Source: Rhodospirillales bacterium RIFCSPLOWO2_02_FULL_58_16 (lineage in GTDB: Bacteria; Pseudomonadota; Alphaproteobacteria; Rhodospirillales; 2-02-FULL-58-16). Taken from it: a stretch of DNA of 64,000 bases. The position numbers and the translations under genes were made by a program. Positions within the stretch are counted from its first letter, which is position 1. Every line of letters starts with the position of its first letter. The notes beneath the pieces were generated by a model that saw only the letters and a program-made list of their open reading frames with translations, searched no databases and was not told where the DNA came from. The stretch is taken from contig MIAA01000016.1 in NCBI GenBank assembly GCA_001830425.1, positions 164,663 to 228,662 on the forward strand, in the 5' to 3' direction. Below are positions 1 through 64,000 of this stretch, piece by piece.

Positions 1-409
1 TCAAATTGTCAAAGTTGGTGCGGTGGCGCACCTTGCCCGGATCCTCAAAATTAATGGAGTTTAGTTTGAGCAGGGCGAAATAACGCTCGCCGTCTTTCGG
101 CGACCGGATCTGCCCTTCGACCGTGTCTCCGGTCCTCAGGCTGAAGCGCCGCACCTGGCTGGGCGATACATAGATATCATCGGGTCCGGGCAAATAATTG
201 GCCTCGGGAGAGCGCAGGAACCCGAACCCGTCCTGGAGCACTTCCAGAACGCCGTCCCCGAAAATAGCGATATCGTTCTCGGCCATTTTCTTGAGGATGG
301 CGAACAGCATTTCCTGCTTGCGCAGCGAACTTGCGTTCTCGATATCCAGCTCCTCGGCATAGGCGAGAAGCTCGGCGGCGGGCTTGGTCTTTAATTCATG
401 GAGTCTCAT
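1..409 (-). CDS. rho: transcription termination factor Rho, N-terminal part (gene runs off left edge)
   Basis: Minus-strand translation from ATG at 409 gives [124 protein letters not shown]. This matches the Rho N-terminal helix bundle plus cold-shock-like RNA-binding domain. It is absent from the ORF track because no stop lies in the window. Confidence 0.85.
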
Positions 410-586
410 GATGCGGTCTTATCGGTTGGGGGAAATGGAGAAAAAAGGCGGGGCGCGACGCCCGTTCGGATCGTTCTTCAAGACAGGAAAAGCCGGAGTG
501 CTGTGATTATATTATTATTTCCGACGGGCGCAGGATCAACTAAACCTTTTCACAAGTCAAATAAAGAATTCCCAAAAAGCCGTAAA

Positions 587-1033
587 TTACGGCTTTACGA
601 CGGCGAGGATGACAATGCCGATCATCAATGCCGTGGGAACTTCATTGATGAACCGATAAAACTTTTCCGAACATTTGTTGTTGTCGGCGGCGAAGTCGGC
701 GACGCAGCGGGCCAGATACGCATGTGTCGCCAACAGCCCCGCCACGCATAGCAGTTTGGCGTGCAGCCAGCCCATGGCCCAGGCGGCGGCGGCGAGATCG
801 GCCGATAACAAGCCGCCGAACAAAACCGACGACGCCATGGCGGGGTGCATTATCGCCTTCAGCAGCCGCCGCTCCATCACCTTGAACAGCGCCGACGACG
901 GAGAATCAGGCTCAACCTGGGTATGATAAACAAACAGCCTCGGCAGGTAGAGAAGGCCCGCCATCCACGCGATGACGCTGATTATATGCAGGGCCTTTAT
1001 CCATAAATAGGCGGTTCCGGATAATTCAAACAT
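587..1033 (-). CDS. hemJ: HemJ-type protoporphyrinogen IX oxidase (UPF0093/CopD-like membrane protein)
   Basis: 148 aa with about 4 TM segments. The motifs WIKALHIISVIAWMAGLLYLPRLFVYH and KLLCVAGLLATHAY are typical of HemJ. It sits next to hemH and hemE. Confidence 0.8.
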   Translation of the reverse strand: MFELSGTAYLWIKALHIISVIAWMAGLLYLPRLFVYHTQVEPDSPSSALFKVMERRLLKAIMHPAMASSVLFGGLLSADLAAAAWAMGWLHAKLLCVAGLLATHAYLARCVADFAADNNKCSEKFYRFINEVPTALMIGIVILAVVKP

Positions 1034-1179
1034 CGGCTAATCCGTGATAATCACTCATCGAGTTCATAAATGACTGCGGGGGCCAAGGCCACGAATATTA
1101 TTGACTCCCCGTCGCCGCGCTTACTTCCGCCTGACCCTCGAACTGGGTTTTGATCCACGGATTAACGCGAATAATCATT

Positions 1180-1447
1180 CCCGGCGCTTTCCCCTCCTTG
1201 CCAAGGAGGCCGCCCGCTTCTTTTCCCCTCCTTACCAAGGAGGGGCAAGGGGAGGTTGCCGCCTATACTGTTTTATGGACCACAGAGGCTCAGAGACACA
1301 GAGGAGGATAGAGAGAAATAAAGAAAAAGCAGGAAGAAAACTTCGCTTAATCTTCTCTGCGCCTCTGTGTCAAAACACAGAAGCCGATAATTCCCTCTTC
1401 AAAAGGGGGCGGATTTTTTCAGAGTCATTTTTTACGACCGCCGGCAT
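1180..1447. repeat. composite intergenic repeat: family-1 GC-hairpin element split by a nested family-2 CACAGAGGC palindromic element (about 1271-1375)
   Basis: The left part (TTTCCCCTCCTTACCAAGGAGGGGCAAGGGGAGGTTGCCGC) and right part (GGATTTTTTCAGAGTCATTTTTTACGACCGCCGG) align with one contiguous element at 32300-32414. The interrupting segment matches the copies at 20037-20135 and elsewhere. Confidence 0.8.
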
Positions 1448-2499
1448 TATTCATGAGGGCAACGCCCACACTCGGCCGGACATAAACGACCATTGGTCCC
1501 TGAAATCAACTCTTGTTTTTTCATTGCCGCCCGCTCGACCATCCCGGCGAGGCCGTCGATGAATTCCGCCGCAGTCCCCACCGTCGCCACCCTGACATAG
1601 GCCGAGACGCCCCATTCCAGGGCCAATTCGCGGTATTCGATATCCAGTTCGACCAGGGTTTCCGAATGCTCGGAAACAAAAGCGATCGGGACCACGACCA
1701 CAGGCTTTTGCTCGACGGCGGCGCGCTTCAGTTCGTCTGTCGTCGCCGGTCCGATCCACTCCATCGGCCCCACCTTGCTTTGGTAACAGACCACCCGGTC
1801 CAATGCCGGAATATTCAGGGCTTTGACCACGGCTTCGGCGGTGCGCTCCACCTGCCGGGCGTACGGATCGCCCCGTTCAACAACTTTTTTCGGCAGGCCG
1901 TGCGCCGAAAACAGAACCCTCGGTGCGCCGAAGCGGGAAGCTTCCTCGATCCCGGCGAGAACCGGCTTTCTTTGCGCCTCGATAAATCCCGGATCATCCG
2001 GATAGCAGCAGACCGCGTATGTCGGCGCGGCGATGCCGGCGGCGGCGGCGGCCCGGCGCCAGTCCTTCAGCGATGAGCCGGTAGTGGCGGTGGAAAATTG
2101 GGGATAGAGCGGCAAGAGGACAATTTCATCCGGATGGTACGACGCCACCTCGGCGGCGGCCTCGTCGCTGAACGGATGCCAATAGCGCATGGCGATGAAC
2201 ACCCGCGCCTCGCCTTTGGAGCGTAAACGCTCCTCCAGCGCTGCGGCCTGGTTCTTCGTCAGTTCGAGAAGCGGCGAGCGCCCGTTGATCTTTTCATAGA
2301 TCCGGCGCGCCGTCGGCGCTCTTTTGCGTGAAATAAATTCGGCCAGAACCCGGCGTATCGGCTGCGGAGCGCCGATGATCGCCGGATCGTTAAAAAGATT
2401 AAAGAGAAACGGCCTGACGGACTCCGGCCGATCCGGGCCGCCCATGTTGAACAGAACGACAGCCAGTTTCGTCATCCATTTACCGGCTTTTCCACCCAT
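1447..2499 (-). CDS. hemH: ferrochelatase
   Basis: 350-aa [18 protein letters not shown]...[12 protein letters not shown] is the canonical ferrochelatase N-terminus. The true start may be the MTK codon at 2475. Confidence 0.9.
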
Positions 2500-3550
2500 G
2501 GATCAATTCCGCCAATCGCGCCACATTTTCCGGCGGCGTGAATTGTAAAATTCCATGGCCGAGGTTGAAGATGAACGGTCCCTTTGAAAATGTTTCAATA
2601 ATCCGCTTTATTTCCGTTTCCATTTCAACGCCGCCCATGACCAGCAGGTGGTTATCCAGGTTACCCTGCACGGCGCAACGGCTTTGCAGTTCTTTCTTGG
2701 CCCATTGCAGGGGAATTGTGTCATCCAGGCTTACGCCGTCAACGCCGGTTTCATCAACAAAGTCTTTGTAGAGAACCCCGGCGTGGCGGGGAAAGCCGAT
2801 GATCGGTGTCTTCGGATAAACCGATTTAATCCGCCTGACGATTTCAGCGGTCGGTTTGATCACCCAACGATGAAACTGGATTTCGCCGAGAACGCCGGAC
2901 CAACTGTCAAATAATTGAATCGCTTCGGCGCCGTTTTTAATTTGCTCGATTAAATACCCGGCAGTGGCCTCAACCAGTAAATCGATGAGTTTTTGAAAAT
3001 CATCAGGTGACTTATAGGCCCATGTTTTGGCGTTGCCGCAATCGGTTCCGCCACAGCCTTCCACCATGTAAACGGCAACCGTCCACGGCGATCCGGCAAA
3101 TCCGATCAAAGTCGTTTCCTTCGGAATTTCACGGGAAAGACGGTTTACGGTCTCAAACACCGGCGCTAAATGATCGTTCACTCGGTTGATATCAAGCCTA
3201 TTTAACCCTTCGACGGAACGAATAGGTTCAAGCGCCGGGCCTTGCCCTTCGATAAAATTCACCTTCTGCCCCAGGGCGTCGGGTATTACCAGAATATCGC
3301 TGAAAAGAATCGCCGCATCCATATGGTAACGACGCAACGGTTGGAGAGTCACTTCAACGGCAAGATCGGGGGTATAACAAAAATGGAGAAAATCTTTCGC
3401 ATTTTTCCTTATTTCCCGATATTCAGGAAGATAACGACCAGCCTGACGCATCAGCCAGAAAGGCGGACGGGAAAGGACCTCGCCTTTCAAAGCGCGTAAA
3501 AAAAGCTTGTCCGTTTTTTCATCATTGCGACAAAGGGAAACAGGCGACAT
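2480..3550 (-). CDS. hemE: uroporphyrinogen decarboxylase
   Basis: 356 aa. [19 protein letters not shown] and the IGFAGSPWT motif are diagnostic of HemE. Confidence 0.92.
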
Positions 3551-3637
3551 ATTTATACAGGCCTTCTTCTAAAAGAATCTTATTATATATAAAAGATTAG
3601 TAGATGTTGTAATGCGGTAAAAAACGGGGATTACAAG

Positions 3638-3646
3638 TTATCCATA
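3638..3646 (+). promoter_or_regulatory. DnaA-box-like 9-mer TTATCCATA
   Basis: One mismatch to TTATCCACA, read directly. Confidence 0.5.
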
Positions 3647-3906
3647 GATTATCAAGACATAAAATAATTATTAAAACCGGAATTTTTTTAAGGTGATTAT
3701 TTCGGTCATGTCAGGCAAATTTAATCATGAAAACCCCGCTTTGTTTCATATTATATAATAATGTGAAAGGTGGGGAAAAAATAACGGCGCTTCCGGTATG
3801 TTCAGAATATTACAGGTTTATGTATTATATTTTTTGCCTCGGTATAAAAAATGAAAAAAATATAAGATTATGGAGATCGAATCGAGGCAATTTTTAAAAT
3901 CAAAAG

Positions 3907-3915
3907 TTATCCACA
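3907..3915 (+). promoter_or_regulatory. consensus DnaA box TTATCCACA
   Basis: Exact 9/9 match, read directly, 35 bp upstream of the DUF299 gene start. Confidence 0.6.
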
Positions 3916-3949
3916 ATTCTTCCCGAAGTTATGAGAGAATAGTAATATT

Positions 3950-4771
3950 ATGAAAGAATACCATTTTCACTTGATTTCCGATTCAACGGGGGAGACGGTT
4001 TTGACTGCGACCCGCGCCAGTCTGGCGCGATTTAAAAGCGTAAACAGCGTCGAACATATCTGGTCGATGGTTCGCAATAAAATTCAGATGCAAAAGGTTG
4101 TTGACGGCATAAATAAAAATCCGGGATTTGTTATTTTTACCTTTGTTAACAGTGAATTGAGGAAAATTCTGGAAGACGAATGTCGTAAAATAGACATGCC
4201 CTGCGTTTCTCTGCTTGATCCGATTATCGCCAATCTGGGAAATTTTCTTGATGCGGAAACCCATACCCGTCCCGGAAAACAACATGTCATGGACGCGGAG
4301 TATTTCAGCCGCATAGAAGCGGTTCACTTCGCCTTGAATCATGACGACGGACAATCGACATCGACCATCAATCAGGCTGATGTCATCATTCTCGGCGTTT
4401 CGCGCACTTCGAAAACGCCGACCTGCATTTATCTTGCCAATCGCGGGATCAAAGCGGCGAACATTCCGCTTGTTCCCGGCAGTTTGTTGCCGCCGGAAGT
4501 GATCGAGGCGACGACGCCGATAATTATCGGACTTGTCAATGATCCCAAGCGTCTCGTGCAGATTCGCCGGAATCGGTTACGGTTTCTCAAACAGGATGAG
4601 TCAACGGATTATATCGATATCGATACGGTGATAAAAGAAATCAACGAATCCCGTAAATTGTTCACCAGATATAACTGGCCGGTAATCGATGTTACCCGCA
4701 GGTCCATTGAGGAAGTCGCCGCCATGATCATTCAGTTGCATAAACAACACAGGAATCATTTAACTGGTTGA
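3950..4771 (+). CDS. DUF299 bifunctional kinase/pyrophosphorylase (PEP synthetase / PPDK regulatory protein-like)
   Basis: 273 aa. HLISDSTGET and the GVSRTSKTPT P-loop are typical of the PpsR/PDRP family. Confidence 0.85.
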   Translation: MKEYHFHLISDSTGETVLTATRASLARFKSVNSVEHIWSMVRNKIQMQKVVDGINKNPGFVIFTFVNSELRKILEDECRKIDMPCVSLLDPIIANLGNFLDAETHTRPGKQHVMDAEYFSRIEAVHFALNHDDGQSTSTINQADVIILGVSRTSKTPTCIYLANRGIKAANIPLVPGSLLPPEVIEATTPIIIGLVNDPKRLVQIRRNRLRFLKQDESTDYIDIDTVIKEINESRKLFTRYNWPVIDVTRRSIEEVAAMIIQLHKQHRNHLTG

Positions 4772-4796
4772 TGAAAAAACCATACGATCCGGGGTC

Positions 4797-5603
4797 TTGG
4801 GGTGGCCTGTCAGTCATTCTCTTTCGCCGCGCCTGCACGGATATTGGCTGAATGAATATGGCGTCAACGGCTCGTATGAGCCGCTGGCGGCGCCGCCGGA
4901 AAATTTTGCCCGAATGATGCGGATGCTGTCTGATGACGGCTTCGCCGGCGCCAATGTCACCGTGCCTTACAAAGAAGAAGCCCTGAAATATATCGATGAA
5001 ATCGATGGTCAGGCGCGGCGGACAGGCGCGGTTAATACGATTATCGTTCAAGCCGACGGTCGTCTTTTAGGCCGCAACACGGATGGCTTCGGGTTTCTGG
5101 AGAACTTGAAATCAAACGCCCCTTCGTGGTCGCCGGCGCAAGGACCGGCGGTCGTCATCGGCGCCGGCGGCGCCGCCCGCGCGGTGTGCGCGGCTTTGAT
5201 CGATTCCGGAGTTCCCGAACTGCGGTTGATCAATCGCACCCGTTTGCGGGCGGAGACGACGGCTGAACATATCGGCGGCCCGATCAGGATTTATTCATGG
5301 GAAGAAAGAGCGACGGCTCTTGACGGCGCCGCCCTTCTCGTCAATGCGACAACGATGGGGATGACCGGCAAACCTCCGCTGGAGCTTGATCTTTCGCGGC
5401 TGCCGGTCAAGGCCGTCGTCAACGATATTGTTTATTCCCCTTTAGCGACGCCCTTGCTGGAAAGCGCGAACAGGCGCGGCAATCTTGCGGTTGACGGTCT
5501 TGGAATGCTGCTGCATCAGGCGCGGCCGGGCTTTGCCGCCTGGTTCGGCGTCGAGCCGCAAGTCACCGCCGGCCTGCGCGCCCATGTATTGCAGGGTCTT
5601 TAA
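4797..5603 (+). CDS. aroE: shikimate 5-dehydrogenase (5-prime end uncertain, see findings)
   Basis: GWPVSHSLSPRLHGYWL, NVTVPYKE, NTD and the GAGGAARAV Rossmann motif are present. Confidence 0.88.
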   Translation: MGWPVSHSLSPRLHGYWLNEYGVNGSYEPLAAPPENFARMMRMLSDDGFAGANVTVPYKEEALKYIDEIDGQARRTGAVNTIIVQADGRLLGRNTDGFGFLENLKSNAPSWSPAQGPAVVIGAGGAARAVCAALIDSGVPELRLINRTRLRAETTAEHIGGPIRIYSWEERATALDGAALLVNATTMGMTGKPPLELDLSRLPVKAVVNDIVYSPLATPLLESANRRGNLAVDGLGMLLHQARPGFAAWFGVEPQVTAGLRAHVLQGL

Positions 5604-6232
5604 TGGTTATCCTGGGCCTCACCGGATCCATCGGCATGGGAAAGAGCGCGGTTTCCGGCATTTTTCGGCGGCTGGGCGTTTTGGTGTACGACGCCGACAA
5701 AGCGGTTCACGAGGCGCAGGCCGGCGGCGGGGCGGCGGCGGCGGCGATTGAGGCGGCTTTTCCCGGCGTCGCGCAAAATGGAATAATTGACCGCCAAGCC
5801 CTGGCCGAGCGGGTGATCGGGGACGAAGCGGCGTTGAAACGGCTTGAAGACATTCTCCATCCGGTGGTTCGCCGCCGTGAGCGGCAGTTTCTGCGCGACG
5901 CCGCCTTGCGGAAATGTCCTCTGGTGGTTCTTGAAATACCGTTGCTGTTTGAAACCGGCGGCCAGACGCGCTGTGACGCGGTTATCGTCGTGTCGGCGCC
6001 GTCTTTTGTTCAGGAGGCGAGGGTTCTGGCGAGACCCGGCATGACCCGCGAACGGCTGGCGTTTTTTCGCTCGCGCCAAATGCCGGATGCCGTTAAACGG
6101 CAAAAAGCCGATTTTGTCATCGCCACCGGAGCGGGTCGCGCTTTCACCTGGCGCGAGGTGAAGAAGATCGTCAAAATGATGCGGGGGGTGCGCGGGTCGA
6201 AGTGGTTGTTTTCGGGGAAAATCAATGCGTGA
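5603..6232 (+). CDS. coaE: dephospho-CoA kinase
   Basis: 209 aa with the ILGLTGSIGMGKS P-loop. The start overlaps the aroE stop. Confidence 0.88.
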   Translation: MVILGLTGSIGMGKSAVSGIFRRLGVLVYDADKAVHEAQAGGGAAAAAIEAAFPGVAQNGIIDRQALAERVIGDEAALKRLEDILHPVVRRRERQFLRDAALRKCPLVVLEIPLLFETGGQTRCDAVIVVSAPSFVQEARVLARPGMTRERLAFFRSRQMPDAVKRQKADFVIATGAGRAFTWREVKKIVKMMRGVRGSKWLFSGKINA

Positions 6233-6893
6233 AATAGCTCTCGATACGGAAACTACGGGATTGAACTACGGCGGCGATGACCGGATCGTCGAAATCGGCG
6301 GCGTCGAGTTGCTTAATCACATAGCCACCGGGCGCACCTTTCAATGTTATGTGAATCCCGAACGGGACGTGCCGGAGGGCGCCTTCAGGGTGCATGGCCT
6401 GTCCCGGGAATTTTTGTCGAAACACTCGGCCTTCGCCGATGTCGCCGACGGATTTCTGGAGTTTATCGGAGATTCCGTGCTGGTGATTCACAATGCCGGA
6501 TTTGACCTGGGGTTCATAAACGCCGAACTGAAACGCCTCGGGCGGGCGGAACTGCCGATGGAACGGGTCATTGACACCGTGAAACTTGCCCGCAACAAGT
6601 TTCCGGGCGCCCAGGCCAATCTGGATGCGTTATGCCGCCGCTTTGCCATTGATGTCAGTGACCGCGAGTTGCACGGCGCTCTCAAGGACGCCCGGTTGCT
6701 GGCGGCGGTTTATCTGGAGCTTGTCGGCGGACGGCAACCGGACCTGGAGCTGGCGGCGATCAGACAGACCGCCGAAGTCATTGCCGGGCGGCAGACGCCG
6801 CGTCCGCCGCGTTTGTATGCTCCCACGCCCGAAGAAGAGGCGGCGCATGCGAACTTTCTCGAAAAACTGGATTCGCCTGTTTGGCGGCGTTAG
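6225..6893 (+). CDS. dnaQ: DNA polymerase III epsilon subunit (3-5 exonuclease)
   Basis: IALDTETTGL (ExoI), HNAGFDLGF (ExoII) and HGALKDARLLAAVY (ExoIII) are present. Confidence 0.9.
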   Translation: MREIALDTETTGLNYGGDDRIVEIGGVELLNHIATGRTFQCYVNPERDVPEGAFRVHGLSREFLSKHSAFADVADGFLEFIGDSVLVIHNAGFDLGFINAELKRLGRAELPMERVIDTVKLARNKFPGAQANLDALCRRFAIDVSDRELHGALKDARLLAAVYLELVGGRQPDLELAAIRQTAEVIAGRQTPRPPRLYAPTPEEEAAHANFLEKLDSPVWRR

Positions 6894-7162
6894 AGCACTA
6901 TCCGACCAAATTGAATCATCTGCGTTGCGCATTGGCGAGGCGATCCGCAAGACGCGCCGTGAAGAGCGATGCAAAAGCATCGGTCGAACGGCGCAACGAA
7001 GCGGGCGTCCGCCAATGCGTAACCCGAAGGGCCGGGGTCTTTTTCGGCGTGGGTTTGTCAAAGGGCTTGCCCGTAGTGTACGCTACGAGCCGCGCCCTTT
7101 TCCTGCCCGCGCCAAAAAATACCTCCGGCGCAGGCGGTTTAATTTGGTCGGATAATGCTCTA
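6891..7162. repeat. 272-bp element bounded by about 25-bp terminal inverted repeats, filling the dnaQ/secB convergent gap
   Basis: TAGAGCACTATCCGACCAAATTGAA (6891-6915) matches the reverse complement of TTTAATTTGGTCGGATAATGCTCTA (7138-7162) at 23/25. There is also an inner inverted pair, GTTGCGCATTGGCG at about 6924 and CGCCAATGCGTAAC at about 7010. Confidence 0.75.
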
Positions 7163-7738
7163 ATTTACGGAAGGTGAGCCTTCTTTACGCGCCGGCGTTT
7201 CCTGGCGGTTTTTGAACATATTAACGAAGTCGATCGGCCCCAGCATAAGCGGCGGGAAACCGCCGTCGCGTGAAGAATCGGCGATGATGTTGCGGGCGAA
7301 CGGGAACAACAGGCGCGGACATTCGATCAGAAGAACGGCCTGGATATGTTCGGGCGGCACATTGAGGCTGAAAACGCCGCCATAGACCAGTTCCTGGATG
7401 AAGGCGATTTTTTCTCCGACCTTGCATTCGGAAGTGATATGCAAAACGACTTCAAAGGCGTTGTTATGAAGCGGCTGCGCCCTGACATCGATATTGATGG
7501 AAATGTCCGGCTGCTGTTTTTGCATATCCGTAAAAATATGAGGAGCGTTAGGGGCCTCAAACGAAAGGTCCTTGATATACTGGGCATTAATAATGACCGG
7601 CGGCGGCGCGTCGCTCTTGGCGGAAACGTTGGAAACATTCCTGCCGGGAACTTCTGCCGTAACTGCGGCGGCGGCGACCGGCTTCTTTTCGTCCGGTTTC
7701 TTTTTGGCGGGTTTTTTTGGTTTCTTTTCAGTCATCAT
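7160..7738 (-). CDS. secB: protein-export chaperone SecB with Lys-rich N-terminal extension
   Basis: INAQYIKDLSFEAPNAP...LLIECPRLLFPFARNIIADSSRDGGFPPLML is the SecB core. About 45 extra N-terminal residues (KKPKKPAKKKPDEKKP) have no in-frame internal ATG before the core. Confidence 0.85.
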   Translation of the reverse strand: MMTEKKPKKPAKKKPDEKKPVAAAAVTAEVPGRNVSNVSAKSDAPPPVIINAQYIKDLSFEAPNAPHIFTDMQKQQPDISINIDVRAQPLHNNAFEVVLHITSECKVGEKIAFIQELVYGGVFSLNVPPEHIQAVLLIECPRLLFPFARNIIADSSRDGGFPPLMLGPIDFVNMFKNRQETPARKEGSPSVN

Positions 7739-7799
7739 TCGTCTTCCGGTGCATAAGCGTATGGTGAGCTATCATGGATTGTCGTTCAAAACAACTATT

Positions 7800-8198
7800 T
7801 CAAACCAGGGAGACTGATTCAGAGCGAGCGGCGCGGACAAGGGCGGCGTCAAGCGTCGCCAGGGCGAGGCCTTTTCGCCGCGCCAATTCCAGGTAAGCGG
7901 CATCATATACCGACAGACGGTGCGTTCGCGCCAGGCGAAGAACCTCTCCTTCCTGCGGCGATCTATCCAAGATTACTCCCAGGCGGGACAGATCACGCAG
8001 AAAGGCGGCGCTGTCGGCCTCGGTCAGCCTTTTGCGGCGCTCATTCACCACCAGAATATTACGCACTTCAAACCACCACAGGCTCGGCGCTGTCGCTTCG
8101 TCCGTGCGGATGCGGACAAGAGCAAGATCGGCCTGTGGATGATCTTCGTCATGAAAAGCCCAGCAGGCTGTGATCGAGGCGTCGATGACGAAGGGCAT
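7800..8198 (-). CDS. vapC: PIN-domain toxin (VapC family)
   Basis: 132 aa. The MPFVIDASITACW start and C-terminal SVYDAAYLELA are typical of PIN toxins. It has a 1-nt overlap with the upstream antitoxin gene. Confidence 0.8.
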   Translation of the reverse strand: MPFVIDASITACWAFHDEDHPQADLALVRIRTDEATAPSLWWFEVRNILVVNERRKRLTEADSAAFLRDLSRLGVILDRSPQEGEVLRLARTHRLSVYDAAYLELARRKGLALATLDAALVRAARSESVSLV

Positions 8199-8443
8199 CA
8201 GGGTTTCCGGCCTTCATTGCGGGCTGACAGTATTTCTTCCGTCGTGATCGAGGCGGCGCAGCGGCGGCGCGCCGCAATGTCGGCAATGGCTTTGTCAACT
8301 TCCTCTTGCCGGCGGTCGTGTTCCGGAACCAGTCTGGCGATAGAGCGACCGTGCCGGGTGATGATCAGGGTTTCGCCGTGCTCGACGTCATCAAGCAGTT
8401 GGGAAAGATGGGCTTTGGCCTCGGACGCCTGGATTTCACGCAT
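8198..8443 (-). CDS. Phd/YefM-type antitoxin
   Basis: 81 aa. ASEAKAHLSQLLDDVEHGETLIITRHGRSIARLVP is the Phd/YefM signature. Confidence 0.8.
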   Translation of the reverse strand: MREIQASEAKAHLSQLLDDVEHGETLIITRHGRSIARLVPEHDRRQEEVDKAIADIAARRRCAASITTEEILSARNEGRKP

Positions 8444-8592
8444 GGCTGAAACTTTAACCGGTTAAATTAACCGGTTAATAATCGTCTTGAATATATCGAT
8501 ATGTCAATGACGAAAAAACCGCCGCGCTTGCTCTCTTGGTCAAGAAGGCCTATCTAAGCCTGAGAACCTTTTAACTCCGGTCGGGGGATGAC

Positions 8593-9345
8593 GTGGATCA
8601 GCAAGTCGTGGGCGACGGCTTTCAGATAATAGACATCGTTTTTTTTGCCATGATTGCGGTCTTTCTGGTCCTGCGGTTGCGGAGCGTCCTCGGTCGTCGC
8701 GACGGCTATGAAGAAGGCAATCGCGGCGTCTTTCCGGCGGCGCGCTCCAAGGCGCAGCCCAAGGCGCCGCCCAAGGGACAGCCGAAAAAACAGTCACGGG
8801 ATAATGTGGTCAAGTTGCCTGCTCGCGGAGCTTTCGGCGCTGATGATGACCTCGCGTCGGAAATCGATGAAGAAGCCGCTGCGGAAGAAAGCCCTTTGGC
8901 CGCCGGGTTCAAAAAAATCAAAAAGGCCGATTCCCGATTTGATCAGGAGGAATTTGTTTCCGGCGCCAAGATTGCCTTTGAAATAATTCTCAACGCCTAT
9001 GCCGCCGGAGAAATCAAGGTTCTGAAACCGATGCTCAATGCCGAGGTCTTCGGCAATTTCACCCAGTCGATCAAGGATCGTGAACAGGCCAAGGAGACTC
9101 TTGAGGAAACGCTTGTCGGCATCAAGAAGGCGGAGGCCCTGGAAGCGTATATGGAAGACTCGGTCGCCCATATAACCATCAAGTTCGTCAGCGACCAGAT
9201 CAACGCGACCCGTGACGAAAAAGGCGAAGTCATCAGCGGCAACCCCGACTATGTCGCCGAGATAACCGATTTCTGGACCTTTGCCCGTGATACAAAGTCC
9301 CGTGATCCCAACTGGTTGCTGGTCGCCACCCGCAGCCTTGATTAG
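8593..9345 (+). CDS. Tim44-like domain membrane protein
   Basis: 250 aa with a GTG start. It has an N-terminal TM segment (IIDIVFFAMIAVFLVLRLRSVLGRR) and a C-terminal Tim44-like fold region. The synteny secB, tim44-like, mltA, smr is conserved. Confidence 0.75.
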   Translation: MDQQVVGDGFQIIDIVFFAMIAVFLVLRLRSVLGRRDGYEEGNRGVFPAARSKAQPKAPPKGQPKKQSRDNVVKLPARGAFGADDDLASEIDEEAAAEESPLAAGFKKIKKADSRFDQEEFVSGAKIAFEIILNAYAAGEIKVLKPMLNAEVFGNFTQSIKDREQAKETLEETLVGIKKAEALEAYMEDSVAHITIKFVSDQINATRDEKGEVISGNPDYVAEITDFWTFARDTKSRDPNWLLVATRSLD

Positions 9346-10429
9346 ACGGTTGCCGTCCGCCGCCGTCGTTATCGCCGCCGTTGCCGCGTGCGCTCCCGTC
9401 GCGCCGCCGCCCCCTCCCGGCGAAGCCAGGCTTAATCTGACCCGCTCAACCTTTTCCATGCTTCCCGGATGGGCGGAGGATGCTCATTTTGCGGCGCTGC
9501 CGGCGCTGGTTCGTTCCTGCGCCTTGCCGGCGACGTTGCCGGACGGCCGCCGGTTCAACGTCGGCGGGTCGGGGGAAACGGTAGCCGACTGGAAGCAGGC
9601 GTGCGCCGCCGCCGGGCGGGTTCCCGAGGGGGACAGCCGGGCGGCCCGTTCATATTTCGAGACCTGGTTTACGCCTTTTCTGGCGGCGGACAGGGAGAAT
9701 CCGCAAGGATTGTTCACGGGCTATTACGAGGCGGAACTGCATGGTTCGCGGACCCGGCACGGACGTTATCAAACGCCCGTTTATTCCTTGCCGGCAAAAG
9801 CGACGACGGAAACCCGCGCCGGGATCGAAGGGGGGGCGTTGGCGGGCAAGGGCCTGGAACTGCTGTGGGCGGACGACCCGGTGGATGTTTTCTTTCTCCA
9901 TGTGCAGGGGTCCGGGCGCGTGGTTATGGAAGACGGCCAAACGGTGCGCCTGGGATTCGCCGGGCGTAACGGCCATGCCTATGTGTCCATCGGCCATGAG
10001 TTTGTGAAAAGCGGCGTCATGCCCAAGGATCAGGTTTCCATGCAGGCCATTCGCGCCTGGCTGTATGCCCATCCGCAACAGAGCGCCGAAATGATGGCTC
10101 GCAATCCGTCTTACATTTTTTTCAGGGAGATCAAGGGCGAGGGGCCGATCGGCGCCCAGGGGGTCGCCTTGACGCCGGGGCGCAGCCTTGCCGTTGACAA
10201 GCAATTCATCCCCTTCGGATTGCCGGTGTGGCTGGACACCACCGATCCGATGAATCCGGCCAAGCCGTTGCGTCGTCTGGTCGTCGCCCAGGATACCGGC
10301 GGCGCCATCAAGGGGCCGGTGCGCGGCGATCTGTTTTGGGGATTCGGCGCCGCCGCCGCTGAAAAAGCCGGGGAGATGAAACAATCCGGTCGTTATTTCC
10401 TGTTGCTTCCGAAAAGCGCGGCCCCATGA
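9338..10429 (+). CDS. mltA: membrane-bound lytic murein transglycosylase A
   Basis: Lipobox AAVAAC. It shows MltA/3D-domain features (VAQDTGGAIKGPVRGDLFWG). The start is set at the in-frame TTG at 9338; the track ORF begins at 9281. Confidence 0.8.
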   Translation: MIRRLPSAAVVIAAVAACAPVAPPPPPGEARLNLTRSTFSMLPGWAEDAHFAALPALVRSCALPATLPDGRRFNVGGSGETVADWKQACAAAGRVPEGDSRAARSYFETWFTPFLAADRENPQGLFTGYYEAELHGSRTRHGRYQTPVYSLPAKATTETRAGIEGGALAGKGLELLWADDPVDVFFLHVQGSGRVVMEDGQTVRLGFAGRNGHAYVSIGHEFVKSGVMPKDQVSMQAIRAWLYAHPQQSAEMMARNPSYIFFREIKGEGPIGAQGVALTPGRSLAVDKQFIPFGLPVWLDTTDPMNPAKPLRRLVVAQDTGGAIKGPVRGDLFWGFGAAAAEKAGEMKQSGRYFLLLPKSAAP

Positions 10430-10959
10430 CGGGGAAAAAGTCGAAAACAACCGCCGGCCCTGAAGATGATGATTTATGGCAAAGGGTGACCGCCGGCGTT
10501 AAGCCGCTTTGCGGTCGAAAAAAGGCCGTAACTGCGGATGTGGCGGCGATCAAGCGGACAAAACCCCCGTGTGTTTCGCCTGCGATCATTAAACTGCCGC
10601 CGAATCCCCCCGCTCCCGGCGGCGATGCGCCGCCCGCCGCCGATTGGCGCACCGCCCGCCGCCTGAAAAAGGGCAAGACCTCCATCGAGGCGCGGGTTGA
10701 CCTGCACGGCATGACCCAACATCAGGCTCATGGCGCACTGGCGGATTTTATCGCAAAATCTTACGATTCGGGGCGGCGTTGCGTGCTGGTGATCACCGGC
10801 AAGGGGCGAGGCGGCTTGTCGGCGGGCGTGTTGCGTTCAGGGGTTCCGAGATGGCTTAATCAGTCGCCCAACCGCGAAAAGATCATCAGCCTCACCCAGG
10901 CCGCCTCCCGCGACGGCGGCGACGGCGCGCTTTATGTGCTGTTAAAGAAAAAGCGGTGA
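10426..10959 (+). CDS. Smr domain protein
   Basis: The C-terminal Smr domain shows DLHGMTQHQAHGALADFI...VLVITGKG. Confidence 0.8.
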   Translation: MTGKKSKTTAGPEDDDLWQRVTAGVKPLCGRKKAVTADVAAIKRTKPPCVSPAIIKLPPNPPAPGGDAPPAADWRTARRLKKGKTSIEARVDLHGMTQHQAHGALADFIAKSYDSGRRCVLVITGKGRGGLSAGVLRSGVPRWLNQSPNREKIISLTQAASRDGGDGALYVLLKKKR

Positions 10960-11109
10960 TCAACGCGAGAGGACAAAACCCGCCGGATCGTCGTTCCACG
11001 GATTGAAGACGGCGACGCCGCTGATCCGGCCCCAGACCGCGACCTTCGGGTCACAGCCGGGACGGGCGAGTTCGGAGATCACGTTGGTGTCCGGCAGTCC
11101 CCCGATCAC
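10960..11109 (-). pseudogene. internally deleted VapC (PIN) toxin remnant, 49 codons
   Basis: GTG at 11109 overlaps the antitoxin stop (GTGA). Translation is VIGGLPDTNVISELARPGCDPKVAVWGRISGVAVFNPWNDDPAGFVLSR. That is a VapC N-terminus (LDTNVISEL) joined directly to a VapC C-terminus (V.V.NPW), missing about 80-90 central residues. Confidence 0.65.
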
Positions 11110-11462
11110 AGGGCGATCTCGCGACCGCGATCCGGCTCGCGGCGGATGTCGATCTCGGCGAGCGCCGTGCCCTGCAGGAAATCGACCAGAGACTGTTCGG
11201 GGCGCTCCGCCGGCAGCAGCCGTTTCAGTTCATCCACGGCGATGACCACAACGGCGTCCTTGCCGCGACAGGTCACCCGTTGGGGACCCTCCTCGCGGGC
11301 CAGCCTGACGACCTCGCTGAATCGCGCCTTGGCGTCTTCCAGCTTCCAGGCGTGGAGACTGCGAACCGCCGTCCTTTCAATGCTGAAGCGGACTCCCTGA
11401 TCTTTTTGCGCTCTCTTGCGTCCGGCAAGGGCCTTTTCCTTGACGCTCATAACCGTCTCCAT
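11106..11462 (-). CDS. Phd/YefM-like (VapB-type) antitoxin
   Basis: 118 aa. WKLEDAKARFSEVVRLAREEGPQRVTCRGKDAVVVIAVDELKRL is antitoxin-like. The start may be MSVKEK at 11450. Confidence 0.7.
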   Translation of the reverse strand: METVMSVKEKALAGRKRAQKDQGVRFSIERTAVRSLHAWKLEDAKARFSEVVRLAREEGPQRVTCRGKDAVVVIAVDELKRLLPAERPEQSLVDFLQGTALAEIDIRREPDRGREIAL

Positions 11463-11588
11463 AAACGGACCAGCTGGTCAGATAATGCGCCTTTCGGATG
11501 ACTGCGGCAAGATGAACATGAAGAACCGGCGTCTCTCCGCCTTGGTAGTCTACCGTTGGGCGCGGTCGGCGACGTGGTATTTTATGTG

Positions 11589-11690
11589 TTTTGGCCACAG
11601 AGGCACAGAGGCGCAGAGAAGATCAAGCGAAGTTTTCTTTCCGCTTTTTTTTAATTCTTCTCTGTGTCTCTGAGCCTCTGTGTTTCATGA
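11589..11690. repeat. family-2 CACAGAGGC palindromic repeat, inverted orientation relative to copy at 1271
   Basis: Its reverse complement aligns along its length with 1271-1375 and 20037-20135. Confidence 0.8.
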
Positions 11691-11754
11691 AATGGTGTTT
11701 TATTTAATCAGAGCAATATCTCGCGACGGCGGCGATGGGGCGTTCTATGCGTGA

Positions 11755-13089
11755 TCAAAGAATGAATTTGCTGAGGTCGGAGTTTTCGGCCAGTTTGCTG
11801 ACTTTATCGCGCACATATTCGGCGTTGATGGCGAGAGATTCGCCGCTGCGTTCGGAGGCGTTGAAGCTGATGTCCTCGACCAGCTTTTCCATTACCGTTT
11901 GCAGGCGGCGGGCGCCGATGTTTTCGACGCTGCCGTTGATTTTCGCCGCCAGATCGGCGATCTCGGTGACGGCGTCGTCGGTGAATTCCAGGGTCACGTC
12001 CTCCACGCCCATCAGGGCGATATATTGCTTGATCAGGCTGGCCTCCGGCTCGGTGAGGATGCGGATGAAGTCATCGCGGGTCAGCGCCTTCAACTCGACG
12101 CGGATAGGCAGGCGTCCCTGCAATTCGGGCAGCATGTCCGAAGGCTTGGCCAGATGAAAAGCGCCGGAGGCGATGAACAGGATATGGTCCGTCCTGACGG
12201 AGCCGCGCTTGGTCGAGACCGTCGTGCCTTCGATCAGCGGCAGCAGGTCGCGTTGCACGCCTTCGCGGCTGACGTCGGCGCCGATTCTCTCGGAGCGTCC
12301 GGTAATCTTGTCGATTTCGTCAATAAAGACGATGCCGTTGTTTTCCACCTCCTCGATGGCGACGCGGATCACCTTTTCCTTGTCCAGCAACTTGTCGGCT
12401 TCCTCGGTGGTCAGCACGTTATAGGATTCGGCGACGGTCATGCGCTTGGGCTTTAACGAGCCTTGTCCGAAGGCCTTGCTCATGATCTCGTTGAGGTTGA
12501 TCATGCTCATCTGCGAACCCGGCATGCCGGGGATGTCGATGGTCGGCATGCCCATGGCGCCGGAGCCGGAATCGGCGATGGGGATTTCGATTTCCTTGTC
12601 GTTGAGGTCGCCGGCGCGTAATTTCTTGCGGAATTTTTCGCGGGTGTCTTTGCCGGCGCTGTCGCCGACCAGGGCGTCAAGCACTCTTTCCTCGGCCAGC
12701 AGCTCCGCCTTCGCCGTCATTTGCTTGCGCATGCGCTCGTTGACCAGATGAACGGCGATTTCCACCAGATCGCGGATGATCTGTTCGACATCGCGGCCGA
12801 CGTAGCCGATTTCGGTAAACTTGGTGGCTTCCACCTTGATAAACGGCGCCTGGGCAAGGTTGGCGAGGCGACGCGCAATCTCGGTTTTGCCGACGCCGGT
12901 GGGTCCGATCATCAGGATATTCTTGGGCAGCACTTCTTCGCGCATGTTATCGTCAAGCTGCTGGCGCCGCCAGCGGTTGCGAAGGGCGATGGCGACGGCG
13001 CGTTTGGCGTCGTCCTGGCCGACGATGTAGCGGTCCAGTTCGGAGACGATCTCACGCGGCGTGAAGCTGGTGGCGTCGGGGATGCTCAT
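11755..13089 (-). CDS. hslU: ATP-dependent protease ATPase subunit HslU
   Basis: 444 aa. [33 protein letters not shown] and the Walker [16 protein letters not shown] are present. Confidence 0.93.
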
Positions 13090-13634
13090 AAGGACTCAAT
13101 GGTGACGGAGGTGTTGGTGTAAACGCAGATTCCGGCGGCGACGGCCATGGCCTGACGGGCGATCTGCTCGGCGTCCAGGCCTTTTTGGCCGAACAGGGCG
13201 CGCGCCGCCGCCAGCGCGTAATTGCCGCCGGAGCCGATGCCGATCAGTCCGTCCTCCGGCTCCAGAACGTCGCCGGTGCCGGTAAGCACCAGGGAGATGT
13301 CTTTGTCGGCGACCGCCATCATCGCTTCAAGGCGGCGCAGATAGCGGTCGGTGCGCCAGTCCTTGGCCATTTCCACGCAGGCGCGGGTAAGCTGGCCGGG
13401 ATACTGTTCAAGCTTTCCTTCCAGGCGCTCCAGCAGGGTGAAGGCGTCGGCGGTGGCGCCGGCGAAACCGACGATCACCGAATCATTGGAAAGACGGCGC
13501 ACTTTCCTGGCGTTGGCCTTGATGATGGTGTTGCCCAGACTCACCTGACCGTCGCCGGCGATGACTACCTTTTTATCTTTGCGTACGGCCAGAATGGTGG
13601 TGCCGTGCCAGCTCTGTTCATTGTCTTTGGTCAT
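13086..13634 (-). CDS. hslV: ATP-dependent protease peptidase subunit HslV
   Basis: 182 aa with the [25 protein letters not shown] motif. It overlaps the hslU start. Confidence 0.93.
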
Positions 13635-13713
13635 GATCGCCGACTATACCCCAGCATTGATATCTGGCGAATCAAAAAACATCCTGCTACAAGTTCCTTC
13701 AAAGGAGGCCGTC

Positions 13714-14313
13714 ATGCGCAGGGCCGGCGTTGAACGTAATACTAACGAGACCAAAATCAAGGTCGCCGTCAATCTGGACGGCTCGGGGAGCTATGACATC
13801 GCAACGGGCGTCGGCTTCCTTGACCATATGCTGGAACAGCTTTCGCGCCACAGCCTGATTGACCTTGAGGTAAAAGCCGAAGGCGATCTTCACATCGATT
13901 CCCATCACACTACCGAGGACGTGGGCATCGCCATCGGCGAGGCGGTGGCCAAGGCGCTGGGCGACCGCAAGGGAATCACCCGTTACGGAAGCGCCATGGC
14001 GCCCATGGACGAGGCCCTGACGCGAGTGGCGCTGGACGCTTCCATGCGCCCTTATCTGGTGTGGAAGGTTGTGTTTGTCCGCGACAAACTGGGCGGAATG
14101 GACACCGAACTGTTCAAGGAATGGTTCCGGGCGTTCACCCAGGCGGCGGGGATTACCCTGCATGTGGAAACCCTGTACGGCGACAATAACCATCATATTG
14201 TCGAGTCCTGTTTCAAGGGCTTGGCGCGCGCCCTGCGCCAGGCGGTGGAGATTGATCCGCGCAAGCCCGACGAGGCGCCTTCCACCAAGGGCGTCCTTGG
14301 CGGCTCGCTATGA
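13714..14313 (+). CDS. hisB: imidazoleglycerol-phosphate dehydratase
   Basis: The start ATG at 13714 follows [24 protein letters not shown] and the HHTTED motif are present. The track ORF 13561 has an implausible 5-prime extension. Confidence 0.9.
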
Positions 14314-14320
14314 GTCCGTC

Positions 14321-14719
14321 ATGCAGATTTACACCGTTCACTTAAAGCGTTTCGACCCGCTGGCCGATTTTGTGCTGGTCAAGGAAGGGTTCAGTTGGCC
14401 CGGCTTTTTCCTGTCGGCGCTGTGGGCGTTATGGCATCGTTTGTGGTGGGCGGCGCTGATGCTGGCGGCGGCGAATCTGGCGGTGAGCCTGCTGTCGTCA
14501 ATGCCGGATTTGAATCCGTTTGCCCAGGCGGCGATGTCGCTGGGCTTCGCCGCAGCGGTCGGCTTCATCGCCAACGATCTTCGGCGGTGGACGCTGAAAC
14601 GTAGTGGATATGTCATTGAGGCGGTGGTTTCCGGGCAAAGTCTTGAGGATGCCGAGCGGCGCTTCCTCGACGGATCGCCGGAGTTGTTAATTACGCCGGC
14701 GGCGAAAGCCCGGTCGTGA
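14321..14719 (+). CDS. DUF2628 membrane protein
   Basis: MQIYTVHLKR...VKEGFSWPGFFLSALWALWHRLWW is the DUF2628 pattern, often found between hisB and hisH. Confidence 0.7.
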   Translation: MQIYTVHLKRFDPLADFVLVKEGFSWPGFFLSALWALWHRLWWAALMLAAANLAVSLLSSMPDLNPFAQAAMSLGFAAAVGFIANDLRRWTLKRSGYVIEAVVSGQSLEDAERRFLDGSPELLITPAAKARS

Positions 14720-15357
14720 ACGTCGCCATTATCGACTACGGCTCGGGTAATTTGCGCTCCGCCGCCAAGGCCTTCGAGCGCGCCGCCGCCGAGGCCGGTC
14801 TGAAAACCGGGATTGTCGTGACCGGCGCCGCCGCCGATCTTGACGCCGCCGATCATATCGTGCTGCCCGGCGTCGGCGCTTTCGCCGACTGCAAGAAAGG
14901 CCTGACGGCCCTGCCCGGCATGATCGAAGCCCTGGAGCGGGCTGTTATCAGGAACGGCAGGCCGTTTCTCGGCATTTGCGTCGGCATGCAACTGATGGCG
15001 ACGGTCGGCCTTGAACATGGACGGCATGACGGTCTGGGGTGGATTAAAGGCGAGGTCGTCCCGCTTAAGCTGGCGGACGCGACATTAAAAATCCCTCACA
15101 TGGGCTGGAATGAATTGAATTTTTCTTCGAATCATCCGTTTTTCAAGGGGGCGGCGCCGGGAGTGCATGTCTATTTCGTTCACGGCTACGGATTCGTCGC
15201 CGCCGATCCGGCGATGGTGTTGGCGCATACCGATTACGGCGGGGAAGTCAGCGCCGTTATCGGACGCGACAACATGATCGGCGTCCAGTTTCACCCGGAA
15301 AAAAGTCAGGCGACGGGGCTTAAACTGATCACCAACTTTCTTGAATGGCGGCCATAA
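14716..15357 (+). CDS. hisH: imidazole glycerol phosphate synthase, glutaminase subunit
   Basis: [28 protein letters not shown] and QFHPEKS are present. Confidence 0.92.
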
Positions 15358-16085
15358 TGATTTTTTTTCCCGCCATTGATCTCAAGAACGGACAGTGCGT
15401 GCGGCTGGTTCGCGGCGATATGGAACAGGCCACGGTGTTCAGCGACGATCCCGCCGGACAGGCCGCTGTTTTTTCTTCGGCCGGCTGTCGCTGGCTGCAC
15501 ATGGTCGATCTTGACGGCGCTTTCGCCGGGCGTCCGGTCAACGACGGAGCGGTGAAGTCCATCCTGGCAACGGTAAAGATCAAGGTGCAGCTCGGCGGCG
15601 GCATTCGCGATCTGGCGACGGTTGCGTTCTGGCTGGACAAGGGGGTAAGCCGGGTGATTCTGGGGACGGCGGCTCTGCGCGATCCCGGACTGGTCAAGGA
15701 AGCCTGCCGCCGCTATCCGGGGCGGGTGGCGGTCGGCATTGACGCCAGGGAGGGCCTGGTCGCCGTCGAGGGCTGGGCCGAGGTTTCGACGATCAAGGTT
15801 CTCGATCTGGCGTTGAAATTCGAAGACGCCGGCGTCGCCGCCATCATCTATACCGACATCGGTCGCGACGGCGCCATGGAAGGCCCCAATATCGCCGCCG
15901 TTGCGGCGCTGGCCGGGGCGATTTCAACGCCGGTGATCGCTTCGGGGGGGGTGTCTTCGATGGATGACCTGAAAAAGCTCAAGGATGAAGCGCCGATGAT
16001 CGAGGGGGTGATCAGCGGCCGCGCCGTTTATGACGGGCGGATCGATCCGGCGGCCGCCGTCGCCGCGCTGGAGGGGTCATGCTGA
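15345..16085 (+). CDS. hisA: ProFAR isomerase
   Basis: [20 protein letters not shown] and the GGGIRD motif are present. Confidence 0.9.
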
Positions 16086-16849
16086 AGGTCAGGATCATCC
16101 CTTGTCTGGACGTTAAGGGGGGCCGCGTCGTCAAAGGCGTCAACTTTGTCGATCTGGCCGACGCCGGCGATCCGGTGGAACAGGCCCGCATCTACGACCG
16201 CGAAGGGGCCGACGAGCTGACTTTCCTCGACATCACCGCCAGTCACGAGAACCGCGAAACGATCTTTGACGTGGTGGGGCGCACCGCCGAGGAATGTTTC
16301 ATGCCGTTGACGGTCGGCGGCGGGGTGCGCGCCCTGGACGATATCCGCAGGCTGCTGCTCGCCGGCGCCGACAAGGTTTCCATCAATACGGCGGCGGTGA
16401 AGCGTCCCGAGTTCGTGCGCGAGGCGGCGGAAAAATTCGGCAGTCAGTGCATCGTCGTTTCCATCGACGCCAGGACCGTCGGCGACGGGCGTCACGAGAT
16501 TTTTACCCACGGCGGACGCAACCCGACCGGCATTGACGCCATTTTGTGGTCAAAACGCATGGCCGAGTACGGCGCCGGGGAGATTTTACTGACCTCCATA
16601 GATCATGACGGCGCCAAAAAAGGTTTCAATATCGGGTTGACTCGGGCTATAGCCGACGCCGTGCCCGTGCCTGTGATCGCTTCCGGCGGCGTCGGGACCC
16701 TGGATCATCTGGTCGAAGGCGTGGTTGACGGTCATGCTTCGGCGGTTCTGGCGGCCTCGATTTTTCATTTCGGAACCTTTACCATCGGTCAGGCCAAGGC
16801 TTATATGAAGGCGGCGGGAGTCCCCGTGCGCTATGAACCTGAAGGATAA
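16079..16849 (+). CDS. hisF: imidazole glycerol phosphate synthase, cyclase subunit
   Basis: [19 protein letters not shown] and [11 protein letters not shown] are present. Confidence 0.92.
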
Positions 16850-16852
16850 CAG

Positions 16853-17200
16853 ATGGCGGATAAACCGGTCGATATTACCGTTGTGGAGCGTGTGTTCGAG
16901 GTAGTAAAGAGCCGTCGCGGCGGCGATCCCAAAGTATCCTATTCGGCCAAGTTGTTCGCCAGGGGAAGGGGAAAGATCGCCCAGAAGCTGGGCGAGGAGG
17001 CGGTGGAAACCATCATCGCGGCGCTGGAAGGATCATCCGAGGAGGTGGTCAGCGAAAGCGTCGATCTGCTGTTTCATTTGCTGCTGCTGTGGGTCGATGT
17101 CGGCGTCAAGCCCAAAGAGGTCTGGGCGGAACTGGCGCGCCGCGAGGGCTTTTCGGGCCTGGACGAGAAAAAGATAAAAGGCGGGAAACATGAAAAATAG
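16853..17200 (+). CDS. hisE: phosphoribosyl-ATP pyrophosphatase
   Basis: 115 aa. SYSAKLFARGRGKIAQKLGEEAVE...ESVDLLFHLLLLW is typical of HisE. Confidence 0.85.
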   Translation: MADKPVDITVVERVFEVVKSRRGGDPKVSYSAKLFARGRGKIAQKLGEEAVETIIAALEGSSEEVVSESVDLLFHLLLLWVDVGVKPKEVWAELARREGFSGLDEKKIKGGKHEK

Positions 17201-17214
17201 GGGGCCTGAAGGTT

Positions 17215-17574
17215 ATGGCATATGACGCAAAAAACATTTTTGCCAAAATTCTTCGCGGCGAAATCCCCTGCGCCAAGGTTTACGAGGATGACTTCGCGCT
17301 GGCCTTCAACGACATCAATCCCCAGGCCCCTGTGCATGTGCTGGTGATTCCCAAGGGGCCTTATGCGTCCATGGATGATTTTTCAGCCGACGCAACCGAG
17401 GCCGAGGCCGCCGGTTTCTGGCGCGCCGTCGCAACGACGGCGCGGGAATTGGGCCTGAACAAGGGCGGTTACCGCATCCTCGCCAACAACGGGCGCGACG
17501 CCAACCAGGAAGTCCCCCATTTTCATGTCCATATCTTCGCCGGCCGCAACCTGGGGCCGATGCTGACGCGGTAG
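17215..17574 (+). CDS. HIT-family (HinT-like) nucleotide hydrolase
   Basis: 119 aa with the histidine triad HFHVHIFAG. Confidence 0.88.
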   Translation: MAYDAKNIFAKILRGEIPCAKVYEDDFALAFNDINPQAPVHVLVIPKGPYASMDDFSADATEAEAAGFWRAVATTARELGLNKGGYRILANNGRDANQEVPHFHVHIFAGRNLGPMLTR

Positions 17575-17603
17575 GGTATGGGGCGCCGCCTACTAAACCG
17601 ATA

Positions 17604-17714
17604 TCAGTTCAAAAACAGCTTGGCAAATACGGCGGCGGTCAGAGTCAGGTTAAAGCCTACCATCCATTTGATAAGACGATTGTCGCATTTCAGTTCAGTG
17701 ATCATTGTACTCAT
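17604..17714 (-). pseudogene. 36-codon ORF resembling the C-terminal TM tail of DUF1640-type proteins (possible gene fragment)
   Basis: MSTMITELKCDNRLIKWMVGFNLTLTAAVFAKLFLN. The L.KWM.GF...hydrophobic tail recalls DUF1640 C-termini. It lies inside the segment bracketed by the duplicated HIT gene ends. Confidence 0.25.
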
Positions 17715-17929
17715 GCCCCGAATATAAGCCCGGACGAACAAAAAGTCCAACCGCAGAATATCGTTATTCGGGTGACGCCGACCGAGTGTGTATCAAGCGG
17801 GTGGAGAAGAATTAACATGCCGCAGATGGACACGGATCAACGCGGATAATGCCGGCGACCATTGGCATTACCCTCCATCATGACTTCGCGTCTTTGCGTG
17901 AAACATGGTCGGTCACGCGAAGGCGCAAA

Positions 17930-18016
17930 GGCGCGACGCCAACCGGGAAGTCCCCCATTTTCATGTCCACATCTTCGCCGACCGCAACCTGGGGGCGATG
18001 CCGGCGCGGTAGGGTC
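17930..18016 (+). repeat. diverged second copy of the last 87 bp of the HIT gene (direct repeat of 17491-17577)
   Basis: GGCGCGACGCCAACCGGGAAGTCCCCCATTTTCATGTCCACATCTTCGCCGACCGCAACCTGGGGGCGATGCCGGCGCGGTAGGGT aligns with 17491-17577 with about 8 mismatches, including the stop codon. Confidence 0.85.
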
Positions 18017-18024
18017 AATAAAGA

Positions 18025-18144
18025 TTTTTTAACCACAGAGGCGCAGAGGCACGGAGAAGGCAAGAGAAAATTTAAGCGCGTTTCGTGCAATTTGAGAAAA
18101 GTTTTTTCTTTCTTTTCTGTGCCTCTGCGCCTCTGTGGTTAACC
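18025..18144. repeat. family-2 CACAGAGGC palindromic repeat (subfamily b)
   Basis: It has the termini AACCACAGAGGCGCAGAGGC ... GCCTCTGCGCCTCTGTGGTT. The core resembles the copies at 53362 and 53941. Confidence 0.8.
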
Positions 18145-18203
18145 TGATCTATCCATAGCTCAAGCCATTTGATCAGTGCACAAAAAGGAAATGAATCGTC
18201 AAT

Positions 18204-18246
18204 AAAAAAAAAGGGGGGGGAGAGGGCGGCTGTTTCCCTCTCCCCC
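18204..18246 (-). terminator. rho-independent terminator of the Csp-like gene
   Basis: On the minus strand, an 11-bp GC stem (GGGGGAGAGGG / CCCTCTCCCCC) is followed by C then a T9 run. Confidence 0.75.
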
Positions 18247-18290
18247 TTGCCGGTCGCCGGGGGGTAAGCGCGGCGGCCGGCATTGAGACC

Positions 18291-18773
18291 TTAAGCGGCG
18301 ATCTTTTTGCATTCCTTTATGCACATCAGGCAGGATTCCGCGCAGTTCCTGCAGGCGACATGAAGATCGGCATGTTTGCGGCATTCCGCTTCGCAGGCGG
18401 AGCATACATCGATGCACAGCTTGGCCAGCGCGGCGATATAGGGCGATTCGAGGGCGGCGAATTGGGCCAGCGTTTGGCTTATGGCAATCGTCTGCTCGAC
18501 CAGTCTGGCGCAATCGGCGAGGCTTGCGTCCCCTTTCTTGAAGGTGATGAGACAGTGGTTGATGCAGGCCTGCCCCATGCTCACGCAGTGCAGGGCGGCG
18601 TCGGCCAGCGCCTGGTATTTGTTGGCGCTGTGGTCCATATGGCCCATCGCCGGTTCCGCCGCTGCGGCCTTCCCGGATATCGTCGCGGCGGCGATCAGGG
18701 CGCCGGCCCCGGCCAGCACGTTTCTTCTGTTTACCAGGCCGTCTTCAACAAGTTTCTTGTTCATAGGGGGCAT
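18291..18773 (-). CDS. Tat-exported Cys-rich four-helix-bundle copper-binding protein (DUF326 / Csp-like)
   Basis: 160 aa with a twin-arginine leader (NRRNVLAGAGALIAAA). About 13 Cys sit in repeated CxxxC/CxxC helical spacing (ACINHC, DVCSACEAEC, ACRNCAESCLMCIKEC). Confidence 0.75.
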   Translation of the reverse strand: MPPMNKKLVEDGLVNRRNVLAGAGALIAAATISGKAAAAEPAMGHMDHSANKYQALADAALHCVSMGQACINHCLITFKKGDASLADCARLVEQTIAISQTLAQFAALESPYIAALAKLCIDVCSACEAECRKHADLHVACRNCAESCLMCIKECKKIAA

Positions 18774-18800
18774 TCCTTTCTTCAGTCATGTTGCCGTGAA

Positions 18801-19316
18801 TTATTGCTTGGGGCCGTGCATTGTTTCGTGCATCTTGTCGTGGTCCATCATCGGTGAATGGCCCATCGAGCCGACTTCCATCACCGTGACCCGCACTTCG
18901 ACCTGACCGGCTTTCTCGAAGGTGAGAGTCATCGGAAAGATTGTTCCCGGAACGAGGGGTTTTTCGAGGTCCATCATCATGATGTGGAGTCCGCCGGGCT
19001 TCAGCATCGAAGGCTCGCCGGGGTTGATCTCGATGGCTTTGACCGGCCGCATCTTGGCTATGCCGTCTTCCGTTATGTTGTTGTGCAGTTCGGTCTTCTT
19101 GGCGGTTGGAGCGGCGGCGGCGATCAGGCGATCAACGTCGTGGCCGTTATTGACTATCTGCATCAGGTAGGCGGCGCCGTTCCTGGCGTTGCCGGCCGAG
19201 GCCCGCGCCCAGGGATTGCTGATCGTCAGGTCGCCGATTTTGAAATCTTCCGCCGAGGCCGGGGCGACCGGCAGCAGCGTCGCGGTCAGTATCAATGCTA
19301 AAAATCCATACTTCAT
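18801..19316 (-). CDS. periplasmic copper chaperone PCu(A)C (DUF461)
   Basis: 171 aa with a signal peptide. ISNPWARAS, GGLHIMMMDL and a Met/His-rich tail (MGHSPMMDHDKMHETMHG) are present. Confidence 0.8.
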   Translation of the reverse strand: MKYGFLALILTATLLPVAPASAEDFKIGDLTISNPWARASAGNARNGAAYLMQIVNNGHDVDRLIAAAAPTAKKTELHNNITEDGIAKMRPVKAIEINPGEPSMLKPGGLHIMMMDLEKPLVPGTIFPMTLTFEKAGQVEVRVTVMEVGSMGHSPMMDHDKMHETMHGPKQ

Positions 19317-19332
19317 ATTCGTACTCCCTGGT

Positions 19333-19935
19333 TTATGAATGGCCGATAAACTTTTGAATTTCGGCGGCTATTTTCTCGGGTCCGGAGCCGCGTTCAAAGC
19401 TGAACAACGCCTTGCCGTCGGGGCCGGACAGATAGATGGTCGAGGTGTGGCCCATGTAATAGGTATCGGGGTCGTTATCTTCATCGCCCAGTTTGACGTA
19501 TTGCGCCCGATAGGCTTTGGCGGCGGCGGCAATTTGTCCCTGCGTTCCGGTAAGGCCGACCATCCGGGGATGGAAGTTCTCCACATAGCCTTTCAGATGT
19601 TCGGGGGTGTCGCGTTCGGGATCGACGGTGATGAAAATGGGGACTACCTCGGCGCCGGCCTCGCCCAGGATGTTCAGCGCCTCGGCGATTGCCGTCAGCT
19701 CGGTGGGACAGATATCCGGACAGGATGTGTAGCCGAAGAAGGCGAGAATATAGCGGCCCCGATAATCCTTGTCGGTTACCGCGCGCCCGGTATGATCGAC
19801 CAGTGAAAAGGCTTTGCCGTCGGGGATGCCGGCAAGAATCACATAGGCCAATGCCCCCAGCGCCAGCGCTCCTCCCCCGAAGGCAAGGATGACAGTCGCC
19901 GTAGATGACTTGTTGCGGGCTTTCGCGGTCGTCAA
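19333..19935 (-). CDS. SCO1/SenC copper chaperone (thioredoxin fold)
   Basis: 200 aa with an N-terminal TM segment. FFGYTSCPDICPTEL is the CxxxC motif and a downstream His lies in MGHTSTIYL. Confidence 0.85.
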   Translation of the reverse strand: MTTAKARNKSSTATVILAFGGGALALGALAYVILAGIPDGKAFSLVDHTGRAVTDKDYRGRYILAFFGYTSCPDICPTELTAIAEALNILGEAGAEVVPIFITVDPERDTPEHLKGYVENFHPRMVGLTGTQGQIAAAAKAYRAQYVKLGDEDNDPDTYYMGHTSTIYLSGPDGKALFSFERGSGPEKIAAEIQKFIGHS

Positions 19936-20036
19936 ACCGAATATCCTTTTGAGAGGTTCGTTCGCAGCATATGATGCGGGTTTGCGGCGAAATCATGGCG
20001 GCGATGTGCCGTGATCTCTGCCTGAAGAAAATATGG

Positions 20037-20135
20037 TTTTATGGACCACAGAGGCTCAGAGACACAGAGGAGGATAGAGAAAAAAGAAAAAGCAGGAAAA
20101 AGACCTCGCTTAATCTTCTCTGTGCCTCTGTGTTA
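20037..20135. repeat. family-2 CACAGAGGC palindromic repeat (subfamily a)
   Basis: Near-identical to 1271-1375. Confidence 0.85.
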
Positions 20136-20231
20136 AAAAGTCTTTTGTTGGATAGTGCGGATTTTAACCATCCGGGATGAGACAATCTTGCCGCTGCGCA
20201 TGCCATAATTAAACCAATATTATATATCCCA

Positions 20232-21041
20232 ATGGCGCTCATGGACGAAGAGGGGAGAGTTTCTTTGAAAAAACGGCTCATTGCCGGGGGGCTGCTGGTC
20301 TTTTCCCTGATGTTGCCGGCGCCGCCGCCCGCCGTGGCCGGGGAGGACCTGTCCATCGGCAGGATGCGGCTGATGATCTGGCCCGAGCATGATGATTCCG
20401 GGGTTCTGGTTGTCTATGACGGCAGATTCGTCGAGGACGCCGAATTTCCCGCCAAGACAAGCTTCTTTATCCCCAAGGACGTGGTTATCAACGACATGTG
20501 CAGCCTGTCGCCGACCGGCCAGCATTTCTGCCAGCTTTACGCCGTCGAGAAGGGGCAGGTTGAGGACACGGCGCATCTGTCGTTGCCGTTCGCCAATTTT
20601 TATCTCAGCTTCCATACCCCCGCCCTTGACGTCGATTCCGCGAAAAGGCAATTCGATTTCAGGCTGAAAGCGAATCATGCGATCCGCAATCTGGAGATTG
20701 ATATCCAGCAGCCCCTGCGTTCAAGCGAATTCAATATTTCCCCGGCCGGCGGCGAGGTGATCGAGAAAAAAGGCTTTAATCATTTCAAGTATGTCCTGAA
20801 CGACATCGCCAGGGGCGACGAGAAGCTGATCAGGATCAACTACATCAAGAAGGACCGCGAACCCTCCGTCGATCTCAAATTCGCGTCGATGAGCAGCCCC
20901 AGGGTGTGGGGATCGCCCTATGAGGCCCAGAGGAAGGCGAAGACGCTTGTTTATGTGATCTTTGCCGGCGGCTTGGCGGCGGCGGTGAGCGGCCTTGCCT
21001 GGATCGTCGTCGCGAGAAGAAGAAAGAAATCATCGTCATGA
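20232..21041 (+). CDS. secreted protein with C-terminal TM anchor, function unknown; first gene of thiol-redox operon
   Basis: 269 aa with a signal-like N-terminus and a C-terminal TM segment plus RRRKKSSS tail. The stop overlaps the next start (ATGA). Alternative starts are at 20241 and 20265. Confidence 0.6.
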   Translation: MALMDEEGRVSLKKRLIAGGLLVFSLMLPAPPPAVAGEDLSIGRMRLMIWPEHDDSGVLVVYDGRFVEDAEFPAKTSFFIPKDVVINDMCSLSPTGQHFCQLYAVEKGQVEDTAHLSLPFANFYLSFHTPALDVDSAKRQFDFRLKANHAIRNLEIDIQQPLRSSEFNISPAGGEVIEKKGFNHFKYVLNDIARGDEKLIRINYIKKDREPSVDLKFASMSSPRVWGSPYEAQRKAKTLVYVIFAGGLAAAVSGLAWIVVARRRKKSSS

Positions 21042-21472
21042 ATATGCTCGGCAAGCGTTTCGGCTTTTTCTTGTCGGCGTTGTTGGTCGTCATGCTTATG
21101 GCGCCGGGCGGCGCTTTTGCCCTTACCGTCGGCGAGGTGGTGAAGGATTTGGCTTGTCCCTGCGTCTGCCCTCTGGTGCTTGAAGACTGCAACATGACCT
21201 GCGGGCTGGAGTGGAAGGACGAGGTGGGGAACCTGATCAAGAAGGGCATGACCAAGCAGGAAATCATCGACCATTTTGTACGCACATACGGCGAAGACGC
21301 CCGCTTGACCGCCTTGCAAAAGCTACAAGGCAAGACATATCAGTTCACCAGGAGCTTCGGCGTTATGGAATGGACGATGTTGTGGGCGGGCGTCGGCTTC
21401 TGGGTTTTGGTTCTGTTTTTCGGGATTTATCTGGGGGTCAGGAAACTGCGCTCCAAGGCGTACGCAGCGTGA
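21038..21472 (+). CDS. CcmH/NrfF-like cytochrome c maturation protein with atypical Cys cluster
   Basis: 144 aa: signal peptide, then LACPCVCPLVLEDCNMTC where LRCxxC is expected, then the CcmH-like GMTKQEIIDHFVRTYGEDA, then a C-terminal TM segment. Confidence 0.6.
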   Translation: MNMLGKRFGFFLSALLVVMLMAPGGAFALTVGEVVKDLACPCVCPLVLEDCNMTCGLEWKDEVGNLIKKGMTKQEIIDHFVRTYGEDARLTALQKLQGKTYQFTRSFGVMEWTMLWAGVGFWVLVLFFGIYLGVRKLRSKAYAA

Positions 21473-21513
21473 CCGGCTTGCCATATGGGCATTCAAGCGA
21501 ATATCAATAGTCT

Positions 21514-22332
21514 GTGAAATCAATCTTGCTCAGTTTTGTAATCTTTATGCTCCTGTTGGGGACGGTCTCCGTGGCCGGGTTTATCTATGTGGTGGAGCCG
21601 GGGCCGGAGGGACGAATCGGTTTCCTCAAGGCCACGGGCAGGCTGCTGCTCTATAAATACGCCCTGATCGACAGCCTGAAGCCGAGGGAGATCAGGCGTC
21701 TTTATGAAAGCTCCTGCACAAGGAAATGCCACGGCAAGGCCGTCATCGAGGACAAGCCGCGCACCGCCATGGAATGGGGGCAGATCGTCGAGCGCATGGG
21801 GGCCGGCGATCGCGCCGATCTCGCCTTCAATGAAAAAAAGACGATTATCGAGCATCTGCAAAGGAACTATCTGTCCAACGTGCCGACCATCCTGCCCGAC
21901 CACACCATGCGGTTTCTCAAAAAGCATTTGTGGCGGCTGGATTTCGGCGAGAGCGATCTTTACTTCGACATTATATATATGCCGCTCAAGCACCGCCGCT
22001 TTATGCCGTATCTGGCGCTGAAGGCGCAGCCGACGAACGGCGATGAGGCGGTTTTTATCGTCTATGTGAATACCCACACGGGGATTATTCCCTCGTGGGA
22101 CATGAGCAGGATCACCACGATTACCAACGGCGAGGGCCGCGAGACGAAGGCCGTCGGCTGGCAGATTCTGTTTGAAGACGTGGACAAGCATCATCGCCAG
22201 GGCATTCTTACCTTTCCGGAAATCGGCAAGGAGGGGGACGCCCTGACGTTGACGATCAAGCCCGAGGGAATGAAGGAAAGGATTTTCCAGTGGACCCTGC
22301 CGGTCCCCGATTATGTCGAGGCGGGTAAATGA
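21514..22332 (+). CDS. membrane-anchored periplasmic protein with a single CX3CH (CTRKCH) motif
   Basis: 272 aa with a GTG start and an N-terminal TM segment. SSCTRKCHGKAVIED...MEWGQIVERM was read directly. Confidence 0.55.
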   Translation: MKSILLSFVIFMLLLGTVSVAGFIYVVEPGPEGRIGFLKATGRLLLYKYALIDSLKPREIRRLYESSCTRKCHGKAVIEDKPRTAMEWGQIVERMGAGDRADLAFNEKKTIIEHLQRNYLSNVPTILPDHTMRFLKKHLWRLDFGESDLYFDIIYMPLKHRRFMPYLALKAQPTNGDEAVFIVYVNTHTGIIPSWDMSRITTITNGEGRETKAVGWQILFEDVDKHHRQGILTFPEIGKEGDALTLTIKPEGMKERIFQWTLPVPDYVEAGK

Positions 22333-22823
22333 GCAAAGGGATTTTGCCGGCGTTGTTGTGCCTGCTTTTCCTGTCGGGGTGTGATGGGGGTTCAGGGGCC
22401 GGAGCCGTCGAGAAAGGGCCGGCGCCTGATTTCATCCTCCGCCTTTTCGACGGCGGCGTTTTTCGCCTCGGCGAACACAGGGGAGAGGCGGTGGTCGTTA
22501 ATTTTTTTGCTTCGTGGTGTCTGGTCTGCGGCGTCGAGGCTTCCGATATCGAGGCCGCGCATCAGGAGTTCGCCGCCCGCAAGACGGTTTTCGTCGGCGT
22601 CGCCGTTCAGGATACCGAGAAGAAAGCCGAGGAGTTCGCTAAAACCCACGGCTACACCTTTGCCGCCGGCTTTGATAGGGACGGCAAGATCGGGCGGTCA
22701 TATGGGGTTCACGGCATGCCTGTCACCTTCGTTATCGACGGCAAGGGCGTTATCAGTCGTATTCGCGCCGGCGGCATTACGGCGGCGATGCTCAGAAATG
22801 ATCTGGAAAAGGTTCTTGAATGA
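22329..22823 (+). CDS. TlpA/ResA-like thioredoxin lipoprotein, WCLVC active site
   Basis: Lipobox LFLSGC. VVVNFFASWCLVCGVEA and the cis-Pro region GMPVTFVID are present. Confidence 0.8.
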   Translation: MSKGILPALLCLLFLSGCDGGSGAGAVEKGPAPDFILRLFDGGVFRLGEHRGEAVVVNFFASWCLVCGVEASDIEAAHQEFAARKTVFVGVAVQDTEKKAEEFAKTHGYTFAAGFDRDGKIGRSYGVHGMPVTFVIDGKGVISRIRAGGITAAMLRNDLEKVLE

Positions 22824-23341
22824 GATTGACGGGGCGGGTTCTTGCGGTCGTTTTATGGTCGGCGCTGCTGTTGCCGCCGGTTATCGGCTGCGAGGAAGAG
22901 GTAATCGTCAAAAGAGAGCCTGCGCCCGACTTTGTCCTCAAACTGTTTGACGGCGGGGAGTTCAACAGCGCCGATCACAAGGGCAAGGCGATGGTGGTTA
23001 ATTTCTTCGCCTCATGGTGCCTTCCGTGCAAGGTTGAAGCGCCGCATCTTGAAAAGGCCTACCGGGAGTTCAATATTAAACAGGACGATCCGGCCCGCAA
23101 GGTCGTCTTTCTCGGCGTCGCCATCCAGGACACGGAGGACGCGGCCATGGGCTTCGTCAAGGCGGCGGGGATAACTTTTCCGGCGGGGCTTGACGCCGAT
23201 GATAAAATCAAGGAGGCCTTCGGCGTGTATGGCTTGCCCACCACTTTTTTCGTCGATGGGAAGGGCATCGTCAGTTACACGTTCGCCGGGGGAATGACCG
23301 AGGTATTGTTGAGCAATGAACTGGACAAGATACGTTTTTAA
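22820..23341 (+). CDS. TlpA/ResA-like thioredoxin lipoprotein, WCLPC active site
   Basis: Lipobox PVIGC. MVVNFFASWCLPCKVEAP and GLPTTFFVD are present. Confidence 0.8.
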   Translation: MRLTGRVLAVVLWSALLLPPVIGCEEEVIVKREPAPDFVLKLFDGGEFNSADHKGKAMVVNFFASWCLPCKVEAPHLEKAYREFNIKQDDPARKVVFLGVAIQDTEDAAMGFVKAAGITFPAGLDADDKIKEAFGVYGLPTTFFVDGKGIVSYTFAGGMTEVLLSNELDKIRF

Positions 23342-23834
23342 TTTCCCCGCTCTTGTTGTTTTCCTGATCCCGGCGCTGTTCGGGTGTCTGGGCGACGACA
23401 TCAAGCCGCTGGCGGAAGGCGTCGCAGCGCCCAAGGCGACGCTCACCCTGCTCAACGGCGAGACCAGGGAAGTGACCGATCATCCCGGCAGGGGTCAGGT
23501 CGTCACTTTCATGTCGTCATGGTGCCCGTGCTCCAATGATTCGATTCCGATGTTCAAGAAAGCCTTCAAGCTTCACGGCGAGAACCAACGCCTCGCTTTC
23601 CTGATGATCGGCATCCAGGATTCCCGCGACAAGTTCGCGGAAACGGTCGGTAAATGGGACATTCCCTTTCCCGCCGGTTTTGACGCGGGCAACAAGATCG
23701 CCAGGACTTACGGCGTCAAGCAACCGCCGACCACCGTCTTTATTGATAAGGACGGCAAGGTGAAGAAGTTTTTCTACGGCAATATCAAGGATGTCGAGGA
23801 AGATTTCTATAAATGGCTTGAGGGGCTGGTCTAG
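23316..23834 (+). CDS. TlpA-like thioredoxin-fold lipoprotein with shortened WCPC (CxC) motif
   Basis: Lipobox ALFGC. VVTFMSSWCPCSNDSIP and QPPTTVFID are present. There is one residue fewer between the cysteines than in its two neighbours. Confidence 0.7.
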   Translation: MNWTRYVFNFPALVVFLIPALFGCLGDDIKPLAEGVAAPKATLTLLNGETREVTDHPGRGQVVTFMSSWCPCSNDSIPMFKKAFKLHGENQRLAFLMIGIQDSRDKFAETVGKWDIPFPAGFDAGNKIARTYGVKQPPTTVFIDKDGKVKKFFYGNIKDVEEDFYKWLEGLV

Positions 23835-24538
23835 TGGTCGGATTTTTCGAGGCCGGCCTACAGGGGTTTGCTTCTTTCTTTTCGATCTGGCAGGCCTGTA
23901 TCGCCCAGATCAGCCCGTTTTTCATGGCTTTTATCATCGGCCTTTACTTCATGGCCTGGCGCAGGGGAGCGCCTCCGTCCATGGTTCGGCGCACGGTGTT
24001 TCCGTCCGTGATTTACATGGCCGGGTTCAGCGCGCCCTACGCCCTGATGACGGCGACAGGGCTGCCCGTCGGGCGCTTGATGGCCTATCACAGCGGAACC
24101 CTTTCCGTTATCGCCGGCATCGTTATCCTGCTCATCGGCTTGTTTATGACGCTTTATGGCCGCGTTGCCTTTATCACAAAGCTGGACACTCCTCTTTATA
24201 TTGCTTTTATGTCGCTGCTGCTGGGGATCGCCTTCGCCCTTGTCTATTCGCCGTGCATCACCCCGACCTTGTCCAAGATTATGGGCATCGCCTCGCAGCC
24301 GAAAACGGCGATGACGGGAGCGATCCTTGCCTTTTTCTACGCCGTCGGCATATGCGTAGCTTTTCTGATCACCGGCGTCGTCCTGGTGCGCCTGTTATCC
24401 TCGGTCGGCGTCATGAGGCGCAATCCCGGCAGGGTCAAGGACAGTTGCGGCGCAATTCTCTGCGTTCTCGCCTTCCTCAACATCAGCGGCACGATGATTT
24501 TGTATAAAGCTTTCGTTCTCGGCTTTTTTGTCAAATAA
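23834..24538 (+). CDS. ccdA: CcdA/DsbD-family thiol-disulfide transmembrane electron transporter
   Basis: 234 aa, polytopic, with a GTG start. LVYSPCITPTL is the CcdA second-Cys motif and ACIAQISPF is the N-terminal Cys region. Confidence 0.75.
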   Translation: MVGFFEAGLQGFASFFSIWQACIAQISPFFMAFIIGLYFMAWRRGAPPSMVRRTVFPSVIYMAGFSAPYALMTATGLPVGRLMAYHSGTLSVIAGIVILLIGLFMTLYGRVAFITKLDTPLYIAFMSLLLGIAFALVYSPCITPTLSKIMGIASQPKTAMTGAILAFFYAVGICVAFLITGVVLVRLLSSVGVMRRNPGRVKDSCGAILCVLAFLNISGTMILYKAFVLGFFVK

Positions 24539-24742
24539 ATGCGCGACGGCCTCAAGCCGCCCAAGGGGCTTAAAAAACAGTTCTTCGGCGTTATTCTTGT
24601 CATTATTGGGCTGATTGATATTGTCGTTACCCGCTTTATGTATGATCAGACGGACGGCATTGATCTGTTTTTTATCGCCGCCGGTGTCGGCGTGTTTGTT
24701 TTCGGTTCCGTCCAGAGGCGGAAAAACGAGCGGGAATCATAA
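24539..24742 (+). CDS. small two-TM membrane protein
   Basis: 67 aa. The ATG abuts the ccdA stop (TAAATG). It has two hydrophobic helices. Confidence 0.45.
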   Translation: MRDGLKPPKGLKKQFFGVILVIIGLIDIVVTRFMYDQTDGIDLFFIAAGVGVFVFGSVQRRKNERES

Positions 24743-25137
24743 GCGGCGAAAGCCCCTTGATTCATTAGGGATATGAAAATTCAGGCGATCAGGCGAAAAA
24801 TCTTGACAAGGGAGGGGGACAACTGGAAAATCACAATCGCGTGAACTGGGGGGAGAAATCGCCCGATTTATATTAGATTGCGGAACTAGGTTCTTAAATA
24901 ATCGTAAGTAGTTCCACATTAATCGGGCCGGTATTTTTCTGCCGGCAAGTTATTGAAGTGTACAGGGCGTCAAGCGCCCTGTAGTTCGGGTTTTGATTAT
25001 TTTGCTGATAACTGGGGTTTAGACAATTCTGATGATCGATTTACGAGGGCGTTTTTCCGGTCGGCTTGATTAATTCCGGGACTGCGGCTTCACAGGAAGT
25101 AAAGGGAATTACTGTGCAATACAAAGGGGGTAAGAAC

Positions 25138-26919
25138 ATGCATGGAAAGTTAAGCAAGTTCATTTATAAGGGTCTTCTTCCGGGGATGCTTTTTTCAGTC
25201 GGCATCGCCGCTTCGGGGACTGCAAGCGCCGAATTGGCCAGCCAGGGCGGCGACCGCGACTGGTTGAACTATGACGGCGGCACGTCGACGACCGACTCGC
25301 CGACCATCGATCCGATGATCATGTACAACGCCGGCGGTCTTGACGGCAAAGTCGCCGTCATCGGCATTCCGTCGATGAGGACGTACCGTCACATCGATTG
25401 CGGCGTCGATCTTCATGAAATCCTGTTCGGCGGCTCCAACGCCGGCAACAAGAATTTCTCATCCAACGGAACGTTCGCCTACGTCAACGACAAGGGCGCC
25501 AACACCATCTGCGAAATCAATTTGCAGACCGGCATGTTGCAGCGGATAATGGCCATGCCGTTCCCGTTCGGTCTTCACCATATTACGATGGATCCCAAGG
25601 GTGAGTACCTGTACGGCTCCGGCGAGTACACCGGCAAGATGGCGAAGGTCGAGATCAAGTCCGGCAAGACCCAGATCATCGATTGGGGTCCTTCGCCCAG
25701 CGCTCCCGACTATCTGGACGCCGACAAGAAGGGCCGTTACATCTTCTCCGGCAACTACTACCACTCGACGGTCGGCGTTTTCTCCACCAACCCGTTCAAG
25801 TACATCAAGGAAATTCCGGTCGGCAAGAATCCGCACGGCACCGACGTGATCCCAGAGAGCACCAAGGTTATCGTCAGCGACAAGCTGTCGGCGACGATGA
25901 CGGTTATCGATGTTGAAAAGCTGGCGGTGATGAAGGTGTTCCCCACCTGCGCCGGTCCGCTTCACTCGGTGATGGACGTTTACAACAAGGACGGCGGTCC
26001 CTACCATCCCGGCAAGGACTCTCACGACGGCCTGACCTCGAAGTACGCTTATGAAAGCTGCTTCGTCGCCGACGCCAACGTGAAAATCGACCTTAACAAA
26101 CTTGAGGTGGTTGACGAAATCCCGACGCACTATCGCACGGGCCACATCATGATCAGCGCCGACAACAGCTACGTTTTCGCGCTGAACAAGTTCTCGACCG
26201 GCCTGTTCACTCCGACGGGCGTTGTTTACCCGGTTAACTTCGAGATGTGGGACGCCAGGGAAGCCAGTCCGACCTACGGCAAGACCCTGAAAATCATCCC
26301 CGTGGACGGCGAGCCTCATAACTCCAAGTCCATCTTCGGCGATCAGGTCAAGGACTGGACCATGGGCCAAGCCGAAAAGGGCGGGCTTATCAGCGCCTCG
26401 ACCCCGATGCTGGCTCCTGCTCACCGCTCCGGCGCGAAGATCACTTATCTGCCGAAGTCCACTGAAAAGCCCGGCGTTCGCACCGTGGACGGCGTAAAGG
26501 AACTCCACGTCAAGGCGTTCTCTTACGGCTATATCCCGCGTATGTTGAGGGTGAACAAGGGCGACAAGGTTCGCATCTTCGTCACCAACATCGACCAGGC
26601 GGCGGGCATCACCAAGAACCCTGACGTCACCATGGGCTTTTTGATCTATGGGCCGTATGGGCTTAAGACCAACCTTAGCCTGCCGCGCGGCATCACTGCG
26701 GTGACCGAGTTCGTCGCCGACATCGCCGGCGAGTACAGCGTCTTCTGTCAGCACTTCTGCGGTCCTCTGCACCTGGAAATGCGGGCGGAGTTCTTCGTGG
26801 ACGATACGGCGAAGGGACCGTCCAACCTGTCGGTAGGCGACTACGACAAGGCCCAGACTCTTCCGGGTCTGCTTGAGCCGGGTGAAATCACGATCAACAA
26901 GGTGGTTGACAGCCTCTAG
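25138..26919 (+). CDS. divergent NosZ-like copper protein: beta-propeller plus C-terminal CuA-type cupredoxin domain
   Basis: The ATG at 25138 follows AAAGGGGG and a Sec-type signal peptide follows. NosZ-like motifs appear in order: VIGIPSMRTY, GLHHIT, GKNPHGTDV, GPLHSV, THYRTGH, GEPHN, VTNID..DVTMGF, FCQHFCGPLHLEM (CX3CX3HX2M). See findings. Confidence 0.7.
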   Translation: MHGKLSKFIYKGLLPGMLFSVGIAASGTASAELASQGGDRDWLNYDGGTSTTDSPTIDPMIMYNAGGLDGKVAVIGIPSMRTYRHIDCGVDLHEILFGGSNAGNKNFSSNGTFAYVNDKGANTICEINLQTGMLQRIMAMPFPFGLHHITMDPKGEYLYGSGEYTGKMAKVEIKSGKTQIIDWGPSPSAPDYLDADKKGRYIFSGNYYHSTVGVFSTNPFKYIKEIPVGKNPHGTDVIPESTKVIVSDKLSATMTVIDVEKLAVMKVFPTCAGPLHSVMDVYNKDGGPYHPGKDSHDGLTSKYAYESCFVADANVKIDLNKLEVVDEIPTHYRTGHIMISADNSYVFALNKFSTGLFTPTGVVYPVNFEMWDAREASPTYGKTLKIIPVDGEPHNSKSIFGDQVKDWTMGQAEKGGLISASTPMLAPAHRSGAKITYLPKSTEKPGVRTVDGVKELHVKAFSYGYIPRMLRVNKGDKVRIFVTNIDQAAGITKNPDVTMGFLIYGPYGLKTNLSLPRGITAVTEFVADIAGEYSVFCQHFCGPLHLEMRAEFFVDDTAKGPSNLSVGDYDKAQTLPGLLEPGEITINKVVDSL

Positions 26920-26950
26920 GTTGTTCGCTCAGGCTTGTTGATACGGCTTG

Positions 26951-26994
26951 AAAACTCATCCCCCCTTCCATAAGAAGGGGGGATGAGAGTTTTC
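26951..26994 (+). terminator. strong rho-independent terminator after the NosZ-like gene
   Basis: AAAACTCATCCCCCC-TTCCATAAGAA-GGGGGGATGAGAGTTTT. An 11-bp GC-rich stem extends into an A/T flank and ends in a T-run. Confidence 0.75.
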
Positions 26995-27015
26995 AGGGGA
27001 CGGCGTTCGGGAAAA

Positions 27016-27531
27016 ATGAAAATGGTTTCTTTCATTAAAAGAACATTTGCGATTGCCTTGATTTCGGCAGTCGGCGGCTTTGCGGCCGGATGCGGCGAGG
27101 ATCGGCCGCTGCCTGAGGAAAAAGCCGAGGCCGTCGTTAAAAAATTTTATGAATACATTTCCGAAGCCAAGATCAGGGGGGGGAATCTTCTGATTCGCGA
27201 GGCCTACAAGCTGATCAGTTCCAAACAGTCCAATCTCGGTCAGCCGAAATTCATTGAGATCATTGACAAGTATCCTTCCGGGTTTAAGGTCGAAATCGTC
27301 GGCAGCGTCGTCAAGGGCCGACATGCCGATGTGACCATCGAATATAAAGTACCTTCTGCTTTCGGCGATATGATGGCCGTGCGCACCGGGATTCCGCTGA
27401 ATGTCGATGAGGAAACCAATACCTGGAAAATAGATTTTACGGGGGAAACCGACGGCCAGGACGTGGCGGCGATAAAAAAAATGGATACGCCGCCGGCGCC
27501 GGCCAAAAAGCCTGAGACGGGGGAAAAATAA
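27016..27531 (+). CDS. small lipoprotein (NTF2/DUF4878-like)
   Basis: MKMVSF...FAAGC lipobox and the KAEAVVKKFYEYISEAK pattern are present. The C-terminus is Pro/Lys-rich. Confidence 0.6.
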   Translation: MKMVSFIKRTFAIALISAVGGFAAGCGEDRPLPEEKAEAVVKKFYEYISEAKIRGGNLLIREAYKLISSKQSNLGQPKFIEIIDKYPSGFKVEIVGSVVKGRHADVTIEYKVPSAFGDMMAVRTGIPLNVDEETNTWKIDFTGETDGQDVAAIKKMDTPPAPAKKPETGEK

Positions 27532-27534
27532 GGA

Positions 27535-28167
27535 ATGCTGGCAAAAATTAGCGAATGGCTGGACGAAAGGGTCGGGCTGAGGGACAATTCCAGACGGAAA
27601 ATGGGACAGGCCGTTCCCGCCCATATGTTTTTTTACTGTTTCGGCGGGATATCGTTGTTCATTATCGCGCTTCAGGCGTTGACCGGCGTCTACATGCTTT
27701 TCTTTTATACTCCTCATCCCGAGCTGGCGCTGAAAAGCATCGAGGCGATGAGCAACGACGGTTCTTTCGGCTGGTTTTTCAGGAACATGCATCGTTGGGG
27801 CGCCACCGTGCTGCTCGCCGCCATCCTTACCCATGTGGTCACCGTTTTTTACCAGAAGGCTTATCGTCGCCCCCGCGAATTAAATTGGACGTCCGGAGTT
27901 TTGCAGTTTCTGGTGGTTGTCCTGTTGCTGGCGACGGGGATCATCCTGCCCTGGGACTGGCGGGCCTATTGGTCCTTTGCGTTATGGGTCGATTATTTTG
28001 AAACATGGCCCGTCGTCGGCGACTTTTTGAAAAATCTCCTGCTCGATACCTTTACGATCAACCGGGCGTTCGTCATTCATGTGTTGATTTTACCTATCGT
28101 TCTGGTTCTGCTGTTACGTTTCCATTTTGCAATGGTGAGGCGTCACGGCATTTCAGAGCCGTTGTAG
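27535..28167 (+). CDS. cytochrome b6-type (N-terminal four-helix) cytochrome b
   Basis: 210 aa. FRNMHRWGATVLLAAILTHV and AFVIHVLILPIVLVLLLRFHF give the two His pairs for bis-haem b. WDWRAYW resembles the PEWY-upstream region. Confidence 0.8.
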   Translation: MLAKISEWLDERVGLRDNSRRKMGQAVPAHMFFYCFGGISLFIIALQALTGVYMLFFYTPHPELALKSIEAMSNDGSFGWFFRNMHRWGATVLLAAILTHVVTVFYQKAYRRPRELNWTSGVLQFLVVVLLLATGIILPWDWRAYWSFALWVDYFETWPVVGDFLKNLLLDTFTINRAFVIHVLILPIVLVLLLRFHFAMVRRHGISEPL

Positions 28168-28187
28168 GGCAGGGGAGGATTTAAGAC

Positions 28188-28862
28188 ATGGCAGATACCG
28201 AGATGTTCCGCGATCCCAAGTACGATCCGCCCTATCCTCAGGAGTTTTATCGTTTCTGGCCGAGGCATGTGATCAAGGCCGGCGTCTGCGTTGTTTTGAC
28301 GCTGGCGGCGATTGTCGCCTTGTCTGTTTACTATATGGTGCCGACCGATCCCGCCATGCCGCCTTTGCCCGACGAGGGCATGTTTATTCCGGCCCCCGAG
28401 TGGTATCTTTTCGCCATCTTTCAGCCCTTCTGGTATCTGGCCGGGGATAATGTCGCGTTGCGGCCTGTCTTTACGTTTTGGCTGCCGGTCGGACTTGTCG
28501 TTTTTTTCCTGGCGATGCCGCTGCTGTTCGGCAGGAAGAGATGGTCCGGGGAAAGAGCGTCCCGCAGCAAGAAGCTTCTTATGTGGGGGGGCGCTTTGCT
28601 CGTTTGGTGCGGGCTGATCGGCGGCGTTGTCGGCAGCGGCTATCCGGCCAAGTCCACGGGGTGCCTGTCCTGCCATAATTTCATGATGGGGACGCGCCAG
28701 GCCTTGCCGCCGGCCAACATCGGCAAGTTTTATCGGGAAGAGCGCGAGCAGCAGATCAAGGTCGGCAAGTACAAGATCGGCGATACCGCCGGCGTCGGCC
28801 AGTCCTACAAGGACGCCAACTGGCAGCTCAGGCACTTTTACGAGCCGACGATGACCTGGTAA
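28188..28862 (+). CDS. cytochrome b subunit-IV-like membrane protein fused to a C-terminal monohaem c domain
   Basis: 224 aa. PAPEWYLFAIFQ is a PEWY-type motif. The C-terminus carries GCLSCHNF and NWQLRHFYEP, which is FixO/CcoO-like. Confidence 0.7.
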   Translation: MADTEMFRDPKYDPPYPQEFYRFWPRHVIKAGVCVVLTLAAIVALSVYYMVPTDPAMPPLPDEGMFIPAPEWYLFAIFQPFWYLAGDNVALRPVFTFWLPVGLVVFFLAMPLLFGRKRWSGERASRSKKLLMWGGALLVWCGLIGGVVGSGYPAKSTGCLSCHNFMMGTRQALPPANIGKFYREEREQQIKVGKYKIGDTAGVGQSYKDANWQLRHFYEPTMTW

Positions 28863-28881
28863 GCGAGAGCGGCAAGACAAG

Positions 28882-30108
28882 ATGCAATATGGAGCTTGCC
28901 TGAAGTTTTTTACCGTCCTCGCGGTGGTTGCATGCCTGTCGGCGTCGGGCGGGGCAGGCGCCGCCGCTCCGTCGATTCAGGAAGTCCTGCTGCCTGACGA
29001 TCTTAGCGCGCCCAACGCGATCATCGTCGATGACGCCGGCAAGGTATGGTTCGCCGAGAAGATCGGCAAAAAAATAGCGGCGTACGATCCCGAGGCAAAA
29101 ACTTTTCGTTCCTTTGCCGTTCCCGCGTCGTGGGGCAATGTCGGACCGTCCAGGATCGCCGTCGGGCCGCAGGGCAAAATCTGGATTACCGTGCAGAGGT
29201 GGGCGGATACCGTCGATCGAACGAATATCCTCGGCGAATTATCGCCTGCCGACGGCTCTTTCAAAAAACATGACCTGTACTTCAAGGCCGGCGCCGGGGA
29301 ATTGCTGGTCGATCAGGACAGGGTGATCCCCGAGGACCTGCTGGTGGACGGCAAGGGGAACGTGTGGTTCCTGGTTCCCGGCGAAAACGCGCTTTACCGG
29401 TATGATCCGGCGGATGGAACGTTGAAGGGCTATCCGATTCCGACCGTCGATTGCTATCCCAGGGGGATTGTCATTGACGGCAAGGGGATCATCTGGTTCG
29501 GCGAGGCCAACGCCAATAAAATCGCCGGGTTTGACCCGAAGAGCGCGACATTCAACGAATATGAAATACCGGCGCTTTTTTCCGGCGTCGGCGAGCTTGC
29601 CGTCGATGCAAAGGGGAAAATCTGGTTCGTCGAGGTGAGAAACAACAGGCTCGGCGTTTTCTCCCCCGACAGCGAGCGTTTTGACGAGGCGATGCTTCCT
29701 GCGGCGCGAAGCCTGCCCAGCGATCTGGTCGTCGATGCCTCCGGCAAAATATGGTTTCTGGAGTATCTTGAGAACAAGGTCGGCATGTTTGATCCCGAAC
29801 AGGCGTTGTTCAAGGAATATGTCATCCCCACTCCCGGCAGCCTGCCCGGCGGCATCGCTATTGACGTCGGGCGGTCGCGGCTGTGGTTCTCTGAATCCAA
29901 TACTGAGGCCAGGCGGTTGGGAATGCTGGATATCGGCGGGACGGCCATGGCCGGGAATAACGATGATTCCGCTTCGATCAAGAAGGCCGCCTCGGAAAAG
30001 AACAAGTCCGCCGACGGCGGCTATCTTAATTTAATTCTCGCCTTCGGAATGCTGCTGGCGGTCGGGGCGGCGTTCGTCTTTATTTCAAGACGAGGCGCCG
30101 GGAAGTGA
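28882..30108 (+). CDS. Vgb/NHL-like beta-propeller protein with C-terminal TM anchor
   Basis: 408 aa with a signal peptide. It has seven or so repeats of G(K)(I/V)WF.E...N.(I/L).(R/G/M)(F/Y)DP....F.E(Y).(I/V)P. The C-terminal TM segment is LILAFGMLLAVGAAFVFI. Confidence 0.65.
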   Translation: MQYGACLKFFTVLAVVACLSASGGAGAAAPSIQEVLLPDDLSAPNAIIVDDAGKVWFAEKIGKKIAAYDPEAKTFRSFAVPASWGNVGPSRIAVGPQGKIWITVQRWADTVDRTNILGELSPADGSFKKHDLYFKAGAGELLVDQDRVIPEDLLVDGKGNVWFLVPGENALYRYDPADGTLKGYPIPTVDCYPRGIVIDGKGIIWFGEANANKIAGFDPKSATFNEYEIPALFSGVGELAVDAKGKIWFVEVRNNRLGVFSPDSERFDEAMLPAARSLPSDLVVDASGKIWFLEYLENKVGMFDPEQALFKEYVIPTPGSLPGGIAIDVGRSRLWFSESNTEARRLGMLDIGGTAMAGNNDDSASIKKAASEKNKSADGGYLNLILAFGMLLAVGAAFVFISRRGAGK

Positions 30109-31097
30109 AATTTTTTTTATTTGCGGCGCTGCTCTGCCTTGTCGGGTTCTCGCCCACACATGCCCAGGAGTGGGGGGGCGCCTTCAAGAATTATCCCTTG
30201 CCGACGGACAATGCCTTGCCGTCAAGGGTGATCGCCGCCGCAGACGGCTCGGTTTGGGTTCTTGAAGCCAATGCCGGCAAGATCGCCGTGTTTCAGCCCG
30301 ACAAGGAAACCTTCGCCGAATATGACATTCCGACGTCGAACAGCTTTCCCACCGATTTTGCCTTTGATCCTTCGGGCAGGTTGTGGTTCACCGAACAGGA
30401 CGCCAATCAGTTAGGCGTGTTTGATCCCGTCGCCAAGACGTTCAAGGAATATGATATCCCGACGATTGACAGCTTTCCGCGTCGGCTGATCGTCGACGGC
30501 AAGGGCATTGTCTGGTTTACCGAGTTCTACGGCAACGCGATCGGGCGATTTGATCCGAAAACCGAGAAATTTATCGAGTATGCCGTTCCGACCAAAAACA
30601 GCCGTCCGACCGGAATACTGCTGGATAAGGACGGTCAGGTATGGTTTGTCGAAACCGAGGGCGACAAGTTCGGCGTACTTGATCCGAACGGCGGCGCCAT
30701 TAAGGAATTTCCGTTCGTCGAGGCGTTTCTCAGCCCCAAGGATATCATCATGGATGCGTCCGGCGTCATCTGGTTCGGCGCCCGCACCAGGAGCAAATTA
30801 GGGATGTTTAATCCCGCTGACGGCAAGTTTGAAGGGTATGATCTGCCGGTCAGGGGGGTTATTGAAGGAATGGCGGTAGACAAGAGAGGAAATATCTTGT
30901 TTTCTCTCGGGCATGTGGGTAGGCTAGGCGTGTTTGATACTGGGTCCAAGAGTTTTCTGGAGGTTAAGGTGACGCTGGGGTCCAGCGAGCCTGACGGACT
31001 TGATGTTGATGGCCATGGGGATATTTGGTTCACCGACATAACCCGGAATTCATTGGTTAAAGTAAACGGTGAAGAAATTTCTAAATTGTGGCTGTAA
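30105..31097 (+). CDS. Vgb/NHL-like beta-propeller protein (soluble paralogue)
   Basis: 330 aa with a signal peptide and the same repeat (GRLWFTEQDANQLGVFDPVAKTFKEYDIPT etc.). The start overlaps the upstream stop. Confidence 0.65.
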   Translation: MKFFLFAALLCLVGFSPTHAQEWGGAFKNYPLPTDNALPSRVIAAADGSVWVLEANAGKIAVFQPDKETFAEYDIPTSNSFPTDFAFDPSGRLWFTEQDANQLGVFDPVAKTFKEYDIPTIDSFPRRLIVDGKGIVWFTEFYGNAIGRFDPKTEKFIEYAVPTKNSRPTGILLDKDGQVWFVETEGDKFGVLDPNGGAIKEFPFVEAFLSPKDIIMDASGVIWFGARTRSKLGMFNPADGKFEGYDLPVRGVIEGMAVDKRGNILFSLGHVGRLGVFDTGSKSFLEVKVTLGSSEPDGLDVDGHGDIWFTDITRNSLVKVNGEEISKLWL

Positions 31098-31130
31098 TAA
31101 AAGTTTTTTCTAGGCAAGGGGGATATAATT

Positions 31131-32087
31131 ATGCGGCTTGAGATTAAAACAGCGTGGATGGCGGCTCTCGGCACATTTTTGCTGGTTTCGGCGTCTACGG
31201 GCGCCAAGGCGGAAGAAGCCAGGTGTACGCTCAGTGATGGCGCGAAAGTGGTTTGCCCCGTCCATACGGACGCGGACCTGAAGGCGGCGACAGACGCCTA
31301 CGCCAAGGAATCCCAATCCATGGGCACCGGCACCGCCGGCAGCACCTACGGCGTCGCGCCGTTTGATCGCCTGACCGGCGTCGGCAAGGCTTTCAGCAAC
31401 AAAGACAAGAAATCCGACATTAAAAACATCAGCGGCTACGGTGCCGCCTCGGGCAAGACCGAGTTGTGGGACCGCGTCAGGAAGCCCACCGAAGGCGAAG
31501 GCATCTATAACCAGTGGACGCATAACTGGTCGCCGACTTTCAAGGAAACGCTGGTTCCCGGCGCCGATCCTAACGCCGGCAAGCAGTGGTACTACTTCTA
31601 TTGCGTCGCCTGTCACGGCTGGGGTCTCCAGGGCGATGGTCCGAACGCGCTGTCCGTCGAACCGCGCCCGCGCATCCTGACCAAGGGCGACTACATGAAC
31701 AAGAAGTCCAACCTGCAGCTCTTTGAAGTCATCAAGGGCGGCGGCGAGGCCGCTAATCTGTCCTCGGCCATGCCGGTCTGGGGCAACATCCTTCAGGACC
31801 AGGACATCTGGAACCTGATCGCCTTTGTGCGGGCGATGGCCGACGTCGGCGCGCCCAAGACCATCGAAGAGTACTTGAATCCCAAGTCGACCTTCAAGCC
31901 GCTCAAGGATGACGTTACGGCTTTGAACGCTTCCAAGAGCAAGGCTTTTGCCGAGGTCAACGGAATGCTCGAAGGCGGCGGCGCCATTCCAGGCCGTGCC
32001 GCCGAAGGCGCTCTCAAGGGCAGCGGATACGTTGAAGGCGGTCTGCGCAAGACGCCGGAAAACGTTGGAATCAAGGCGAAGGAATAA
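31131..32087 (+). CDS. periplasmic monohaem c-type cytochrome with long N-terminal domain
   Basis: 318 aa with a signal peptide. YCVACHGWGLQGDGP and the distal Met region SSAMPVWG are present. Confidence 0.75.
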   Translation: MRLEIKTAWMAALGTFLLVSASTGAKAEEARCTLSDGAKVVCPVHTDADLKAATDAYAKESQSMGTGTAGSTYGVAPFDRLTGVGKAFSNKDKKSDIKNISGYGAASGKTELWDRVRKPTEGEGIYNQWTHNWSPTFKETLVPGADPNAGKQWYYFYCVACHGWGLQGDGPNALSVEPRPRILTKGDYMNKKSNLQLFEVIKGGGEAANLSSAMPVWGNILQDQDIWNLIAFVRAMADVGAPKTIEEYLNPKSTFKPLKDDVTALNASKSKAFAEVNGMLEGGGAIPGRAAEGALKGSGYVEGGLRKTPENVGIKAKE

Positions 32088-32299
32088 CTATATGCCGTTG
32101 AAGGGTTCCGGCTTCGCCGCCGGAACCCGGAAACGGGCGAAACAAGGGCTTGTGAGCGGCTGGTTTGCAGGTTCTTGACGGGGTTAGATTTTAAGGGGGG
32201 GCCGGAGGCGATTGAATCGCCGTCGGCCTCTTCTTGATTTAGGCCTTTGGTGTTATGTGTAATACCGGCGGCCTTAATTATTGGCCTATGGCGGCCCTC

Positions 32300-32414
32300 G
32301 CGCTTTCCCCTCCTTACCAGGGAGGGGGCAGGGGAGGTTGCCGCAACGACCCCCTCTAACTCTCCCTTGAAGCAAGGGGGAGGATTTTTTGGAGTAATTT
32401 TTTACGACCGCCGG
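32300..32414. repeat. family-1 GC-hairpin repeat, uninterrupted copy, inside the operon
   Basis: Aligns with 1180-1262 plus 1381-1447. It contains the hairpins CCCCTCCTTACCAGGGAGGGGG and CTCCCTTGAAGCAAGGGGGAG. Confidence 0.75.
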
Positions 32415-32441
32415 AATAACCCACGATCACAAACGAAAGCG

Positions 32442-33008
32442 ATGAAAAAGAAATTTTTCCTTACGGGATTTGTTATCGCTGCGATGGCGGGTCTGGTCGT
32501 CGTCGTGCCTAACCCGATGGGCGACAGGGTCATCAGTCAGGCGAAGGCGAGGGGATATCTTTCTTACTCCGCCGCCGAGGCGATGGAGCTGGCGTTCAAG
32601 CGGTGTTCCGCCTGTCACCCGGAAGAAAAAATACTCAAGTACTGTTCGCGATGCGGCCCCCCGTTTATCGTTGTGACGCATTTCATGAAAAGATATATAG
32701 ATATCGCCAGGGCGCAGGGAGTGGATATCGAACAGCTCAGGGATGCCGAAGTCGTCGCCATCGCGCAGGCGTGGAACGGCATAATCGGCAACTGGGAAAA
32801 TGATTGGCCGCAAAAGGATATCAAAAAGCTTCTTGAGGGCGACAGGGCGCTGATCACTCTTTTGGAAACGCCGGAAAAAGACAGGCCGATTGAAGCGGCG
32901 CTGAAAGACAAAAGCGTTCCGGGGGTTTATATGAGAGACGGTCTGGGCATGGAAAACAAAGAAAAAACCGGCGCGGGACAACAGAAAAAAGAAAAAGAAC
33001 CGTCATGA
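32442..33008 (+). CDS. membrane-anchored protein with one CxxCH (CSACH) motif
   Basis: ATG at 32442 (MKKKFFLTGFVIAAMAGLVVV). It has KRCSACHPEEK plus a second Cys pair, CSRC. The track ORF from 32247 runs through the repeat and is rejected. Confidence 0.55.
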   Translation: MKKKFFLTGFVIAAMAGLVVVVPNPMGDRVISQAKARGYLSYSAAEAMELAFKRCSACHPEEKILKYCSRCGPPFIVVTHFMKRYIDIARAQGVDIEQLRDAEVVAIAQAWNGIIGNWENDWPQKDIKKLLEGDRALITLLETPEKDRPIEAALKDKSVPGVYMRDGLGMENKEKTGAGQQKKEKEPS

Positions 33009-33937
33009 TCGAAGTTGAGAACCTGACGAAAGATTACGGCACACATCTCGGCATCGACGGACTTACCTTCTCGGCGGAAAAAGGCGAGCTGTTGGGGTTT
33101 CTCGGCCCTAACGGGGCCGGGAAGACGACCACCATGCGGATTCTCACCTGCTTTTTCCCCGCCACCGGCGGAAAGGCCGTAGTCGCCGGATTTGACTGTT
33201 TTGAGGACTCTTTGGAGGTCCGCAAGCGGCTGGGCTATCTGCCGGAGAACGTGCCGCTGTACAAGGACATAGCGGTCGAGGATTACCTGAACTTCGTCGC
33301 CGGCGTTAAGGGCGTGGACGCCAAGGACGTCAAGAGGCGCGTCGGCAAGGTGGTGAGCGAGTGCGGTCTCGCCGAATATGCCAAGCGGATGATCGGCGAA
33401 CTGTCCAAGGGCTACCGGCAAAGGGTGGGGCTGGCCCAGGCGCTGGTAAATGATCCGGAGATTCTTGTCCTTGACGAGCCGACCAACGGTCTTGATCCGC
33501 GCCAGATCAAGGAAATCAGGAAGCTGATCATCGAATTGGCCGGGCAACGCACGGTGATTCTTTCCAGCCACATCCTTCCCGAAGTCAGCATGGTCTGCAA
33601 GAAGATCGTGATTATCGACAAAGGCAAGCTGGTGGCGGTGGATACTCCGGAAAATCTGGTGTCGAACCTTCATGAAGCCACTAAAATGCACATGATCATT
33701 AACGGCCCTTCCCAGGCGATAATGAAGGAAATCCGCCAGGTTAAAGGGGTCGCCAAGGTGGAACATGACAAGGACTCCAATGTTTTCATCGTCAGCATCA
33801 AGAAAGGCGCCGATGCGCGTCAAAGCATTCCGCCGGTGATCGTCAATAACAACTGGGACCTGGTGGAGATGCGCGCCGTTCAGGCGAGTCTGGAGGACGT
33901 CTTTCTCCATCTGGTGACGAAAGAGGAAGGCGCCTAA
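33005..33937 (+). CDS. ABC transporter ATP-binding protein (ABC-2 / NosF-GldA-like)
   Basis: 310 aa with Walker A GPNGAGKTTT, signature LSKGYRQRV and Walker B ILVLDEP. Confidence 0.88.
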   Translation: MIEVENLTKDYGTHLGIDGLTFSAEKGELLGFLGPNGAGKTTTMRILTCFFPATGGKAVVAGFDCFEDSLEVRKRLGYLPENVPLYKDIAVEDYLNFVAGVKGVDAKDVKRRVGKVVSECGLAEYAKRMIGELSKGYRQRVGLAQALVNDPEILVLDEPTNGLDPRQIKEIRKLIIELAGQRTVILSSHILPEVSMVCKKIVIIDKGKLVAVDTPENLVSNLHEATKMHMIINGPSQAIMKEIRQVKGVAKVEHDKDSNVFIVSIKKGADARQSIPPVIVNNNWDLVEMRAVQASLEDVFLHLVTKEEGA

Positions 33938-33939
33938 GT

Positions 33940-34719
33940 ATGCGGAACATCGGGCTTATTTACAAAAAAGAACTTAGTTCATACTTTAATTCCATTATCG
34001 CCTATGCGGTTATCGCCATCTTTTTGGTGATAACCGGCTTTATGTTCAACCAGTTGGTCGATTACTACTCCCTGCTGAGTTTCAAGGCGCAGGGAGACCC
34101 CATGCTGGCCAAGCAGTACAACCTGTTGAACGTCACCGAAACGGTGGTGAGGCCGATGTTCGGCCAAATGTCGATGGTGATGCTGCTGATGATGCCGCTG
34201 CTGTCGATGAAGCTGCTGGCCGACGAGAAAAAGAGCGGCACCATGGAACTCATTCTCACCTACCCGATTCGGGACTGGGAGCTGGTTATCGGCAAGTTTC
34301 TGGCCTGCCTGACGGTGTTTGCCGCCATGCTGGCGTCCACCGTCACCTACCCCATTTTGCTGATTAACCTGGGCGAGCCTGAAATAGTGCCTGTCATCAC
34401 CGGCTATTTCGGTCTTTTTTTGATGGGGGCGGCCTTCATCTCGCTGGGGCTTTTCACCTCTTCGGTAACCGAGAACCAGATTATCGCCGCCTCTCTGGCG
34501 CTGGGGCTGCTGTTCCTGTTTTATCTGATGAGCATGTCGGTAATGTATGTTTCGCCGGGTCTTGGCCGGGTCATCGGCTATCTTTCCATCAACGATCACT
34601 TCGCCGGCCTGGCCAAGGGCGTGCTCGATACCGAGGATATCCTTTACTACATAGGCTTTATCGTCATGTTCCTGTTTTTGACCCTGCGCTCGATTGAAAC
34701 GCACAGGTGGCGGGGATGA
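33940..34719 (+). CDS. ABC-2 family permease (NosY/GldF-like)
   Basis: 259 aa with six predicted TM segments. The LLADEKKSGTMELILTYPI motif is typical of ABC-2 permeases. Confidence 0.8.
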   Translation: MRNIGLIYKKELSSYFNSIIAYAVIAIFLVITGFMFNQLVDYYSLLSFKAQGDPMLAKQYNLLNVTETVVRPMFGQMSMVMLLMMPLLSMKLLADEKKSGTMELILTYPIRDWELVIGKFLACLTVFAAMLASTVTYPILLINLGEPEIVPVITGYFGLFLMGAAFISLGLFTSSVTENQIIAASLALGLLFLFYLMSMSVMYVSPGLGRVIGYLSINDHFAGLAKGVLDTEDILYYIGFIVMFLFLTLRSIETHRWRG

Positions 34720-36338
34720 ATAACTCCAAGCCTGTTTTTCTCGGACTGCTGGGGGTTGTTTCCCTTCTCGCCGGCGGCGTCACCTACGCGATTACCGGCG
34801 AGTTCAGCGCCGTTCCCCTGCTGCTGGTCTGGGGCGGCCTGCTGCTGACAATGGTTTCTCTTTACGTCAACTTCGCCGGGGTCAGGGGCCTTATCGCCAG
34901 ACGCTCCACCAAATTCGGCGCCAACATGCTGCTGATGATCGGTATTTTCGCCGTTATTATCGGCATGATCGGCGCCACGTCCATGAGGTACAAGTACCGG
35001 ATCGATCTTACCGCGACCAAAAGGTACTCCCTGTCGCCGCAGACTGTGAAGATACTGAAGACGCTGGAGCGGGACGTGGACGCCATTGCCTTTTATCGAT
35101 CCGATGAAAGGACCAGACAGGCGATGAACGACCTGTTGCAGGAGTATTCCTACCATTCGCCGAAGTTCAAGTACTGGTTCGTCGATCCCGACAAGAGGCC
35201 GGTCGAGACCGCCAAGTACGGGGTGACCTCATATCGCACCACCTTGATCCGCAGCGGCGACCGCGAAGAAATCGTCGGCTTTGAATCCGAGGAAAAGGTC
35301 ACCAATTCCCTGTTGAGGGTTCTCAAGGACGAGGTGAAGACCATTTACTTCGTTAACGGGCATGGCGAGCATCCTCTTGATGACGCCGAAAAGCCCGGAT
35401 ACAAGACGGCCAAGGAAGCCCTGGAAAAGGATAACTTCAAGGTCAAGGACCTTTTGCTGGTCGGCGAGGGGGCTGTTCCCGAGGACGCCGCCGTTGTGGT
35501 GGTCGGCGGTCCCAAGAAGGATTTTCTGGAAGGCGAATTGAAAAAACTCGCCGATTATATCGGCAAGGGCGGCAAAGCGCTTTTTATGCTCGATCCCAGC
35601 CCGACCCCCGTTCTCGCCAAGTATTTGGCCGATTACGGATTTGTCGTCGGCAACGATATCGTTATCGACAAACGCGGCCAGATGATCGGCGCCAATTATC
35701 TGACGCCGGTGGTTACCGAGTATCACAAGGATCATCCTCTGGGCCGCGATTTCAGCGTCGCCACCTTCTACCCCGTGTCCCGTTCGGTGGAGATTACGGA
35801 AGACCCGACCAAGGGCAGCTACAATCTGGCCAAGACCGGCGCCAACAGTTGGTCGATGACCGAGGGCAAGCTGAACGAGGACGATATCAAGTTCAATCCG
35901 GCTTTGGATCGGCGCGGCCCCATCAACATCGTTTCGGTGACTACGGTTAAGGTCGAGGGCGAAGAAAGCAAGCCCCCCGTTGACTCGGCAGCCGACGAAA
36001 CGGCGGGCATGGACGAGACCACCAGAAAGGCGCTTAAGGGATCGCAGGAGGAAGGACTCAGCTCGTGGGGCAAGATCGTCGTCGTCGGCGATTCCGACTT
36101 TGTCGGCAACGCCCACATCGGCCTTATGGGCAACAAGGATTACTTTTTGAATATGATCAGTTGGCTGGCCGAGGAAACCTCCCTTATTTCCGTCAGGCGT
36201 AAAACGGTGGGGGTAACGCCGATGCCTCTTTCCGACACTCAAAGCAAACTTGTCTTCTGGCTGTCGGTGGTGATTGCGCCGTCGCTGATTCTCGCCGTCG
36301 GCGGCGCCGTCGTCGCCCGCAGGAGGTGGGCGGCTTGA
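34707..36338 (+). CDS. GldG-like ABC transporter auxiliary protein
   Basis: 543 aa with terminal TM segments. IYFVNGHGEHPLDD and the GDSDFV motif are typical of GldG. Confidence 0.75.
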   Translation: MAGMNNSKPVFLGLLGVVSLLAGGVTYAITGEFSAVPLLLVWGGLLLTMVSLYVNFAGVRGLIARRSTKFGANMLLMIGIFAVIIGMIGATSMRYKYRIDLTATKRYSLSPQTVKILKTLERDVDAIAFYRSDERTRQAMNDLLQEYSYHSPKFKYWFVDPDKRPVETAKYGVTSYRTTLIRSGDREEIVGFESEEKVTNSLLRVLKDEVKTIYFVNGHGEHPLDDAEKPGYKTAKEALEKDNFKVKDLLLVGEGAVPEDAAVVVVGGPKKDFLEGELKKLADYIGKGGKALFMLDPSPTPVLAKYLADYGFVVGNDIVIDKRGQMIGANYLTPVVTEYHKDHPLGRDFSVATFYPVSRSVEITEDPTKGSYNLAKTGANSWSMTEGKLNEDDIKFNPALDRRGPINIVSVTTVKVEGEESKPPVDSAADETAGMDETTRKALKGSQEEGLSSWGKIVVVGDSDFVGNAHIGLMGNKDYFLNMISWLAEETSLISVRRKTVGVTPMPLSDTQSKLVFWLSVVIAPSLILAVGGAVVARRRWAA

Positions 36339-37288
36339 AGCTGTTCAGGAAAACCGCTTTCTGGATTGTCATGCTGGTCGCCGTCGCCGGCGCTTTTTCG
36401 CTGATTGACGAGCGATCCGACGTGGCCAAAAAAGTCGAGGAAGCCAATCTCAAACTGTTGCCTTACGGCGCCGATGACGTGGATGAATTCTGGACAAGGA
36501 GCGACGATAAGGAAATCCAGGTCAGGGCGGTTAAGGAAAAGGACGGATGGTGGCTGACCGCGCCGCTGAGGGCGAAGGGCGATCAGGAAGCCATCTCCAA
36601 ACTTTTGAAGAATATCGTCAATTCCAGGAAAGACGCGGTGTTGTTTGAAATGCCGAGCATCGAGAAGCAGAAGGAACTGGGCCTGGACGATCCCAAGCGG
36701 GCGTTCGGCATCAAGGTCAACGGCAAGGACACGATCATCCAACTGGGAGACAAGGGGCCGACTCTCAACATCGCCTACGCCAGATTCGAAGGGGAAACCC
36801 GTGTTTTCCGCATTCATTCCGACGTGCGCAAGGAAGTGGGCGCCACCGTCTATTCGCTGAGGGACAAGGCCGTGCTTGCCCTCGATCCGTCGAAGCTGCG
36901 CCGCCTTGAACTGGAGCGCGAAAAAACGGACAAGGTGGTGATCGTTCATGACCAGGGCAAATGGGGCATGGTCGAGCCGCAGGAGGCGCGGGCCGATCAG
37001 GCCAAGGTGCTGCAAACCCTGTTTGATCTGAAGAACGCCGAGGTCAAGGAATTCCTGGACGAGGAGCCTTCCGAACTCGGGACCTACGGCCTGGACGCTC
37101 CTAAAATCAAGGTGTCCGTTCTCGGCGTGGACCAGGACAAGCCTTCGGCTCTTAACATCGGGATACGGGACAAGGTAAGGCGGGGATACTTCGCCAAGAA
37201 CGACGACGCCGAACGGGTATTCCTTGTCGAGGAAGACCTGGTGAAGGCGCTTCTCGCCAATTCGGATAACTGGGTCGAGGCCGATTAG
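36326..37288 (+). CDS. DUF4340 domain protein
   Basis: 320 aa with an N-terminal TM segment and repeated beta-rich modules. It is the usual partner downstream of GldG-like genes. Confidence 0.65.
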   Translation: MGGLKLFRKTAFWIVMLVAVAGAFSLIDERSDVAKKVEEANLKLLPYGADDVDEFWTRSDDKEIQVRAVKEKDGWWLTAPLRAKGDQEAISKLLKNIVNSRKDAVLFEMPSIEKQKELGLDDPKRAFGIKVNGKDTIIQLGDKGPTLNIAYARFEGETRVFRIHSDVRKEVGATVYSLRDKAVLALDPSKLRRLELEREKTDKVVIVHDQGKWGMVEPQEARADQAKVLQTLFDLKNAEVKEFLDEEPSELGTYGLDAPKIKVSVLGVDQDKPSALNIGIRDKVRRGYFAKNDDAERVFLVEEDLVKALLANSDNWVEAD

Positions 37289-37301
37289 GGATGGGCGGCT
37301 T

Positions 37302-38603
37302 ATGAACAAGAAAACACTGGTCATATTTTTGATTGCCTTCGCCCTTGGCGGCGCGGCGTCTTCTTATCTTCTCGGTTTGCTGACGGCGGGCGGAGACAAG
37401 CCGTCCGCCGAAACGGCCAAGTCGAAACCGGCGGGCCGGCCCGACTGGATGGCGCCGGAGGAAGCCGTGAAGGCCCTTGATCTTGCGGCCAGGCCCAAAG
37501 CGATGGGCGCGCCTGCTTCCGCGCCGGAAGAAAGGGAGAGGAGCCTTAAGGTCGGCGTCATCGGCCCCGAGAGCGGCGACGAGGCGGCTTACGGCCTGGC
37601 CGTAGTCGACGGCGTCATGATGGCGGCCGAGCGGTTCAATGCCGGCGGCGGCCTCGGCGGCAAAAAATTTGAGGTTCTCCACTTTGACAACAAGGGCGGC
37701 GATGCGCTGACCCGCGAGATTTTTAATAATCTTGTAGGCCAGGGCGCCATCGCCGTCTTTGCGGCGCCTACCGGATGGTCCACTTTCGCGGCGACCCATT
37801 TGGCTAATTCATCCGGGACCATTCTGATGTCGGTCGGCTCCCGAAGGCAAATCGGCCGTAGCGGCGATTATGTTTTTCAGTATTCCTTATCCGAGAACAT
37901 CGCCGTTGACGATCTGATGAAGTTTGCCGCCGGCGAGTTGGGATACAAGATATACGCCGTGGTGACATCCTCGGCCTATGATTACTCTCTCGATCTCAGC
38001 TCCCATTTCAAGCGGACGATTTCCGCCCAGGGCGGGGCTATTGCGGTTGAAACGGATACTTACGACACTTTTACCGGCGAAAATAATATCTCCGCCGTCG
38101 TTCAGGTCCTGAAGAACAACCCGACCATGCCGCAGGCCGTTATCTATACCGGCGGCGCAAAAGAGGGGGCGGTTATCGCCCAGGCGATTGCCGAGGCCGG
38201 CCTGAAACTGCCGATCATCGGCGGCGAGGACCTGTTCAACGACGGATTTCTGAAGGGAGGCGAGGCGGTGCGCGGTTCTCTGGTTTACGCCACTTTTTCT
38301 CCCGATAACGGCGCTCCCGAAACGGCTGAATTCATGAAAAGCCACGCCGAGAAAAATTCCGGCGCTCCCGACCGCTTCACCGCTCTGGCTTATGACGCCT
38401 TCAATGTTGTCGCCGACTCGGTCAAGGCCGCCGACTCGCTGAAAAGCTCGAAGGTAAAGAAGGCGTTGCTGGGCGGCAAAGAATCCCACGGCGTCACCGG
38501 GGCGACCGGCTGGGACGCCGACGGCGTCGCGGTCAAGCATCCGTTCATTTACCGGGTCGAGGCGGGCAAGGGCGGAGAGAAATTCGTTCCGGTAAAAAGA
38601 TAG
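37302..38603 (+). CDS. membrane-anchored LivK-like (type 1 periplasmic binding fold) protein
   Basis: 433 aa. LKVGVIGPESGDEAAYGLAVVDGVMMAAERFNAGGGLGGKKFEVLHFDNKG is the Peripla_BP_6 pattern. Confidence 0.75.
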   Translation: MNKKTLVIFLIAFALGGAASSYLLGLLTAGGDKPSAETAKSKPAGRPDWMAPEEAVKALDLAARPKAMGAPASAPEERERSLKVGVIGPESGDEAAYGLAVVDGVMMAAERFNAGGGLGGKKFEVLHFDNKGGDALTREIFNNLVGQGAIAVFAAPTGWSTFAATHLANSSGTILMSVGSRRQIGRSGDYVFQYSLSENIAVDDLMKFAAGELGYKIYAVVTSSAYDYSLDLSSHFKRTISAQGGAIAVETDTYDTFTGENNISAVVQVLKNNPTMPQAVIYTGGAKEGAVIAQAIAEAGLKLPIIGGEDLFNDGFLKGGEAVRGSLVYATFSPDNGAPETAEFMKSHAEKNSGAPDRFTALAYDAFNVVADSVKAADSLKSSKVKKALLGGKESHGVTGATGWDADGVAVKHPFIYRVEAGKGGEKFVPVKR

Positions 38604-38611
38604 GAATCGGT

Positions 38612-39781
38612 ATGAGATTTGAGAAATTTCACTGGCGCTATTATTTCGGCGGCATCGCCCTTCTTTTGCTTTGCCTTCAATTGCTGATCGGCATTTTCCT
38701 GACGCTGTTTTATCAGCCTCACCTGGCCGAGGCTTATCTCAGCGTACAGGGCTTTTATAAAAACTGGGATGTTCCCGTCGGCGCATGGCTCAGGGACGGC
38801 CATCGCTGGGGCGCCTTCTTTTTATTTTTCGTGCTGGTTATTCATGTAGTCAGGAGTTTGTTGAGAAAGGATTTTCTTAATTTTGAGGCGCGCTCGCGGA
38901 TCATCTGGATAACCGGCGGGCTGCTGCTGTTGCCGATGGGGGCGTTGCTGTTGACCGGATTTATCCTGCCGTGGGAGTGGAAGGGTTACTGGTGGATGGA
39001 AATGATCGCCAATTATTTCGGGTTCATTCCTTATATCGGCCCTTCCCTCCAGCAGTTCCTTATCGACGCCTTCACCATGAACAGGAACTTTGTCGCCCAT
39101 GTGGTGATCCTTCCCGTTATTTCCATCGTGCTGCTGGACCTTCATATCTTTTCCAAGGTGCGCAAGCGCAAAGGCGGCATTCCCAGGTATCTTCTCAGGC
39201 ATATGCTGCTTTCAGTTCCCTTTATCATCATCATTGCCGCCCTCGCCGTTTACCTCCCCATGCCGACCGCCGACCCGGAAATGATTCCGACGCCGCTGGA
39301 AGGCGAGAAGATACCGATGCCGGAATGGTTCCTGCTGATCTTTTTTGTTCCGTTCATGCATTTCAAGGACGCCATGGCCTCTTTTCTCGGCATTTATCTG
39401 GCGTTCGCGCTGTATTTAGGCCTGACCTTCCTGCCTTATTTTTTCAAACGATCCGCAGAGAAGACGGAAAAGCACGAACCCGGCGGCGACATCGTTTTCA
39501 AGGAATTCCGGCATGTTCTGGGGAATATGCTCAAGATCGGGTTTATGAGGAAACTGGTCGGGTTTCTCACCGTTTTTCTGGCGGCGGGGACGTTGTTCGG
39601 GTTTCTTTATTACGAGACCTACGCCTCTCCCACATTGGGATGCAACTCGTGTCACAACATCGCCATGGGGTCCGGAATCGGCTCGCCTCCCGATAATTTC
39701 AAGGACAGAAGCAAAGAACCGAAACTTGATAATTCGGTATGGATGATCGAACATTGGTTCTATCCGCAGCAGGCGTGGTAG
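38612..39781 (+). CDS. fused cytochrome b (b6 + subunit IV-like) with C-terminal monohaem c domain
   Basis: 389 aa. DGHRWGAFFLFFVLVIHV and FVAHVVILPVISIVLLDLHIF give the His pairs. PMPEWFLLIFF is PEWY-like. The C-terminus carries GCNSCHNI and EHWFYP. Confidence 0.75.
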   Translation: MRFEKFHWRYYFGGIALLLLCLQLLIGIFLTLFYQPHLAEAYLSVQGFYKNWDVPVGAWLRDGHRWGAFFLFFVLVIHVVRSLLRKDFLNFEARSRIIWITGGLLLLPMGALLLTGFILPWEWKGYWWMEMIANYFGFIPYIGPSLQQFLIDAFTMNRNFVAHVVILPVISIVLLDLHIFSKVRKRKGGIPRYLLRHMLLSVPFIIIIAALAVYLPMPTADPEMIPTPLEGEKIPMPEWFLLIFFVPFMHFKDAMASFLGIYLAFALYLGLTFLPYFFKRSAEKTEKHEPGGDIVFKEFRHVLGNMLKIGFMRKLVGFLTVFLAAGTLFGFLYYETYASPTLGCNSCHNIAMGSGIGSPPDNFKDRSKEPKLDNSVWMIEHWFYPQQAW

Positions 39782-40068
39782 GCGGAAAATACCTCAAAGC
39801 ATAATCACCCACTTTGTATGGGGTTGACAGGGCGGACATTTGTTTGATAGCTAACCGCTGGGCTTGTAAAAAGCTGCGCGTAAGGCGCTGAAGTTTATTA
39901 GGGGGGGGAACTTAAAGAAGGGCGTGGCCGGTTATGTCCGTGCTTTTCTTTTACAAGGCTGCGTTTCTTTAAATCGGCTGATGAAAAATTAATGAATAGG
40001 GTCTCCGGTCAAGAGACAGCCTTTATTCGGCATGTCTTTGCGTCCGGGGCGGCCTACAGGAGATTAGG

Positions 40069-40734
40069 ATGAGGTTTGTATTAGCTTTTTCCCTTGGAGT
40101 CGGGTTGGTTGTGATGTCGGCGTCGGCCGGCTTTGCGGACGGCGCCAAGGTTTTCGCCGACAAGGGTTGCGGCGGATGTCATTACACCGACGGTCCCGCC
40201 AAGGAGAAGACGATCGAGGATCAATTGGCGAAGAAAGGCCCCGAGCTTTGGTACGCCGGGTCCAAATTCAAGGGTGAATGGCTGGGCGCGTGGCTCGCCG
40301 ATCCCCAGCCGATTCGTCCGATGAAGTACAATTCCCTGACCGACAAGAATGCCGGGGATCATCCCAAACTCGCCGCCGCCGAAGCGGGCGAAGTCAAGGA
40401 TTTCCTGATGGGCCTGGTTTCGAAGGATGTTCCGGCCGGCGTGGTGACGCCAAAGAGCAACCCCCAGGGCAAACTGATCTTTATCAAGAAGATGCCGTGC
40501 AGCGGTTGTCACAAGTACCAGACCGGCGGAAAGCTCGTCGGCGGGAATACCGGCCCGTCGCTGGTTGACGCCGGGGTCAGGTTGAATCCGGACTGGATTT
40601 TGGCCTATCTGGCCAACGCGCAGGTCTTCAAGCCGGTTAAGGATATGCCTAATTTTGACGGCATCCTCAGCAAGCCGGATATGGAGAAGGTAGCAGCTCA
40701 CGTCGCCTCGTTTACGGCGGCGGACGCCAACTAG
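40069..40734 (+). CDS. dihaem c-type cytochrome
   Basis: 221 aa with a signal peptide, CGGCHY and CSGCHK. Confidence 0.8.
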   Translation: MRFVLAFSLGVGLVVMSASAGFADGAKVFADKGCGGCHYTDGPAKEKTIEDQLAKKGPELWYAGSKFKGEWLGAWLADPQPIRPMKYNSLTDKNAGDHPKLAAAEAGEVKDFLMGLVSKDVPAGVVTPKSNPQGKLIFIKKMPCSGCHKYQTGGKLVGGNTGPSLVDAGVRLNPDWILAYLANAQVFKPVKDMPNFDGILSKPDMEKVAAHVASFTAADAN

Positions 40735-40748
40735 GACAAAAGGGAGAT

Positions 40749-41120
40749 ATGAAAATGATCAGATCGGCAATCGTACTTACATTCGCCGTCGTCCTTTTGT
40801 CCGCCGGCGCAGCCAAGGCTGCGGACACCGAGACGATTTTCAAGTTCTACTGCGTCCAGTGCCACGGCGCCGCCGGCAACGGCGACGGCCCCAACGTCAG
40901 CCCCGATTTCCCGGTAACGCCGAGGAATTTCAACAAGGCCGACGAGATGGGCAAGCTGACGGACCTCGACATCAAGAACGTAATCAAGGAAGGCGGCCCG
41001 TCGGTCAGCAAATCGCCGATGATGCCGCCATGGGGCAAGACCCTTACCGACGGCGAGATCGACGGCTTGATCGTCAAGCTGCGCGCTTTCTGCAAGTGTA
41101 CGGGGCCTGCGGCTAAATAA
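40749..41120 (+). CDS. monohaem class I c-type cytochrome
   Basis: 123 aa with a signal peptide. YCVQCHGAAGNGDGP and SPMMPPWG are present. Confidence 0.85.
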   Translation: MKMIRSAIVLTFAVVLLSAGAAKAADTETIFKFYCVQCHGAAGNGDGPNVSPDFPVTPRNFNKADEMGKLTDLDIKNVIKEGGPSVSKSPMMPPWGKTLTDGEIDGLIVKLRAFCKCTGPAAK

Positions 41121-41162
41121 GATGATGATTTCCCCGGCGTTCCTCATCGGGCGCCGGGGAGG

Positions 41163-41267
41163 TCAGAAAACGTATAAGACCAGGATCAGAACGATAACGA
41201 TCCCGTTAATGAGCGCCCCGGCGAAGACGACAGTGTGAAAGAGGTTTTCTTTTTTAAACGGATTCAT
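41163..41267 (-). CDS. possible 34-aa single-TM peptide
   Basis: MNPFKKENLFHTVVFAGALINGIVIVLILVLYVF. It is the only minus-strand candidate inside the island. I saw no clear RBS. Confidence 0.25.
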   Translation of the reverse strand: MNPFKKENLFHTVVFAGALINGIVIVLILVLYVF

Positions 41268-41488
41268 GATTTTAAAATTCCGACGGCTTGAATAAGTTGC
41301 CTGATGGGATGATGATAACAGAAGCTTTGATTTAAGAAAGGGTGCGCCGAATGGCTTCCGAACAAATTACCGAATGTGCCTGTACGGGCAGCACGCTGCC
41401 GGGGAAGCTTGTTTTTTTGGCGACTCTGATCGGCAGCATCGCATTTTTTATATGGTTTTTGAGGTATTAAGCAGGGGGCGGACGCATT

Positions 41489-41605
41489 ATGAAAAACTCT
41501 TTCGTTGTTTTTGTCCTGGCGTTTGTTGTTTTCGGCGTCGGTCTTTTCGGCCTGGATTACGCCTTGATGAGCGCCCAGGGCACCAATCTGTTTTTCCATA
41601 AGTGA
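41489..41605 (+). CDS. possible 38-aa single-TM peptide upstream of the CydA-like gene
   Basis: MKNSFVVFVLAFVVFGVGLFGLDYALMSAQGTNLFFHK, preceded by GCAGGGGGCGGACGCATT. Its position is reminiscent of small oxidase subunits. Confidence 0.35.
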   Translation: MKNSFVVFVLAFVVFGVGLFGLDYALMSAQGTNLFFHK

Positions 41606-41645
41606 GCAGGGTTCGTTTAAGTCTTTATCTTTGAGGGGAGCGAGC

Positions 41646-43565
41646 ATGAGGTCGTGTTTTACGGCGAGAAGGGGGGGGGCGCTGTTACTGTCGGCCGCCT
41701 TTCTGTTTTTGCTTTCTGTCGCTGTTTCGGGGCTTGGCGCCTCATCCGCTTCAGCCGCCGAGCAGGCGGCTGCCGAAAGCGGTAAGGCGGCGGTCGCCGA
41801 AGTAAAGGGCGCTCCCGGAGGAGAAGAGGCCGGGACGGCGGCGCCCGCCGAGGCGCCGGAAGCATCGGCCAACAAGCCTGCGCCGATGTTGACCAAGGCC
41901 GACTATCCGACGATAGCCGGCGTCAACGGGCGGATCATGGTGTGGATGGCGGCTCAGTTGCATCTCTGGTTCGCCGCCTTCGTGCTGGCGGTTCCCATCT
42001 TCGTTTTCATTATCGAAGCCATCGGCATGAAGACGCGGGACAAGCGTTATGACGATATGGCTTATGAATTCATCAAGGTCTCGATCACCGCTTATTCGCT
42101 GACGGCGATTCTCGGAGGCCTGACGGCGTTCAGTTTGATCCTGTTCTACCCGGCGGTGTTCGCCTATCTGGCCAACATCTTCAAAGAGACCATGTTCTAC
42201 TACGCGCTGTTGTTCTTCGCCGAGAGCGCCTGCCTTTATATTTACTATTACGGTTGGCACTGGTTGCAGGGCGGCAACAAAAAGTGGATACATTTGACTC
42301 TGGGTCTGTTGCTCAACGTCGTCGGCACGGTTTTGATGTTCCTGGCCAACGCCTGGATAACCTTCACCATGAGTCCGGTTCCCGCCCATGGGGTGGAAGG
42401 CCAGATCGTTGACGCCGTAGGCACCTTCGGCGGCGATGCCTGGCTGGCCATCCATAATTACCTGTGGAACCCGGTCAACCTGCATCGGGTGGTGGCCAAC
42501 GTCGCTTACGGCGGCTCGGTAGTCGGCGCCTACGCAGCGTACAACTTTCTCAGCGCCCGCACCGCCGAGGCCAAGGCCCACTACGACTGGATGGGATATA
42601 CGGCCAACTTCATCGCCGTTTCGGCGCTGTTGCCGCTGCCGTTCGCCGGCTACTATCTGGTCGCCGAGATTTACGCCTACAGCCAGCAGATGGGCATCAC
42701 CCTGATGGGCGGCATCTTCGCCTGGCTGTTCATCATCCAGGCGGTTTTGATCGGCACCCTGTTCCTGTCGGCCAACTATTACCTTTGGTGCGGCATGGGT
42801 CGCAGCGACGGCGCGGTGCGCTACAATAAATATATGAAATATCTGGCCATCGCCATCGTCGGCGCCTTCCTGGTGTGGTTCACGCCTCATACCCTGGTGT
42901 TGACCAACGAGGAACTGAAAGCGCTGGGCGGACCATACCACAAGTACCTTGGTCCGTTGGGCATCATGCCGGCGAAGAATACGGCGGTGAACATCATGAT
43001 TCTGGTTACGGCGATGAGCTTTATCATCTATCGCCGGGCCAACATGATCCCGGTGGTGTCGTGGGTGAAGGCGGGCAACGCCGCCCAGTTTGCGCTGTTT
43101 TCGGCGGGCATCATCAACATCGTCATTCTCGGCGTTTATCACGGCTACTTTACCGATACGGTGACCAAGGTCGCCGCTTCGGTGCCCCAGGTGTTGACTA
43201 CGCTGACCCTGATCGCCGTCAGTTCGATCATGGACAGCTTTATGTACAAAGGCGCCAAAGAGGTCGCGCCCCAGCGTTGGGGCCGGGTCTCCAACCGTTC
43301 CCAGTACGCGATGTTCATGCTGGCGGTGGCCTTTACCTGGTTGATGGGGCTGATGGGCTACATCCGCTCCGGCATTCGTCAGCACTGGCATGTAGTGAAC
43401 ATTTTCCGCGACAATTCAGAGAATGCGTTCACTCCGTCGCTGGGCTACGCCACCAACGTCATTTCGGTGGCGACTATCATTTTCATGTCGATGGTGATTT
43501 TTGTCTTCTGGCTGAGCAAACTCAGCGTCAAGAAGACGGTCCCGACCGGCTACTGGAAGGAATAG
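41646..43565 (+). CDS. CydA-like 'cytochrome bd-like' oxidase subunit I homologue, no adjacent CydB
   Basis: About 640 aa. It aligns by eye with E. coli CydA: QLHLWFAAFVLAVP (H19 region), YDDMAYEFIKVS, LLFFAESACLYIYYYGW (E99 region), MFLANAWITFTMSP, NPVNLHRVVANVAYGG (H186 region). It has an extra N-terminal signal/Ala-Glu-rich segment. Confidence 0.75.
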   Translation: MRSCFTARRGGALLLSAAFLFLLSVAVSGLGASSASAAEQAAAESGKAAVAEVKGAPGGEEAGTAAPAEAPEASANKPAPMLTKADYPTIAGVNGRIMVWMAAQLHLWFAAFVLAVPIFVFIIEAIGMKTRDKRYDDMAYEFIKVSITAYSLTAILGGLTAFSLILFYPAVFAYLANIFKETMFYYALLFFAESACLYIYYYGWHWLQGGNKKWIHLTLGLLLNVVGTVLMFLANAWITFTMSPVPAHGVEGQIVDAVGTFGGDAWLAIHNYLWNPVNLHRVVANVAYGGSVVGAYAAYNFLSARTAEAKAHYDWMGYTANFIAVSALLPLPFAGYYLVAEIYAYSQQMGITLMGGIFAWLFIIQAVLIGTLFLSANYYLWCGMGRSDGAVRYNKYMKYLAIAIVGAFLVWFTPHTLVLTNEELKALGGPYHKYLGPLGIMPAKNTAVNIMILVTAMSFIIYRRANMIPVVSWVKAGNAAQFALFSAGIINIVILGVYHGYFTDTVTKVAASVPQVLTTLTLIAVSSIMDSFMYKGAKEVAPQRWGRVSNRSQYAMFMLAVAFTWLMGLMGYIRSGIRQHWHVVNIFRDNSENAFTPSLGYATNVISVATIIFMSMVIFVFWLSKLSVKKTVPTGYWKE

Positions 43566-43569
43566 ACCG

Positions 43570-44385
43570 ATGAGACAGTTCCTTACGGTTATCGCATTCA
43601 GTCTTTTTGTAATCAGCTTTTTCGCCGGGTTCTCCAACTTCGGCATTCCGCAGATCGAGCCGGCGCCGCCGCCGGTGGCGGAGAAGCTCGACCTGGGGGC
43701 CATGACCATGGAGCAATTCGTGGCCTTGGGCGAAAAGGTTATTGACGGCAAGGGCACCTGCAAGCTGTGTCATAACAACCTGGGCCGGGCGCCGATGCTG
43801 GACCAACTGGGGGCCAACGTTCCCAAGCGGCTGGCCGATCCCGAATACAAGGGCAAGGCCAAGGACTTTCAGGGCTACCTGGAAGAGTCGATGACCCTGA
43901 CTTCGGCCTATGTGGTTCCCGGCTTCGGCAAGAAGGGCACCAACGACAAGGAAAGCCCGATGCCCGACGTTACTTCCGGCGCGATCAGCCTGTCAAAAGC
44001 GGAGTTTGCGGCGGTGATCGCCTATCTCCAGGAATCCAGCGGCGTCGAGATTACCGTTGAAATCCCCACCGATGCCGGCGGGACGGCGGCTGACGCCGGC
44101 GGCGGCGGCGAGGTCCGCGAGGCGTTGACGTCGGCTGATGACATTATCGCCGAATTCGGTTGCGGAGCCTGTCACATCATCGGCGAGAACGCCGGGGATA
44201 TCGGTCCCGACCTGTCCAAGGTAGGCGCCCGCAGCGACCGTGAATATCTCAGGCGTTCGCTGCTTAATCCCAATGCGGATATTGCAAAAGGTTTTGAGCC
44301 TGACACCATGCCCGCCGATCTGGGCGGTAAAATGTATGCGTCCGAAATCGAGGTGGTTCTCGATTATCTGGCCGGATTGAAGTAG
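43570..44385 (+). CDS. membrane-anchored dihaem c-type cytochrome
   Basis: 271 aa with an N-terminal TM segment, CKLCHN and CGACHI. Confidence 0.8.
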   Translation: MRQFLTVIAFSLFVISFFAGFSNFGIPQIEPAPPPVAEKLDLGAMTMEQFVALGEKVIDGKGTCKLCHNNLGRAPMLDQLGANVPKRLADPEYKGKAKDFQGYLEESMTLTSAYVVPGFGKKGTNDKESPMPDVTSGAISLSKAEFAAVIAYLQESSGVEITVEIPTDAGGTAADAGGGGEVREALTSADDIIAEFGCGACHIIGENAGDIGPDLSKVGARSDREYLRRSLLNPNADIAKGFEPDTMPADLGGKMYASEIEVVLDYLAGLK

Positions 44386-44398
44386 GAGGACGGGAGCG

Positions 44399-45163
44399 AT
44401 GAAAAGACTGATCCAACTTGTCCTTACCGTCTTCGGCGTCTACCTGGGCTTTGTCGTGGTCTTTGACCATCTGCTCGGTCAGGTGATCCCGTCGAGTCTG
44501 CTGCTGATGTACATGTTCTTTGTGTGCGCCGGCGTGTTCATGGTGTTCACCTTCACCGAAGAAAGCATGAACCAACTGACGGCGCCGATCAAGGCGCTGG
44601 TCGAGGACCCGTCCAAGAAAATGGTGCGCAACGTGGTGTTCCTGCTGGTTCCGTTGGCGGTGGGTTATTACACCTACTCCAAGATGGTTCCCAGCTTTGA
44701 GGCTCCGGTGGAGTTGAGGACCATCCATCCGGCGCCGCCGGCGGCGGTGAAGGCTTACGGCAAGCGCTATAACCTGCTGACTCTGGCTAATCCGTTCCGC
44801 AAGCTCAAAAAGGACGACCCGAAAAAGTTCGAGGCTTTGGTCGCCGAGGGCGGCATGGTCTATGTCAAGAATTGCCAGTATTGCCATGGCGACAAACTGG
44901 ACGGTCGCGGGCCGTATGCCGAGGGCCTGAACCCGACGCCGGCCAACTTCCAGGACGTCGGCACCATCGCCCAGCTTCAGGAGGCGTACTTGTTCTGGCG
45001 CATCACCACCGGCGGTCCCGGACTTCCGTCCGAGGCGACGCCGTGGATTTCGGCGATGCCCGTATGGCAGGACTTCCTGAGCGAGGAAGAAGTATGGAAG
45101 GTGATTCTGTATCTTTATGAGTACACCGGCTACAGCCCGAGATCATGGGAAAAAAGTGAGTAA
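44399..45163 (+). CDS. polytopic membrane protein with C-terminal monohaem c domain
   Basis: 254 aa with three N-terminal TM helices. NCQYCHGDKLDGRGP and SAMPVW are present. Confidence 0.75.
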   Translation: MKRLIQLVLTVFGVYLGFVVVFDHLLGQVIPSSLLLMYMFFVCAGVFMVFTFTEESMNQLTAPIKALVEDPSKKMVRNVVFLLVPLAVGYYTYSKMVPSFEAPVELRTIHPAPPAAVKAYGKRYNLLTLANPFRKLKKDDPKKFEALVAEGGMVYVKNCQYCHGDKLDGRGPYAEGLNPTPANFQDVGTIAQLQEAYLFWRITTGGPGLPSEATPWISAMPVWQDFLSEEEVWKVILYLYEYTGYSPRSWEKSE

Positions 45164-45200
45164 GCGGATGATAAGTTTCATGCACAGGGGTGGTAATCCG

Positions 45201-46724
45201 ATGAGGATCGTGGCGCTGACGGCGTTGGGTCTGTTGCTTATGGCGCCGCCGGCGTCAGCCAAGGGAGACAAGGGCAACGGCGAAATCGTCTATAAAAAGC
45301 GGTGCGTGTGGTGCCATGGCGAAGAGGGCGACGGCGCCGGCGCCGGGGGCGAGATGACCAAGATAATTAACCCGCCGCCTCGGGATTTCACGTCGGGCAT
45401 GTTCAAGATCAAGACCTCGCCGTTCGGCTCGGATTTTCCCAATGACGCCGACATCTACCGCATGATCAGCGACGGCATGCCGGGAACGGTGATGCCGGGA
45501 TGGAAGTCGATCCTCAAAGAGCCGGAGATGTGGGACCTGGTGGCCTATATCAAGACCTTCGCCGAACTGGAAGCCGAACCCGGCAAGACGGTGGATTACG
45601 GAACCCAGGTCAAGACCTCTCCCGAAAGCATCGAAAAGGGGTCCAAGCTGTTCCATGACGGTGATCGTTGCTCCGAATGCCACGGCGCCGAGGGCAAGGG
45701 TAACGCCATCAAAGCGCTGAAAGGCGATAACGGCGAGCGCACCTGGCCGAGGAATCTGACCAAGCCGTGGACGTTCCGCGCCTCCAACGATCCCAAGGAA
45801 ATCTTTACCCGCGTTTCGACCGGCATTTCCGGCACCCAGATGCCGTCGTTTGACGATCCCAAGAGCAACAAAAAGTTGACGGTCGAGGAACGCTGGCATG
45901 TCGCCAACTACGTCAACTCGCTGGCCAAGACCGACAAGACGGTGAAGGCCGAGAACACGGTGGTCAAGGCCGACAAGGTCGCCGGCGACCTGCCCGCCGA
46001 TACCGCTGATCCGGCGTGGGACAAACCGACGCCCTCGACTTTCCTGCTGGTGCCGCAGGTTATCTACAAGGATCGCGTTTTCTCGTCGGCCAACGACACC
46101 ATCACGGCCCGCGCCATGTTTAACGACAAGGAAGTGGCCATCCTGCTGGAATGGGACGACCGCACCAAAAGCATTCCCGGCGACAAGGACGCCGTCAAGA
46201 TCGCCAATCCCGAAATGGGACCGGATCGGGTGGCCGTGCAGTTGCCGATCGCCATCCCGGAAGGCATGAAAAAGCCCTACTTCATCAAGGGCGATACCGC
46301 CAACCCGGTTAATCTGTGGTCGTGGAGTTCGGGAACCGCCGAGGCTGCGGAAAGCGTCGGCCTCGGCAACGGAACCGGCGTTGACGCCGTCGAAGAACGT
46401 GACGCGGCGGCAGTCGGCCTGACCGCCAAGGGCGTCTACAAGGACGGCACCTGGCGGGTGATGATGAAACGCCCGCTGACCGCAGGCAACGCGGAGACCG
46501 ACATTCAGTTCCAGGAAGGCCGCTTTATTCCCATCGCTTTCCAGAGTTGGGACGGATCGAGCAGCGAAATCGGAAGCAAGCACACGCTGACCACATGGTA
46601 CTGGATTCTGCTGAAACCGGCCTCCAGCAACAAACCGCTGATTGTCGGCCTGATTCTGGCCTTGTTGGTGTTCGCCGCCGAAATAATGTGGGCGCGTTCA
46701 GCCGGTAAAAACAAAGACGCTTAA
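45201..46724 (+). CDS. dihaem cytochrome c fused to an EB_dh (type II DMSO-reductase gamma-subunit-like haem b) domain and C-terminal TM anchor
   Basis: CVWCHGEEGDG and CSECHGAEGKG are followed by ARAMFNDKEVAILLEWDD...DRVAVQLPIAI...WRVMMKRPL...IAFQSWDGS, which is typical of ethylbenzene-dehydrogenase/NxrC-like haem-b domains. The track ORF begins at 45117. Confidence 0.65.
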   Translation: MRIVALTALGLLLMAPPASAKGDKGNGEIVYKKRCVWCHGEEGDGAGAGGEMTKIINPPPRDFTSGMFKIKTSPFGSDFPNDADIYRMISDGMPGTVMPGWKSILKEPEMWDLVAYIKTFAELEAEPGKTVDYGTQVKTSPESIEKGSKLFHDGDRCSECHGAEGKGNAIKALKGDNGERTWPRNLTKPWTFRASNDPKEIFTRVSTGISGTQMPSFDDPKSNKKLTVEERWHVANYVNSLAKTDKTVKAENTVVKADKVAGDLPADTADPAWDKPTPSTFLLVPQVIYKDRVFSSANDTITARAMFNDKEVAILLEWDDRTKSIPGDKDAVKIANPEMGPDRVAVQLPIAIPEGMKKPYFIKGDTANPVNLWSWSSGTAEAAESVGLGNGTGVDAVEERDAAAVGLTAKGVYKDGTWRVMMKRPLTAGNAETDIQFQEGRFIPIAFQSWDGSSSEIGSKHTLTTWYWILLKPASSNKPLIVGLILALLVFAAEIMWARSAGKNKDA

Positions 46725-46726
46725 GC

Positions 46727-48187
46727 ATGGCCATAGCGCCGCAGGCTTCTTTTGTCGAGGCGCCGCCGGAGGACGAGTCCGGTCGGTTCAAACGCATTCT
46801 GGTGGCGTTGGACGCTTCCGACCATGCCGACCGGGCGCTGGCGGAGGCGCTGAGGCTGGTCAATACGTCCGATGGCGTCATCATCGGCATCCATGCCTAC
46901 GCCGCTAAACTTCATGACCGTCGCTTCCGCCAGATGGAAGGCGGTCTGCCGGAGCGCTATCTCGAAGAACAGGAGATGGAGCGCCAGCGCGAGGTTCATG
47001 ACAGCCTGATCACCCGTGGCCTTGACATCATCAGCGACAGTTATCACGACGCCGCCGAACGTTCCTGCAAGGAAGCCGGCCGGCCTTACCAACGCCTCAG
47101 CCCGGAAGGAAAGAATTACCGGCGGATTGTGGAAGCCGTGGAAAACGGCGACTACAGCCTTTTGGCGCTCGGCGCCCTGGGCCTGGGCGGCATTCCGGGC
47201 AGCGTGATCGGCTCCGTCTGTGAGCGGGTGGTCCGGCGCAGCGCCATTGATGTGTTGGTCATCCGCGATCCGGAAAGGGCTATCGGCGACGGCCCCGTCG
47301 TCGTCGGCGTGGACGGCTCGGCGCAGTCCTTCGGGGCGCTGAAAACCGGCTTTGCGATCAGCCGTCGGCTGGGGATTCCGCTTCACGCGGTGGCGGCTTA
47401 CGATCCTTATTACCATTATGTGGCCTTCAACAAGATCGCCGGCGTGCTCAGCGACGAGGCCGGCAAGGTGTTCCGCTTCAAGGAGCAGGAAAAACTTCAC
47501 GAGGAGCTTATCGACGACGGCCTCGCCAAGATTTATCAGGCGCATCTGGAAGTCGCCCGCGTCATGGCCGAGGAAGAAGGCGTTAAACTTACCCTTGAAT
47601 TGCTTGACGGCAAGCCGTACCGGGCGATTGCCGATTACCTGGGAAAAGTCGGGGCAAGCCTGCTGATAATCGGCAAGATCGGCATTCACGCCGATTCCTA
47701 CCTTGATATCGGCGGCAACGCCGAGAACCTGCTGCGGACGGCGCCCTGCCATGTATGGCTCGGGCGGACGACTTATGTCCCGCCGCTGGACGTAGTCGCC
47801 GAGGAAACCATGACCTGGAGCAACGAAGCCGAAGAGATGCTCAACCGGGCGCCGGAATTCGCTCGCGGCATGGCGCGCACGGCGGTGATGAGGCTGGCCC
47901 AGGACAGCGGCCACACCTTCATTACCAGGAGCATGGTGGAAGAGGTCGCCAAAAAATTAATGCCGGGAGGCGGCGGCGGAAAGTGTCCTTATTCAGGCCA
48001 AGACAAGGAGAAGGCAAAGCAGGAACTTACCTGGACCGATGAGGCGACGGCTCTGGTCGAGGGGCTGAATGACAAGGCCCTGGCCGGCAATATCCGCCTG
48101 CGCGCTGAAAAGTCGGCCCATCGCGAGGGGAGGGAGAAAGTAAAGGCCGTTGATGTCCTGAAGTTTCTTGACGGCGGCGGGGAATAG
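46727..48187 (+). CDS. tandem universal-stress-protein domains fused to two PCP_red-like domains
   Basis: 486 aa with two USP modules (ILVALDASDHADRAL...; VVVGVDGSAQS...). Two repeats follow of the type W..EAE..L.R.P.F.R......V (MTWSNEAEEMLNRAPEFARGMART; LTWTDEATALVEGL), as in the BchB/ChlB C-terminal domain. Confidence 0.6.
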   Translation: MAIAPQASFVEAPPEDESGRFKRILVALDASDHADRALAEALRLVNTSDGVIIGIHAYAAKLHDRRFRQMEGGLPERYLEEQEMERQREVHDSLITRGLDIISDSYHDAAERSCKEAGRPYQRLSPEGKNYRRIVEAVENGDYSLLALGALGLGGIPGSVIGSVCERVVRRSAIDVLVIRDPERAIGDGPVVVGVDGSAQSFGALKTGFAISRRLGIPLHAVAAYDPYYHYVAFNKIAGVLSDEAGKVFRFKEQEKLHEELIDDGLAKIYQAHLEVARVMAEEEGVKLTLELLDGKPYRAIADYLGKVGASLLIIGKIGIHADSYLDIGGNAENLLRTAPCHVWLGRTTYVPPLDVVAEETMTWSNEAEEMLNRAPEFARGMARTAVMRLAQDSGHTFITRSMVEEVAKKLMPGGGGGKCPYSGQDKEKAKQELTWTDEATALVEGLNDKALAGNIRLRAEKSAHREGREKVKAVDVLKFLDGGGE

Positions 48188-48192
48188 AGGCC

Positions 48193-49470
48193 GTGGCGAC
48201 CGCAAAACATCCTTTTCTGGTGGCCCTGAACCTGACGCGGCGCTGTAACCTGAATTGCGGCCATTGCTATCTCGACGCCGGCGTCCGCAGGCGCGGCGAT
48301 AATGAACTTTCCACCGCCGAGGTGAAGGCGGTTCTTGACGGCATCGCCTCGTTGAGCGACGAAACCATGGTCGTGTTGACCGGCGGCGAGCCGATGATGC
48401 GGGCCGATGTTCCTGAACTGGCCCGTCACGCCCATAGCCTGGGCCTGATGGCGGTGGTGGGAACCAACGGCACGATGCTGGATGACGGGCGGGTGGCGGA
48501 GCTGAAAGAATCGGGGGTGCAGGGCGTCGGGGTCAGCCTGGATTCTCTCAATCCCGGGCATCATGACGCTTTTCGCGGCCTGTCCGGCGCCTGGGACAAG
48601 ACGATGGCGTCCATCGAAGCCTGCCGGCGCGGCGGCCTCGGGTTTCAGATTCATTTTTCGGTCACCGACGACAACGCCGACGAACTGGACGATATGATCG
48701 CCTTCGCCAAGTCGTCCGGCGCGTTGGTTCTGAATGTCTTTTTTCTGGTATGCACCGGACGCGGCGAGAAGGCGACCAATATCTCCCATGATGTCTACGA
48801 GCGGGTTCTGAGAAAGGTCACCAGGGCCGCTCATGATGAACAGGAATTGATCGTGCGGGCCAAATGCGCTCCGCACTTCAAGCGCATGGCGATGGAACTG
48901 GACCCGGCATGGCCGATTACCCTGGCCCACGGCTATGAGGCGGGAGGATGTCTGGCCGGAACCCGCTATTGCCGGGTCACGCCGGAAGGCGAAGTAACGC
49001 CCTGTCCCTATATGGAGAACTCCGCCGGCTCCGTCCGCGACCGGGGTTTCGCCGAAATATGGCGCAATGCGCCGCTGTTCAAGGCGCTGCGGACGCCGAA
49101 GCTGGAGGGCCGCTGCGGGAAATGCGAGTATATGAAAATTTGCGGCGGCTGCCGGGCGCGTCCCCAGGCGCGGAGCGGCGGGCTTATGGAGGAGGACTTC
49201 CTGTGCGACTACCAACCAAAAGGCGGCGCGGTGATCGAGCCGCAGCAGGAGGGGGCGGCGGCGCTTCCGTGGTCTGTGGAGGCCGAGGCGCGGTTGAAAA
49301 GGGCGCCTTCCTTCCTGCGCCGGATGATCCGCAAGCGCACCGAGGACTACGCCCGCGACAACGGACATGCTATGGTGACCGTTGACGATATGCAAAAGCT
49401 GATGAAGCGGCGTTTCGGAAATGCCGGGCCGCGTATGAAAATACCGGGGAGGACGGGCGTTGACGGTTGA
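48193..49470 (+). CDS. radical SAM/SPASM enzyme of the NirJ/AhbC/AhbD type with C-terminal PCP_red-like domain
   Basis: CNLNCGHCY cluster motif, LTGGEP, VFFLVCTGRG, and the C-terminal Cys cluster CGKCEYMKICGGCRAR are present. These are followed by LPWSVEAEARLKRAPSFLRRMIRKRTEDYA. Confidence 0.7.
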   Translation: MATAKHPFLVALNLTRRCNLNCGHCYLDAGVRRRGDNELSTAEVKAVLDGIASLSDETMVVLTGGEPMMRADVPELARHAHSLGLMAVVGTNGTMLDDGRVAELKESGVQGVGVSLDSLNPGHHDAFRGLSGAWDKTMASIEACRRGGLGFQIHFSVTDDNADELDDMIAFAKSSGALVLNVFFLVCTGRGEKATNISHDVYERVLRKVTRAAHDEQELIVRAKCAPHFKRMAMELDPAWPITLAHGYEAGGCLAGTRYCRVTPEGEVTPCPYMENSAGSVRDRGFAEIWRNAPLFKALRTPKLEGRCGKCEYMKICGGCRARPQARSGGLMEEDFLCDYQPKGGAVIEPQQEGAAALPWSVEAEARLKRAPSFLRRMIRKRTEDYARDNGHAMVTVDDMQKLMKRRFGNAGPRMKIPGRTGVDG

Positions 49471-50845
49471 TGCGGCGATTATCGGAGGAGGCATCTCCGG
49501 GCTGGCCTGCGCCTGGGACCTGAAGCGTCGCGGCCGGCGGGTGGTGGTGCTGGAGCGCCAGGCCGATCCCGGCGGCAGCGCCTGTTCGGAGCGCCTCGGC
49601 GGCGGCTTCCTGATGGAGCACGGGCCGAGCACGGTCAACGCCGGTTCCGACATCGCCAATGATTTCTCCGGGATGCTTGGGCTTAACGGCGAACGCTGCA
49701 ACCTCGGCGGCGGCGTGCGGCGGCGCTATCTGGTCGGCGGCGGCGTCCTTCGCGGCCTGTCGGTAAGTTCCATGGGCTTTTTCCTTTCCGGATACATGTC
49801 CCTTAGGGGAAAGCTGCGTCTGCTCGGCGAGTTTGCGGTTCCCGCCGCCGCCGACGGCAAGGAAGAAACGGTGGCGGAGTTCTGCGTTCGCCGGTTCGGC
49901 CCGGAGTTTCTGGAACGGATTATTGATCCCATGGTCGCCGGCATTTATGCCGGACGCGCCGACGAGCTTTCCGTCTCCGCCGTGTTTCCCAAGCTGGTCG
50001 AACTGGAGCAGAAGTACGGCGCCGTTTCACGCGGGTTGCTGCGCCGTCACAAGCGCGGCGTCAGGATGCCGAGCAGCCGTCTGTTTTCCTGGCAGGACGG
50101 CATTGCTTCTCTTCCCCGCGCCCTCGCCGCCGACCTCGGCGAGGCGGTGCGCGCCGGGATCACGGTGCGCGGGCTTCAGGCGGTTTCCGGCGGATTCAAG
50201 GTGGATGCGGGTCCGGCGGGGGCGTTCGCCGCAAGGTCGGTGATTATCGCCACCCAGCCTCATGTGGCGGCGCGGCTGCTGGAAGGCGTCGACAATGACG
50301 CCGCCTGCGCCGCCGGAGAAATTGACGCGCCGCCGTTGGCCGTAGCCTTTTTCGGCTTTGAACGCCGGCAGGTGGATCATCCGCTTGACGGCCTCGGCTT
50401 CCTGACGTCCCGCAAGGAAGGGCGCTCGTTGAGCGGCGCTCAATTTTGCTCCACCATGTTTCCCGGACGCGCCCCGGAGGGACATGTCGGCGTCGCCGGA
50501 TATCTCGGCGGCGCCAGGTCGCCGGAACTGGCGAGACTGCCGAGAGAGGAACTGCTCGATCTGGCGCTCGAAGATTTCCGCAAGCTGATCGGCGTCAAGG
50601 GAGAGCCTGTGGTTGCCCAGGTGCGGCACTGGCCGCTGGGCCTGCCGCAATACAGGATCGGCCACCAGGAGCGCACGACTTGTCTGAAAAATGCCGGTCA
50701 GCGCCGGCCCGGCCTGTTCGTTACCGGAAATTATTTTCACGGCCCCTCGGTCGCCTCCTGTTTGGCCATGTCGAGGGAAACCGCCTCCGGCGTTCACGGC
50801 TTTCTTGACGAAATCCGGCCCGCCGACCGGAGCGCGGTATTATAA
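49460..50845 (+). CDS. hemY: HemY-type FAD-dependent protoporphyrinogen/coproporphyrinogen oxidase
   Basis: 461 aa. It has the AAIIGGGISGLACAW dinucleotide fold and PGLFVTGNYFHGPSV at the C-terminus. Confidence 0.75.
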   Translation: MTVDAAIIGGGISGLACAWDLKRRGRRVVVLERQADPGGSACSERLGGGFLMEHGPSTVNAGSDIANDFSGMLGLNGERCNLGGGVRRRYLVGGGVLRGLSVSSMGFFLSGYMSLRGKLRLLGEFAVPAAADGKEETVAEFCVRRFGPEFLERIIDPMVAGIYAGRADELSVSAVFPKLVELEQKYGAVSRGLLRRHKRGVRMPSSRLFSWQDGIASLPRALAADLGEAVRAGITVRGLQAVSGGFKVDAGPAGAFAARSVIIATQPHVAARLLEGVDNDAACAAGEIDAPPLAVAFFGFERRQVDHPLDGLGFLTSRKEGRSLSGAQFCSTMFPGRAPEGHVGVAGYLGGARSPELARLPREELLDLALEDFRKLIGVKGEPVVAQVRHWPLGLPQYRIGHQERTTCLKNAGQRRPGLFVTGNYFHGPSVASCLAMSRETASGVHGFLDEIRPADRSAVL

Positions 50846-50951
50846 TACCGCTCCGGCAAGGCGCGATAATCCTGTGGTATTTCACGTTGACTTGCAGATA
50901 TTCTGTGGCATACTCCGCCCCCCGCGAAGATGAATCAGGATATGATGCGCG

Positions 50952-51416
50952 ATGAAGACCTATTCCGCCAAGCCTTCCGAAGTTGTGAGAAAATGGTACG
51001 TTATTGATGCCGAGGATGTCGTTCTCGGGCGTCTTTCCGCCGTTATCGCCGCACGCCTGCGCGGCAAGGACAAAACCATTTACACGCCGCACATTGATTG
51101 CGGCGACAATGTCATCGTGATCAACGCCGAAAAGGTCAAGTTGACCGGAAACAAGCGCAAGGACAAGGTGTTCCACTGGCATACCGGATATCCCGGCGGC
51201 ATCAAGGAACGTCGCGTGGAAACGATCCTCGGCGGCAAGCATCCGGAAAGAGTGGTGATCAAGGCCGTCGAACGGATGATCTCGCGCATACCTCTCGGCC
51301 GCCGGCAGATGCGCAAATTGCATGTCTACGCCGGGAGCGAGCATCCGCACACGGCGCAAAGTCCGGAAGTTCTCGACGTGGCGGCGATGAACCCGAAAAA
51401 TAAAAGGAGCGCATAA
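50952..51416 (+). CDS. rplM: 50S ribosomal protein L13
   Basis: [29 protein letters not shown] is canonical. Confidence 0.95.
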
Positions 51417-51419
51417 GGC

Positions 51420-51938
51420 ATGGCTGAGGGAACAAAAACCTTGGGTGATCTTAAGGGCCTTAAGACTCTCGTTACTCCCGTTGTCGCCAAGGGCGTCGTC
51501 GCTGCGGCGGAAGAACCTGCGGCGGCGCGCAAAGAGCCGGTAAAAGACGCCCAGGGCCGCTCACGGGCGACCGGAAAGCGCAAAAACGCCGTCGCCCGCG
51601 TATGGATCAAGCCCGGACCCGGCAAGATCACGGTGAACGGACGGGACTCTAAAAGTTATTTCGCCCGCCCGGTGCTGCGGATGCTGATCAACCAGCCGTT
51701 CGCCTGCGCCGGCCGCGAAGGCCAGTTTGACGTGTTTTGCACGGTCAAGGGCGGCGGTTTGTCCGGTCAGGCCGGCGCCGTTCGTCAGGGCATCAGCAAG
51801 GCGTTGACCCTGTTCGAGCCGGGATTGCGCCCGCCGTTGAAGGCCGGCGGCTTCCTGACCCGCGACTCCCGCGTCGTCGAGCGCAAGAAGTACGGCAAGC
51901 GCAAGGCCCGCCGCAGCTTCCAGTTCTCCAAGCGATAA
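51420..51938 (+). CDS. rpsI: 30S ribosomal protein S9
   Basis: The C-terminus [25 protein letters not shown] is canonical. It has a long N-terminal extension. Confidence 0.93.
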
Positions 51939-51970
51939 ACTTCGCAAGAAGCCGCTTCTGTTTTATGATA

Positions 51971-51997
51971 GGGCGTCCCTTGCGGGGCGCCCTTTTC
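51971..51997 (+). terminator. probable terminator after rpsI
   Basis: The imperfect GC stem GGGCGTCCC-TTGC-GGGGCGCCC is followed by TTTTC. Confidence 0.4.
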
Positions 51998-52023
51998 ATT
52001 TCAGCCATGCGGAGTCACCGGCC

Positions 52024-53076
52024 ATGAGCATATCCAAAAAAGTCATCAAGGCGGTTATTGTCGGCGCCAGCGGTTACACCGGCGCCGAACTGGCGCGGAT
52101 TCTGGCCGGGCACGGCGCCGTCCGGATCGTCGCCGCGACCGCCGACCGCAAGGCGGGGACGGCCTTCGGCGAGGCGTTTCCTCACCTTGCCGGGGCGGCT
52201 GTTCCCGATCTGGTTTCGCTTGACCGGGTGGACTGGACCGGGGTTGACGCGGCCTTTTGTTGCCTGCCTCACGGCGCCTCGCAAGAGATTATCGCCGCCC
52301 TGCCGGAGCGGGTCAGGGTGATCGACCTTTCGGCGGATTTCCGTCTCGCCGACGGGGACCTGTACGCCCAATGGTACGGCGCAAAACACAAGGCCATGAA
52401 ATTGCAGAAAGAAGCGGTGTACGGGTTGAGCGAACTGGCCCGCGCCGAGATCGCCGGGGCGCGGCTGGTGGCCTGTCCCGGCTGCTATCCGACTTCGGCT
52501 CAGTTGCCGCTGATTCCGCTTGTAAAGGCCGGCCTGATCGACGCCGACGACATTATTATCGACGCCAAGTCGGGCGTCAGCGGCGCGGGCCGGGCGCTCA
52601 AGGAGACTTCGTTATATGCCGAGGCGGCGGAGGGCATCAGCGCCTACGGCATCGCCGGCCATCGGCATATTCCCGAGATCGAACAGGGCCTGGGGCGGGC
52701 GCGGGGAAGGCCGGTGGCGATCAGTTTTACTCCCCATCTGACGCCGATGAACCGGGGCATCCTTTCCACCATCTATGTCAAGATGGCCAAGGGCAAGGAG
52801 GCCTCCGACCTGCGGGACGCTCTGGTCGAATGCTACCGGGGCGAGCCTTTCGTGCGGATTACGGCTATGGGCGTTATCCCCTCCACCCGTCATGTTCGCG
52901 GTTCCAACTACTGCCTGATCGGCGTCTTCGCCGACCGGCCGGCGGGGCGGGCCGTGATCGTCTCCGTCATCGACAATCTGGTTAAGGGAGCCTCCGGCCA
53001 GGCGGTGCAGAACATGAACATCATGTTCGGCCTGCCGGAAACCATGGGCCTGGAACAACAACCGCTGTTCCCGTGA
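52024..53076 (+). CDS. argC: N-acetyl-gamma-glutamyl-phosphate reductase
   Basis: 350 aa with VGASGYTGAEL and the active-site region ACPGCYPTS. Confidence 0.9.
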   Translation: MSISKKVIKAVIVGASGYTGAELARILAGHGAVRIVAATADRKAGTAFGEAFPHLAGAAVPDLVSLDRVDWTGVDAAFCCLPHGASQEIIAALPERVRVIDLSADFRLADGDLYAQWYGAKHKAMKLQKEAVYGLSELARAEIAGARLVACPGCYPTSAQLPLIPLVKAGLIDADDIIIDAKSGVSGAGRALKETSLYAEAAEGISAYGIAGHRHIPEIEQGLGRARGRPVAISFTPHLTPMNRGILSTIYVKMAKGKEASDLRDALVECYRGEPFVRITAMGVIPSTRHVRGSNYCLIGVFADRPAGRAVIVSVIDNLVKGASGQAVQNMNIMFGLPETMGLEQQPLFP

Positions 53077-53086
53077 GGGGGGGCAG

Positions 53087-53275
53087 ATGACGATCCCGAA
53101 GAAAGTTCGCGAAGCGATTCACTTGTCGGCCGGCGACGTAGTCGCCGTGGATGTCGAGGGGGACCGGGTCTCCCTGCGCAAGGTGACGTCGGGCGACGAT
53201 TACGTCAGGGCCGTTCACGCCACGCTGACCGAATGGACCGACCCTGAGGATGAGGAAGCCTGGCGTGACCTATGA
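53087..53275 (+). CDS. AbrB/MazE/SpoVT-type antitoxin
   Basis: 62 aa. MTIPKKVREAIHLSAGDVVAVDVEGDRVSLRKV is a swapped-hairpin barrel motif. Confidence 0.75.
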   Translation: MTIPKKVREAIHLSAGDVVAVDVEGDRVSLRKVTSGDDYVRAVHATLTEWTDPEDEEAWRDL

Positions 53276-53361
53276 ACCGTTCGACGTGGTGGTCGTTCCT
53301 TTCCCGTTTTCAGACAGATTTGCCGCCAAAAAACGTCCGGCTGTCGTCGTGTCGGGAATTG
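53265..53361 (+). pseudogene. MazF/PemK-type toxin gene truncated after about 32 codons by a family-2 repeat
   Basis: VTYEPFDVVVVPFPFSDRFAAKKRPAVVVSGIV is the PemK N-terminus. The reading frame then runs into repeat sequence (GQQRRRDTEKKGK) and stops. No remainder lies downstream. Confidence 0.65.
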
Positions 53362-53466
53362 TTTTTGGACAACAGAGACGCAGAGACACAGAGAAGAAAG
53401 GGAAAAATAAGTTTTTGAATTGTAAGAAGCGCATTTAAATCTTCTCTGTGCCTCTGCGGTTAACGC
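53362..53466. repeat. family-2 CACAGAGGC palindromic repeat (subfamily b) inserted in toxin gene
   Basis: Aligns with 53941-54050 and 18025-18144. Confidence 0.8.
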
Positions 53467-53568
53467 CGACAAAAAAATTCCCCTGCCCCCCTTATCTCCC
53501 TTGCATCCCCATATCTCCTTTTTATTACGAAGGAGAATTAAAGGGACGCAGTATTTAATTCCATAAAC

Positions 53569-53898
53569 CTACCGGACATTGCCGGCATCCTCCAGACTGA
53601 TCATCATCCGTTTGCCGAGCGCCAGCGCCGCCCGGTGCAGGGTATCAAGCTGAACCTTGTCGTTACAGGGGTCGAGCAGGCGGTCGAGCTGGCTTAGGCT
53701 GGTTTTCATGCGGGCGGCCATTTTTGCCTTGGTTACGCCCTGATCGCTCATGGCCTGTTCGATCTGCCACGCCAGAACCCGCTTGATAGCTAATGAGGTG
53801 GTTTCTTCGTAGGTTCCTTCATTCTTGAGAAAGCCCTCAAAGGAGGAGCCGACCTTGCCTTTGGCGGCGGTTTTTGTTTTCTGTTTTGCCTTTGTCAT
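53569..53898 (-). CDS. XRE/HigA-like helix-turn-helix antitoxin, orphan
   Basis: 109 aa. The pattern FEGFLKNEG.YEE...AIKRVLAWQIEQAM...GVTKAKMAARMKTSLSQLDRLLDP is typical of HigA-like antitoxins. No toxin ORF lies upstream. Confidence 0.65.
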   Translation of the reverse strand: MTKAKQKTKTAAKGKVGSSFEGFLKNEGTYEETTSLAIKRVLAWQIEQAMSDQGVTKAKMAARMKTSLSQLDRLLDPCNDKVQLDTLHRAALALGKRMMISLEDAGNVR

Positions 53899-53940
53899 TA
53901 TCCAATCTCCTTCTTCCGGCGCATTGACTTGGAAAACATG

Positions 53941-54050
53941 GTTTTTTGGACCACAGAGGCACAGAGAAGAAAGAGAAAGAATAAATTTTTAAATTGTAGG
54001 AAGCGCACTTAAATCTTCTCTGCGCCTCTGCGCCTCTGTGGTGATTAACC
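53941..54050. repeat. family-2 CACAGAGGC palindromic repeat (subfamily b)
   Basis: It has the termini GGACCACAGAGGCACAGAG ... CTCTGCGCCTCTGCGCCTCTGTGGT. Confidence 0.8.
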
Positions 54051-54080
54051 CCAATAACATTTTACGGCTTTTTTAGGGGT

Positions 54081-54183
54081 GGTTTTGTTTAATATCAATG
54101 GGTTAAGGCCGATTCGCCATGGTTAAGACCGCTATAAACGTGATTAAAACATCATTTAACGTGGTTAAAACGTCATTTAACGC
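54081..54183. repeat. tandem array of four to five about 21-bp iteron-like repeats
   Basis: The units are GGTTAAGGCCGATTCGCCAT, GGTTAAGACCGCTATAAACGT, GATTAAAACATCATTTAACGT and GGTTAAAACGTCATTTAACGC, preceded by the degenerate unit GGTTTTGTTTAATATCAATG. Confidence 0.7.
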
Positions 54184-54210
54184 GCTTATGACGCAATAAG
54201 TCCTCGCCCT

Positions 54211-55848
54211 TCACCCGTTATGGATGGGGGCGGCGAATTCCAGGAAGAAGTCGTTGCCCTTGTCATCGACGACGATGAAGGCGGGGAAGTTCTCGACCTC
54301 GATTTTCCACACCGCTTCCATGCCCAGTTCTTCGTATTCGACGCATTCCACTTTCCTGATGCAGTCCCTGGCCAGTTTCGCCGCCGGGCCGCCGATTGAC
54401 CCTAAATAAAATCCGCCGTGTTTCTTGCAGGCGCGGGTGACGGCGGCGGAGCGATTGCCCTTGGCCAGCATCACCATGGAGCCTCCGGCCTGCTGGAACA
54501 GATCGACATAGGAATCCATGCGCCCCGCCGTGGTCGGCCCGAAGGAGCCTGAGGCATAGCCTTTGGGCGTCTTGGCCGGACCGGCGTAGTAAACGGCGTG
54601 GTCCTTGAAGTATTGGGGCAGGCCCCGGCCGGCGTCGAGGCGTTCCTTCAGCTTGGCGTGAGCGATGTCGCGGGCGACGATCAGCGGCCCGTTCAGGCTG
54701 AGTCGCGTCTTGATCGGGTGTTTGGAAAGAGCGGCCAGAATCTCGGCCATCGGGCGGCCGAGGTCGATGCTGACCGCCGCGCCGCTCAGTTGTTTGCCGC
54801 TGATATCCGGCATGTGTTTGGCCGGGTCGGTTTCCAACTGTTCCAGGAAAACGCCCTCGGCGGTGATCTTGCCCATAATCTGGCGATCCGCCGAACATGA
54901 AACGCCGATCCCCACCGGACACGAGGCGCCGTGCCGGGGCAGGCGGATGACGCGGACATCAAGGCAGAAGTACTTGCCGCCGAACTGGGCGCCGATGCCC
55001 ATATCCTGGGTCAGCTTCAGCACCGCCTGCTCCATTTCCGGGTCGCGGAAGGCCCGACCATGCTTGTCGCCGTCGGTCGGCAGGCCGTCCAGACAGCGGG
55101 CGCTGGCCAGCTTGACCGTTTTCAGGGTCATTTCCCCCGACGTGCCGCCGATGACGATCGCCAGATGGTAAGGCGGGCAGGCGGCGGTGCCGAGCGTCCT
55201 GATCTTTTCGTCGAGGAAGGCCGTCAGGGCGGTCGGGTTCAGCAGCGCCTTGGTCTGCTGGTAAAGGAAGGTCTTGTTGGCCGAGCCGCCGCCCTTGGCC
55301 ATGAACAGGAACTTGTAGGCGTCGCCGTCGGCGGCGTAGATGTCGATCTGGGCCGGCAGATTGTTGCCGGTGTTGACCTCGTTGTACATGGAAAGCGGCG
55401 CCACCTGGCTGTAGCGCAGATTGTGTTCCAGATAGGCATGGCTGACGCCCTCGGCCAGCGCCGCCTCGTCGCCGCCGCCGGTCCACACCCGTTGGCCTTT
55501 CTTCGCCATGACGATGGCGGTGCCGGTGTCCTGGCACATGGGTAATACGCCGCCGGCGGCGATATTGGCGTTCTTCAGCAATTCCAGGGCGACGAAGCGG
55601 TCATTGTCCGAGGCCTCGCGGTCGTTAAGTATCCCGGCCAGTTGTCGCAGGTGTCCCGGCCTCAGGAAATGGGAAATGTCAAACATCGCCGTCCTGGCGA
55701 GCAGGGACAGCGCCGGCGGAGCTATCTTGAGGATCGCCTGTCCTTCGAACCTGGAACGGGTCACATGGTCCGCAGTCAGCAGCCTGTATGGAGTCTTGTC
55801 GTCGGCGAGGGGGAATATCTCGTGGTGGACGAAATCGCTCATGACCAT
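54211..55848 (-). CDS. fumA: class I (Fe-S) fumarate hydratase
   Basis: 545 aa. [10 protein letters not shown], the GGSANK motif and the C-terminal GSIGGPAA region are present. Confidence 0.9.
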
Positions 55849-55874
55849 GTCTTTCAGGTGAAAGGGAAGGGGGG

Positions 55875-56339
55875 CTACTTTTTGCGGAAGGCGCTGAGGG
55901 CGATGACCTTGCCGCCGGCGTCGTCGTCCTTAACGGCGGTGGGGACGGCATTTTGTTCGGGGGCGGCGGCCTCATCTTCCTCGGGCGCTCCCTTGAACTG
56001 GAGGGCGAAGTTGACCGACGGATCGGTAAAGACGACGATGGCCTTAAGGGGAATGCGCAGGTGGCCGGGTTTGCCGCCGAAGCGCAGCGTCACCTCGAAA
56101 TAGTCGTCGCCGACCTTCATGTTTTCGTACTGGTGCTGAAGGACGATGGTCATTTGTTTCGGGTTTTGATTTTTAAGATGCCTGGGGATGACCACCCCGG
56201 CGGCGTCGGTGTTGAAGGTGATATAGAAATGGTGGTCTCCGGGAAGGGCGCCGAGTTCGGCCGGCTTAAGGGCGCGCAGGACGACGCCGCGAAGCGCGTT
56301 CTCAACCCATTGATCGTAACGGATGGGTCCTTCTTCCAT
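55875..56339 (-). CDS. sspB: ClpXP adaptor SspB (alpha-type)
   Basis: 154 aa. [29 protein letters not shown] and an acidic tail ending in a Lys-rich ClpX-binding-like peptide are present. Confidence 0.8.
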
Positions 56340-56374
56340 TGTTTCCTTCTATGCGGTCGTTTTCAGCGCCGCCT

Positions 56375-56690
56375 TAATCCGGCCCCCGGACTTGATCCGG
56401 GGGTAAGTGAGGGGCTTCTGTTGCCAGGCGCCCCTCGTGCCCCGTCGCATACGCAATTAAGCGGCTACGGCAAATGCCTCATTATCGTTGGCATTTCTAG
56501 GTTTTGGACCGATAACGGTGGCGCCCCGCCGAGCAAAAACCATACCTTTACCACGCACGTCAATCCTGTTTCGCCCCCATAGAATCCGCCCTGCGGCGGG
56601 AATATGGTGGAGGCGCCGGGCACTGCCCCCGGGTCCGTAACGTCTATTCCGCATGGCGTTTATCGCCATAGCCGGTGAACCGGCTTTTCC
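56375..56690 (-). ncRNA. ssrA: two-piece (circularly permuted) tmRNA
   Basis: On the minus strand, the acceptor piece ends GCCCGGCGCCTCCACCA (plus coordinate about 56606). The coding piece starts GGGGGCGAAACAGGATTGACG and pairs with CGCCTCC, including the G3:U wobble. The tag ORF GCCAACGATAATGAGGCATTTGCCGTAGCCGCTTAA encodes ANDNEAFAVAA* (56457-56492). The ends are approximate. Confidence 0.85.
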
Positions 56691-56744
56691 AGTATACTAA
56701 AATCACGGACTATTTGAAAGCAGTGAATAAATGAGGAGATTTTT

Positions 56745-58172
56745 ATGGCTTCCCTTAGGCCGCCGGCGGTAGCGGGGGCATTTTACCCCGGCGACGCCGA
56801 GGAGCTGGATGCCGCCGTTCGGGGATACCTGGCGGAGGCGGCGCCGTCTCATGGGCCGGCGCCTAAGGCGATCATTGCGCCGCACGCCGGATATATTTAT
56901 TCGGGGGCGGTGGCGGCCTGCGCCTACGTTCGGGTTTTGCCGCTGGCGGGGACGGTGAAGCGCGTCGTGCTGCTGGGGCCTTGTCATAAGACGGCGGTGC
57001 GGGGGTTGGCTTTGCCGAGCGTTGACGCTTTCGCCACGCCGTTGGGGAATATTCCCATCGACAAAGAAGCCTGCCGGGTCGCCCTGAAATTTCCCCAGGT
57101 CAGCGTGTTTGACGCCGCCCATGCCGGGGAGCATAGCCTTGAGGTGCATTTGCCGTTTCTCCAGGTTGTTCTCGGCGATTTTTCGCTGGCGCCGCTGGTG
57201 GTCGGCGAGGCCGGCGCCGATGAGGTGGCCCAGGTTATCGAGGCGTTGTGGGGCGGGCCGGAGACGCTGATCGTCATCAGCACCGATCTCAGTCACTTTC
57301 TCGACTACGCCGCCGCCCGCCGGCTGGACGCCGTCACCTGCAAGGCCATCGAGGATTTGAATCCGGAAGGCATCGGCCGCGAGCAGGCTTGCGGACGGAC
57401 GCCGGTCAAGGGAATGCTGACGCTGGCCCGGCGCCGGGGGATGAAAATCGCCGCCGTTGACGTGCGCAACTCCGGCGACACCGCCGGCGACAAAAGTCGC
57501 GTCGTCGGCTACGGCTCGTGGGTGCTGACGGAAGCGGCGGCAATTTCCGGCGAGGATGATTTTGCCGCTCATACCCAAGCCTTGCTGAAGGCTCATGGAG
57601 CGACGCTGCTGCGTCTGGCGGCGGCTTCCATCGAGCATGGCCTGACCCATGGCCGCCCGTTGGCGACGAAGGCGGAAGACTACGCGAAAGAACCGGGCGG
57701 GCAGGGCGCCTGTTTTGTCACTCTCTATCGGGGCGGGCGGCTGAGGGGCTGCATCGGCTCGCTCGAGGCCCGGCGTCCTCTGTTTGAAGACGTGGCGGAG
57801 AATGCTTTCGCGGCGGCTTTCTCCGATCCCCGTTTTCCCAGACTCACGGCTGAGGAAACGGCAGGCCTGGAACTGTCCGTCTCGGTGCTGAGCGCCCGGA
57901 CGCCGATGCGCTTTGCCGATGAGGCCGATCTGTTGTCCCAGCTTCGCCCCGGCGTGGACGGGCTGGTCATCGAGGATCGGGGAAAACGCGCCCTGTTTTT
58001 GCCTTCGGTGTGGGAGCAACTGCCCGCGCCGGAGGCGTTTTTCGGTCGTCTTAAAGTCAAGGCGGGACTCGCCGCCGACCATTGGTCCGACGGCTTCAAG
58101 GCCGGGCGTTTTGTTACCTGCGAGGTCAAGGCCGGTTGGTCGGAGATCAATACGAAAGGAGAAACGATTTGA
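56745..58172 (+). CDS. fusion of Memo-like (AmmeMemoRadiSam B) and AMMECR1 (A) domains
   Basis: 475 aa. The N-terminus shows RPPAVAGAFYPGD...IIAPHAGYIYSG (Memo). The C-terminus shows GACFVTLYRGGRLRGCIGSLE...DPRFP (AMMECR1). Confidence 0.8.
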   Translation: MASLRPPAVAGAFYPGDAEELDAAVRGYLAEAAPSHGPAPKAIIAPHAGYIYSGAVAACAYVRVLPLAGTVKRVVLLGPCHKTAVRGLALPSVDAFATPLGNIPIDKEACRVALKFPQVSVFDAAHAGEHSLEVHLPFLQVVLGDFSLAPLVVGEAGADEVAQVIEALWGGPETLIVISTDLSHFLDYAAARRLDAVTCKAIEDLNPEGIGREQACGRTPVKGMLTLARRRGMKIAAVDVRNSGDTAGDKSRVVGYGSWVLTEAAAISGEDDFAAHTQALLKAHGATLLRLAAASIEHGLTHGRPLATKAEDYAKEPGGQGACFVTLYRGGRLRGCIGSLEARRPLFEDVAENAFAAAFSDPRFPRLTAEETAGLELSVSVLSARTPMRFADEADLLSQLRPGVDGLVIEDRGKRALFLPSVWEQLPAPEAFFGRLKVKAGLAADHWSDGFKAGRFVTCEVKAGWSEINTKGETI

Positions 58173-58960
58173 CCCTTAATATCGGACGCCGCCTTCTGGA
58201 ACAGATCGGCGCCATCGCCGAGCAGGCCGGGGGGCGCATTATCAGTATCCGCGACAAGGGCGTCCGGGTGGAAGCCAAGGCCGACTCATCGCCGGTGACC
58301 GAGGCCGACCGCGAGGCCGAGGAATTTATCATTCACGCCATCAGGAAGAATATAACCGACGCCCTTCCCATCGTCAGCGAGGAAGCCTTTTCCCGTGGCG
58401 AAATCCCCGACATCGGCGAAACGCCGTTCTGGCTGGTGGACGCGCTGGACGGCACCAAGGAGTTCGTCAAGGGCGGAACCGACTTCACCGTCAACATCGC
58501 CATTATCGAGAATGCCAAGCCGGTGATGGGAGTGGTTCATGCGCCGGTGACCAAGGCCACCTACCGGGGCAGCCGCGAAGGGTCTTTTTTTGCGGCGCCC
58601 GGCGTCGTCATTCATAAGATCGCCTGTCGCCCGGCCCCCGCCGACGGGCTGACGGCGCTGGTCAGCCGCTCTCACCGCACGCCGGAGATTGACGGCTATC
58701 TGGCCGGGTTCGCCATCAAACAGGAAATCAGCGCCGGCAGTTCGTTGAAGTTCTGTGAAGTGGCGCGAGGCAACGCCGATATCTATCCCCGCCTCGGGCG
58801 CACCATGGAATGGGACACCGCCGCCGGCCACGCCGTGTTGCGGTTCGCCGGCGGTCAGGTGAAAACCCTGGACGGCGTCGATCTTTGCTATGCCAAGCCC
58901 GGTTTCGAGAATCCTCACTTCGTCGCCGCCGGTCCTGATATAGGGATATCAAGGAATTGA
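58169..58960 (+). CDS. cysQ: 3(2),5-bisphosphate nucleotidase / inositol monophosphatase family
   Basis: TTG at 58169 follows AAGGAGAAACGAT. PVTEADREAEEFI, the WLVDALDGTKEF motif and WDTAAGHAV are present. Confidence 0.8.
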   Translation: MTLNIGRRLLEQIGAIAEQAGGRIISIRDKGVRVEAKADSSPVTEADREAEEFIIHAIRKNITDALPIVSEEAFSRGEIPDIGETPFWLVDALDGTKEFVKGGTDFTVNIAIIENAKPVMGVVHAPVTKATYRGSREGSFFAAPGVVIHKIACRPAPADGLTALVSRSHRTPEIDGYLAGFAIKQEISAGSSLKFCEVARGNADIYPRLGRTMEWDTAAGHAVLRFAGGQVKTLDGVDLCYAKPGFENPHFVAAGPDIGISRN

Positions 58961-59931
58961 CTCAAAACGGCGCTATCGTGCCGGCGACCGGCGAAAATAT
59001 CGCCTTCGCCGCCAGGCTGATCACCGAGGGCAAGCTGGTCGCTTTCCCTACCGAGACCGTTTACGGCCTGGGCGCCGACGCCACCGATGATCGGGCCGTC
59101 GCCACCGTTTTCGCCGCCAAAAAAAGGCCCAACTTCAATCCGCTGATTGTTCACTTTGCCGATGCCGAGGCCGCCGCTTCGGCGGTAAAGTTTGACGACC
59201 GCGCCATGAAGCTGGCCGGGGCGATGTGGCCGGGAGCGCTGACCATGATCCTGTTTCGTCATAAGGAAGGCAAGGTGTCGCTGCTGGCCGGGGCCGGACA
59301 GGACAGGCTGGCCGTGCGCGTTCCCGGCGACAGGACGGCGCTGGCCCTGTTGCGGGCGGCGGGCCGGCCGTTGACATCCCCCAGCGCCAACCGCTCCGGC
59401 GATGTCAGTCCGACCACCGCCGCCCATGTCGCCGAGTCTCTCGGCGGCGCGGTTGACCTTATCCTGGACGGCGGCCCGTGCCGGGTAGGCATCGAATCGA
59501 CCATCGTCGATCTGACCGAGGAATCGCCGTTGATCATGAGGCCGGGAGCAATTTCGGCGCGGGATATCGAAGCCGTTATCGGCCCTCTTTATTCCGCCTG
59601 CAATGTGCCGTGCGTCGGTCCTTCCGCCCCCGGCAGAGCCTCCGGGGGACGCCAATACGCCACCCGCTTGCCGCTGAGGCTGGATGCCGGGGAAGTCAAA
59701 TGCGGCGAGGCCTTGCTTGCCTTCGGCTCCGAGGCAATCAAGGGAGAAGCGGAACGTGTCCTCAACCTAAGTCCGAGCGGCGACCTGACCGAGGCGGCGG
59801 CCAATCTGTTCGCCATGCTGCATGATCTGGATAATCCGGCGTTTCACGCTATCGCCGTGATGCCGATTCCTGAAGACGGTCTTGGGCGGGCGATCAATGA
59901 CCGCCTGCGCCGGGCGACGGCGGGACCATGA
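58957..59931 (+). CDS. L-threonylcarbamoyladenylate synthase (Sua5/YwlC type, YrdC plus Sua5 domains)
   Basis: 324 aa. VAFPTETVYGLGADA, the RPLTSPSANRSG motif and a C-terminal Sua5 domain are present. Confidence 0.85.
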   Translation: MTQNGAIVPATGENIAFAARLITEGKLVAFPTETVYGLGADATDDRAVATVFAAKKRPNFNPLIVHFADAEAAASAVKFDDRAMKLAGAMWPGALTMILFRHKEGKVSLLAGAGQDRLAVRVPGDRTALALLRAAGRPLTSPSANRSGDVSPTTAAHVAESLGGAVDLILDGGPCRVGIESTIVDLTEESPLIMRPGAISARDIEAVIGPLYSACNVPCVGPSAPGRASGGRQYATRLPLRLDAGEVKCGEALLAFGSEAIKGEAERVLNLSPSGDLTEAAANLFAMLHDLDNPAFHAIAVMPIPEDGLGRAINDRLRRATAGP

Positions 59932-61337
59932 CCATGAACGCATCCGAACAAGCTCTCGACGCTATCCGCCGCCGGTTAGGCCCCAAGGGGTGGATTTCCG
60001 ACCGTCATGACATGGCGCCGTATCTGGAGGAGCAGCGCGGCTTGTATCACGGCGATTGCGCTCTGGTGGCCCGTCCTTCGACCGCCGCCGAAACGGCGGA
60101 AGTGGTGCGCCTGTGCGCCGGGGCCAAGATTCCCGTCACCCCCCAGGGCGGCAATACCGGCCTGGTCGGCGGCGGCGTTCCCCGAGGCGGCATTATCTTG
60201 TCAACCGACAGGTTGAATCGCATCCGCAATCTGGACATTGTCAATCATGCCATCACCGTCGAGGCCGGTTGCATCCTCGCCGATATCCAAGCCGCCGCCG
60301 CCGCCGCCGGGGCGCTGTTTCCCTTAAGTCTGGCCGCCGAGGGAAGCTGTCGCATCGGCGGCAACATTTCCACCAACGCCGGCGGCGTCGCCGTGCTGCG
60401 TTACGGCAGCATGCGGGAACTGGTGCTGGGCCTTGAAGTGGCGTTGCCCGACGGCCGTTTGTGGAACGGTCTCAGGGCCTTGCGCAAGGATAATGCCGGT
60501 TATGATCTGAAGCACCTGTTTATCGGCGCCGAGGGAACGCTGGGCGTCATCACCGCCGCCGTGTTGAAGCTGTTCCCCAGGCCGAAGGCGCGGGAGACGG
60601 CGCTGGCGGCGCTGCCGACTTACGAGGCGGCGCTGGAACTGTTCGTTCGAATGCGGGATCAAGCCGGTGACAGCCTCACCGCCTTTGAGGTCATGTGCAA
60701 GACCAGCGTACAATTGGCCTTCAGGCATATGCCGGGTTGTGTCGATCCGTTTGCCGAGCGGCACCCGTTGTACGTCCTCGTCGAACTTTGCGGCGCCGCG
60801 CCGCGCCCGGCGCTTGAAGAAGCGCTGGCCGAGGCCATAAAGGACGGCGTTGTGGTTGACGCGGTCATTGCCTCCAGCGAGTCCCAGTCCGCCGACTTGT
60901 GGCGCATCCGCGAATCCATCGCCGAGGCCCAGAAGCGCGAGGGCGCTTCGATCAAGCACGATATCTCGGCGCCGATTTCAAGGTTGCCTGAGTTCTTCCG
61001 TCGCGCCGTTCCTATGGTCGAGGGAGAACTGGAAGGCGTGCGGGTCGTCGCCTTCGGTCATCTGGGCGACGGCAATATCCACTTTAACCTCAGCCGGCCT
61101 GAAGCCGCCGATGACAGGGAGTTTCTTTCCCACAGGAAGCGTCTCAATCGTCTGGTGTACGATCTTGTTATGGAAATGAACGGCAGCTTCAGCGCCGAGC
61201 ACGGCGTCGGAATGCTGAAAACCGACGACCTTGAACGGTTCAAGTCCGAGACGGAACTGGACCTGATGCGAACTCTCAAAAAGGCGCTGGACCCGGATAA
61301 CATCATGAATCCGGGCAAGGTTATACTTTTTGATTAA
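59928..61337 (+). CDS. FAD-linked oxidase (GlcD / D-2-hydroxyacid dehydrogenase family)
   Basis: 469 aa. PQGGNTGLVGG, KDNAGYDL and the C-terminal HGVGMLK...LDPDNIMNPGKV are present. Confidence 0.85.
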   Translation: MTMNASEQALDAIRRRLGPKGWISDRHDMAPYLEEQRGLYHGDCALVARPSTAAETAEVVRLCAGAKIPVTPQGGNTGLVGGGVPRGGIILSTDRLNRIRNLDIVNHAITVEAGCILADIQAAAAAAGALFPLSLAAEGSCRIGGNISTNAGGVAVLRYGSMRELVLGLEVALPDGRLWNGLRALRKDNAGYDLKHLFIGAEGTLGVITAAVLKLFPRPKARETALAALPTYEAALELFVRMRDQAGDSLTAFEVMCKTSVQLAFRHMPGCVDPFAERHPLYVLVELCGAAPRPALEEALAEAIKDGVVVDAVIASSESQSADLWRIRESIAEAQKREGASIKHDISAPISRLPEFFRRAVPMVEGELEGVRVVAFGHLGDGNIHFNLSRPEAADDREFLSHRKRLNRLVYDLVMEMNGSFSAEHGVGMLKTDDLERFKSETELDLMRTLKKALDPDNIMNPGKVILFD

Positions 61338-61359
61338 CCGCTCTGTAAGCGAATTGAAA

Positions 61360-62964
61360 ATGGCCATAACCAAATTTCCCGATGAAATCCAAAAGCGTTA
61401 TGACGATTTTCGCAGTTTTGGATTCATCATTCAGGAAGACATGAGTCTCATGGCCAAGACGGCGAGGGAGATCGTGTACTTCTTCGATGAGCAGGTAATC
61501 GCCAAGATTCTCCAAACGCTTCTTCAAATGGCCCGGATAAATGAAGAAAACGCCGGGAAGAAAAGCAAAATCGAGCGCTTGGAGAAAAAAATAAATTCGT
61601 GGAATATGGAGTTTATGGCCGAGGCCGTCGAAGAACTTTTCCTGCTGGTCGATAAGGACTACGCCAAAGAGCTGTTCCGGGCGTTCTTCAAGAAGGCGTT
61701 GGCGGCGGGACACGCCGATGTCTTAAAGAGATACCTTGACCGGCAGGTCGAAACGGATCCCTGCAAATCTTTCATTGAGATGGTGAACAATAATGAAACC
61801 GGCGCCAAGCGCGTGGTTTTCATCGCCCGCAGGCCGTTTTTTCAAATTCTGCGCGAGGCCTGTTATTTACAGAAAAACGGCTGGCGCACCTTTCTCGTCC
61901 ATATGGATATGTATAACTCCGACGTTCAGACGGGATTCGAGGCCGTTCTGGTGATTCCTAACCATTTGTGGCTTTTGGATACGCTTGTCGGGCGGCTGGA
62001 CGCGGAAGTGTTTCATGCCCAGTGCCTGTTCATGGACAGCATCATGGGCGTTTCCGTGGTCCGCGCCCAACGCAAGGGAGCGTGCGTCTGCGAGTTTTAC
62101 GACGTTACTTCGGTTTTCGCTCCCCGCGATGCGCTGTGCATAAAGTGGAGTCCTCGCGTCGTGGATATGGAATTGTTGCTGGAGAAGGCGGTTTGCCTCG
62201 AAGCCGACGCCGTAATCACCCGGTTCCCGGCGCCGGTTCACGAAGAATTGCGCCGACGTCACGGCGGCCTGACGCGCATTATAGAATTTCAGCCCTATCC
62301 TTGTCTTGAGTTCACTTGCTACGGCGACGGCAAGTTGTCTGAAAAAGACGGCGCCGTACATCTGGTGTATGCGGGAATGTTCGTTCCCAAGGATAAGGAT
62401 CATCCTAGGGAATTGTTCCCTGAACGCAATCAGTGCGAAACCTTCCGGCGCCTTGTCGCCCAAGGGTTGAAGCTCGACGTGTTTTGCGCTTCCCAGCAAG
62501 CGGTGGGATTTAATAAAGCGACATTCGCCGATTATCACAAGCTGGCGGAGGAGAATCCGCATTTCCGTATGCGGGAGTCAGTGCCGCCCAATATTTTGGC
62601 CAAGGTCATGGCCCCGTATGATTTCGCCATAAACATCTTTGATCTGAGACTGGAAGAGTCGCTGAACCGGGACAGCCATATCAAGAACGTCACCAGCGCC
62701 AAGATTTTTTCGTACCTGGAGGCGGGCCTGCCCGTCATCGTCACCGCTGAATACGAATACATGGCGCGCATTATCGAAGACAACAAACTTGGCTTTGCGG
62801 TGACCAGGGATGAAATCGACAAGGTGGCCGAACGGATCAAAACCTTTGATTACGAAAGCTGCGTCGAAAACATTAAAAGCTTTAACCGGGAATTCGGCAT
62901 GGCTAAGGAAATCAGGAAGATTACGACTCTTTATGAGGAAATTATCGCCGCCCGCCGTCTCTGA
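61360..62964 (+). CDS. glycosyltransferase-like (GT-B fold) protein with helical N-terminal domain
   Basis: It has visibly lower GC than its neighbours. The C-terminal part (KIFSYLEAGLPVIVTAEYEYMARIIEDNKLGF) resembles the GT1/GT4 donor-binding region. The start is set at the ATG at 61360; the track ORF begins at 61330. Confidence 0.45.
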   Translation: MAITKFPDEIQKRYDDFRSFGFIIQEDMSLMAKTAREIVYFFDEQVIAKILQTLLQMARINEENAGKKSKIERLEKKINSWNMEFMAEAVEELFLLVDKDYAKELFRAFFKKALAAGHADVLKRYLDRQVETDPCKSFIEMVNNNETGAKRVVFIARRPFFQILREACYLQKNGWRTFLVHMDMYNSDVQTGFEAVLVIPNHLWLLDTLVGRLDAEVFHAQCLFMDSIMGVSVVRAQRKGACVCEFYDVTSVFAPRDALCIKWSPRVVDMELLLEKAVCLEADAVITRFPAPVHEELRRRHGGLTRIIEFQPYPCLEFTCYGDGKLSEKDGAVHLVYAGMFVPKDKDHPRELFPERNQCETFRRLVAQGLKLDVFCASQQAVGFNKATFADYHKLAEENPHFRMRESVPPNILAKVMAPYDFAINIFDLRLEESLNRDSHIKNVTSAKIFSYLEAGLPVIVTAEYEYMARIIEDNKLGFAVTRDEIDKVAERIKTFDYESCVENIKSFNREFGMAKEIRKITTLYEEIIAARRL

Positions 62965-63703
62965 AAAAGCCTGTTCGGGGATTGTTGTTCTTTCTTCGAA
63001 ACAATAACGCAGAAGGAGCGACCGGGACGCCGGTAATTTGTTTCAAAAAAAATGATGTAATTTCATGGAGTTAGGAGGAGGCGTCGGCCATGTTCAGCGC
63101 CGGCGCGTGGGGGCGCGCAATCATCGTTACAAAAAGCCGGGCAGTCTGTCGGCGCATCGGCGAGGGCCTGAAAGACGCTCCGGCGCGGGGGTGACCGATT
63201 CCTCGTCCGCTGATGCCCATCGACCGACCGTCGGGATTGCCCGGAATTATTTGTATCGGCTTCGATTCGGCGGACATGGGGTTCATAGACAAGCGCAAAG
63301 ACTATTGGATCGGGTTCCGGCCGGGAGCATCGGGGAATCACCGGCGAGGAGCCGAATAGGCCCCATAATGGGCTGTGGACCTGGGGTTTAGCGGTGAATC
63401 GGCAGTAGACGTCGGTAAAAACAGCCAAGGGCGCACAAGAAAACATACAGTGATTTCAATCGGTTATTCGGGAAATATGAAATATTGGGTTAGTTTATTA
63501 ATGAAAGCTTAGGAATTGCCTGAATTATCCCTCTTGAATAACAACAGGCGTAGTTAGTAGGGGCTGTTTTAACCGGGTAAGTCCGCAACCGATAACGACA
63601 GTTGACTGGAGGCGTAAAAAACGTAAATTCATTTGATGGCAGATATAGGTGTACGGTTGGATGTTACCTACCATTCATAGATATATTAGGGCTATGCTCC
63701 GTT

Positions 63704-64000
63704 ATGTCCGGTAATGCACTGAAGCACTCGTACACCATTCCCTGCTCGTCGGCTTTTCGCGACGCGGTCATCGAACTGGCCGGACGGGCTAATGTCAATG
63801 TTGCCGATCTGGCGCGTTCGGTGGTGTTGATGATGCCGGCGGAGACTATTGCCGCCTTTCCCGACCCCGGAGAACCGGGGATGAAAGACCGTGAAACCGT
63901 AATTCTCAAGTCGGGATCGGCCAAAGGGCGGCCTTGGCGGCGCAAGCCGCGCCTGCAGGTGCGCATGGCCCCGCAATGCGATATCGTAACCATCCGTCGC
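63704..64000 (+). CDS. hypothetical protein, N-terminal 99 codons (runs off right edge)
   Basis: Open frame from ATG 63704 to the window end: MSGNALKHSYTIPCSSAFRDAVIELAGRANVNVADLARSVVLMMP...RRKPRLQVRMAP. It shows GC3-rich codon use. It is absent from the track because no stop lies in the window. Confidence 0.45.
   Translation, partial: MSGNALKHSYTIPCSSAFRDAVIELAGRANVNVADLARSVVLMMPAETIAAFPDPGEPGMKDRETVILKSGSAKGRPWRRKPRLQVRMAPQCDIVTIRR

What the first reader, a model, noticed from the sequence alone, without database searches (positions are those of the whole stretch)
20232..50845. 30-kb single-strand respiratory island combining a NosZ-like enzyme, Rieske-less cytochrome b modules, a bd-like oxidase and its own maturation and haem-tailoring genes
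From 20232 to 50845 about 32 genes all lie on the plus strand with mostly overlapping or under 15-nt junctions. The only gaps over 200 bp precede the NosZ-like gene (24743-25137), the dihaem cytochrome gene (39782-40068) and the bd-like oxidase gene (41121-41488). I count 12 CxxCH motifs in nine proteins plus one CX3CH. There are also three membrane quinol-interacting candidates (27535-28862, 38612-39781, 41646-43565), one CuA/propeller enzyme, an EB_dh haem-b protein and two Vgb-like propellers. In addition there is a GldG-type ABC exporter, a LivK-like binding protein, thiol-reductases and tetrapyrrole enzymes. Copper chaperones sit immediately upstream. The block is inserted between conserved housekeeping neighbourhoods (his operon/hinT and rplM-rpsI-argC) and is bounded on the left by a mobile-looking repeat. 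I do not recognise this combination as any described nos, nir, nor, cco, cyd, ACIII or nxr locus. It looks like a self-contained, possibly horizontally acquired electron-transport system from quinol to a periplasmic copper enzyme and/or to O2.
Basis: inference. Interest (0 to 1): 0.8.

Follow-up and report, generated by a model that had tools for sequence, protein, structure and literature searches.

The report
Clade III N2O-reductase island with bd-like oxidase
This 30-kb block joins two known but little-studied respiratory gene sets, a clade III "lactonase-type" nitrous-oxide reductase cluster and an OR-N2 cytochrome bd-like oxidase operon, which sit side by side in many other bacteria but also occur apart.

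Summary
Thirty same-strand genes (20232-50845) carry 12 CxxCH motifs in nine proteins, with copper chaperones just upstream.

The NosZ-like gene (25138-26919) is not undescribed. It scores above the curated cut-off of NCBIfam NF052460, clade III lactonase-type N2O reductase, and has all published clade III motifs. The bd-like gene (41646-43565) matches the OR-N2 subfamily. Its cytochrome c and EbdC-like partners match the operon context already described for OR-N2.

I compared 160 related loci:
- **L-nosZ loci:** L-nosZ travels with a monohaem cytochrome c, two propellers, a Rieske-less b6/subunit-IV-haem-c complex, a GldAFG-like ABC system and a thiol-redox/CX3CH module. The bd-like operon is within 10 kb in 19 of 37 well-flanked loci.
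- **bd-like loci:** the bd-like operon, usually with its Usp/radical-SAM/HemY-like trio, lacks L-nosZ in 27 of 29 well-flanked loci.

The island is therefore a composite of two separable units that are often neighbours, not one obligate system. GC3 and tetranucleotide composition give no strong sign of recent import. The left-hand repeat is a dispersed REP-like element.

The likely function is branched low-oxygen respiration: quinol to cytochromes c, then to N2O or O2. The maturation roles are inferred.

The parts
18291..18773 (-). Tat-signal, cysteine-rich small protein; possible copper-binding or storage protein, family not identified
   Evidence: Translation; only a weak TAT_signal Pfam hit
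18801..19316 (-). PCu(A)C copper chaperone
   Evidence: Pfam PF04314, 114.5 bits
19333..19935 (-). SCO1/SenC copper chaperone / thiol-disulfide protein (CPDIC motif)
   Evidence: Pfam PF02630, 169.7 bits. Sco homologues lie directly upstream of L-nosZ in six other loci (L003, L004, L005, L043, L070, L074)
20232..21041 (+). U1: membrane-anchored periplasmic protein of unknown family, invariant C90-x7-H98-x-C100
   Evidence: No Pfam or NCBIfam hit. Found with the CcmH-like and U2 genes next to L-nosZ in 15 loci. Conserved residues
21038..21472 (+). CcmH/NrfF-like protein with an atypical Cys cluster (C40xC42xC44...C51xM53xC55)
   Evidence: Pfam CcmH, 28.2 bits against a cut-off of 25; conserved Cys
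21514..22332 (+). U2: membrane-anchored protein with an invariant CX3CH (C68, C72, H73) and M95; candidate atypical haem c protein
   Evidence: no family hit
22329..23834 (+). Three tandem TlpA/ResA-like periplasmic thioredoxins (22329-22823, 22820-23341, 23316-23834)
   Evidence: Pfam AhpC-TSA/Redoxin. The closest NCBIfam model is ResA, below its cut-off
23834..24538 (+). CcdA/DsbD-type membrane thiol transporter-like protein with two invariant Cys (C22, C141)
   Evidence: Pfam DsbD_TM, 24.3 bits, below the 27.1 cut-off; conserved Cys
25138..26919 (+). Clade III lactonase-type nitrous-oxide reductase (L-NosZ), Sec-type signal peptide
   Evidence: NCBIfam NF052460, 742.1 bits against 700. Motifs GLHH, PHG, GPLH, EPH and CQHFCGPLHLEM are present. 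PDB NosZ matches at E = 2e-23
26983..27531 (+). Lip: lipoprotein of unknown family, placed where a Rieske gene would sit before the cytochrome b genes; no conserved Cys or His
   Evidence: follows L-nosZ in 36 of 80 loci
27535..28167 (+). Cytochrome b6-like subunit with four invariant haem-ligand His (86, 100, 182, 197)
   Evidence: Pfam Cytochrome_B, 120 bits; closest NCBIfam models are b6 and ExtP; conserved His
28188..28862 (+). Subunit IV-like protein with a PEWY motif, fused to one haem c (C159xxCH, H216)
   Evidence: Best PDB hits are b6f subunit IV. Paralogous to the C-terminal half of 38612-39781. Motifs
28882..31097 (+). P1 (C-terminal membrane anchor) and P2: seven-bladed NHL/Vgb_lyase-like propellers; only one Trp per blade is conserved
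   Evidence: Pfam Vgb_lyase, 127 and 164.6 bits; conserved residues; present in 41 of 80 L-nosZ loci
31131..32087 (+). c31: monohaem cytochrome c, the most constant partner of L-nosZ and the candidate direct electron donor
   Evidence: Pfam cytochrome c. Found in 56 of 80 loci and 32 of 37 well-flanked loci, often immediately after L-nosZ
32439..33008 (+). U3: membrane-anchored small protein with CxxCH plus a second CxxC (C56, C59, H60, C69, C72, M83)
   Evidence: no family hit
33005..37288 (+). GldA/GldF/GldG-like ABC system (ATPase 33005-33937, ABC-2 permease 33940-34719, GldG-like 34707-36338) plus a DUF4340 protein (36326-37288)
   Evidence: Pfam. NCBIfam GldA, GldF and GldG models all score below their cut-offs. 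NosY is the permease's only PDB hit (E = 0.0014). The ATPase matches NosF at 4e-37 but ABCA transporters better
37302..38603 (+). LivK-like periplasmic binding protein with an N-terminal anchor, paired with the fused cytochrome b
   Evidence: Pfam Peripla_BP_6. The LivK-b38 pair recurs in Magnetococcales and in window-like metagenome loci
38612..39781 (+). b38: fused cytochrome b6 / subunit IV (PEWF) / haem c protein, a paralogue of 27535-28862
40069..41120 (+). Dihaem (40069-40734) and monohaem (40749-41120) cytochromes c that precede the bd-like gene
   Evidence: they precede the bd-like gene in 28 of 29 well-flanked bd-like loci
41646..43565 (+). OR-N2-type cytochrome bd-like (CydA-like) membrane protein without a Q-loop
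   Evidence: Pfam Cyt_bd_oxida_I on residues 101-336 of the 644-aa ORF from 41631, about 96-331 in 41646 numbering. The PDB CydA alignment covers the N-terminal part only. The OR-N2 signature Y186, E193, Y200, Y202, H216, H106, H280 matches the published table
43570..46724 (+). Dihaem c (43570-44385), membrane monohaem c (44399-45163), and a dihaem c fused to an EbdC/EB_dh-like domain with a C-terminal anchor (45117-46724)
   Evidence: The EbdC-like subunit is in 29 of 29 well-flanked bd-like loci; the two cytochromes c follow the bd-like gene in 77 and 73 of 80 loci
46727..50845 (+). Tetrapyrrole-linked trio: Usp-Usp-PCP_red protein (46727-48187), AhbD/NirJ2-like radical SAM/SPASM-PCP_red (48193-49470), HemY-type protoporphyrinogen oxidase (PPO)-like flavoprotein (49460-50845)
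   Evidence: The trio lies within 10 kb of the bd-like operon, usually right after it, in 30 of 37 loci with enough downstream sequence. The same window also holds hemE-hemH-hemJ

Best explanation
The block is a composite low-oxygen respiratory locus built from two conserved, separately inherited gene sets.

Unit 1 (about 18.3-39.8 kb) is a clade III lactonase-type N2O reductase (L-nosZ) cluster. Quinol would be oxidised by a Rieske-less cytochrome b6 / subunit-IV-haem-c complex, present in a split copy and a fused copy, both keeping the four haem-ligand His and the PEW(Y/F) quinol-site motif. Electrons would then pass through c-type cytochromes, chiefly the ever-present monohaem c31, to the CuA domain and on to the seven-histidine CuZ site of periplasmic L-NosZ, which reduces N2O to N2.

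Canonical NosDFYL and NosR are absent. Copper and thiol handling is inferred to rest on Sco and PCuAC, a CcdA-like / three-TlpA-like / CcmH-like / U1 / U2 (CX3CH) module, and a GldAFG-like ABC system with DUF4340 and two propellers.

Unit 2 (40.1-50.8 kb) is an OR-N2-type cytochrome bd-like operon with four c-type cytochrome subunits and an EbdC-like subunit. It most likely takes electrons from cytochrome c to O2. It carries its own Usp / AhbD-like radical SAM / HemY-like trio, inferred to supply or modify haem when oxygen is scarce.

Shown here: family memberships, conserved ligands and co-location statistics. Inferred: electron routes, maturation roles and substrates.
For: - **L-NosZ membership:** NF052460 scores 742 bits against a cut-off of 700. 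All clade III motifs are present. Seven invariant His plus the CuA loop C537, C541, H545, M548 are conserved across 79 sequences of 49-79% identity.
- **Cytochrome b module:** four invariant His in each copy and a PEWY/PEWF motif; the best PDB hit for 28188-28862 is b6f subunit IV. No Rieske domain appears among the scanned ORFs.
- **Partners of L-nosZ:** in 37 well-flanked loci, c31 occurs in 32, the propellers in 26, the bd-like gene in 19, the tetrapyrrole trio in 18, cytochrome b in 17, the ABC system in 11 and the thiol module in 8. Only L-nosZ and the genes that follow it (26983-39781) turn up near bd-like loci, and only in five of them: three that contain L-nosZ itself, and L092 and L097, window-like loci where L-nosZ probably lies beyond the 10-kb horizon. 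The thiol module (20232-24538) is absent from all 80.
- **OR-N2 unit:** the residue signature and the operon content (several cytochromes c plus an ebdC homologue) match the published description. In 29 well-flanked bd-like loci, the EbdC-like gene occurs in 29, the upstream dihaem c in 28, the trio in 23 and L-nosZ in 2.
- **Gallionellales arrangement:** L-nosZ and c31 sit inside the OR-N2 array, between the EbdC-like gene and the Usp gene.
- **Copper chaperones:** PCuAC and Sco lie upstream, and Sco lies beside L-nosZ in other loci.
- **Second protoporphyrinogen oxidase (PPO):** a housekeeping hemE-hemH-hemJ operon in the same window makes the HemY-like gene an additional PPO-type enzyme.
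- **Literature:** later papers treat clade III NosZ as an active N2O reductase.
Against: - No experiment or expression data bear on this organism.
- The residue aligned with the first CuA histidine of canonical NosZ is Met (M499) in 98% of clade III sequences, so the electron-entry site differs from the solved enzymes.
- OR-N enzymes have never been shown to reduce O2. The literature calls their function enigmatic and notes homologues in anaerobic anammox bacteria.
- The accessory proteins U1, U2, U3, Lip, P1 and P2 have no characterised relatives, so their roles are guesses from position and conserved Cys, His and Met residues.
- The trio also follows L-nosZ-c31 in four loci with no bd-like gene within 10 kb, so it is not tied only to Unit 2.
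- The 10-kb horizon of fetched loci undercounts linkage. In the window itself the bd-like gene lies 14.7 kb from L-nosZ.
- My AlphaFold model of L-NosZ was too poor to check the geometry.
Confidence: 0.62

Rival explanations
1. This is one obligate, self-contained system. The cytochrome b modules, the bd-like complex, the cytochromes and the copper enzyme would form a single electron-transport chain that is inherited and regulated as a unit.
For: The bd-like operon lies within 10 kb of L-nosZ in 19 of 37 well-flanked loci from several classes. In Gallionellales L-nosZ-c31 is embedded in the same-strand OR-N2 array. Window-like order recurs in two metagenome contigs, L092 and L097.
Against: Close relatives of the bd-like operon (68-79% identity) lack L-nosZ within 10 kb in 27 of 29 well-flanked loci. 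Module order and orientation are shuffled between lineages. The window shows four gaps over 200 nt, including a 599-nt gap with a promoter-like site before L-nosZ and a terminator-like hairpin after c31. Nitrospinota and many Alpha/Gamma loci show L-nosZ with the cytochrome b module but no bd-like gene in range.
Confidence: 0.15
2. The OR-N2 bd-like complex is not an oxygen reductase. It would be the membrane coupling site (ACIII-like, quinone/cytochrome c) that feeds or balances electrons for L-NosZ, especially in iron-oxidiser lineages whose L-nosZ loci lack the cytochrome b module.
For: Among the 37 well-flanked L-nosZ loci, 14 have the bd-like gene without cytochrome b, 12 have cytochrome b without it, and only 5 have both (table). 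The literature raises an ACIII-like role and notes bd-like genes in anaerobic Kuenenia. L-nosZ sits inside the OR-N2 array in Gallionellales.
Against: No Q-loop or known quinol-site residues are present. The residues equivalent to the haem ligands His19 and His186 and to the channel Glu are invariant, as expected for a retained O2 site. The operon usually stands without L-nosZ. The complementary pattern is confounded by phylogeny and by the 10-kb horizon.
Confidence: 0.13
3. The NosZ-like protein of this proteobacterial subgroup acts on something other than N2O, for example another small oxidant, or it serves as a copper redox protein in metal oxidation. The cluster would then serve that chemistry.
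For: The first CuA His is replaced by Met. NosDFYL and NosR are absent. Many hosts are Fe(II) oxidisers (Gallionellaceae, Zetaproteobacteria) or magnetotactic bacteria. An earlier paper cautioned that the function needed testing.
Against: The protein scores above the cut-off of an equivalog-level model for clade III N2O reductase. All seven CuZ-type His are invariant from Proteobacteria to Nitrospinota. Later papers treat clade III as an active, acetylene-sensitive N2O reductase. The Met substitution is family-wide, so it does not set this subgroup apart.
Confidence: 0.07
4. The block is a chance juxtaposition of unrelated operons that merely share the leading strand.
For: The whole 13-53 kb stretch is plus-strand. 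Composition does not set the block apart.
Against: The same gene families recur beside L-nosZ in at least seven phylum- or class-level groups, in conserved sub-orders.
Confidence: 0.03

Closest known systems
Clade III lactonase-type nitrous-oxide reductase (L-NosZ; He et al., Nature 2025; NCBIfam NF052460) and its gene clusters
   Same: The protein passes the curated model cut-off and every published motif filter. It has a lactonase-type seven-bladed propeller plus a cupredoxin domain and a Sec-type signal. The cluster lacks nosR and nosDFYL and is surrounded by cytochrome and ABC-transporter genes, as later papers describe for clade III.
   Different: I could not read the original paper, so I cannot say which accessory genes it described. 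Here the cluster additionally abuts an OR-N2 bd-like operon, a thiol-redox/CX3CH module and Sco/PCuAC. The host is a Rhodospirillales MAG rather than the Nitrospinota, Nitrospirota or Desulfobacterota emphasised in the papers I could read.
Canonical NosZ clades I and II with NosR or NosGH/NosB and NosDFYL
   Same: The C-terminal two thirds align with solved NosZ structures (E = 2e-23). The CuA loop CX3CX3HX2M is conserved, as are His equivalents of the CuZ ligands (PHG, GPLH, GH, EPH). The ABC ATPase and ABC-2 permease are distant relatives of NosF and NosY.
   Different: TIGR04244 and TIGR04246 score 118 and 155 bits against cut-offs of 625. The first CuA His is Met. No NosD, NosL, NosR or NosX were found, and there is no Tat motif. 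Electron input is a Rieske-less cytochrome b rather than NosR, NosGH or a Rieske/bc complex.
OR-N2 subfamily of the cytochrome bd superfamily (Murali, Gennis and Hemp 2021), i.e. the 'bd-like oxidases' of Nitrospira and Nitrospina
   Same: Only the N-terminal helices of CydA are retained, with no Q-loop. The His19 and His186 equivalents and the Y/E/Y/Y/H signature of OR-N2 are present. The operon has several cytochromes c and an ebdC homologue.
   Different: The host is a proteobacterium and the operon is not linked to NXR. It is followed by a Usp / radical SAM / HemY-like trio and, in many lineages, is joined to L-nosZ. The papers I read mention neither link.
Bacillus-type menaquinol:cytochrome c reductase QcrABC (b6c complex) and Geobacter Cbc-type Rieske-less cytochrome b complexes
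   Same: A split cytochrome b6 plus subunit IV fused to a c-type haem, with the quinol-site PEWY motif. The closest NCBIfam models are b6 and ExtP.
   Different: No Rieske iron-sulfur subunit was found. A lipoprotein without conserved Cys or His occupies that gene position. The comparison with QcrABC and Cbc rests on my own knowledge and was not tested here.
AhbD / NirJ2 radical SAM haem enzymes and HemY (PgoX/CgoX)
   Same: The radical SAM protein has the CX3CX2C motif and SPASM cysteines, and scores about 316 bits to both the AhbD and NirJ2 models. The flavoprotein passes the TIGR00562 PPO cut-off.
   Different: The radical SAM scores are below both cut-offs (500), and the protein carries an extra C-terminal PCP_red domain shared with the neighbouring Usp protein. 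The genome already has hemE-hemH-hemJ. The substrate is unknown.

Membership tests
Clade III lactonase-type N2O reductase (L-NosZ) | Score at or above the curated cut-off of the equivalog model NF052460 | tested here: met
   742.1 bits against a cut-off of 700, covering model positions 1-480 of 480
Clade III lactonase-type N2O reductase (L-NosZ) | Published motif filter: CX2FCX3HXEM, DXHH or GXHH, PHG, GPLH, EPH; length 400-900 aa | tested here: met
   CQHFCGPLHLEM, GLHH, NPHG, GPLH and GEPH are present in a 593-aa protein. The criteria are quoted
Clade III lactonase-type N2O reductase (L-NosZ) | Lactonase-type seven-bladed propeller plus a C-terminal cupredoxin domain | tested here: met
   Pfam Lactonase, YNCE and nos_propeller hits. 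Cupredoxin_1 scores 21.3 bits, below its cut-off, but the CuA loop aligns with solved NosZ
Clade III lactonase-type N2O reductase (L-NosZ) | Catalyses N2O reduction to N2 | not testable with these tools
   Rests on literature for other members of the clade
Canonical NosZ clade I (Tat) / clade II (Sec) | Score at or above the cut-off of TIGR04244 or TIGR04246 | tested here: not met
   118.1 and 154.5 bits against cut-offs of 625
Canonical NosZ clade I (Tat) / clade II (Sec) | CuA ligand set with two His (first His in the D-x-x-H-G motif) | tested here: not met
   DVTMGF aligns with DLTHGF of 1fwx. Met is conserved in 98% of 79 clade III sequences
Canonical nos cluster | NosD, NosF, NosY and NosL assembly genes, and NosR or NosGH | tested here: not met
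   No NosD, NosL or NosR-type domains appear in any scanned ORF of the window or in the Gallionellales locus. Only distant NosF/NosY-like ABC parts are present
OR-N2 cytochrome bd-like oxidase | CydA N-terminal helices retained, with the haem ligands His19 and His186 | tested here: met
   Pfam Cyt_bd_oxida_I, 58.7 bits. H106 and H280 are invariant in 130 sequences and align with the CydA His residues
OR-N2 cytochrome bd-like oxidase | No Q-loop or quinol-binding residues | tested here: inconclusive
   PDB CydA alignments stop at query residue 342, and nothing aligns to the Q-loop region. I did not check residue by residue against a reference alignment
OR-N2 cytochrome bd-like oxidase | Subfamily signature at the E99, E107, Y, Y and H126 positions (Y183, E190, Y197, Y199, H213 in the reference) | tested here: met
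   Y186, E193, Y200, Y202 and H216 have identical spacing
OR-N2 cytochrome bd-like oxidase | Operon with several cytochromes c and an ebdC homologue | tested here: met
   The ebdC-like gene is in 29 of 29 well-flanked bd-like loci
OR-N2 cytochrome bd-like oxidase | Fourteen transmembrane helices | tested here: inconclusive
   A crude hydropathy scan gives 12 peaks including the signal/anchor
OR-N2 cytochrome bd-like oxidase | Oxygen reduction | not testable with these tools
   Not shown experimentally for any OR-N enzyme,
Rieske/cytochrome b complexes (bc1, b6f, b6c) | Cytochrome b with four His ligands and a PEWY-type quinol site | tested here: met
   H86, H100, H182, H197 and PEWY in the split copy; H64, H78, H163, H178 and PEWF in the fused copy
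Rieske/cytochrome b complexes (bc1, b6f, b6c) | Rieske 2Fe-2S subunit encoded with cytochrome b | tested here: not met
   No Rieske domain in any scanned ORF. The gene before cytochrome b is a lipoprotein with no conserved Cys or His
GldAFG gliding-motility ABC transporter | Scores at or above the cut-offs of TIGR03522, TIGR03518 and TIGR03521 | tested here: not met
   319.7 against 402.6, 164 against 288.5, and 87.3 against 389.9
AhbD haem b synthase / NirJ2 | Score at or above the cut-off (500) of TIGR04545 or TIGR04055 | tested here: not met
   315.7 and 316.3 bits
Protoporphyrinogen oxidase HemY | Score at or above the cut-off of TIGR00562 | tested here: met
   232.8 bits against 97.85. 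Substrate (protoporphyrinogen or coproporphyrinogen) was not tested

The most novel reading that the evidence does not exclude
Clade III N2O reductase may be matured and wired by machinery unrelated to NosDFYL and NosR. That machinery would be Sco/PCuAC, a dedicated CcdA / TlpA-like / CcmH-like / U1 / U2 (CX3CH) thiol-metal module, a GldAFG-like ABC system with DUF4340, two non-catalytic propellers, and a Rieske-less b6 / subunit-IV-haem-c quinol oxidase. In iron oxidisers the minimal L-nosZ-c31 cassette would be plugged straight into an OR-N2 bd-like operon. That operon's own AhbD-like / HemY-like / Usp-PCP_red trio would make or modify a special haem. If so, the locus would give the parts list for two open problems: how CuZ is built without NosDFY, and what OR-N 'oxidases' contain and do.
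Probability: 0.3. Interest if true: 0.7.

Novelty: new member of a known kind. Interest (0 to 1): 0.45.

Why it matters
N2O reductase is the only known biological sink for a major greenhouse gas. Clade III enzymes were recognised only in 2025, and how they receive electrons and acquire their copper centres without the classical Nos accessory proteins is, as far as I could read, open.

This window and the 160 related loci give a concrete, conserved candidate parts list. It comprises c31, a Rieske-less cytochrome b complex, two propellers, a GldAFG-like ABC system, a thiol/CX3CH module and Sco/PCuAC.

The loci also show that in Fe(II)-oxidising Gallionellaceae and Zetaproteobacteria, and in Magnetococcales, the enzyme sits beside or inside an OR-N2 bd-like operon. 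That points to co-use of O2 and N2O at oxic-anoxic interfaces. It also offers genetically tractable contexts for testing what OR-N enzymes do.

The finding itself, however, consists of two already named families, not a new kind of system.

Tried and rejected
- **AlphaFold2 model of L-NosZ:** with a 14-sequence alignment the mean pLDDT was 49.6, too poor for a fold search or site geometry. I did not repeat it, because membership was settled by NF052460 and the tool returns no coordinates.
- **Original clade III paper:** I tried to read it by DOI and by PubMed id and it is not held. The supplement of the lake-sediment paper is not held either. What is already published about clade III accessory genes therefore comes only from citing papers.
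- **FNR/CRP-type box (TTGATN4ATCAA):** 3 hits against 1.8 expected, none in the large gaps. Rejected as a regulatory lead.
- **Sigma-70-like promoters:** counts are not above shuffles in either half. Terminator-like sites are enriched in 20000-39999 (44 against 26.9 expected) but not in 36000-53500 (17 against 22.3). Only single sites are quoted, and only as hints.
- **Recent horizontal transfer:** GC3 and tetranucleotide profiles are close to the flanks. The lower overall G+C of 20-44 kb does not show up in GC3, which argues against a foreign origin; membrane-protein amino-acid composition is a possible cause that I did not test.
- **Boundary repeat as a mobility signal:** rejected, because the same palindromic element occurs at nine intergenic sites.
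- **Shared flanks:** I searched for his/hinT or rplM-rpsI-argC flanks in the 160 loci and found none. The insertion point is unique among the loci fetched.
- **The lipoprotein 26983-27531 as a copper chaperone or Rieske relic:** it has no conserved Cys, His or Met, so neither reading has support.
- **The 23791-24507 frame:** rejected as a shadow ORF.

Full report
**Source and layout**

The NosZ-like protein is 100% identical to a GenBank protein from the groundwater MAG 'Rhodospirillales bacterium RIFCSPLOWO2_12_FULL_58_28', on a 318-kb contig.

ORF listing and translation confirm 30 consecutive plus-strand genes from 20232 to 50845, or 31 with a small membrane ORF at 24539-24742. Junctions are mostly overlapping or very short. 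The motif count is exact: 12 CxxCH in nine proteins, plus CTRKCH in 21514-22332.

Large gaps lie before L-nosZ, before 40069 and before 41646. A fourth gap (32088-32438) holds a terminator-like hairpin, if the next gene starts at the homologue-supported Met at 32439.

The flanks are housekeeping genes: hslVU, the his operon and hinT on the left, and rplM-rpsI-argC and fumarase on the right. The whole 13-53 kb stretch is plus-strand with rising GC skew. Single-strandedness is therefore not peculiar to the block.

**Identity of the parts**

Pfam and NCBIfam scans give the gene list in 'parts'. The decisive result is NF052460, 'clade III lactonase-type nitrous-oxide reductase', an equivalog model. 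It scores 742.1 bits against a cut-off of 700. The clade I and clade II models score 118 and 155 bits against cut-offs of 625.

The protein also passes the published clade III filter: CX2FCX3HXEM, GXHH, PHG, GPLH and EPH, with length 400-900 aa (criteria quoted; sequence). Its C-terminal two thirds align with solved NosZ structures at E = 2e-23.

Across 79 relatives of 49-79% identity, seven His are invariant (147, 148, 209, 233, 276, 336, 394), which is the number of CuZ ligands. The CuA loop C537, C541, H545, M548 is conserved as well. The position of the first CuA His is Met in 98% of sequences.

The family was named in 2025 and had been noticed in 2024.

**The bd-like unit**

The protein 41646-43565 keeps only the N-terminal CydA helices. 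It has invariant equivalents of the haem ligands His19 and His186 (H106, H280). It also carries the Y186 / E193 / Y200 / Y202 / H216 pattern, with the same spacing as the OR-N2 reference in the supplementary table of Murali et al..

That paper also says OR-N2 operons typically hold several cytochromes c and an ebdC homologue. This is exactly the set 40069-46724. The function of OR-N enzymes is untested.

**Comparative test, forward direction**

I scanned one genome per GTDB species with an alignment of L-NosZ. This returned 80 loci from Alphaproteobacteria, Magnetococcales, Zetaproteobacteria, Gallionellaceae and other Nitrosomonadales, marine Gammaproteobacteria, Desulfobacterota, Nitrospirota and Nitrospinota.

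A tblastn search with every window protein shows recurring modules:
- **A:** U1, CcmH-like, U2, TlpA-like proteins and CcdA-like.
- **B:** Lip, b6, subunit IV-c, P1, P2, c31, U3, ABC ATPase, permease, GldG-like and DUF4340.
- **C:** dihaem c, monohaem c, bd-like, dihaem c, monohaem c and EbdC-like.
- **D:** Usp, radical SAM and HemY-like.

Counts in the 37 loci with at least 8 kb on both sides:

| Partner of L-nosZ | Loci (of 37) |
|---|---|
| c31 | 32 |
| P1/P2 | 26 |
| bd-like | 19 |
| D | 18 |
| cytochrome b | 17 |
| ABC system | 11 |
| A | 8 |

Order and orientation differ by lineage. Nitrospinota keep L-nosZ, Lip, b6, subunit IV-c, P1 and P2. Desulfobacterota have A, L-nosZ and B much as in the window. 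Magnetococcales have C divergent from L-nosZ plus B. In Gallionellaceae and Zetaproteobacteria a two-gene L-nosZ-c31 cassette sits beside C and D with no cytochrome b in range. A Gallionellales contig with precomputed Pfam calls shows the array C, L-nosZ, c31, D on one strand.

**Comparative test, reverse direction**

I scanned metagenome contigs with the bd-like protein. This gave 80 loci of 68-79% identity.

Counts in the 29 loci with at least 8 kb on both sides:

| Feature near the bd-like gene | Loci (of 29) |
|---|---|
| EbdC-like gene | 29 |
| upstream dihaem c | 28 |
| D | 23 |
| tandem divergent bd-like paralogue | 23 |
| L-nosZ | 2 |

The paralogue carries a roughly 60-aa insertion. 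Module A never appears near these loci. Module B genes appear only in the three loci that contain L-nosZ and in L092 and L097, two window-like loci where L-nosZ probably lies beyond the 10-kb horizon.

C plus D is therefore an autonomous unit, and A, L-nosZ and B form another. The two are frequent neighbours but are not obligately linked. The 10-kb horizon undercounts linkage, since the window's own bd-like gene lies 14.7 kb from L-nosZ. Whole-genome co-occurrence remains to be done.

**Mechanism**

The split cytochrome b (27535-28862) and its fused paralogue (38612-39781) keep four haem-ligand His with b6-type spacing and a PEWY or PEWF motif. Each also carries a C-terminal c-type haem. No Rieske gene is present. 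The gene in its usual position encodes a lipoprotein with no conserved Cys or His.

I infer quinol oxidation by this complex. Electrons would then pass through c-type cytochromes, with c31 as the most constant partner, to L-NosZ, and in parallel to the OR-N2 complex.

Iron-oxidiser clusters lack the cytochrome b module. This fits electron entry at the cytochrome c level in those organisms, but it is inference and is confounded by phylogeny.

For maturation, the evidence is positional. PCuAC and Sco lie upstream, and Sco lies next to L-nosZ in six other loci. Module A is specific to L-nosZ loci and has invariant Cys, His and Met motifs. The ABC system's permease has NosY as its only PDB relative (E = 0.0014), but the system is otherwise GldAFG-like and scores below those models' cut-offs.

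P1 and P2 conserve only one Trp per blade, so I read them as scaffolds rather than enzymes.

The D trio is an extra tetrapyrrole branch, because the same window encodes hemE-hemH-hemJ. Its radical SAM member sits between AhbD and NirJ2, below both cut-offs, and shares a PCP_red domain with the Usp protein.

**Origin**

GC3 in the block is 0.59-0.81, mostly 0.72-0.80, and overlaps the flanks at 0.70-0.79. Tetranucleotide correlation to the flanks is 0.93 for 20232-39781 and 0.98 for 40069-50845, against 0.96-0.97 for the 5-kb flank windows apart from the outlying first one.

The palindromic element at 18017-18142 and 20030-20150 recurs at nine intergenic sites against 0.02 expected. It is a REP-like family, not an island boundary. 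An 86-nt copy of the hinT 3' end (93% identity) lies 438 nt downstream of the original and hints at an old rearrangement near the chaperone genes.

No fetched locus shares the window's flanks. Identities of 67-80% for L-NosZ across proteobacterial classes, together with the shuffled module order, are compatible with past lateral spread. Recent import into this genome is not supported.

**Verdict**

The block is not an unrecognised kind of system. It is a well-preserved member of the clade III L-nosZ cluster type joined to an OR-N2 bd-like operon.

Its value lies in the conserved accessory set, the recurrent L-nosZ/OR-N2 adjacency in iron oxidisers and magnetotactic bacteria, and the family-wide His-to-Met change at CuA. 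All three are testable leads. I could not establish whether they have been reported before.

Noticed in passing
window 25138-26919, residue M499; loci L001-L080: The residue aligned with the first CuA histidine of solved NosZ (DLTHGF) is Met (DVTMGF). It is conserved in 98% of 79 clade III sequences from Proteobacteria to Nitrospinota. No other conserved His lies in the cupredoxin domain upstream of the CX3CX3HX2M loop.
   Followed up: partly
window 1279, 11594/11664, 18032/18119, 20045, 53369, 53950/54022: A dispersed palindromic REP-like element (ACCACAGAGGCNCAGAGNCAC, often as hairpin pairs) occurs at nine intergenic sites against 0.02 expected by chance. It brackets the copper-chaperone genes but is not specific to the island.
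   Followed up: yes
window 17492-17577 and 17930-18015: The last 86 nt of hinT are duplicated (93% identity) 438 nt downstream, just before a REP-like hairpin. This looks like a scar of an old insertion or rearrangement between hinT and the chaperone genes.
   Followed up: no
window 587-3550, minus strand: A housekeeping hemE (URO-D), hemH (ferrochelatase) and hemJ (UPF0093) operon lies in the same window. The HemY-like gene at 49460-50845 is therefore a second protoporphyrinogen-oxidase-type enzyme in this genome.
   Followed up: partly
L083-L157, e.g. L086:2300-13300, L109, L155: Most marine and metagenome contigs carry a tandem pair of bd-like units. The upstream copy is 35-48% identical, keeps all signature residues and has a roughly 60-aa, apparently two-helix insertion after the fourth helix. 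Each copy has its own cytochromes c and EbdC-like gene.
   Followed up: partly
L099, L106, L112, L116-L118, L127, L129, L132, L133, L154: Sco homologues lie next to bd-like operons in 11 of 80 loci with no L-nosZ in range. This hints that the OR-N2 unit, or something co-regulated with it, needs copper.
   Followed up: no
L027, L060, L066: Contigs binned as Moraniibacteriota, Patescibacteria and Enterobacteriaceae carry L-nosZ that is 74-77% identical to the window's and, for the first two, has Gallionella-like gene order. These are probably binning or labelling errors.
   Followed up: no
window 24539-24742: A small ORF (67 aa, one or two hydrophobic helices) follows the CcdA-like gene. It has only one weak tblastn match in the 160 loci, so it may not be a real gene.
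   Followed up: partly
window 3001-5000 and 61000-64000: Two low-G+C patches (0.45 and 0.52-0.53, against about 0.6 elsewhere). The second overlaps a 544-aa ORF (61330-62964) with no Pfam hit.
   Followed up: no
L021, L025, L028, L029: In four Gallionellaceae/Nitrosomonadales loci the Usp / radical SAM / HemY-like trio follows L-nosZ-c31 with no bd-like gene within 10 kb. The trio is therefore not tied only to the bd-like operon.
   Followed up: no

What the first reader, a model, noticed from the sequence alone, without database searches (positions are those of the whole stretch)
25138..26994. Highly divergent NosZ-like enzyme: NosZ propeller signatures with a large gap, and a CuA-type site whose first His is replaced by Met
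Seen: after a Sec-type signal, the protein carries NosZ landmarks in NosZ order. VIGIPSMRTY corresponds to GVPSMRE. GLHHIT corresponds to D.HHP, the first two CuZ His. GKNPHGTDV corresponds to SPHG. GPLHSV corresponds to GLGPLHT. THYRTGH corresponds to HYQPGH. GEPHN corresponds to EPHD. A cupredoxin tail follows: VTNID...DVTMGF...FCQHFCGPLHLEM. The last motif (26745-26780) is an exact CuA CX3CX3HX2M pattern. Differences from canonical NosZ, as I remember the Pseudomonas stutzeri ligand set: (a) The HH-to-NPHG distance is about 75 aa instead of about 250, so the segments carrying two of the seven CuZ histidines are missing or relocated. (b) The upstream CuA histidine of the D..HGF motif is Met (DVTMGF, 26623-26640), while an extra His sits between the two Cys (CQHFC versus CSWFC). 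(c) The propeller-to-cupredoxin linker is longer. (d) No nosD, nosL, nosR or apbE gene is in the window. The gene has its own strong terminator (26951-26994), consistent with high, separately tuned expression. Inference: this is either a new NosZ lineage with a remodelled catalytic copper cluster or a NosZ-derived enzyme with a different substrate. Thiocyanate-dehydrogenase-type trinuclear Cu propellers are a precedent for such divergence.
Basis: partly seen in the sequence, partly recalled or inferred. Interest (0 to 1): 0.85.

Follow-up and report, generated by a model that had tools for sequence, protein, structure and literature searches.

The report
Clade III lactonase-type nitrous oxide reductase

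Summary
Window 25138-26919 (+) encodes a 593-aa Sec-exported protein. It passes NCBI's curated equivalog model for clade III lactonase-type nitrous-oxide reductase (742 bits, cutoff 700) and fails the clade I and II models (118 and 154 bits, cutoff 625). It carries every motif of the published L-NosZ filter. The AlphaFold2 model has a seven-bladed propeller plus a cupredoxin domain, and its best PDB matches are all NosZ.

The family was described by He et al., Nature 2025, so it is not new. The exact protein is GenBank OHC75614.1, a "hypothetical protein" from a Rhodospirillales groundwater MAG.

Two points are wrong:
- No CuZ histidine is missing. Seven invariant histidines are present.
- GLHH aligns with P. 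stutzeri H178, not with DxHH. The DxHH equivalent is DLH93-E94.

Met499 is the norm for clade III in my census. It occurs in every GTDB locus whose sequence covers that position, from Nitrospinota to Pseudomonadota.

The gene sits in a conserved cluster with a cytochrome b/c module, cytochromes c, thioredoxin-like proteins and a GldAFG-like ABC system. Copper chaperone genes lie next to it.

The parts
25138..26919 (+). L-nosZ coding sequence, 593 aa, clade III lactonase-type nitrous-oxide reductase. Identical to GenBank OHC75614.1.
   Evidence: NCBIfam NF052460 at 742.1 bits against cutoff 700. A 100% identical protein is P0001. AF2 mean pLDDT 87.3. The top 50 Foldseek PDB hits are all NosZ.
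25138..25230 (+). Sec-type signal peptide (aa 1-31, MHGKLSKFIYKGLLPGMLFSVGIAASGTASA|E), no twin arginine.
   Evidence: Read directly from the sequence. AF2 pLDDT is below 50 for residues 1-52. N-termini of homologues also lack RR.
25312..26337 (+). Seven-bladed beta-propeller (aa about 59-400), 28 strands. It is compact because the long loops of canonical NosZ are absent.
   Evidence: DSSP on the AF2 model. Pfam YNCE, Lactonase and nos_propeller. hhalign against canonical NosZ.
25414..25419 (+). H93-E94 within GVDLHE, the equivalent of canonical D-x-H129-H130. Only the first His is kept.
   Evidence: MAFFT and hhalign. H93 is invariant; residue 94 is E, or N in Nitrospinota.
25576..25581 (+). 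H147-H148 (the GXHH motif). H147 aligns with P. stutzeri H178. H148 is an extra invariant His and the likely replacement for H130.
   Evidence: phmmer and hmmsearch alignments to PDB NosZ, MAFFT, hhalign. Invariant in every complete sequence of both L-type groups.
25834..25836 (+). H233 in GKNPHG (P. stutzeri H326).
   Evidence: invariant.
25963..25965 (+). H276 in AGPLHS (P. stutzeri H382).
   Evidence: invariant.
26143..26145 (+). H336 in HYRTGH (P. stutzeri H433, the second His of HYQPGH).
   Evidence: Residue counting in the alignment; invariant.
26317..26319 (+). H394 in GEPHN (P. stutzeri H494).
   Evidence: invariant.
26437..26805 (+). C-terminal cupredoxin (CuA) domain, aa about 434-556.
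   Evidence: Pfam Cupredoxin_1. Matches to COX II CuA domains and nitrosocyanin. AF2 strands 434-556.
26632..26634 (+). Met499 in NPDVTMGF, at the position of the first CuA histidine (P. stutzeri H583). It is preceded by a 6-aa clade III insertion of low model confidence.
   Evidence: Alignments. Met is present in about 150 protein clusters and in every GTDB locus whose sequence covers the position (76 of 80). pLDDT is below 50 at residues 489-493.
26746..26781 (+). CuA motif C537-Q-H539-F-C541-G-P-L-H545-L-E-M548 (CX2FCX3HXEM).
   Evidence: sequence. Invariant C537, C541, H545 and M548. Residue 539 is H, T or Q across the clade.
26947..26997 (+). GC-rich hairpin in the 96-nt spacer after nosZ. 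Probably a partial terminator or a 3'-stabilising stem.
   Evidence: -36.7 kcal/mol, z = -5.74. A comparable hairpin follows nosZ in nearly all related loci despite different sequences. The U-tract is only UUUU.
26983..27531 (+). Conserved lipoprotein of unknown function. The likely start is ATG 27016, and the lipobox is FAAGC.
   Evidence: sequence. No Pfam or NCBIfam hit. Immediately downstream of L-nosZ in 35 loci.
27535..28167 (+). Cytochrome b6-like subunit, putative quinol dehydrogenase.
   Evidence: Pfam Cytochrome_B at 120 bits. NCBIfam cytochrome b6 and ExtP-like, below their cutoffs. Syntenic in 34 loci.
28188..28862 (+). Membrane protein with a C-terminal CLSCH haem c motif. I read it as a subunit IV-like partner of the cytochrome b.
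   Evidence: A fused paralogue lies at 38612-39781. Syntenic in 32 loci.
28882..31097 (+). Two NHL / Vgb-lyase-type beta-propeller proteins (28882-30108 and 30105-31097).
   Evidence: Pfam Vgb_lyase at 127 and 165 bits. Syntenic in 41 loci.
31131..32087 (+). Monohaem cytochrome c, the candidate electron donor to CuA.
   Evidence: Pfam Cytochrom_C, CVACH motif. Found near L-nosZ in 64 of 80 loci, and directly downstream of it in Gallionella and Zetaproteobacteria loci.
32247..33008 (+). Membrane-anchored protein with CSACH and CSRC motifs. The likely start is near 32439.
   Evidence: Syntenic in 28 loci.
33005..37288 (+). GldA/GldF/GldG-like ABC system: ATPase 33005-33937, ABC-2 permease 33940-34719, ABC_transp_aux 34707-36338 and DUF4340 36326-37288.
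   Evidence: Pfam. NCBIfam GldA and GldF-like, below their cutoffs. Syntenic in 12-24 loci.
20232..24742 (+). Upstream maturation-type genes: unknown 269 aa, Cys-rich CcmH-like, unknown 272 aa, three TlpA/AhpC-TSA thioredoxin-like lipoproteins, a CcdA/DsbD_TM thiol-reductant transporter and a 67-aa membrane protein.
   Evidence: Pfam, sequences. Co-located with L-nosZ in 12-16 loci.
18291..19935 (-). Divergent copper-handling operon: SCO1/SenC (19333-19935), PCuAC (18801-19316) and a TAT-exported Csp1-family copper storage protein (18291-18773).
   Evidence: Pfam SCO1-SenC at 169.7 bits, PCuAC at 114.5 bits, NCBIfam TIGR04401 at 142 bits against cutoff 100. A Sco homologue lies near L-nosZ in 10 loci.

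Best explanation
The gene encodes a periplasmic, Sec-exported clade III (lactonase-type) nitrous-oxide reductase, L-NosZ. It has a compact seven-bladed propeller that should hold a CuZ-type copper-sulfide cluster on seven histidines: H93, H147, H148, H233, H276, H336 and H394. A C-terminal cupredoxin domain should hold a binuclear CuA centre on C537, C541, H545 and M548, with Met499 where canonical enzymes have their first, flipping histidine.

By analogy with canonical NosZ (inferred, not shown here), it should work as a head-to-tail dimer in which CuA of one chain feeds CuZ of the other, reducing N2O to N2.

The following steps are inferred from conserved synteny and domain content only:
- Electrons come from the quinol pool through the adjacent Rieske-less cytochrome b6-like / haem c membrane module and the conserved monohaem cytochrome c.
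- The copper centres are matured by TlpA-like thioredoxins with CcdA (keeping the CuA cysteines reduced) and by Sco, PCuAC and Csp1 (copper supply).
- The GldAFG-like ABC system and the NHL propellers occupy the place that NosDFY/NosL hold in canonical clusters.
- The hairpin after the stop codon lets nosZ transcript outnumber the accessory transcripts.
For: - Family assignment: NF052460 L-NosZ equivalog at 742 bits against cutoff 700, E 2e-223, full-length match over residues 58-556. Clade II and clade I models score only 154 and 118 bits against cutoff 625.
- Published filter: all motifs as quoted are present, namely CX2FCX3HXEM, GXHH, PHG, GPLH and EPH, and the length is within 400-900 aa (sequence).
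- Fold: pLDDT 87.3, pTM 0.87, 28 propeller strands plus a cupredoxin. The Foldseek top 50 are all NosZ at E about 1e-32.
- Homology to canonical NosZ over the full length: hhalign probability 100%, E 1.7e-76.
- Ligand conservation: the seven His plus C, C, H and M are invariant in 51 diverse L-type sequences, in about 165 clusters and in every GTDB locus whose sequence covers them.
- Position in the fold: each of the seven His lies at or immediately before the start of the equivalent strand in blades 1, 2, 4, 5, 6 and 7. This is the same blade pattern as P. stutzeri H129/130, H178, H326, H382, H433 and H494 (ligand list from PMC8179356).
- Tree: a neighbour-joining tree places the protein with Nitrospinota, Nitrospirota and Desulfobacterota homologues, apart from clades I and II.
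- Synteny is conserved from Nitrospinota to Pseudomonadota.
- Literature: the family is reported as an active N2O reductase lacking canonical accessory genes.
Against: - No experiment exists on this protein or, as far as I could read, on a proteobacterial member. I could not access He et al. 2025 to see which subgroup was tested.
- The score of 742 is near the lower edge of the model's accepted range. The His-type group B scores 914.
- Met499 replaces a CuA ligand that is histidine in every solved NosZ sequence shown aligned here, and Glu94 replaces CuZ ligand H130, whose H130A variant is copper-free and inactive in P. stutzeri.
- No coordinates were available, so the geometry of the seven-His cluster and the ligation by Met499 are inferred, not measured.
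- The dimer, the electron path and all maturation roles are inference.
- No nir or nor genes are in the window, so the physiological context is unknown.
Confidence: 0.8

Rival explanations
1. A NosZ-derived copper enzyme that shares the clade III fold but has a different physiological substrate or role in this proteobacterial, iron-oxidiser-rich subclade, for example another small oxidant or a sulfur or selenium species. On this view the 'N2O reductase' label would be over-propagated from tested members.
For: - Met499 and Glu94 differ from canonical ligands.
- The score is near the model cutoff.
- The subclade is concentrated in Gallionella, Zetaproteobacteria and Magnetococcales MAGs.
- It is tightly linked to a cytochrome bd-like membrane protein and several cytochromes c that are 70-80% conserved.
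- The adjacent cytochrome b resembles ExtP of a selenite/tellurite-reduction operon, though below that model's cutoff.
- No nir or nor genes are in the window.
Against: - The same Met, Glu/Asn and HH pattern is shared by the Nitrospinota and Desulfobacterota homologues, the phyla that the literature names as clade III N2O reducers.
- All published motifs are present.
- NCBI curators set the equivalog cutoff so that this group is included, with the next group falling at 596 bits.
- The full seven-His plus CuA ligand set is under strict conservation.
Confidence: 0.12
2. A genuinely new NosZ lineage outside every described clade.
For: Very low scores against the clade I and II models. Only 19-20% identity to any solved NosZ. 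GenBank still calls it 'hypothetical protein'.
Against: It passes the curated clade III model and all published clade III motifs. There are hundreds of close homologues, some already labelled nitrous oxide reductase by JGI. The family was published in 2025.
Confidence: 0.03
3. A catalytically dead NosZ-like paralogue, a scaffold or pseudo-enzyme.
For: Such paralogues exist in the family. P0121 lacks the HH doublet and both CuA cysteines. P0128 and P0136 lack CuZ histidines.
Against: This protein keeps every putative ligand. These positions are invariant across phyla. It is embedded in an electron-transfer and copper-maturation cluster.
Confidence: 0.03

Closest known systems
Clade III lactonase-type nitrous-oxide reductase (L-NosZ / NosZIII; He et al. 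2025, Nature 646:152; NCBIfam NF052460)
   Same: It passes the equivalog model and carries all published motifs (CX2FCX3HXEM, GXHH, PHG, GPLH, EPH). It has a Sec signal and a compact YncE/lactonase-like seven-bladed propeller plus cupredoxin. Canonical nosDFYL/nosR genes are absent, and cytochrome and transporter genes are neighbours, as reported for clade III MAGs.
   Different: Nothing at family level. It belongs to the large Met-type subgroup (Met at the first CuA His position), which scores 742-825 bits. A small His-type subgroup (Desulfovibrio sp. and Chloroflexi MAGs) scores about 914. Its host is an alphaproteobacterial (Rhodospirillales) groundwater MAG.
Clade II (Sec-dependent, 'atypical') NosZ, TIGR04246
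   Same: Sec export, a seven-bladed propeller plus CuA cupredoxin, and shared PSMR, NPHG, GPLH, HYxxGH, EPH and CuA motifs. hhalign E 1.7e-76 against a mixed clade I/II profile.
   Different: Only 154 bits against cutoff 625. About 100 residues of propeller loops are missing. H130 is replaced by Glu94, with an extra His148. The first CuA His is replaced by Met. No nosB/G/H/C or nosDFYL genes are present.
Clade I NosZ, e.g. Pseudomonas stutzeri N2OR (PDB 3SBP, 6RL0)
   Same: It is the best structural match class (Foldseek E about 1e-32). Six of the seven CuZ histidines and four of the six CuA ligand positions are conserved residue for residue. D486 corresponds to D576, the H-bond partner of H583.
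   Different: 19% identity, Sec rather than Tat export, and 118 bits against cutoff 625. The stretch that aligns to the canonical loop region containing the Ca2+-binding loop (N257-D273) is largely gapped. Met499 replaces the flipping H583, His539 replaces W620, and Glu94 replaces H130.
   Same: A copper-binding seven-bladed propeller with histidine ligands at the hub (from general knowledge).
   Different: TcDH has no CuA cupredoxin domain. It does not appear among the sequence hits listed at E up to 10 with the single sequence or 1e-5 with the profile, or among the top 50 structural hits, which are all NosZ.
CuA domain of cytochrome c oxidase subunit II (e.g. Thermus 2CUA)
   Same: The cupredoxin fold and the C-x3-C-x3-H-x2-M loop (profile hit at E about 2e-8).
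   Different: Here the domain is fused to a propeller, and the upstream histidine ligand is Met.

Membership tests
Clade III L-NosZ | Score at or above the curated cutoff of the NCBIfam equivalog model NF052460 (700 bits) | tested here: met
   742.1 bits, E 2.1e-223, model positions 1-480 matched to residues 58-556.
Clade III L-NosZ | Length 400-900 aa (published filter, quoted) | tested here: met
   593 aa.
Clade III L-NosZ | CuA motif CX2FCX3HXEM | tested here: met
   C537-QH-F-C541-GPL-H545-L-E-M548; invariant in homologues.
Clade III L-NosZ | DXHH or GXHH motif | tested here: met
   G145-L-H147-H148; invariant. By alignment this GXHH is not positionally equivalent to canonical DXHH.
Clade III L-NosZ | PHG, GPLH and EPH motifs | tested here: met
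   P232-H233-G234, G273-P-L-H276 and E392-P-H394; invariant.
Clade III L-NosZ | Phylogenetic placement inside the reference clade III | tested here: inconclusive
   The neighbour-joining tree groups it with Nitrospinota, Nitrospirota and Desulfobacterota homologues and apart from clades I and II.
Clade III L-NosZ | Sec-dependent export | tested here: met
   The N-terminus has a basic n-region, a hydrophobic core and an ASA cleavage motif, with no RR. This was judged by inspection, not with a predictor.
Clade III L-NosZ | No canonical nos accessory genes nearby; cytochrome and transporter genes instead (as reported) | tested here: met
   No NosD, NosL, NosR or ApbE domain in the ORFs scanned across the window. 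Cytochrome b, cytochromes c and a GldAFG-like ABC system are adjacent.
Clade III L-NosZ | Catalyses N2O reduction to N2 | not testable with these tools
   Needs enzyme assays or physiology.
Canonical NosZ clades I and II | Score at or above the cutoff of TIGR04244 (Tat) or TIGR04246 (Sec), 625 bits | tested here: not met
   118.1 and 154.5 bits.
Canonical NosZ clades I and II | Seven CuZ histidines at the canonical positions (P. stutzeri H129, H130, H178, H326, H382, H433, H494; PMC8179356) | tested here: not met
   Six align to His. H130 aligns to Glu94. An additional His148 follows the H178 equivalent.
Canonical NosZ clades I and II | CuA ligand set His, Cys, backbone carbonyl, Cys, His, Met (H583, C618, W620, C622, H626, M629) | tested here: not met
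   The H583 position is Met499 and the W620 position is His539. C, C, H and M are conserved.
Thiocyanate dehydrogenase | Single-domain propeller with a trinuclear Cu site and detectable similarity to solved TcDH | tested here: not met
   A cupredoxin CuA domain is present. No TcDH appears among the sequence hits listed or in the Foldseek top 50.

The most novel reading that the evidence does not exclude
Most clade III N2O reductases may run on rewired copper centres that have not been characterised biochemically.
- CuA centre: the first histidine, the residue that flips in P. stutzeri and has been proposed to gate electron transfer to CuA, is a methionine throughout the main clade. No obligatory compensating histidine exists, because residue 539 is H, T or Q.
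- CuZ cluster: the histidine doublet sits on the next blade, with Glu or Asn at the old second position.

If so, L-NosZ would have a one-histidine, two-methionine CuA with a different potential and gating. One CuZ copper would be ligated from a different strand. This could relate to its independence from NosR and NosDFYL and to the acid tolerance reported for a bacterium carrying clade III NosZ.
Probability: 0.35. Interest if true: 0.55.

Novelty: already known. Interest (0 to 1): 0.3.

Why it matters
NosZ is the only known biological sink for the greenhouse gas N2O, so every clade matters for emission budgets. This window adds an alphaproteobacterial groundwater example of clade III with its full gene neighbourhood. 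It also adds a family-wide census of copper ligands: Met in place of the first CuA histidine, a shifted HH doublet, and accessory genes conserved from Nitrospinota to Pseudomonadota. These give concrete targets for the first biochemical and structural work on L-NosZ. The existence and the assignment of the enzyme itself are no longer news.

Tried and rejected
- Discovery paper. I tried to read He et al. 2025 by DOI and by PubMed id, but it is not held. Supplements of the lake-sediment paper are not held either. I therefore cannot say whether the Met-for-His change or the HH shift is already discussed there. Rejected after three independent alignments.\n- His539 (CQHFC) as a relocated replacement for the lost CuA histidine. 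Rejected as obligatory, because Deltaproteobacteria MAGs have Thr (CETFC) and some Nitrospinota and Nitrospiria have Gln (CQQFC) while keeping Met499.\n- H85, H209 and H331 as CuZ ligands. Rejected. They are not conserved in the His-type group B, and H85 and H209 do not lie on the hub strands.\n- TcDH-like reading. No support.\n- Residue-level geometry. Structure prediction returns no coordinates, so distances between histidines and ligation by Met499 could not be measured. The Foldseek TM of about 0.5 with rmsd of about 16.7 A probably reflects a different propeller-cupredoxin orientation in a monomer model compared with the domain-swapped crystal dimers. I could not verify this.\n- NosF/NosY identity of the ABC pair. 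The best NCBIfam matches are GldA and GldF-like, below their cutoffs, and NosF is not in the listed top 25 for the ATPase.\n- Canonical intrinsic terminator on the plus strand. The scan lists the hairpin only on the minus strand, because the plus-strand U-tract is four U's.
Full report
**What is there.** The ORF at 25138-26919 (+) encodes 593 aa. It starts at an ATG preceded by a GGGGG ribosome-binding site. The N-terminus is a Sec-type signal with no twin arginine. An identical protein is in GenBank as OHC75614.1 / OHC79884.1, "hypothetical protein", from Rhodospirillales bacterium RIFCSPLOWO2_12_FULL_58_28, a groundwater MAG.

**Family assignment.**
- NCBIfam's equivalog model NF052460, "clade III lactonase-type nitrous-oxide reductase (L-NosZ)", matches end to end at 742 bits (cutoff 700, E 2e-223).
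- The Sec-type and Tat-type NosZ models reach only 154 and 118 bits against cutoffs of 625.
- Pfam sees YNCE/Lactonase propeller repeats, the NosZ propeller repeat and a weak cupredoxin.
- A family profile finds solved NosZ structures at E 6e-56.
- A profile-profile comparison with canonical NosZ gives probability 100%, E 1.7e-76, over 450 columns.
- AlphaFold2 on a 51-sequence alignment gives pLDDT 87.3 and pTM 0.87, with 28 strands (seven blades of four) followed by a cupredoxin.
- The 50 best Foldseek matches in the PDB are all NosZ, at E about 1e-32 and 19-20% identity. Nothing closer appears among the matches listed, so there seems to be no solved L-NosZ structure in that copy of the PDB.

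**Literature.** The family was described by He et al. 2025 (Nature 646:152) as a new, active protein family of N2O reductases. [quoted passage not shown] It occurs in Nitrospinota, Nitrospirota, Desulfobacterota, Pseudomonadota and others, and lacks canonical nos accessory genes (as cited). I could not read the paper itself. [quoted passage not shown] The window protein has all of them.

The motifs it listed are real, but one correspondence is wrong.
- MAFFT, HMMER against P. stutzeri N2OR and hhalign all put G-L-H147-H148 opposite the P. stutzeri H178 motif (AIHGL).
- The same alignments put canonical D-C-H129-H130-P-H-I-S opposite D-L-H93-E94 (family consensus DLHEPVFS).
- The remaining equivalences hold: H233 = H326, H276 = H382, H336 = H433 and H394 = H494. 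The ligand list is from PMC8179356.
- So no CuZ histidine is lost. Seven histidines (93, 147, 148, 233, 276, 336, 394) are invariant in 51 diverse sequences, in about 165 clusters and in every GTDB locus whose sequence covers them.
- In the model each of the seven lies at or immediately before the start of the equivalent strand of blades 1, 2, 4, 5, 6 and 7.
- What differs from canonical NosZ is the distribution. The HH doublet sits one blade later, and the old second position is Glu, or Asn in Nitrospinota.
- The "large gap" is loop compaction. H148 to H233 is 85 aa, against 143-148 aa in canonical enzymes, and about 40 aa are also missing between PSMR and DxH.
- H85, H209 and H331 are conserved only in the main subgroup and are probably not ligands.

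**The CuA site.**
- Met499 does align with the first CuA histidine, P. stutzeri H583.
- It follows a 6-aa clade III insertion that is modelled with low confidence.
- This is not peculiar to this protein. NPDV[TI]MG occurs in every GTDB locus whose sequence covers that position (76 of the 80 kept), including Nitrospinota at 49-52% identity, and in about 150 protein clusters.
- Only a small group keeps His: Desulfovibrio sp. and Chloroflexi MAGs, P0123 and P0270-P0282. That group scores highest on the NCBIfam model (914 bits).
- The His between the two cysteines (CQHFC) is frequent but is replaced by Thr or Gln in some Met-type members. It cannot be an obligatory substitute ligand.
- In P. stutzeri N2OR, H583 is often found unbound from CuA and has been proposed to gate electron transfer. 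A clade that replaces it with Met is chemically plausible, but it should have a different CuA. I could not establish whether this has been noted in print.

**Neighbourhood.** tblastn of the window's neighbours against 80 related loci shows a conserved cluster.
- Downstream of L-nosZ: a lipoprotein, a cytochrome b6-like protein, and a membrane protein with a C-terminal CXXCH. These are followed by two NHL/Vgb-type propellers, a monohaem cytochrome c and a membrane CXXCH protein. A GldA/F/G-like ABC system with DUF4340 closes the cluster.
- Upstream in many loci: an unknown protein, a Cys-rich CcmH-like protein, another unknown, three TlpA-like thioredoxins and CcdA.
- In Gallionella and Zetaproteobacteria loci the cytochrome c follows nosZ directly.
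- In this window a divergent operon encodes Sco, PCuAC and a TAT-exported Csp1 copper-storage protein.
- No NosD, NosL, NosR or ApbE domain was found in the ORFs I scanned across the window.
- From this I infer, but do not show, quinol to cytochrome b/c to cytochrome c to CuA electron flow, and thioredoxin/Sco-type maturation of CuA.

**Hairpin.** A -36.7 kcal/mol stem (z = -5.7) fills the spacer after the stop codon. Equivalent GC-rich stems follow nosZ in almost every related locus despite unrelated sequences. On the plus strand the U-tract here is short, and the downstream genes are syntenic and co-oriented. Attenuation or transcript stabilisation is therefore more likely than full termination.

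**Verdict.** The interpretation of a distinct NosZ lineage is right, but the lineage is already known and curated. The claim of missing CuZ histidines is wrong, and the Met-for-His CuA change is a family trait rather than an oddity of this gene. An approximate neighbour-joining tree places the protein inside the Met-type clade, with Nitrospinota, Nitrospirota and Desulfobacterota sequences. Residual uncertainty concerns function in this proteobacterial subclade, which is untested, and the actual copper geometry.

Noticed in passing
window 18291-19935 (-): A divergent copper-handling operon lies next to the L-nos cluster. It encodes SCO1/SenC, PCuAC and a TAT-exported Csp1-family four-helix-bundle copper storage protein (TIGR04401, 142 bits against cutoff 100). 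A copper store beside a 12-Cu-per-dimer enzyme is suggestive. Only the Sco homologue recurs near L-nosZ elsewhere, in 10 of 80 loci.
   Followed up: partly
window 40069-48187 (+); also L009, L012, L014-L023, L030-L036, L043, L053, L060, L064, L065, L068: A 644-aa cytochrome bd subunit-I-like membrane protein (41631-43565) has no NCBIfam match. It lies with three cytochromes c, one of which is fused to an EB_dh / DMSO-reductase-II gamma haem b domain, and a USP protein. The bd-like protein is 70-80% identical and within 10 kb of L-nosZ in at least 23 of 80 loci. That is more conserved than L-NosZ itself. It may be a linked respiratory module of unknown function.
   Followed up: partly
window 38612-39781 (+) and 27535-28862 (+): There are two paralogous Rieske-less cytochrome b6-like modules, each with a subunit IV-like part ending in a CXXCH motif. 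One is split into two genes next to nosZ. The other is fused into a single 389-aa protein. Both resemble ExtP-type quinol dehydrogenases, below that model's cutoff.
   Followed up: partly
proteins P0121, P0128, P0136 (not in the window): Some L-NosZ paralogues have degenerate metal sites. P0121 (1139 aa) lacks the HH doublet and both CuA cysteines and carries a C-terminal extension of about 600 aa. P0128 and P0136 keep the CuA motif but lack several CuZ histidines. All score below the L-NosZ cutoff (283-596 bits).
   Followed up: partly
loci L001-L080, first 130 nt after the nosZ stop codon: A GC-rich hairpin immediately downstream of L-nosZ recurs in nearly all loci across four phyla. The sequences differ, and U-tracts are clearer in the Nitrospinota and Deltaproteobacteria loci.
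   Followed up: partly
window 21038-21472 (+) and 23316-23834 (+): The CcmH-like protein has an unusual Cys-rich stretch (CPCVCP...C...C) instead of the usual CXXC. The third TlpA-like protein has CPC instead of CXXC. These may be copper- rather than haem-related thiol chemistry.
   Followed up: no
window 13561-17574 (+), 1447-3550 (-): The flanks are ordinary housekeeping genes: a his operon (hisB, H, A, F, E) plus a HIT protein, and ferrochelatase and uroporphyrinogen decarboxylase. Nothing suggests a mobile element around the nos cluster.
   Followed up: no
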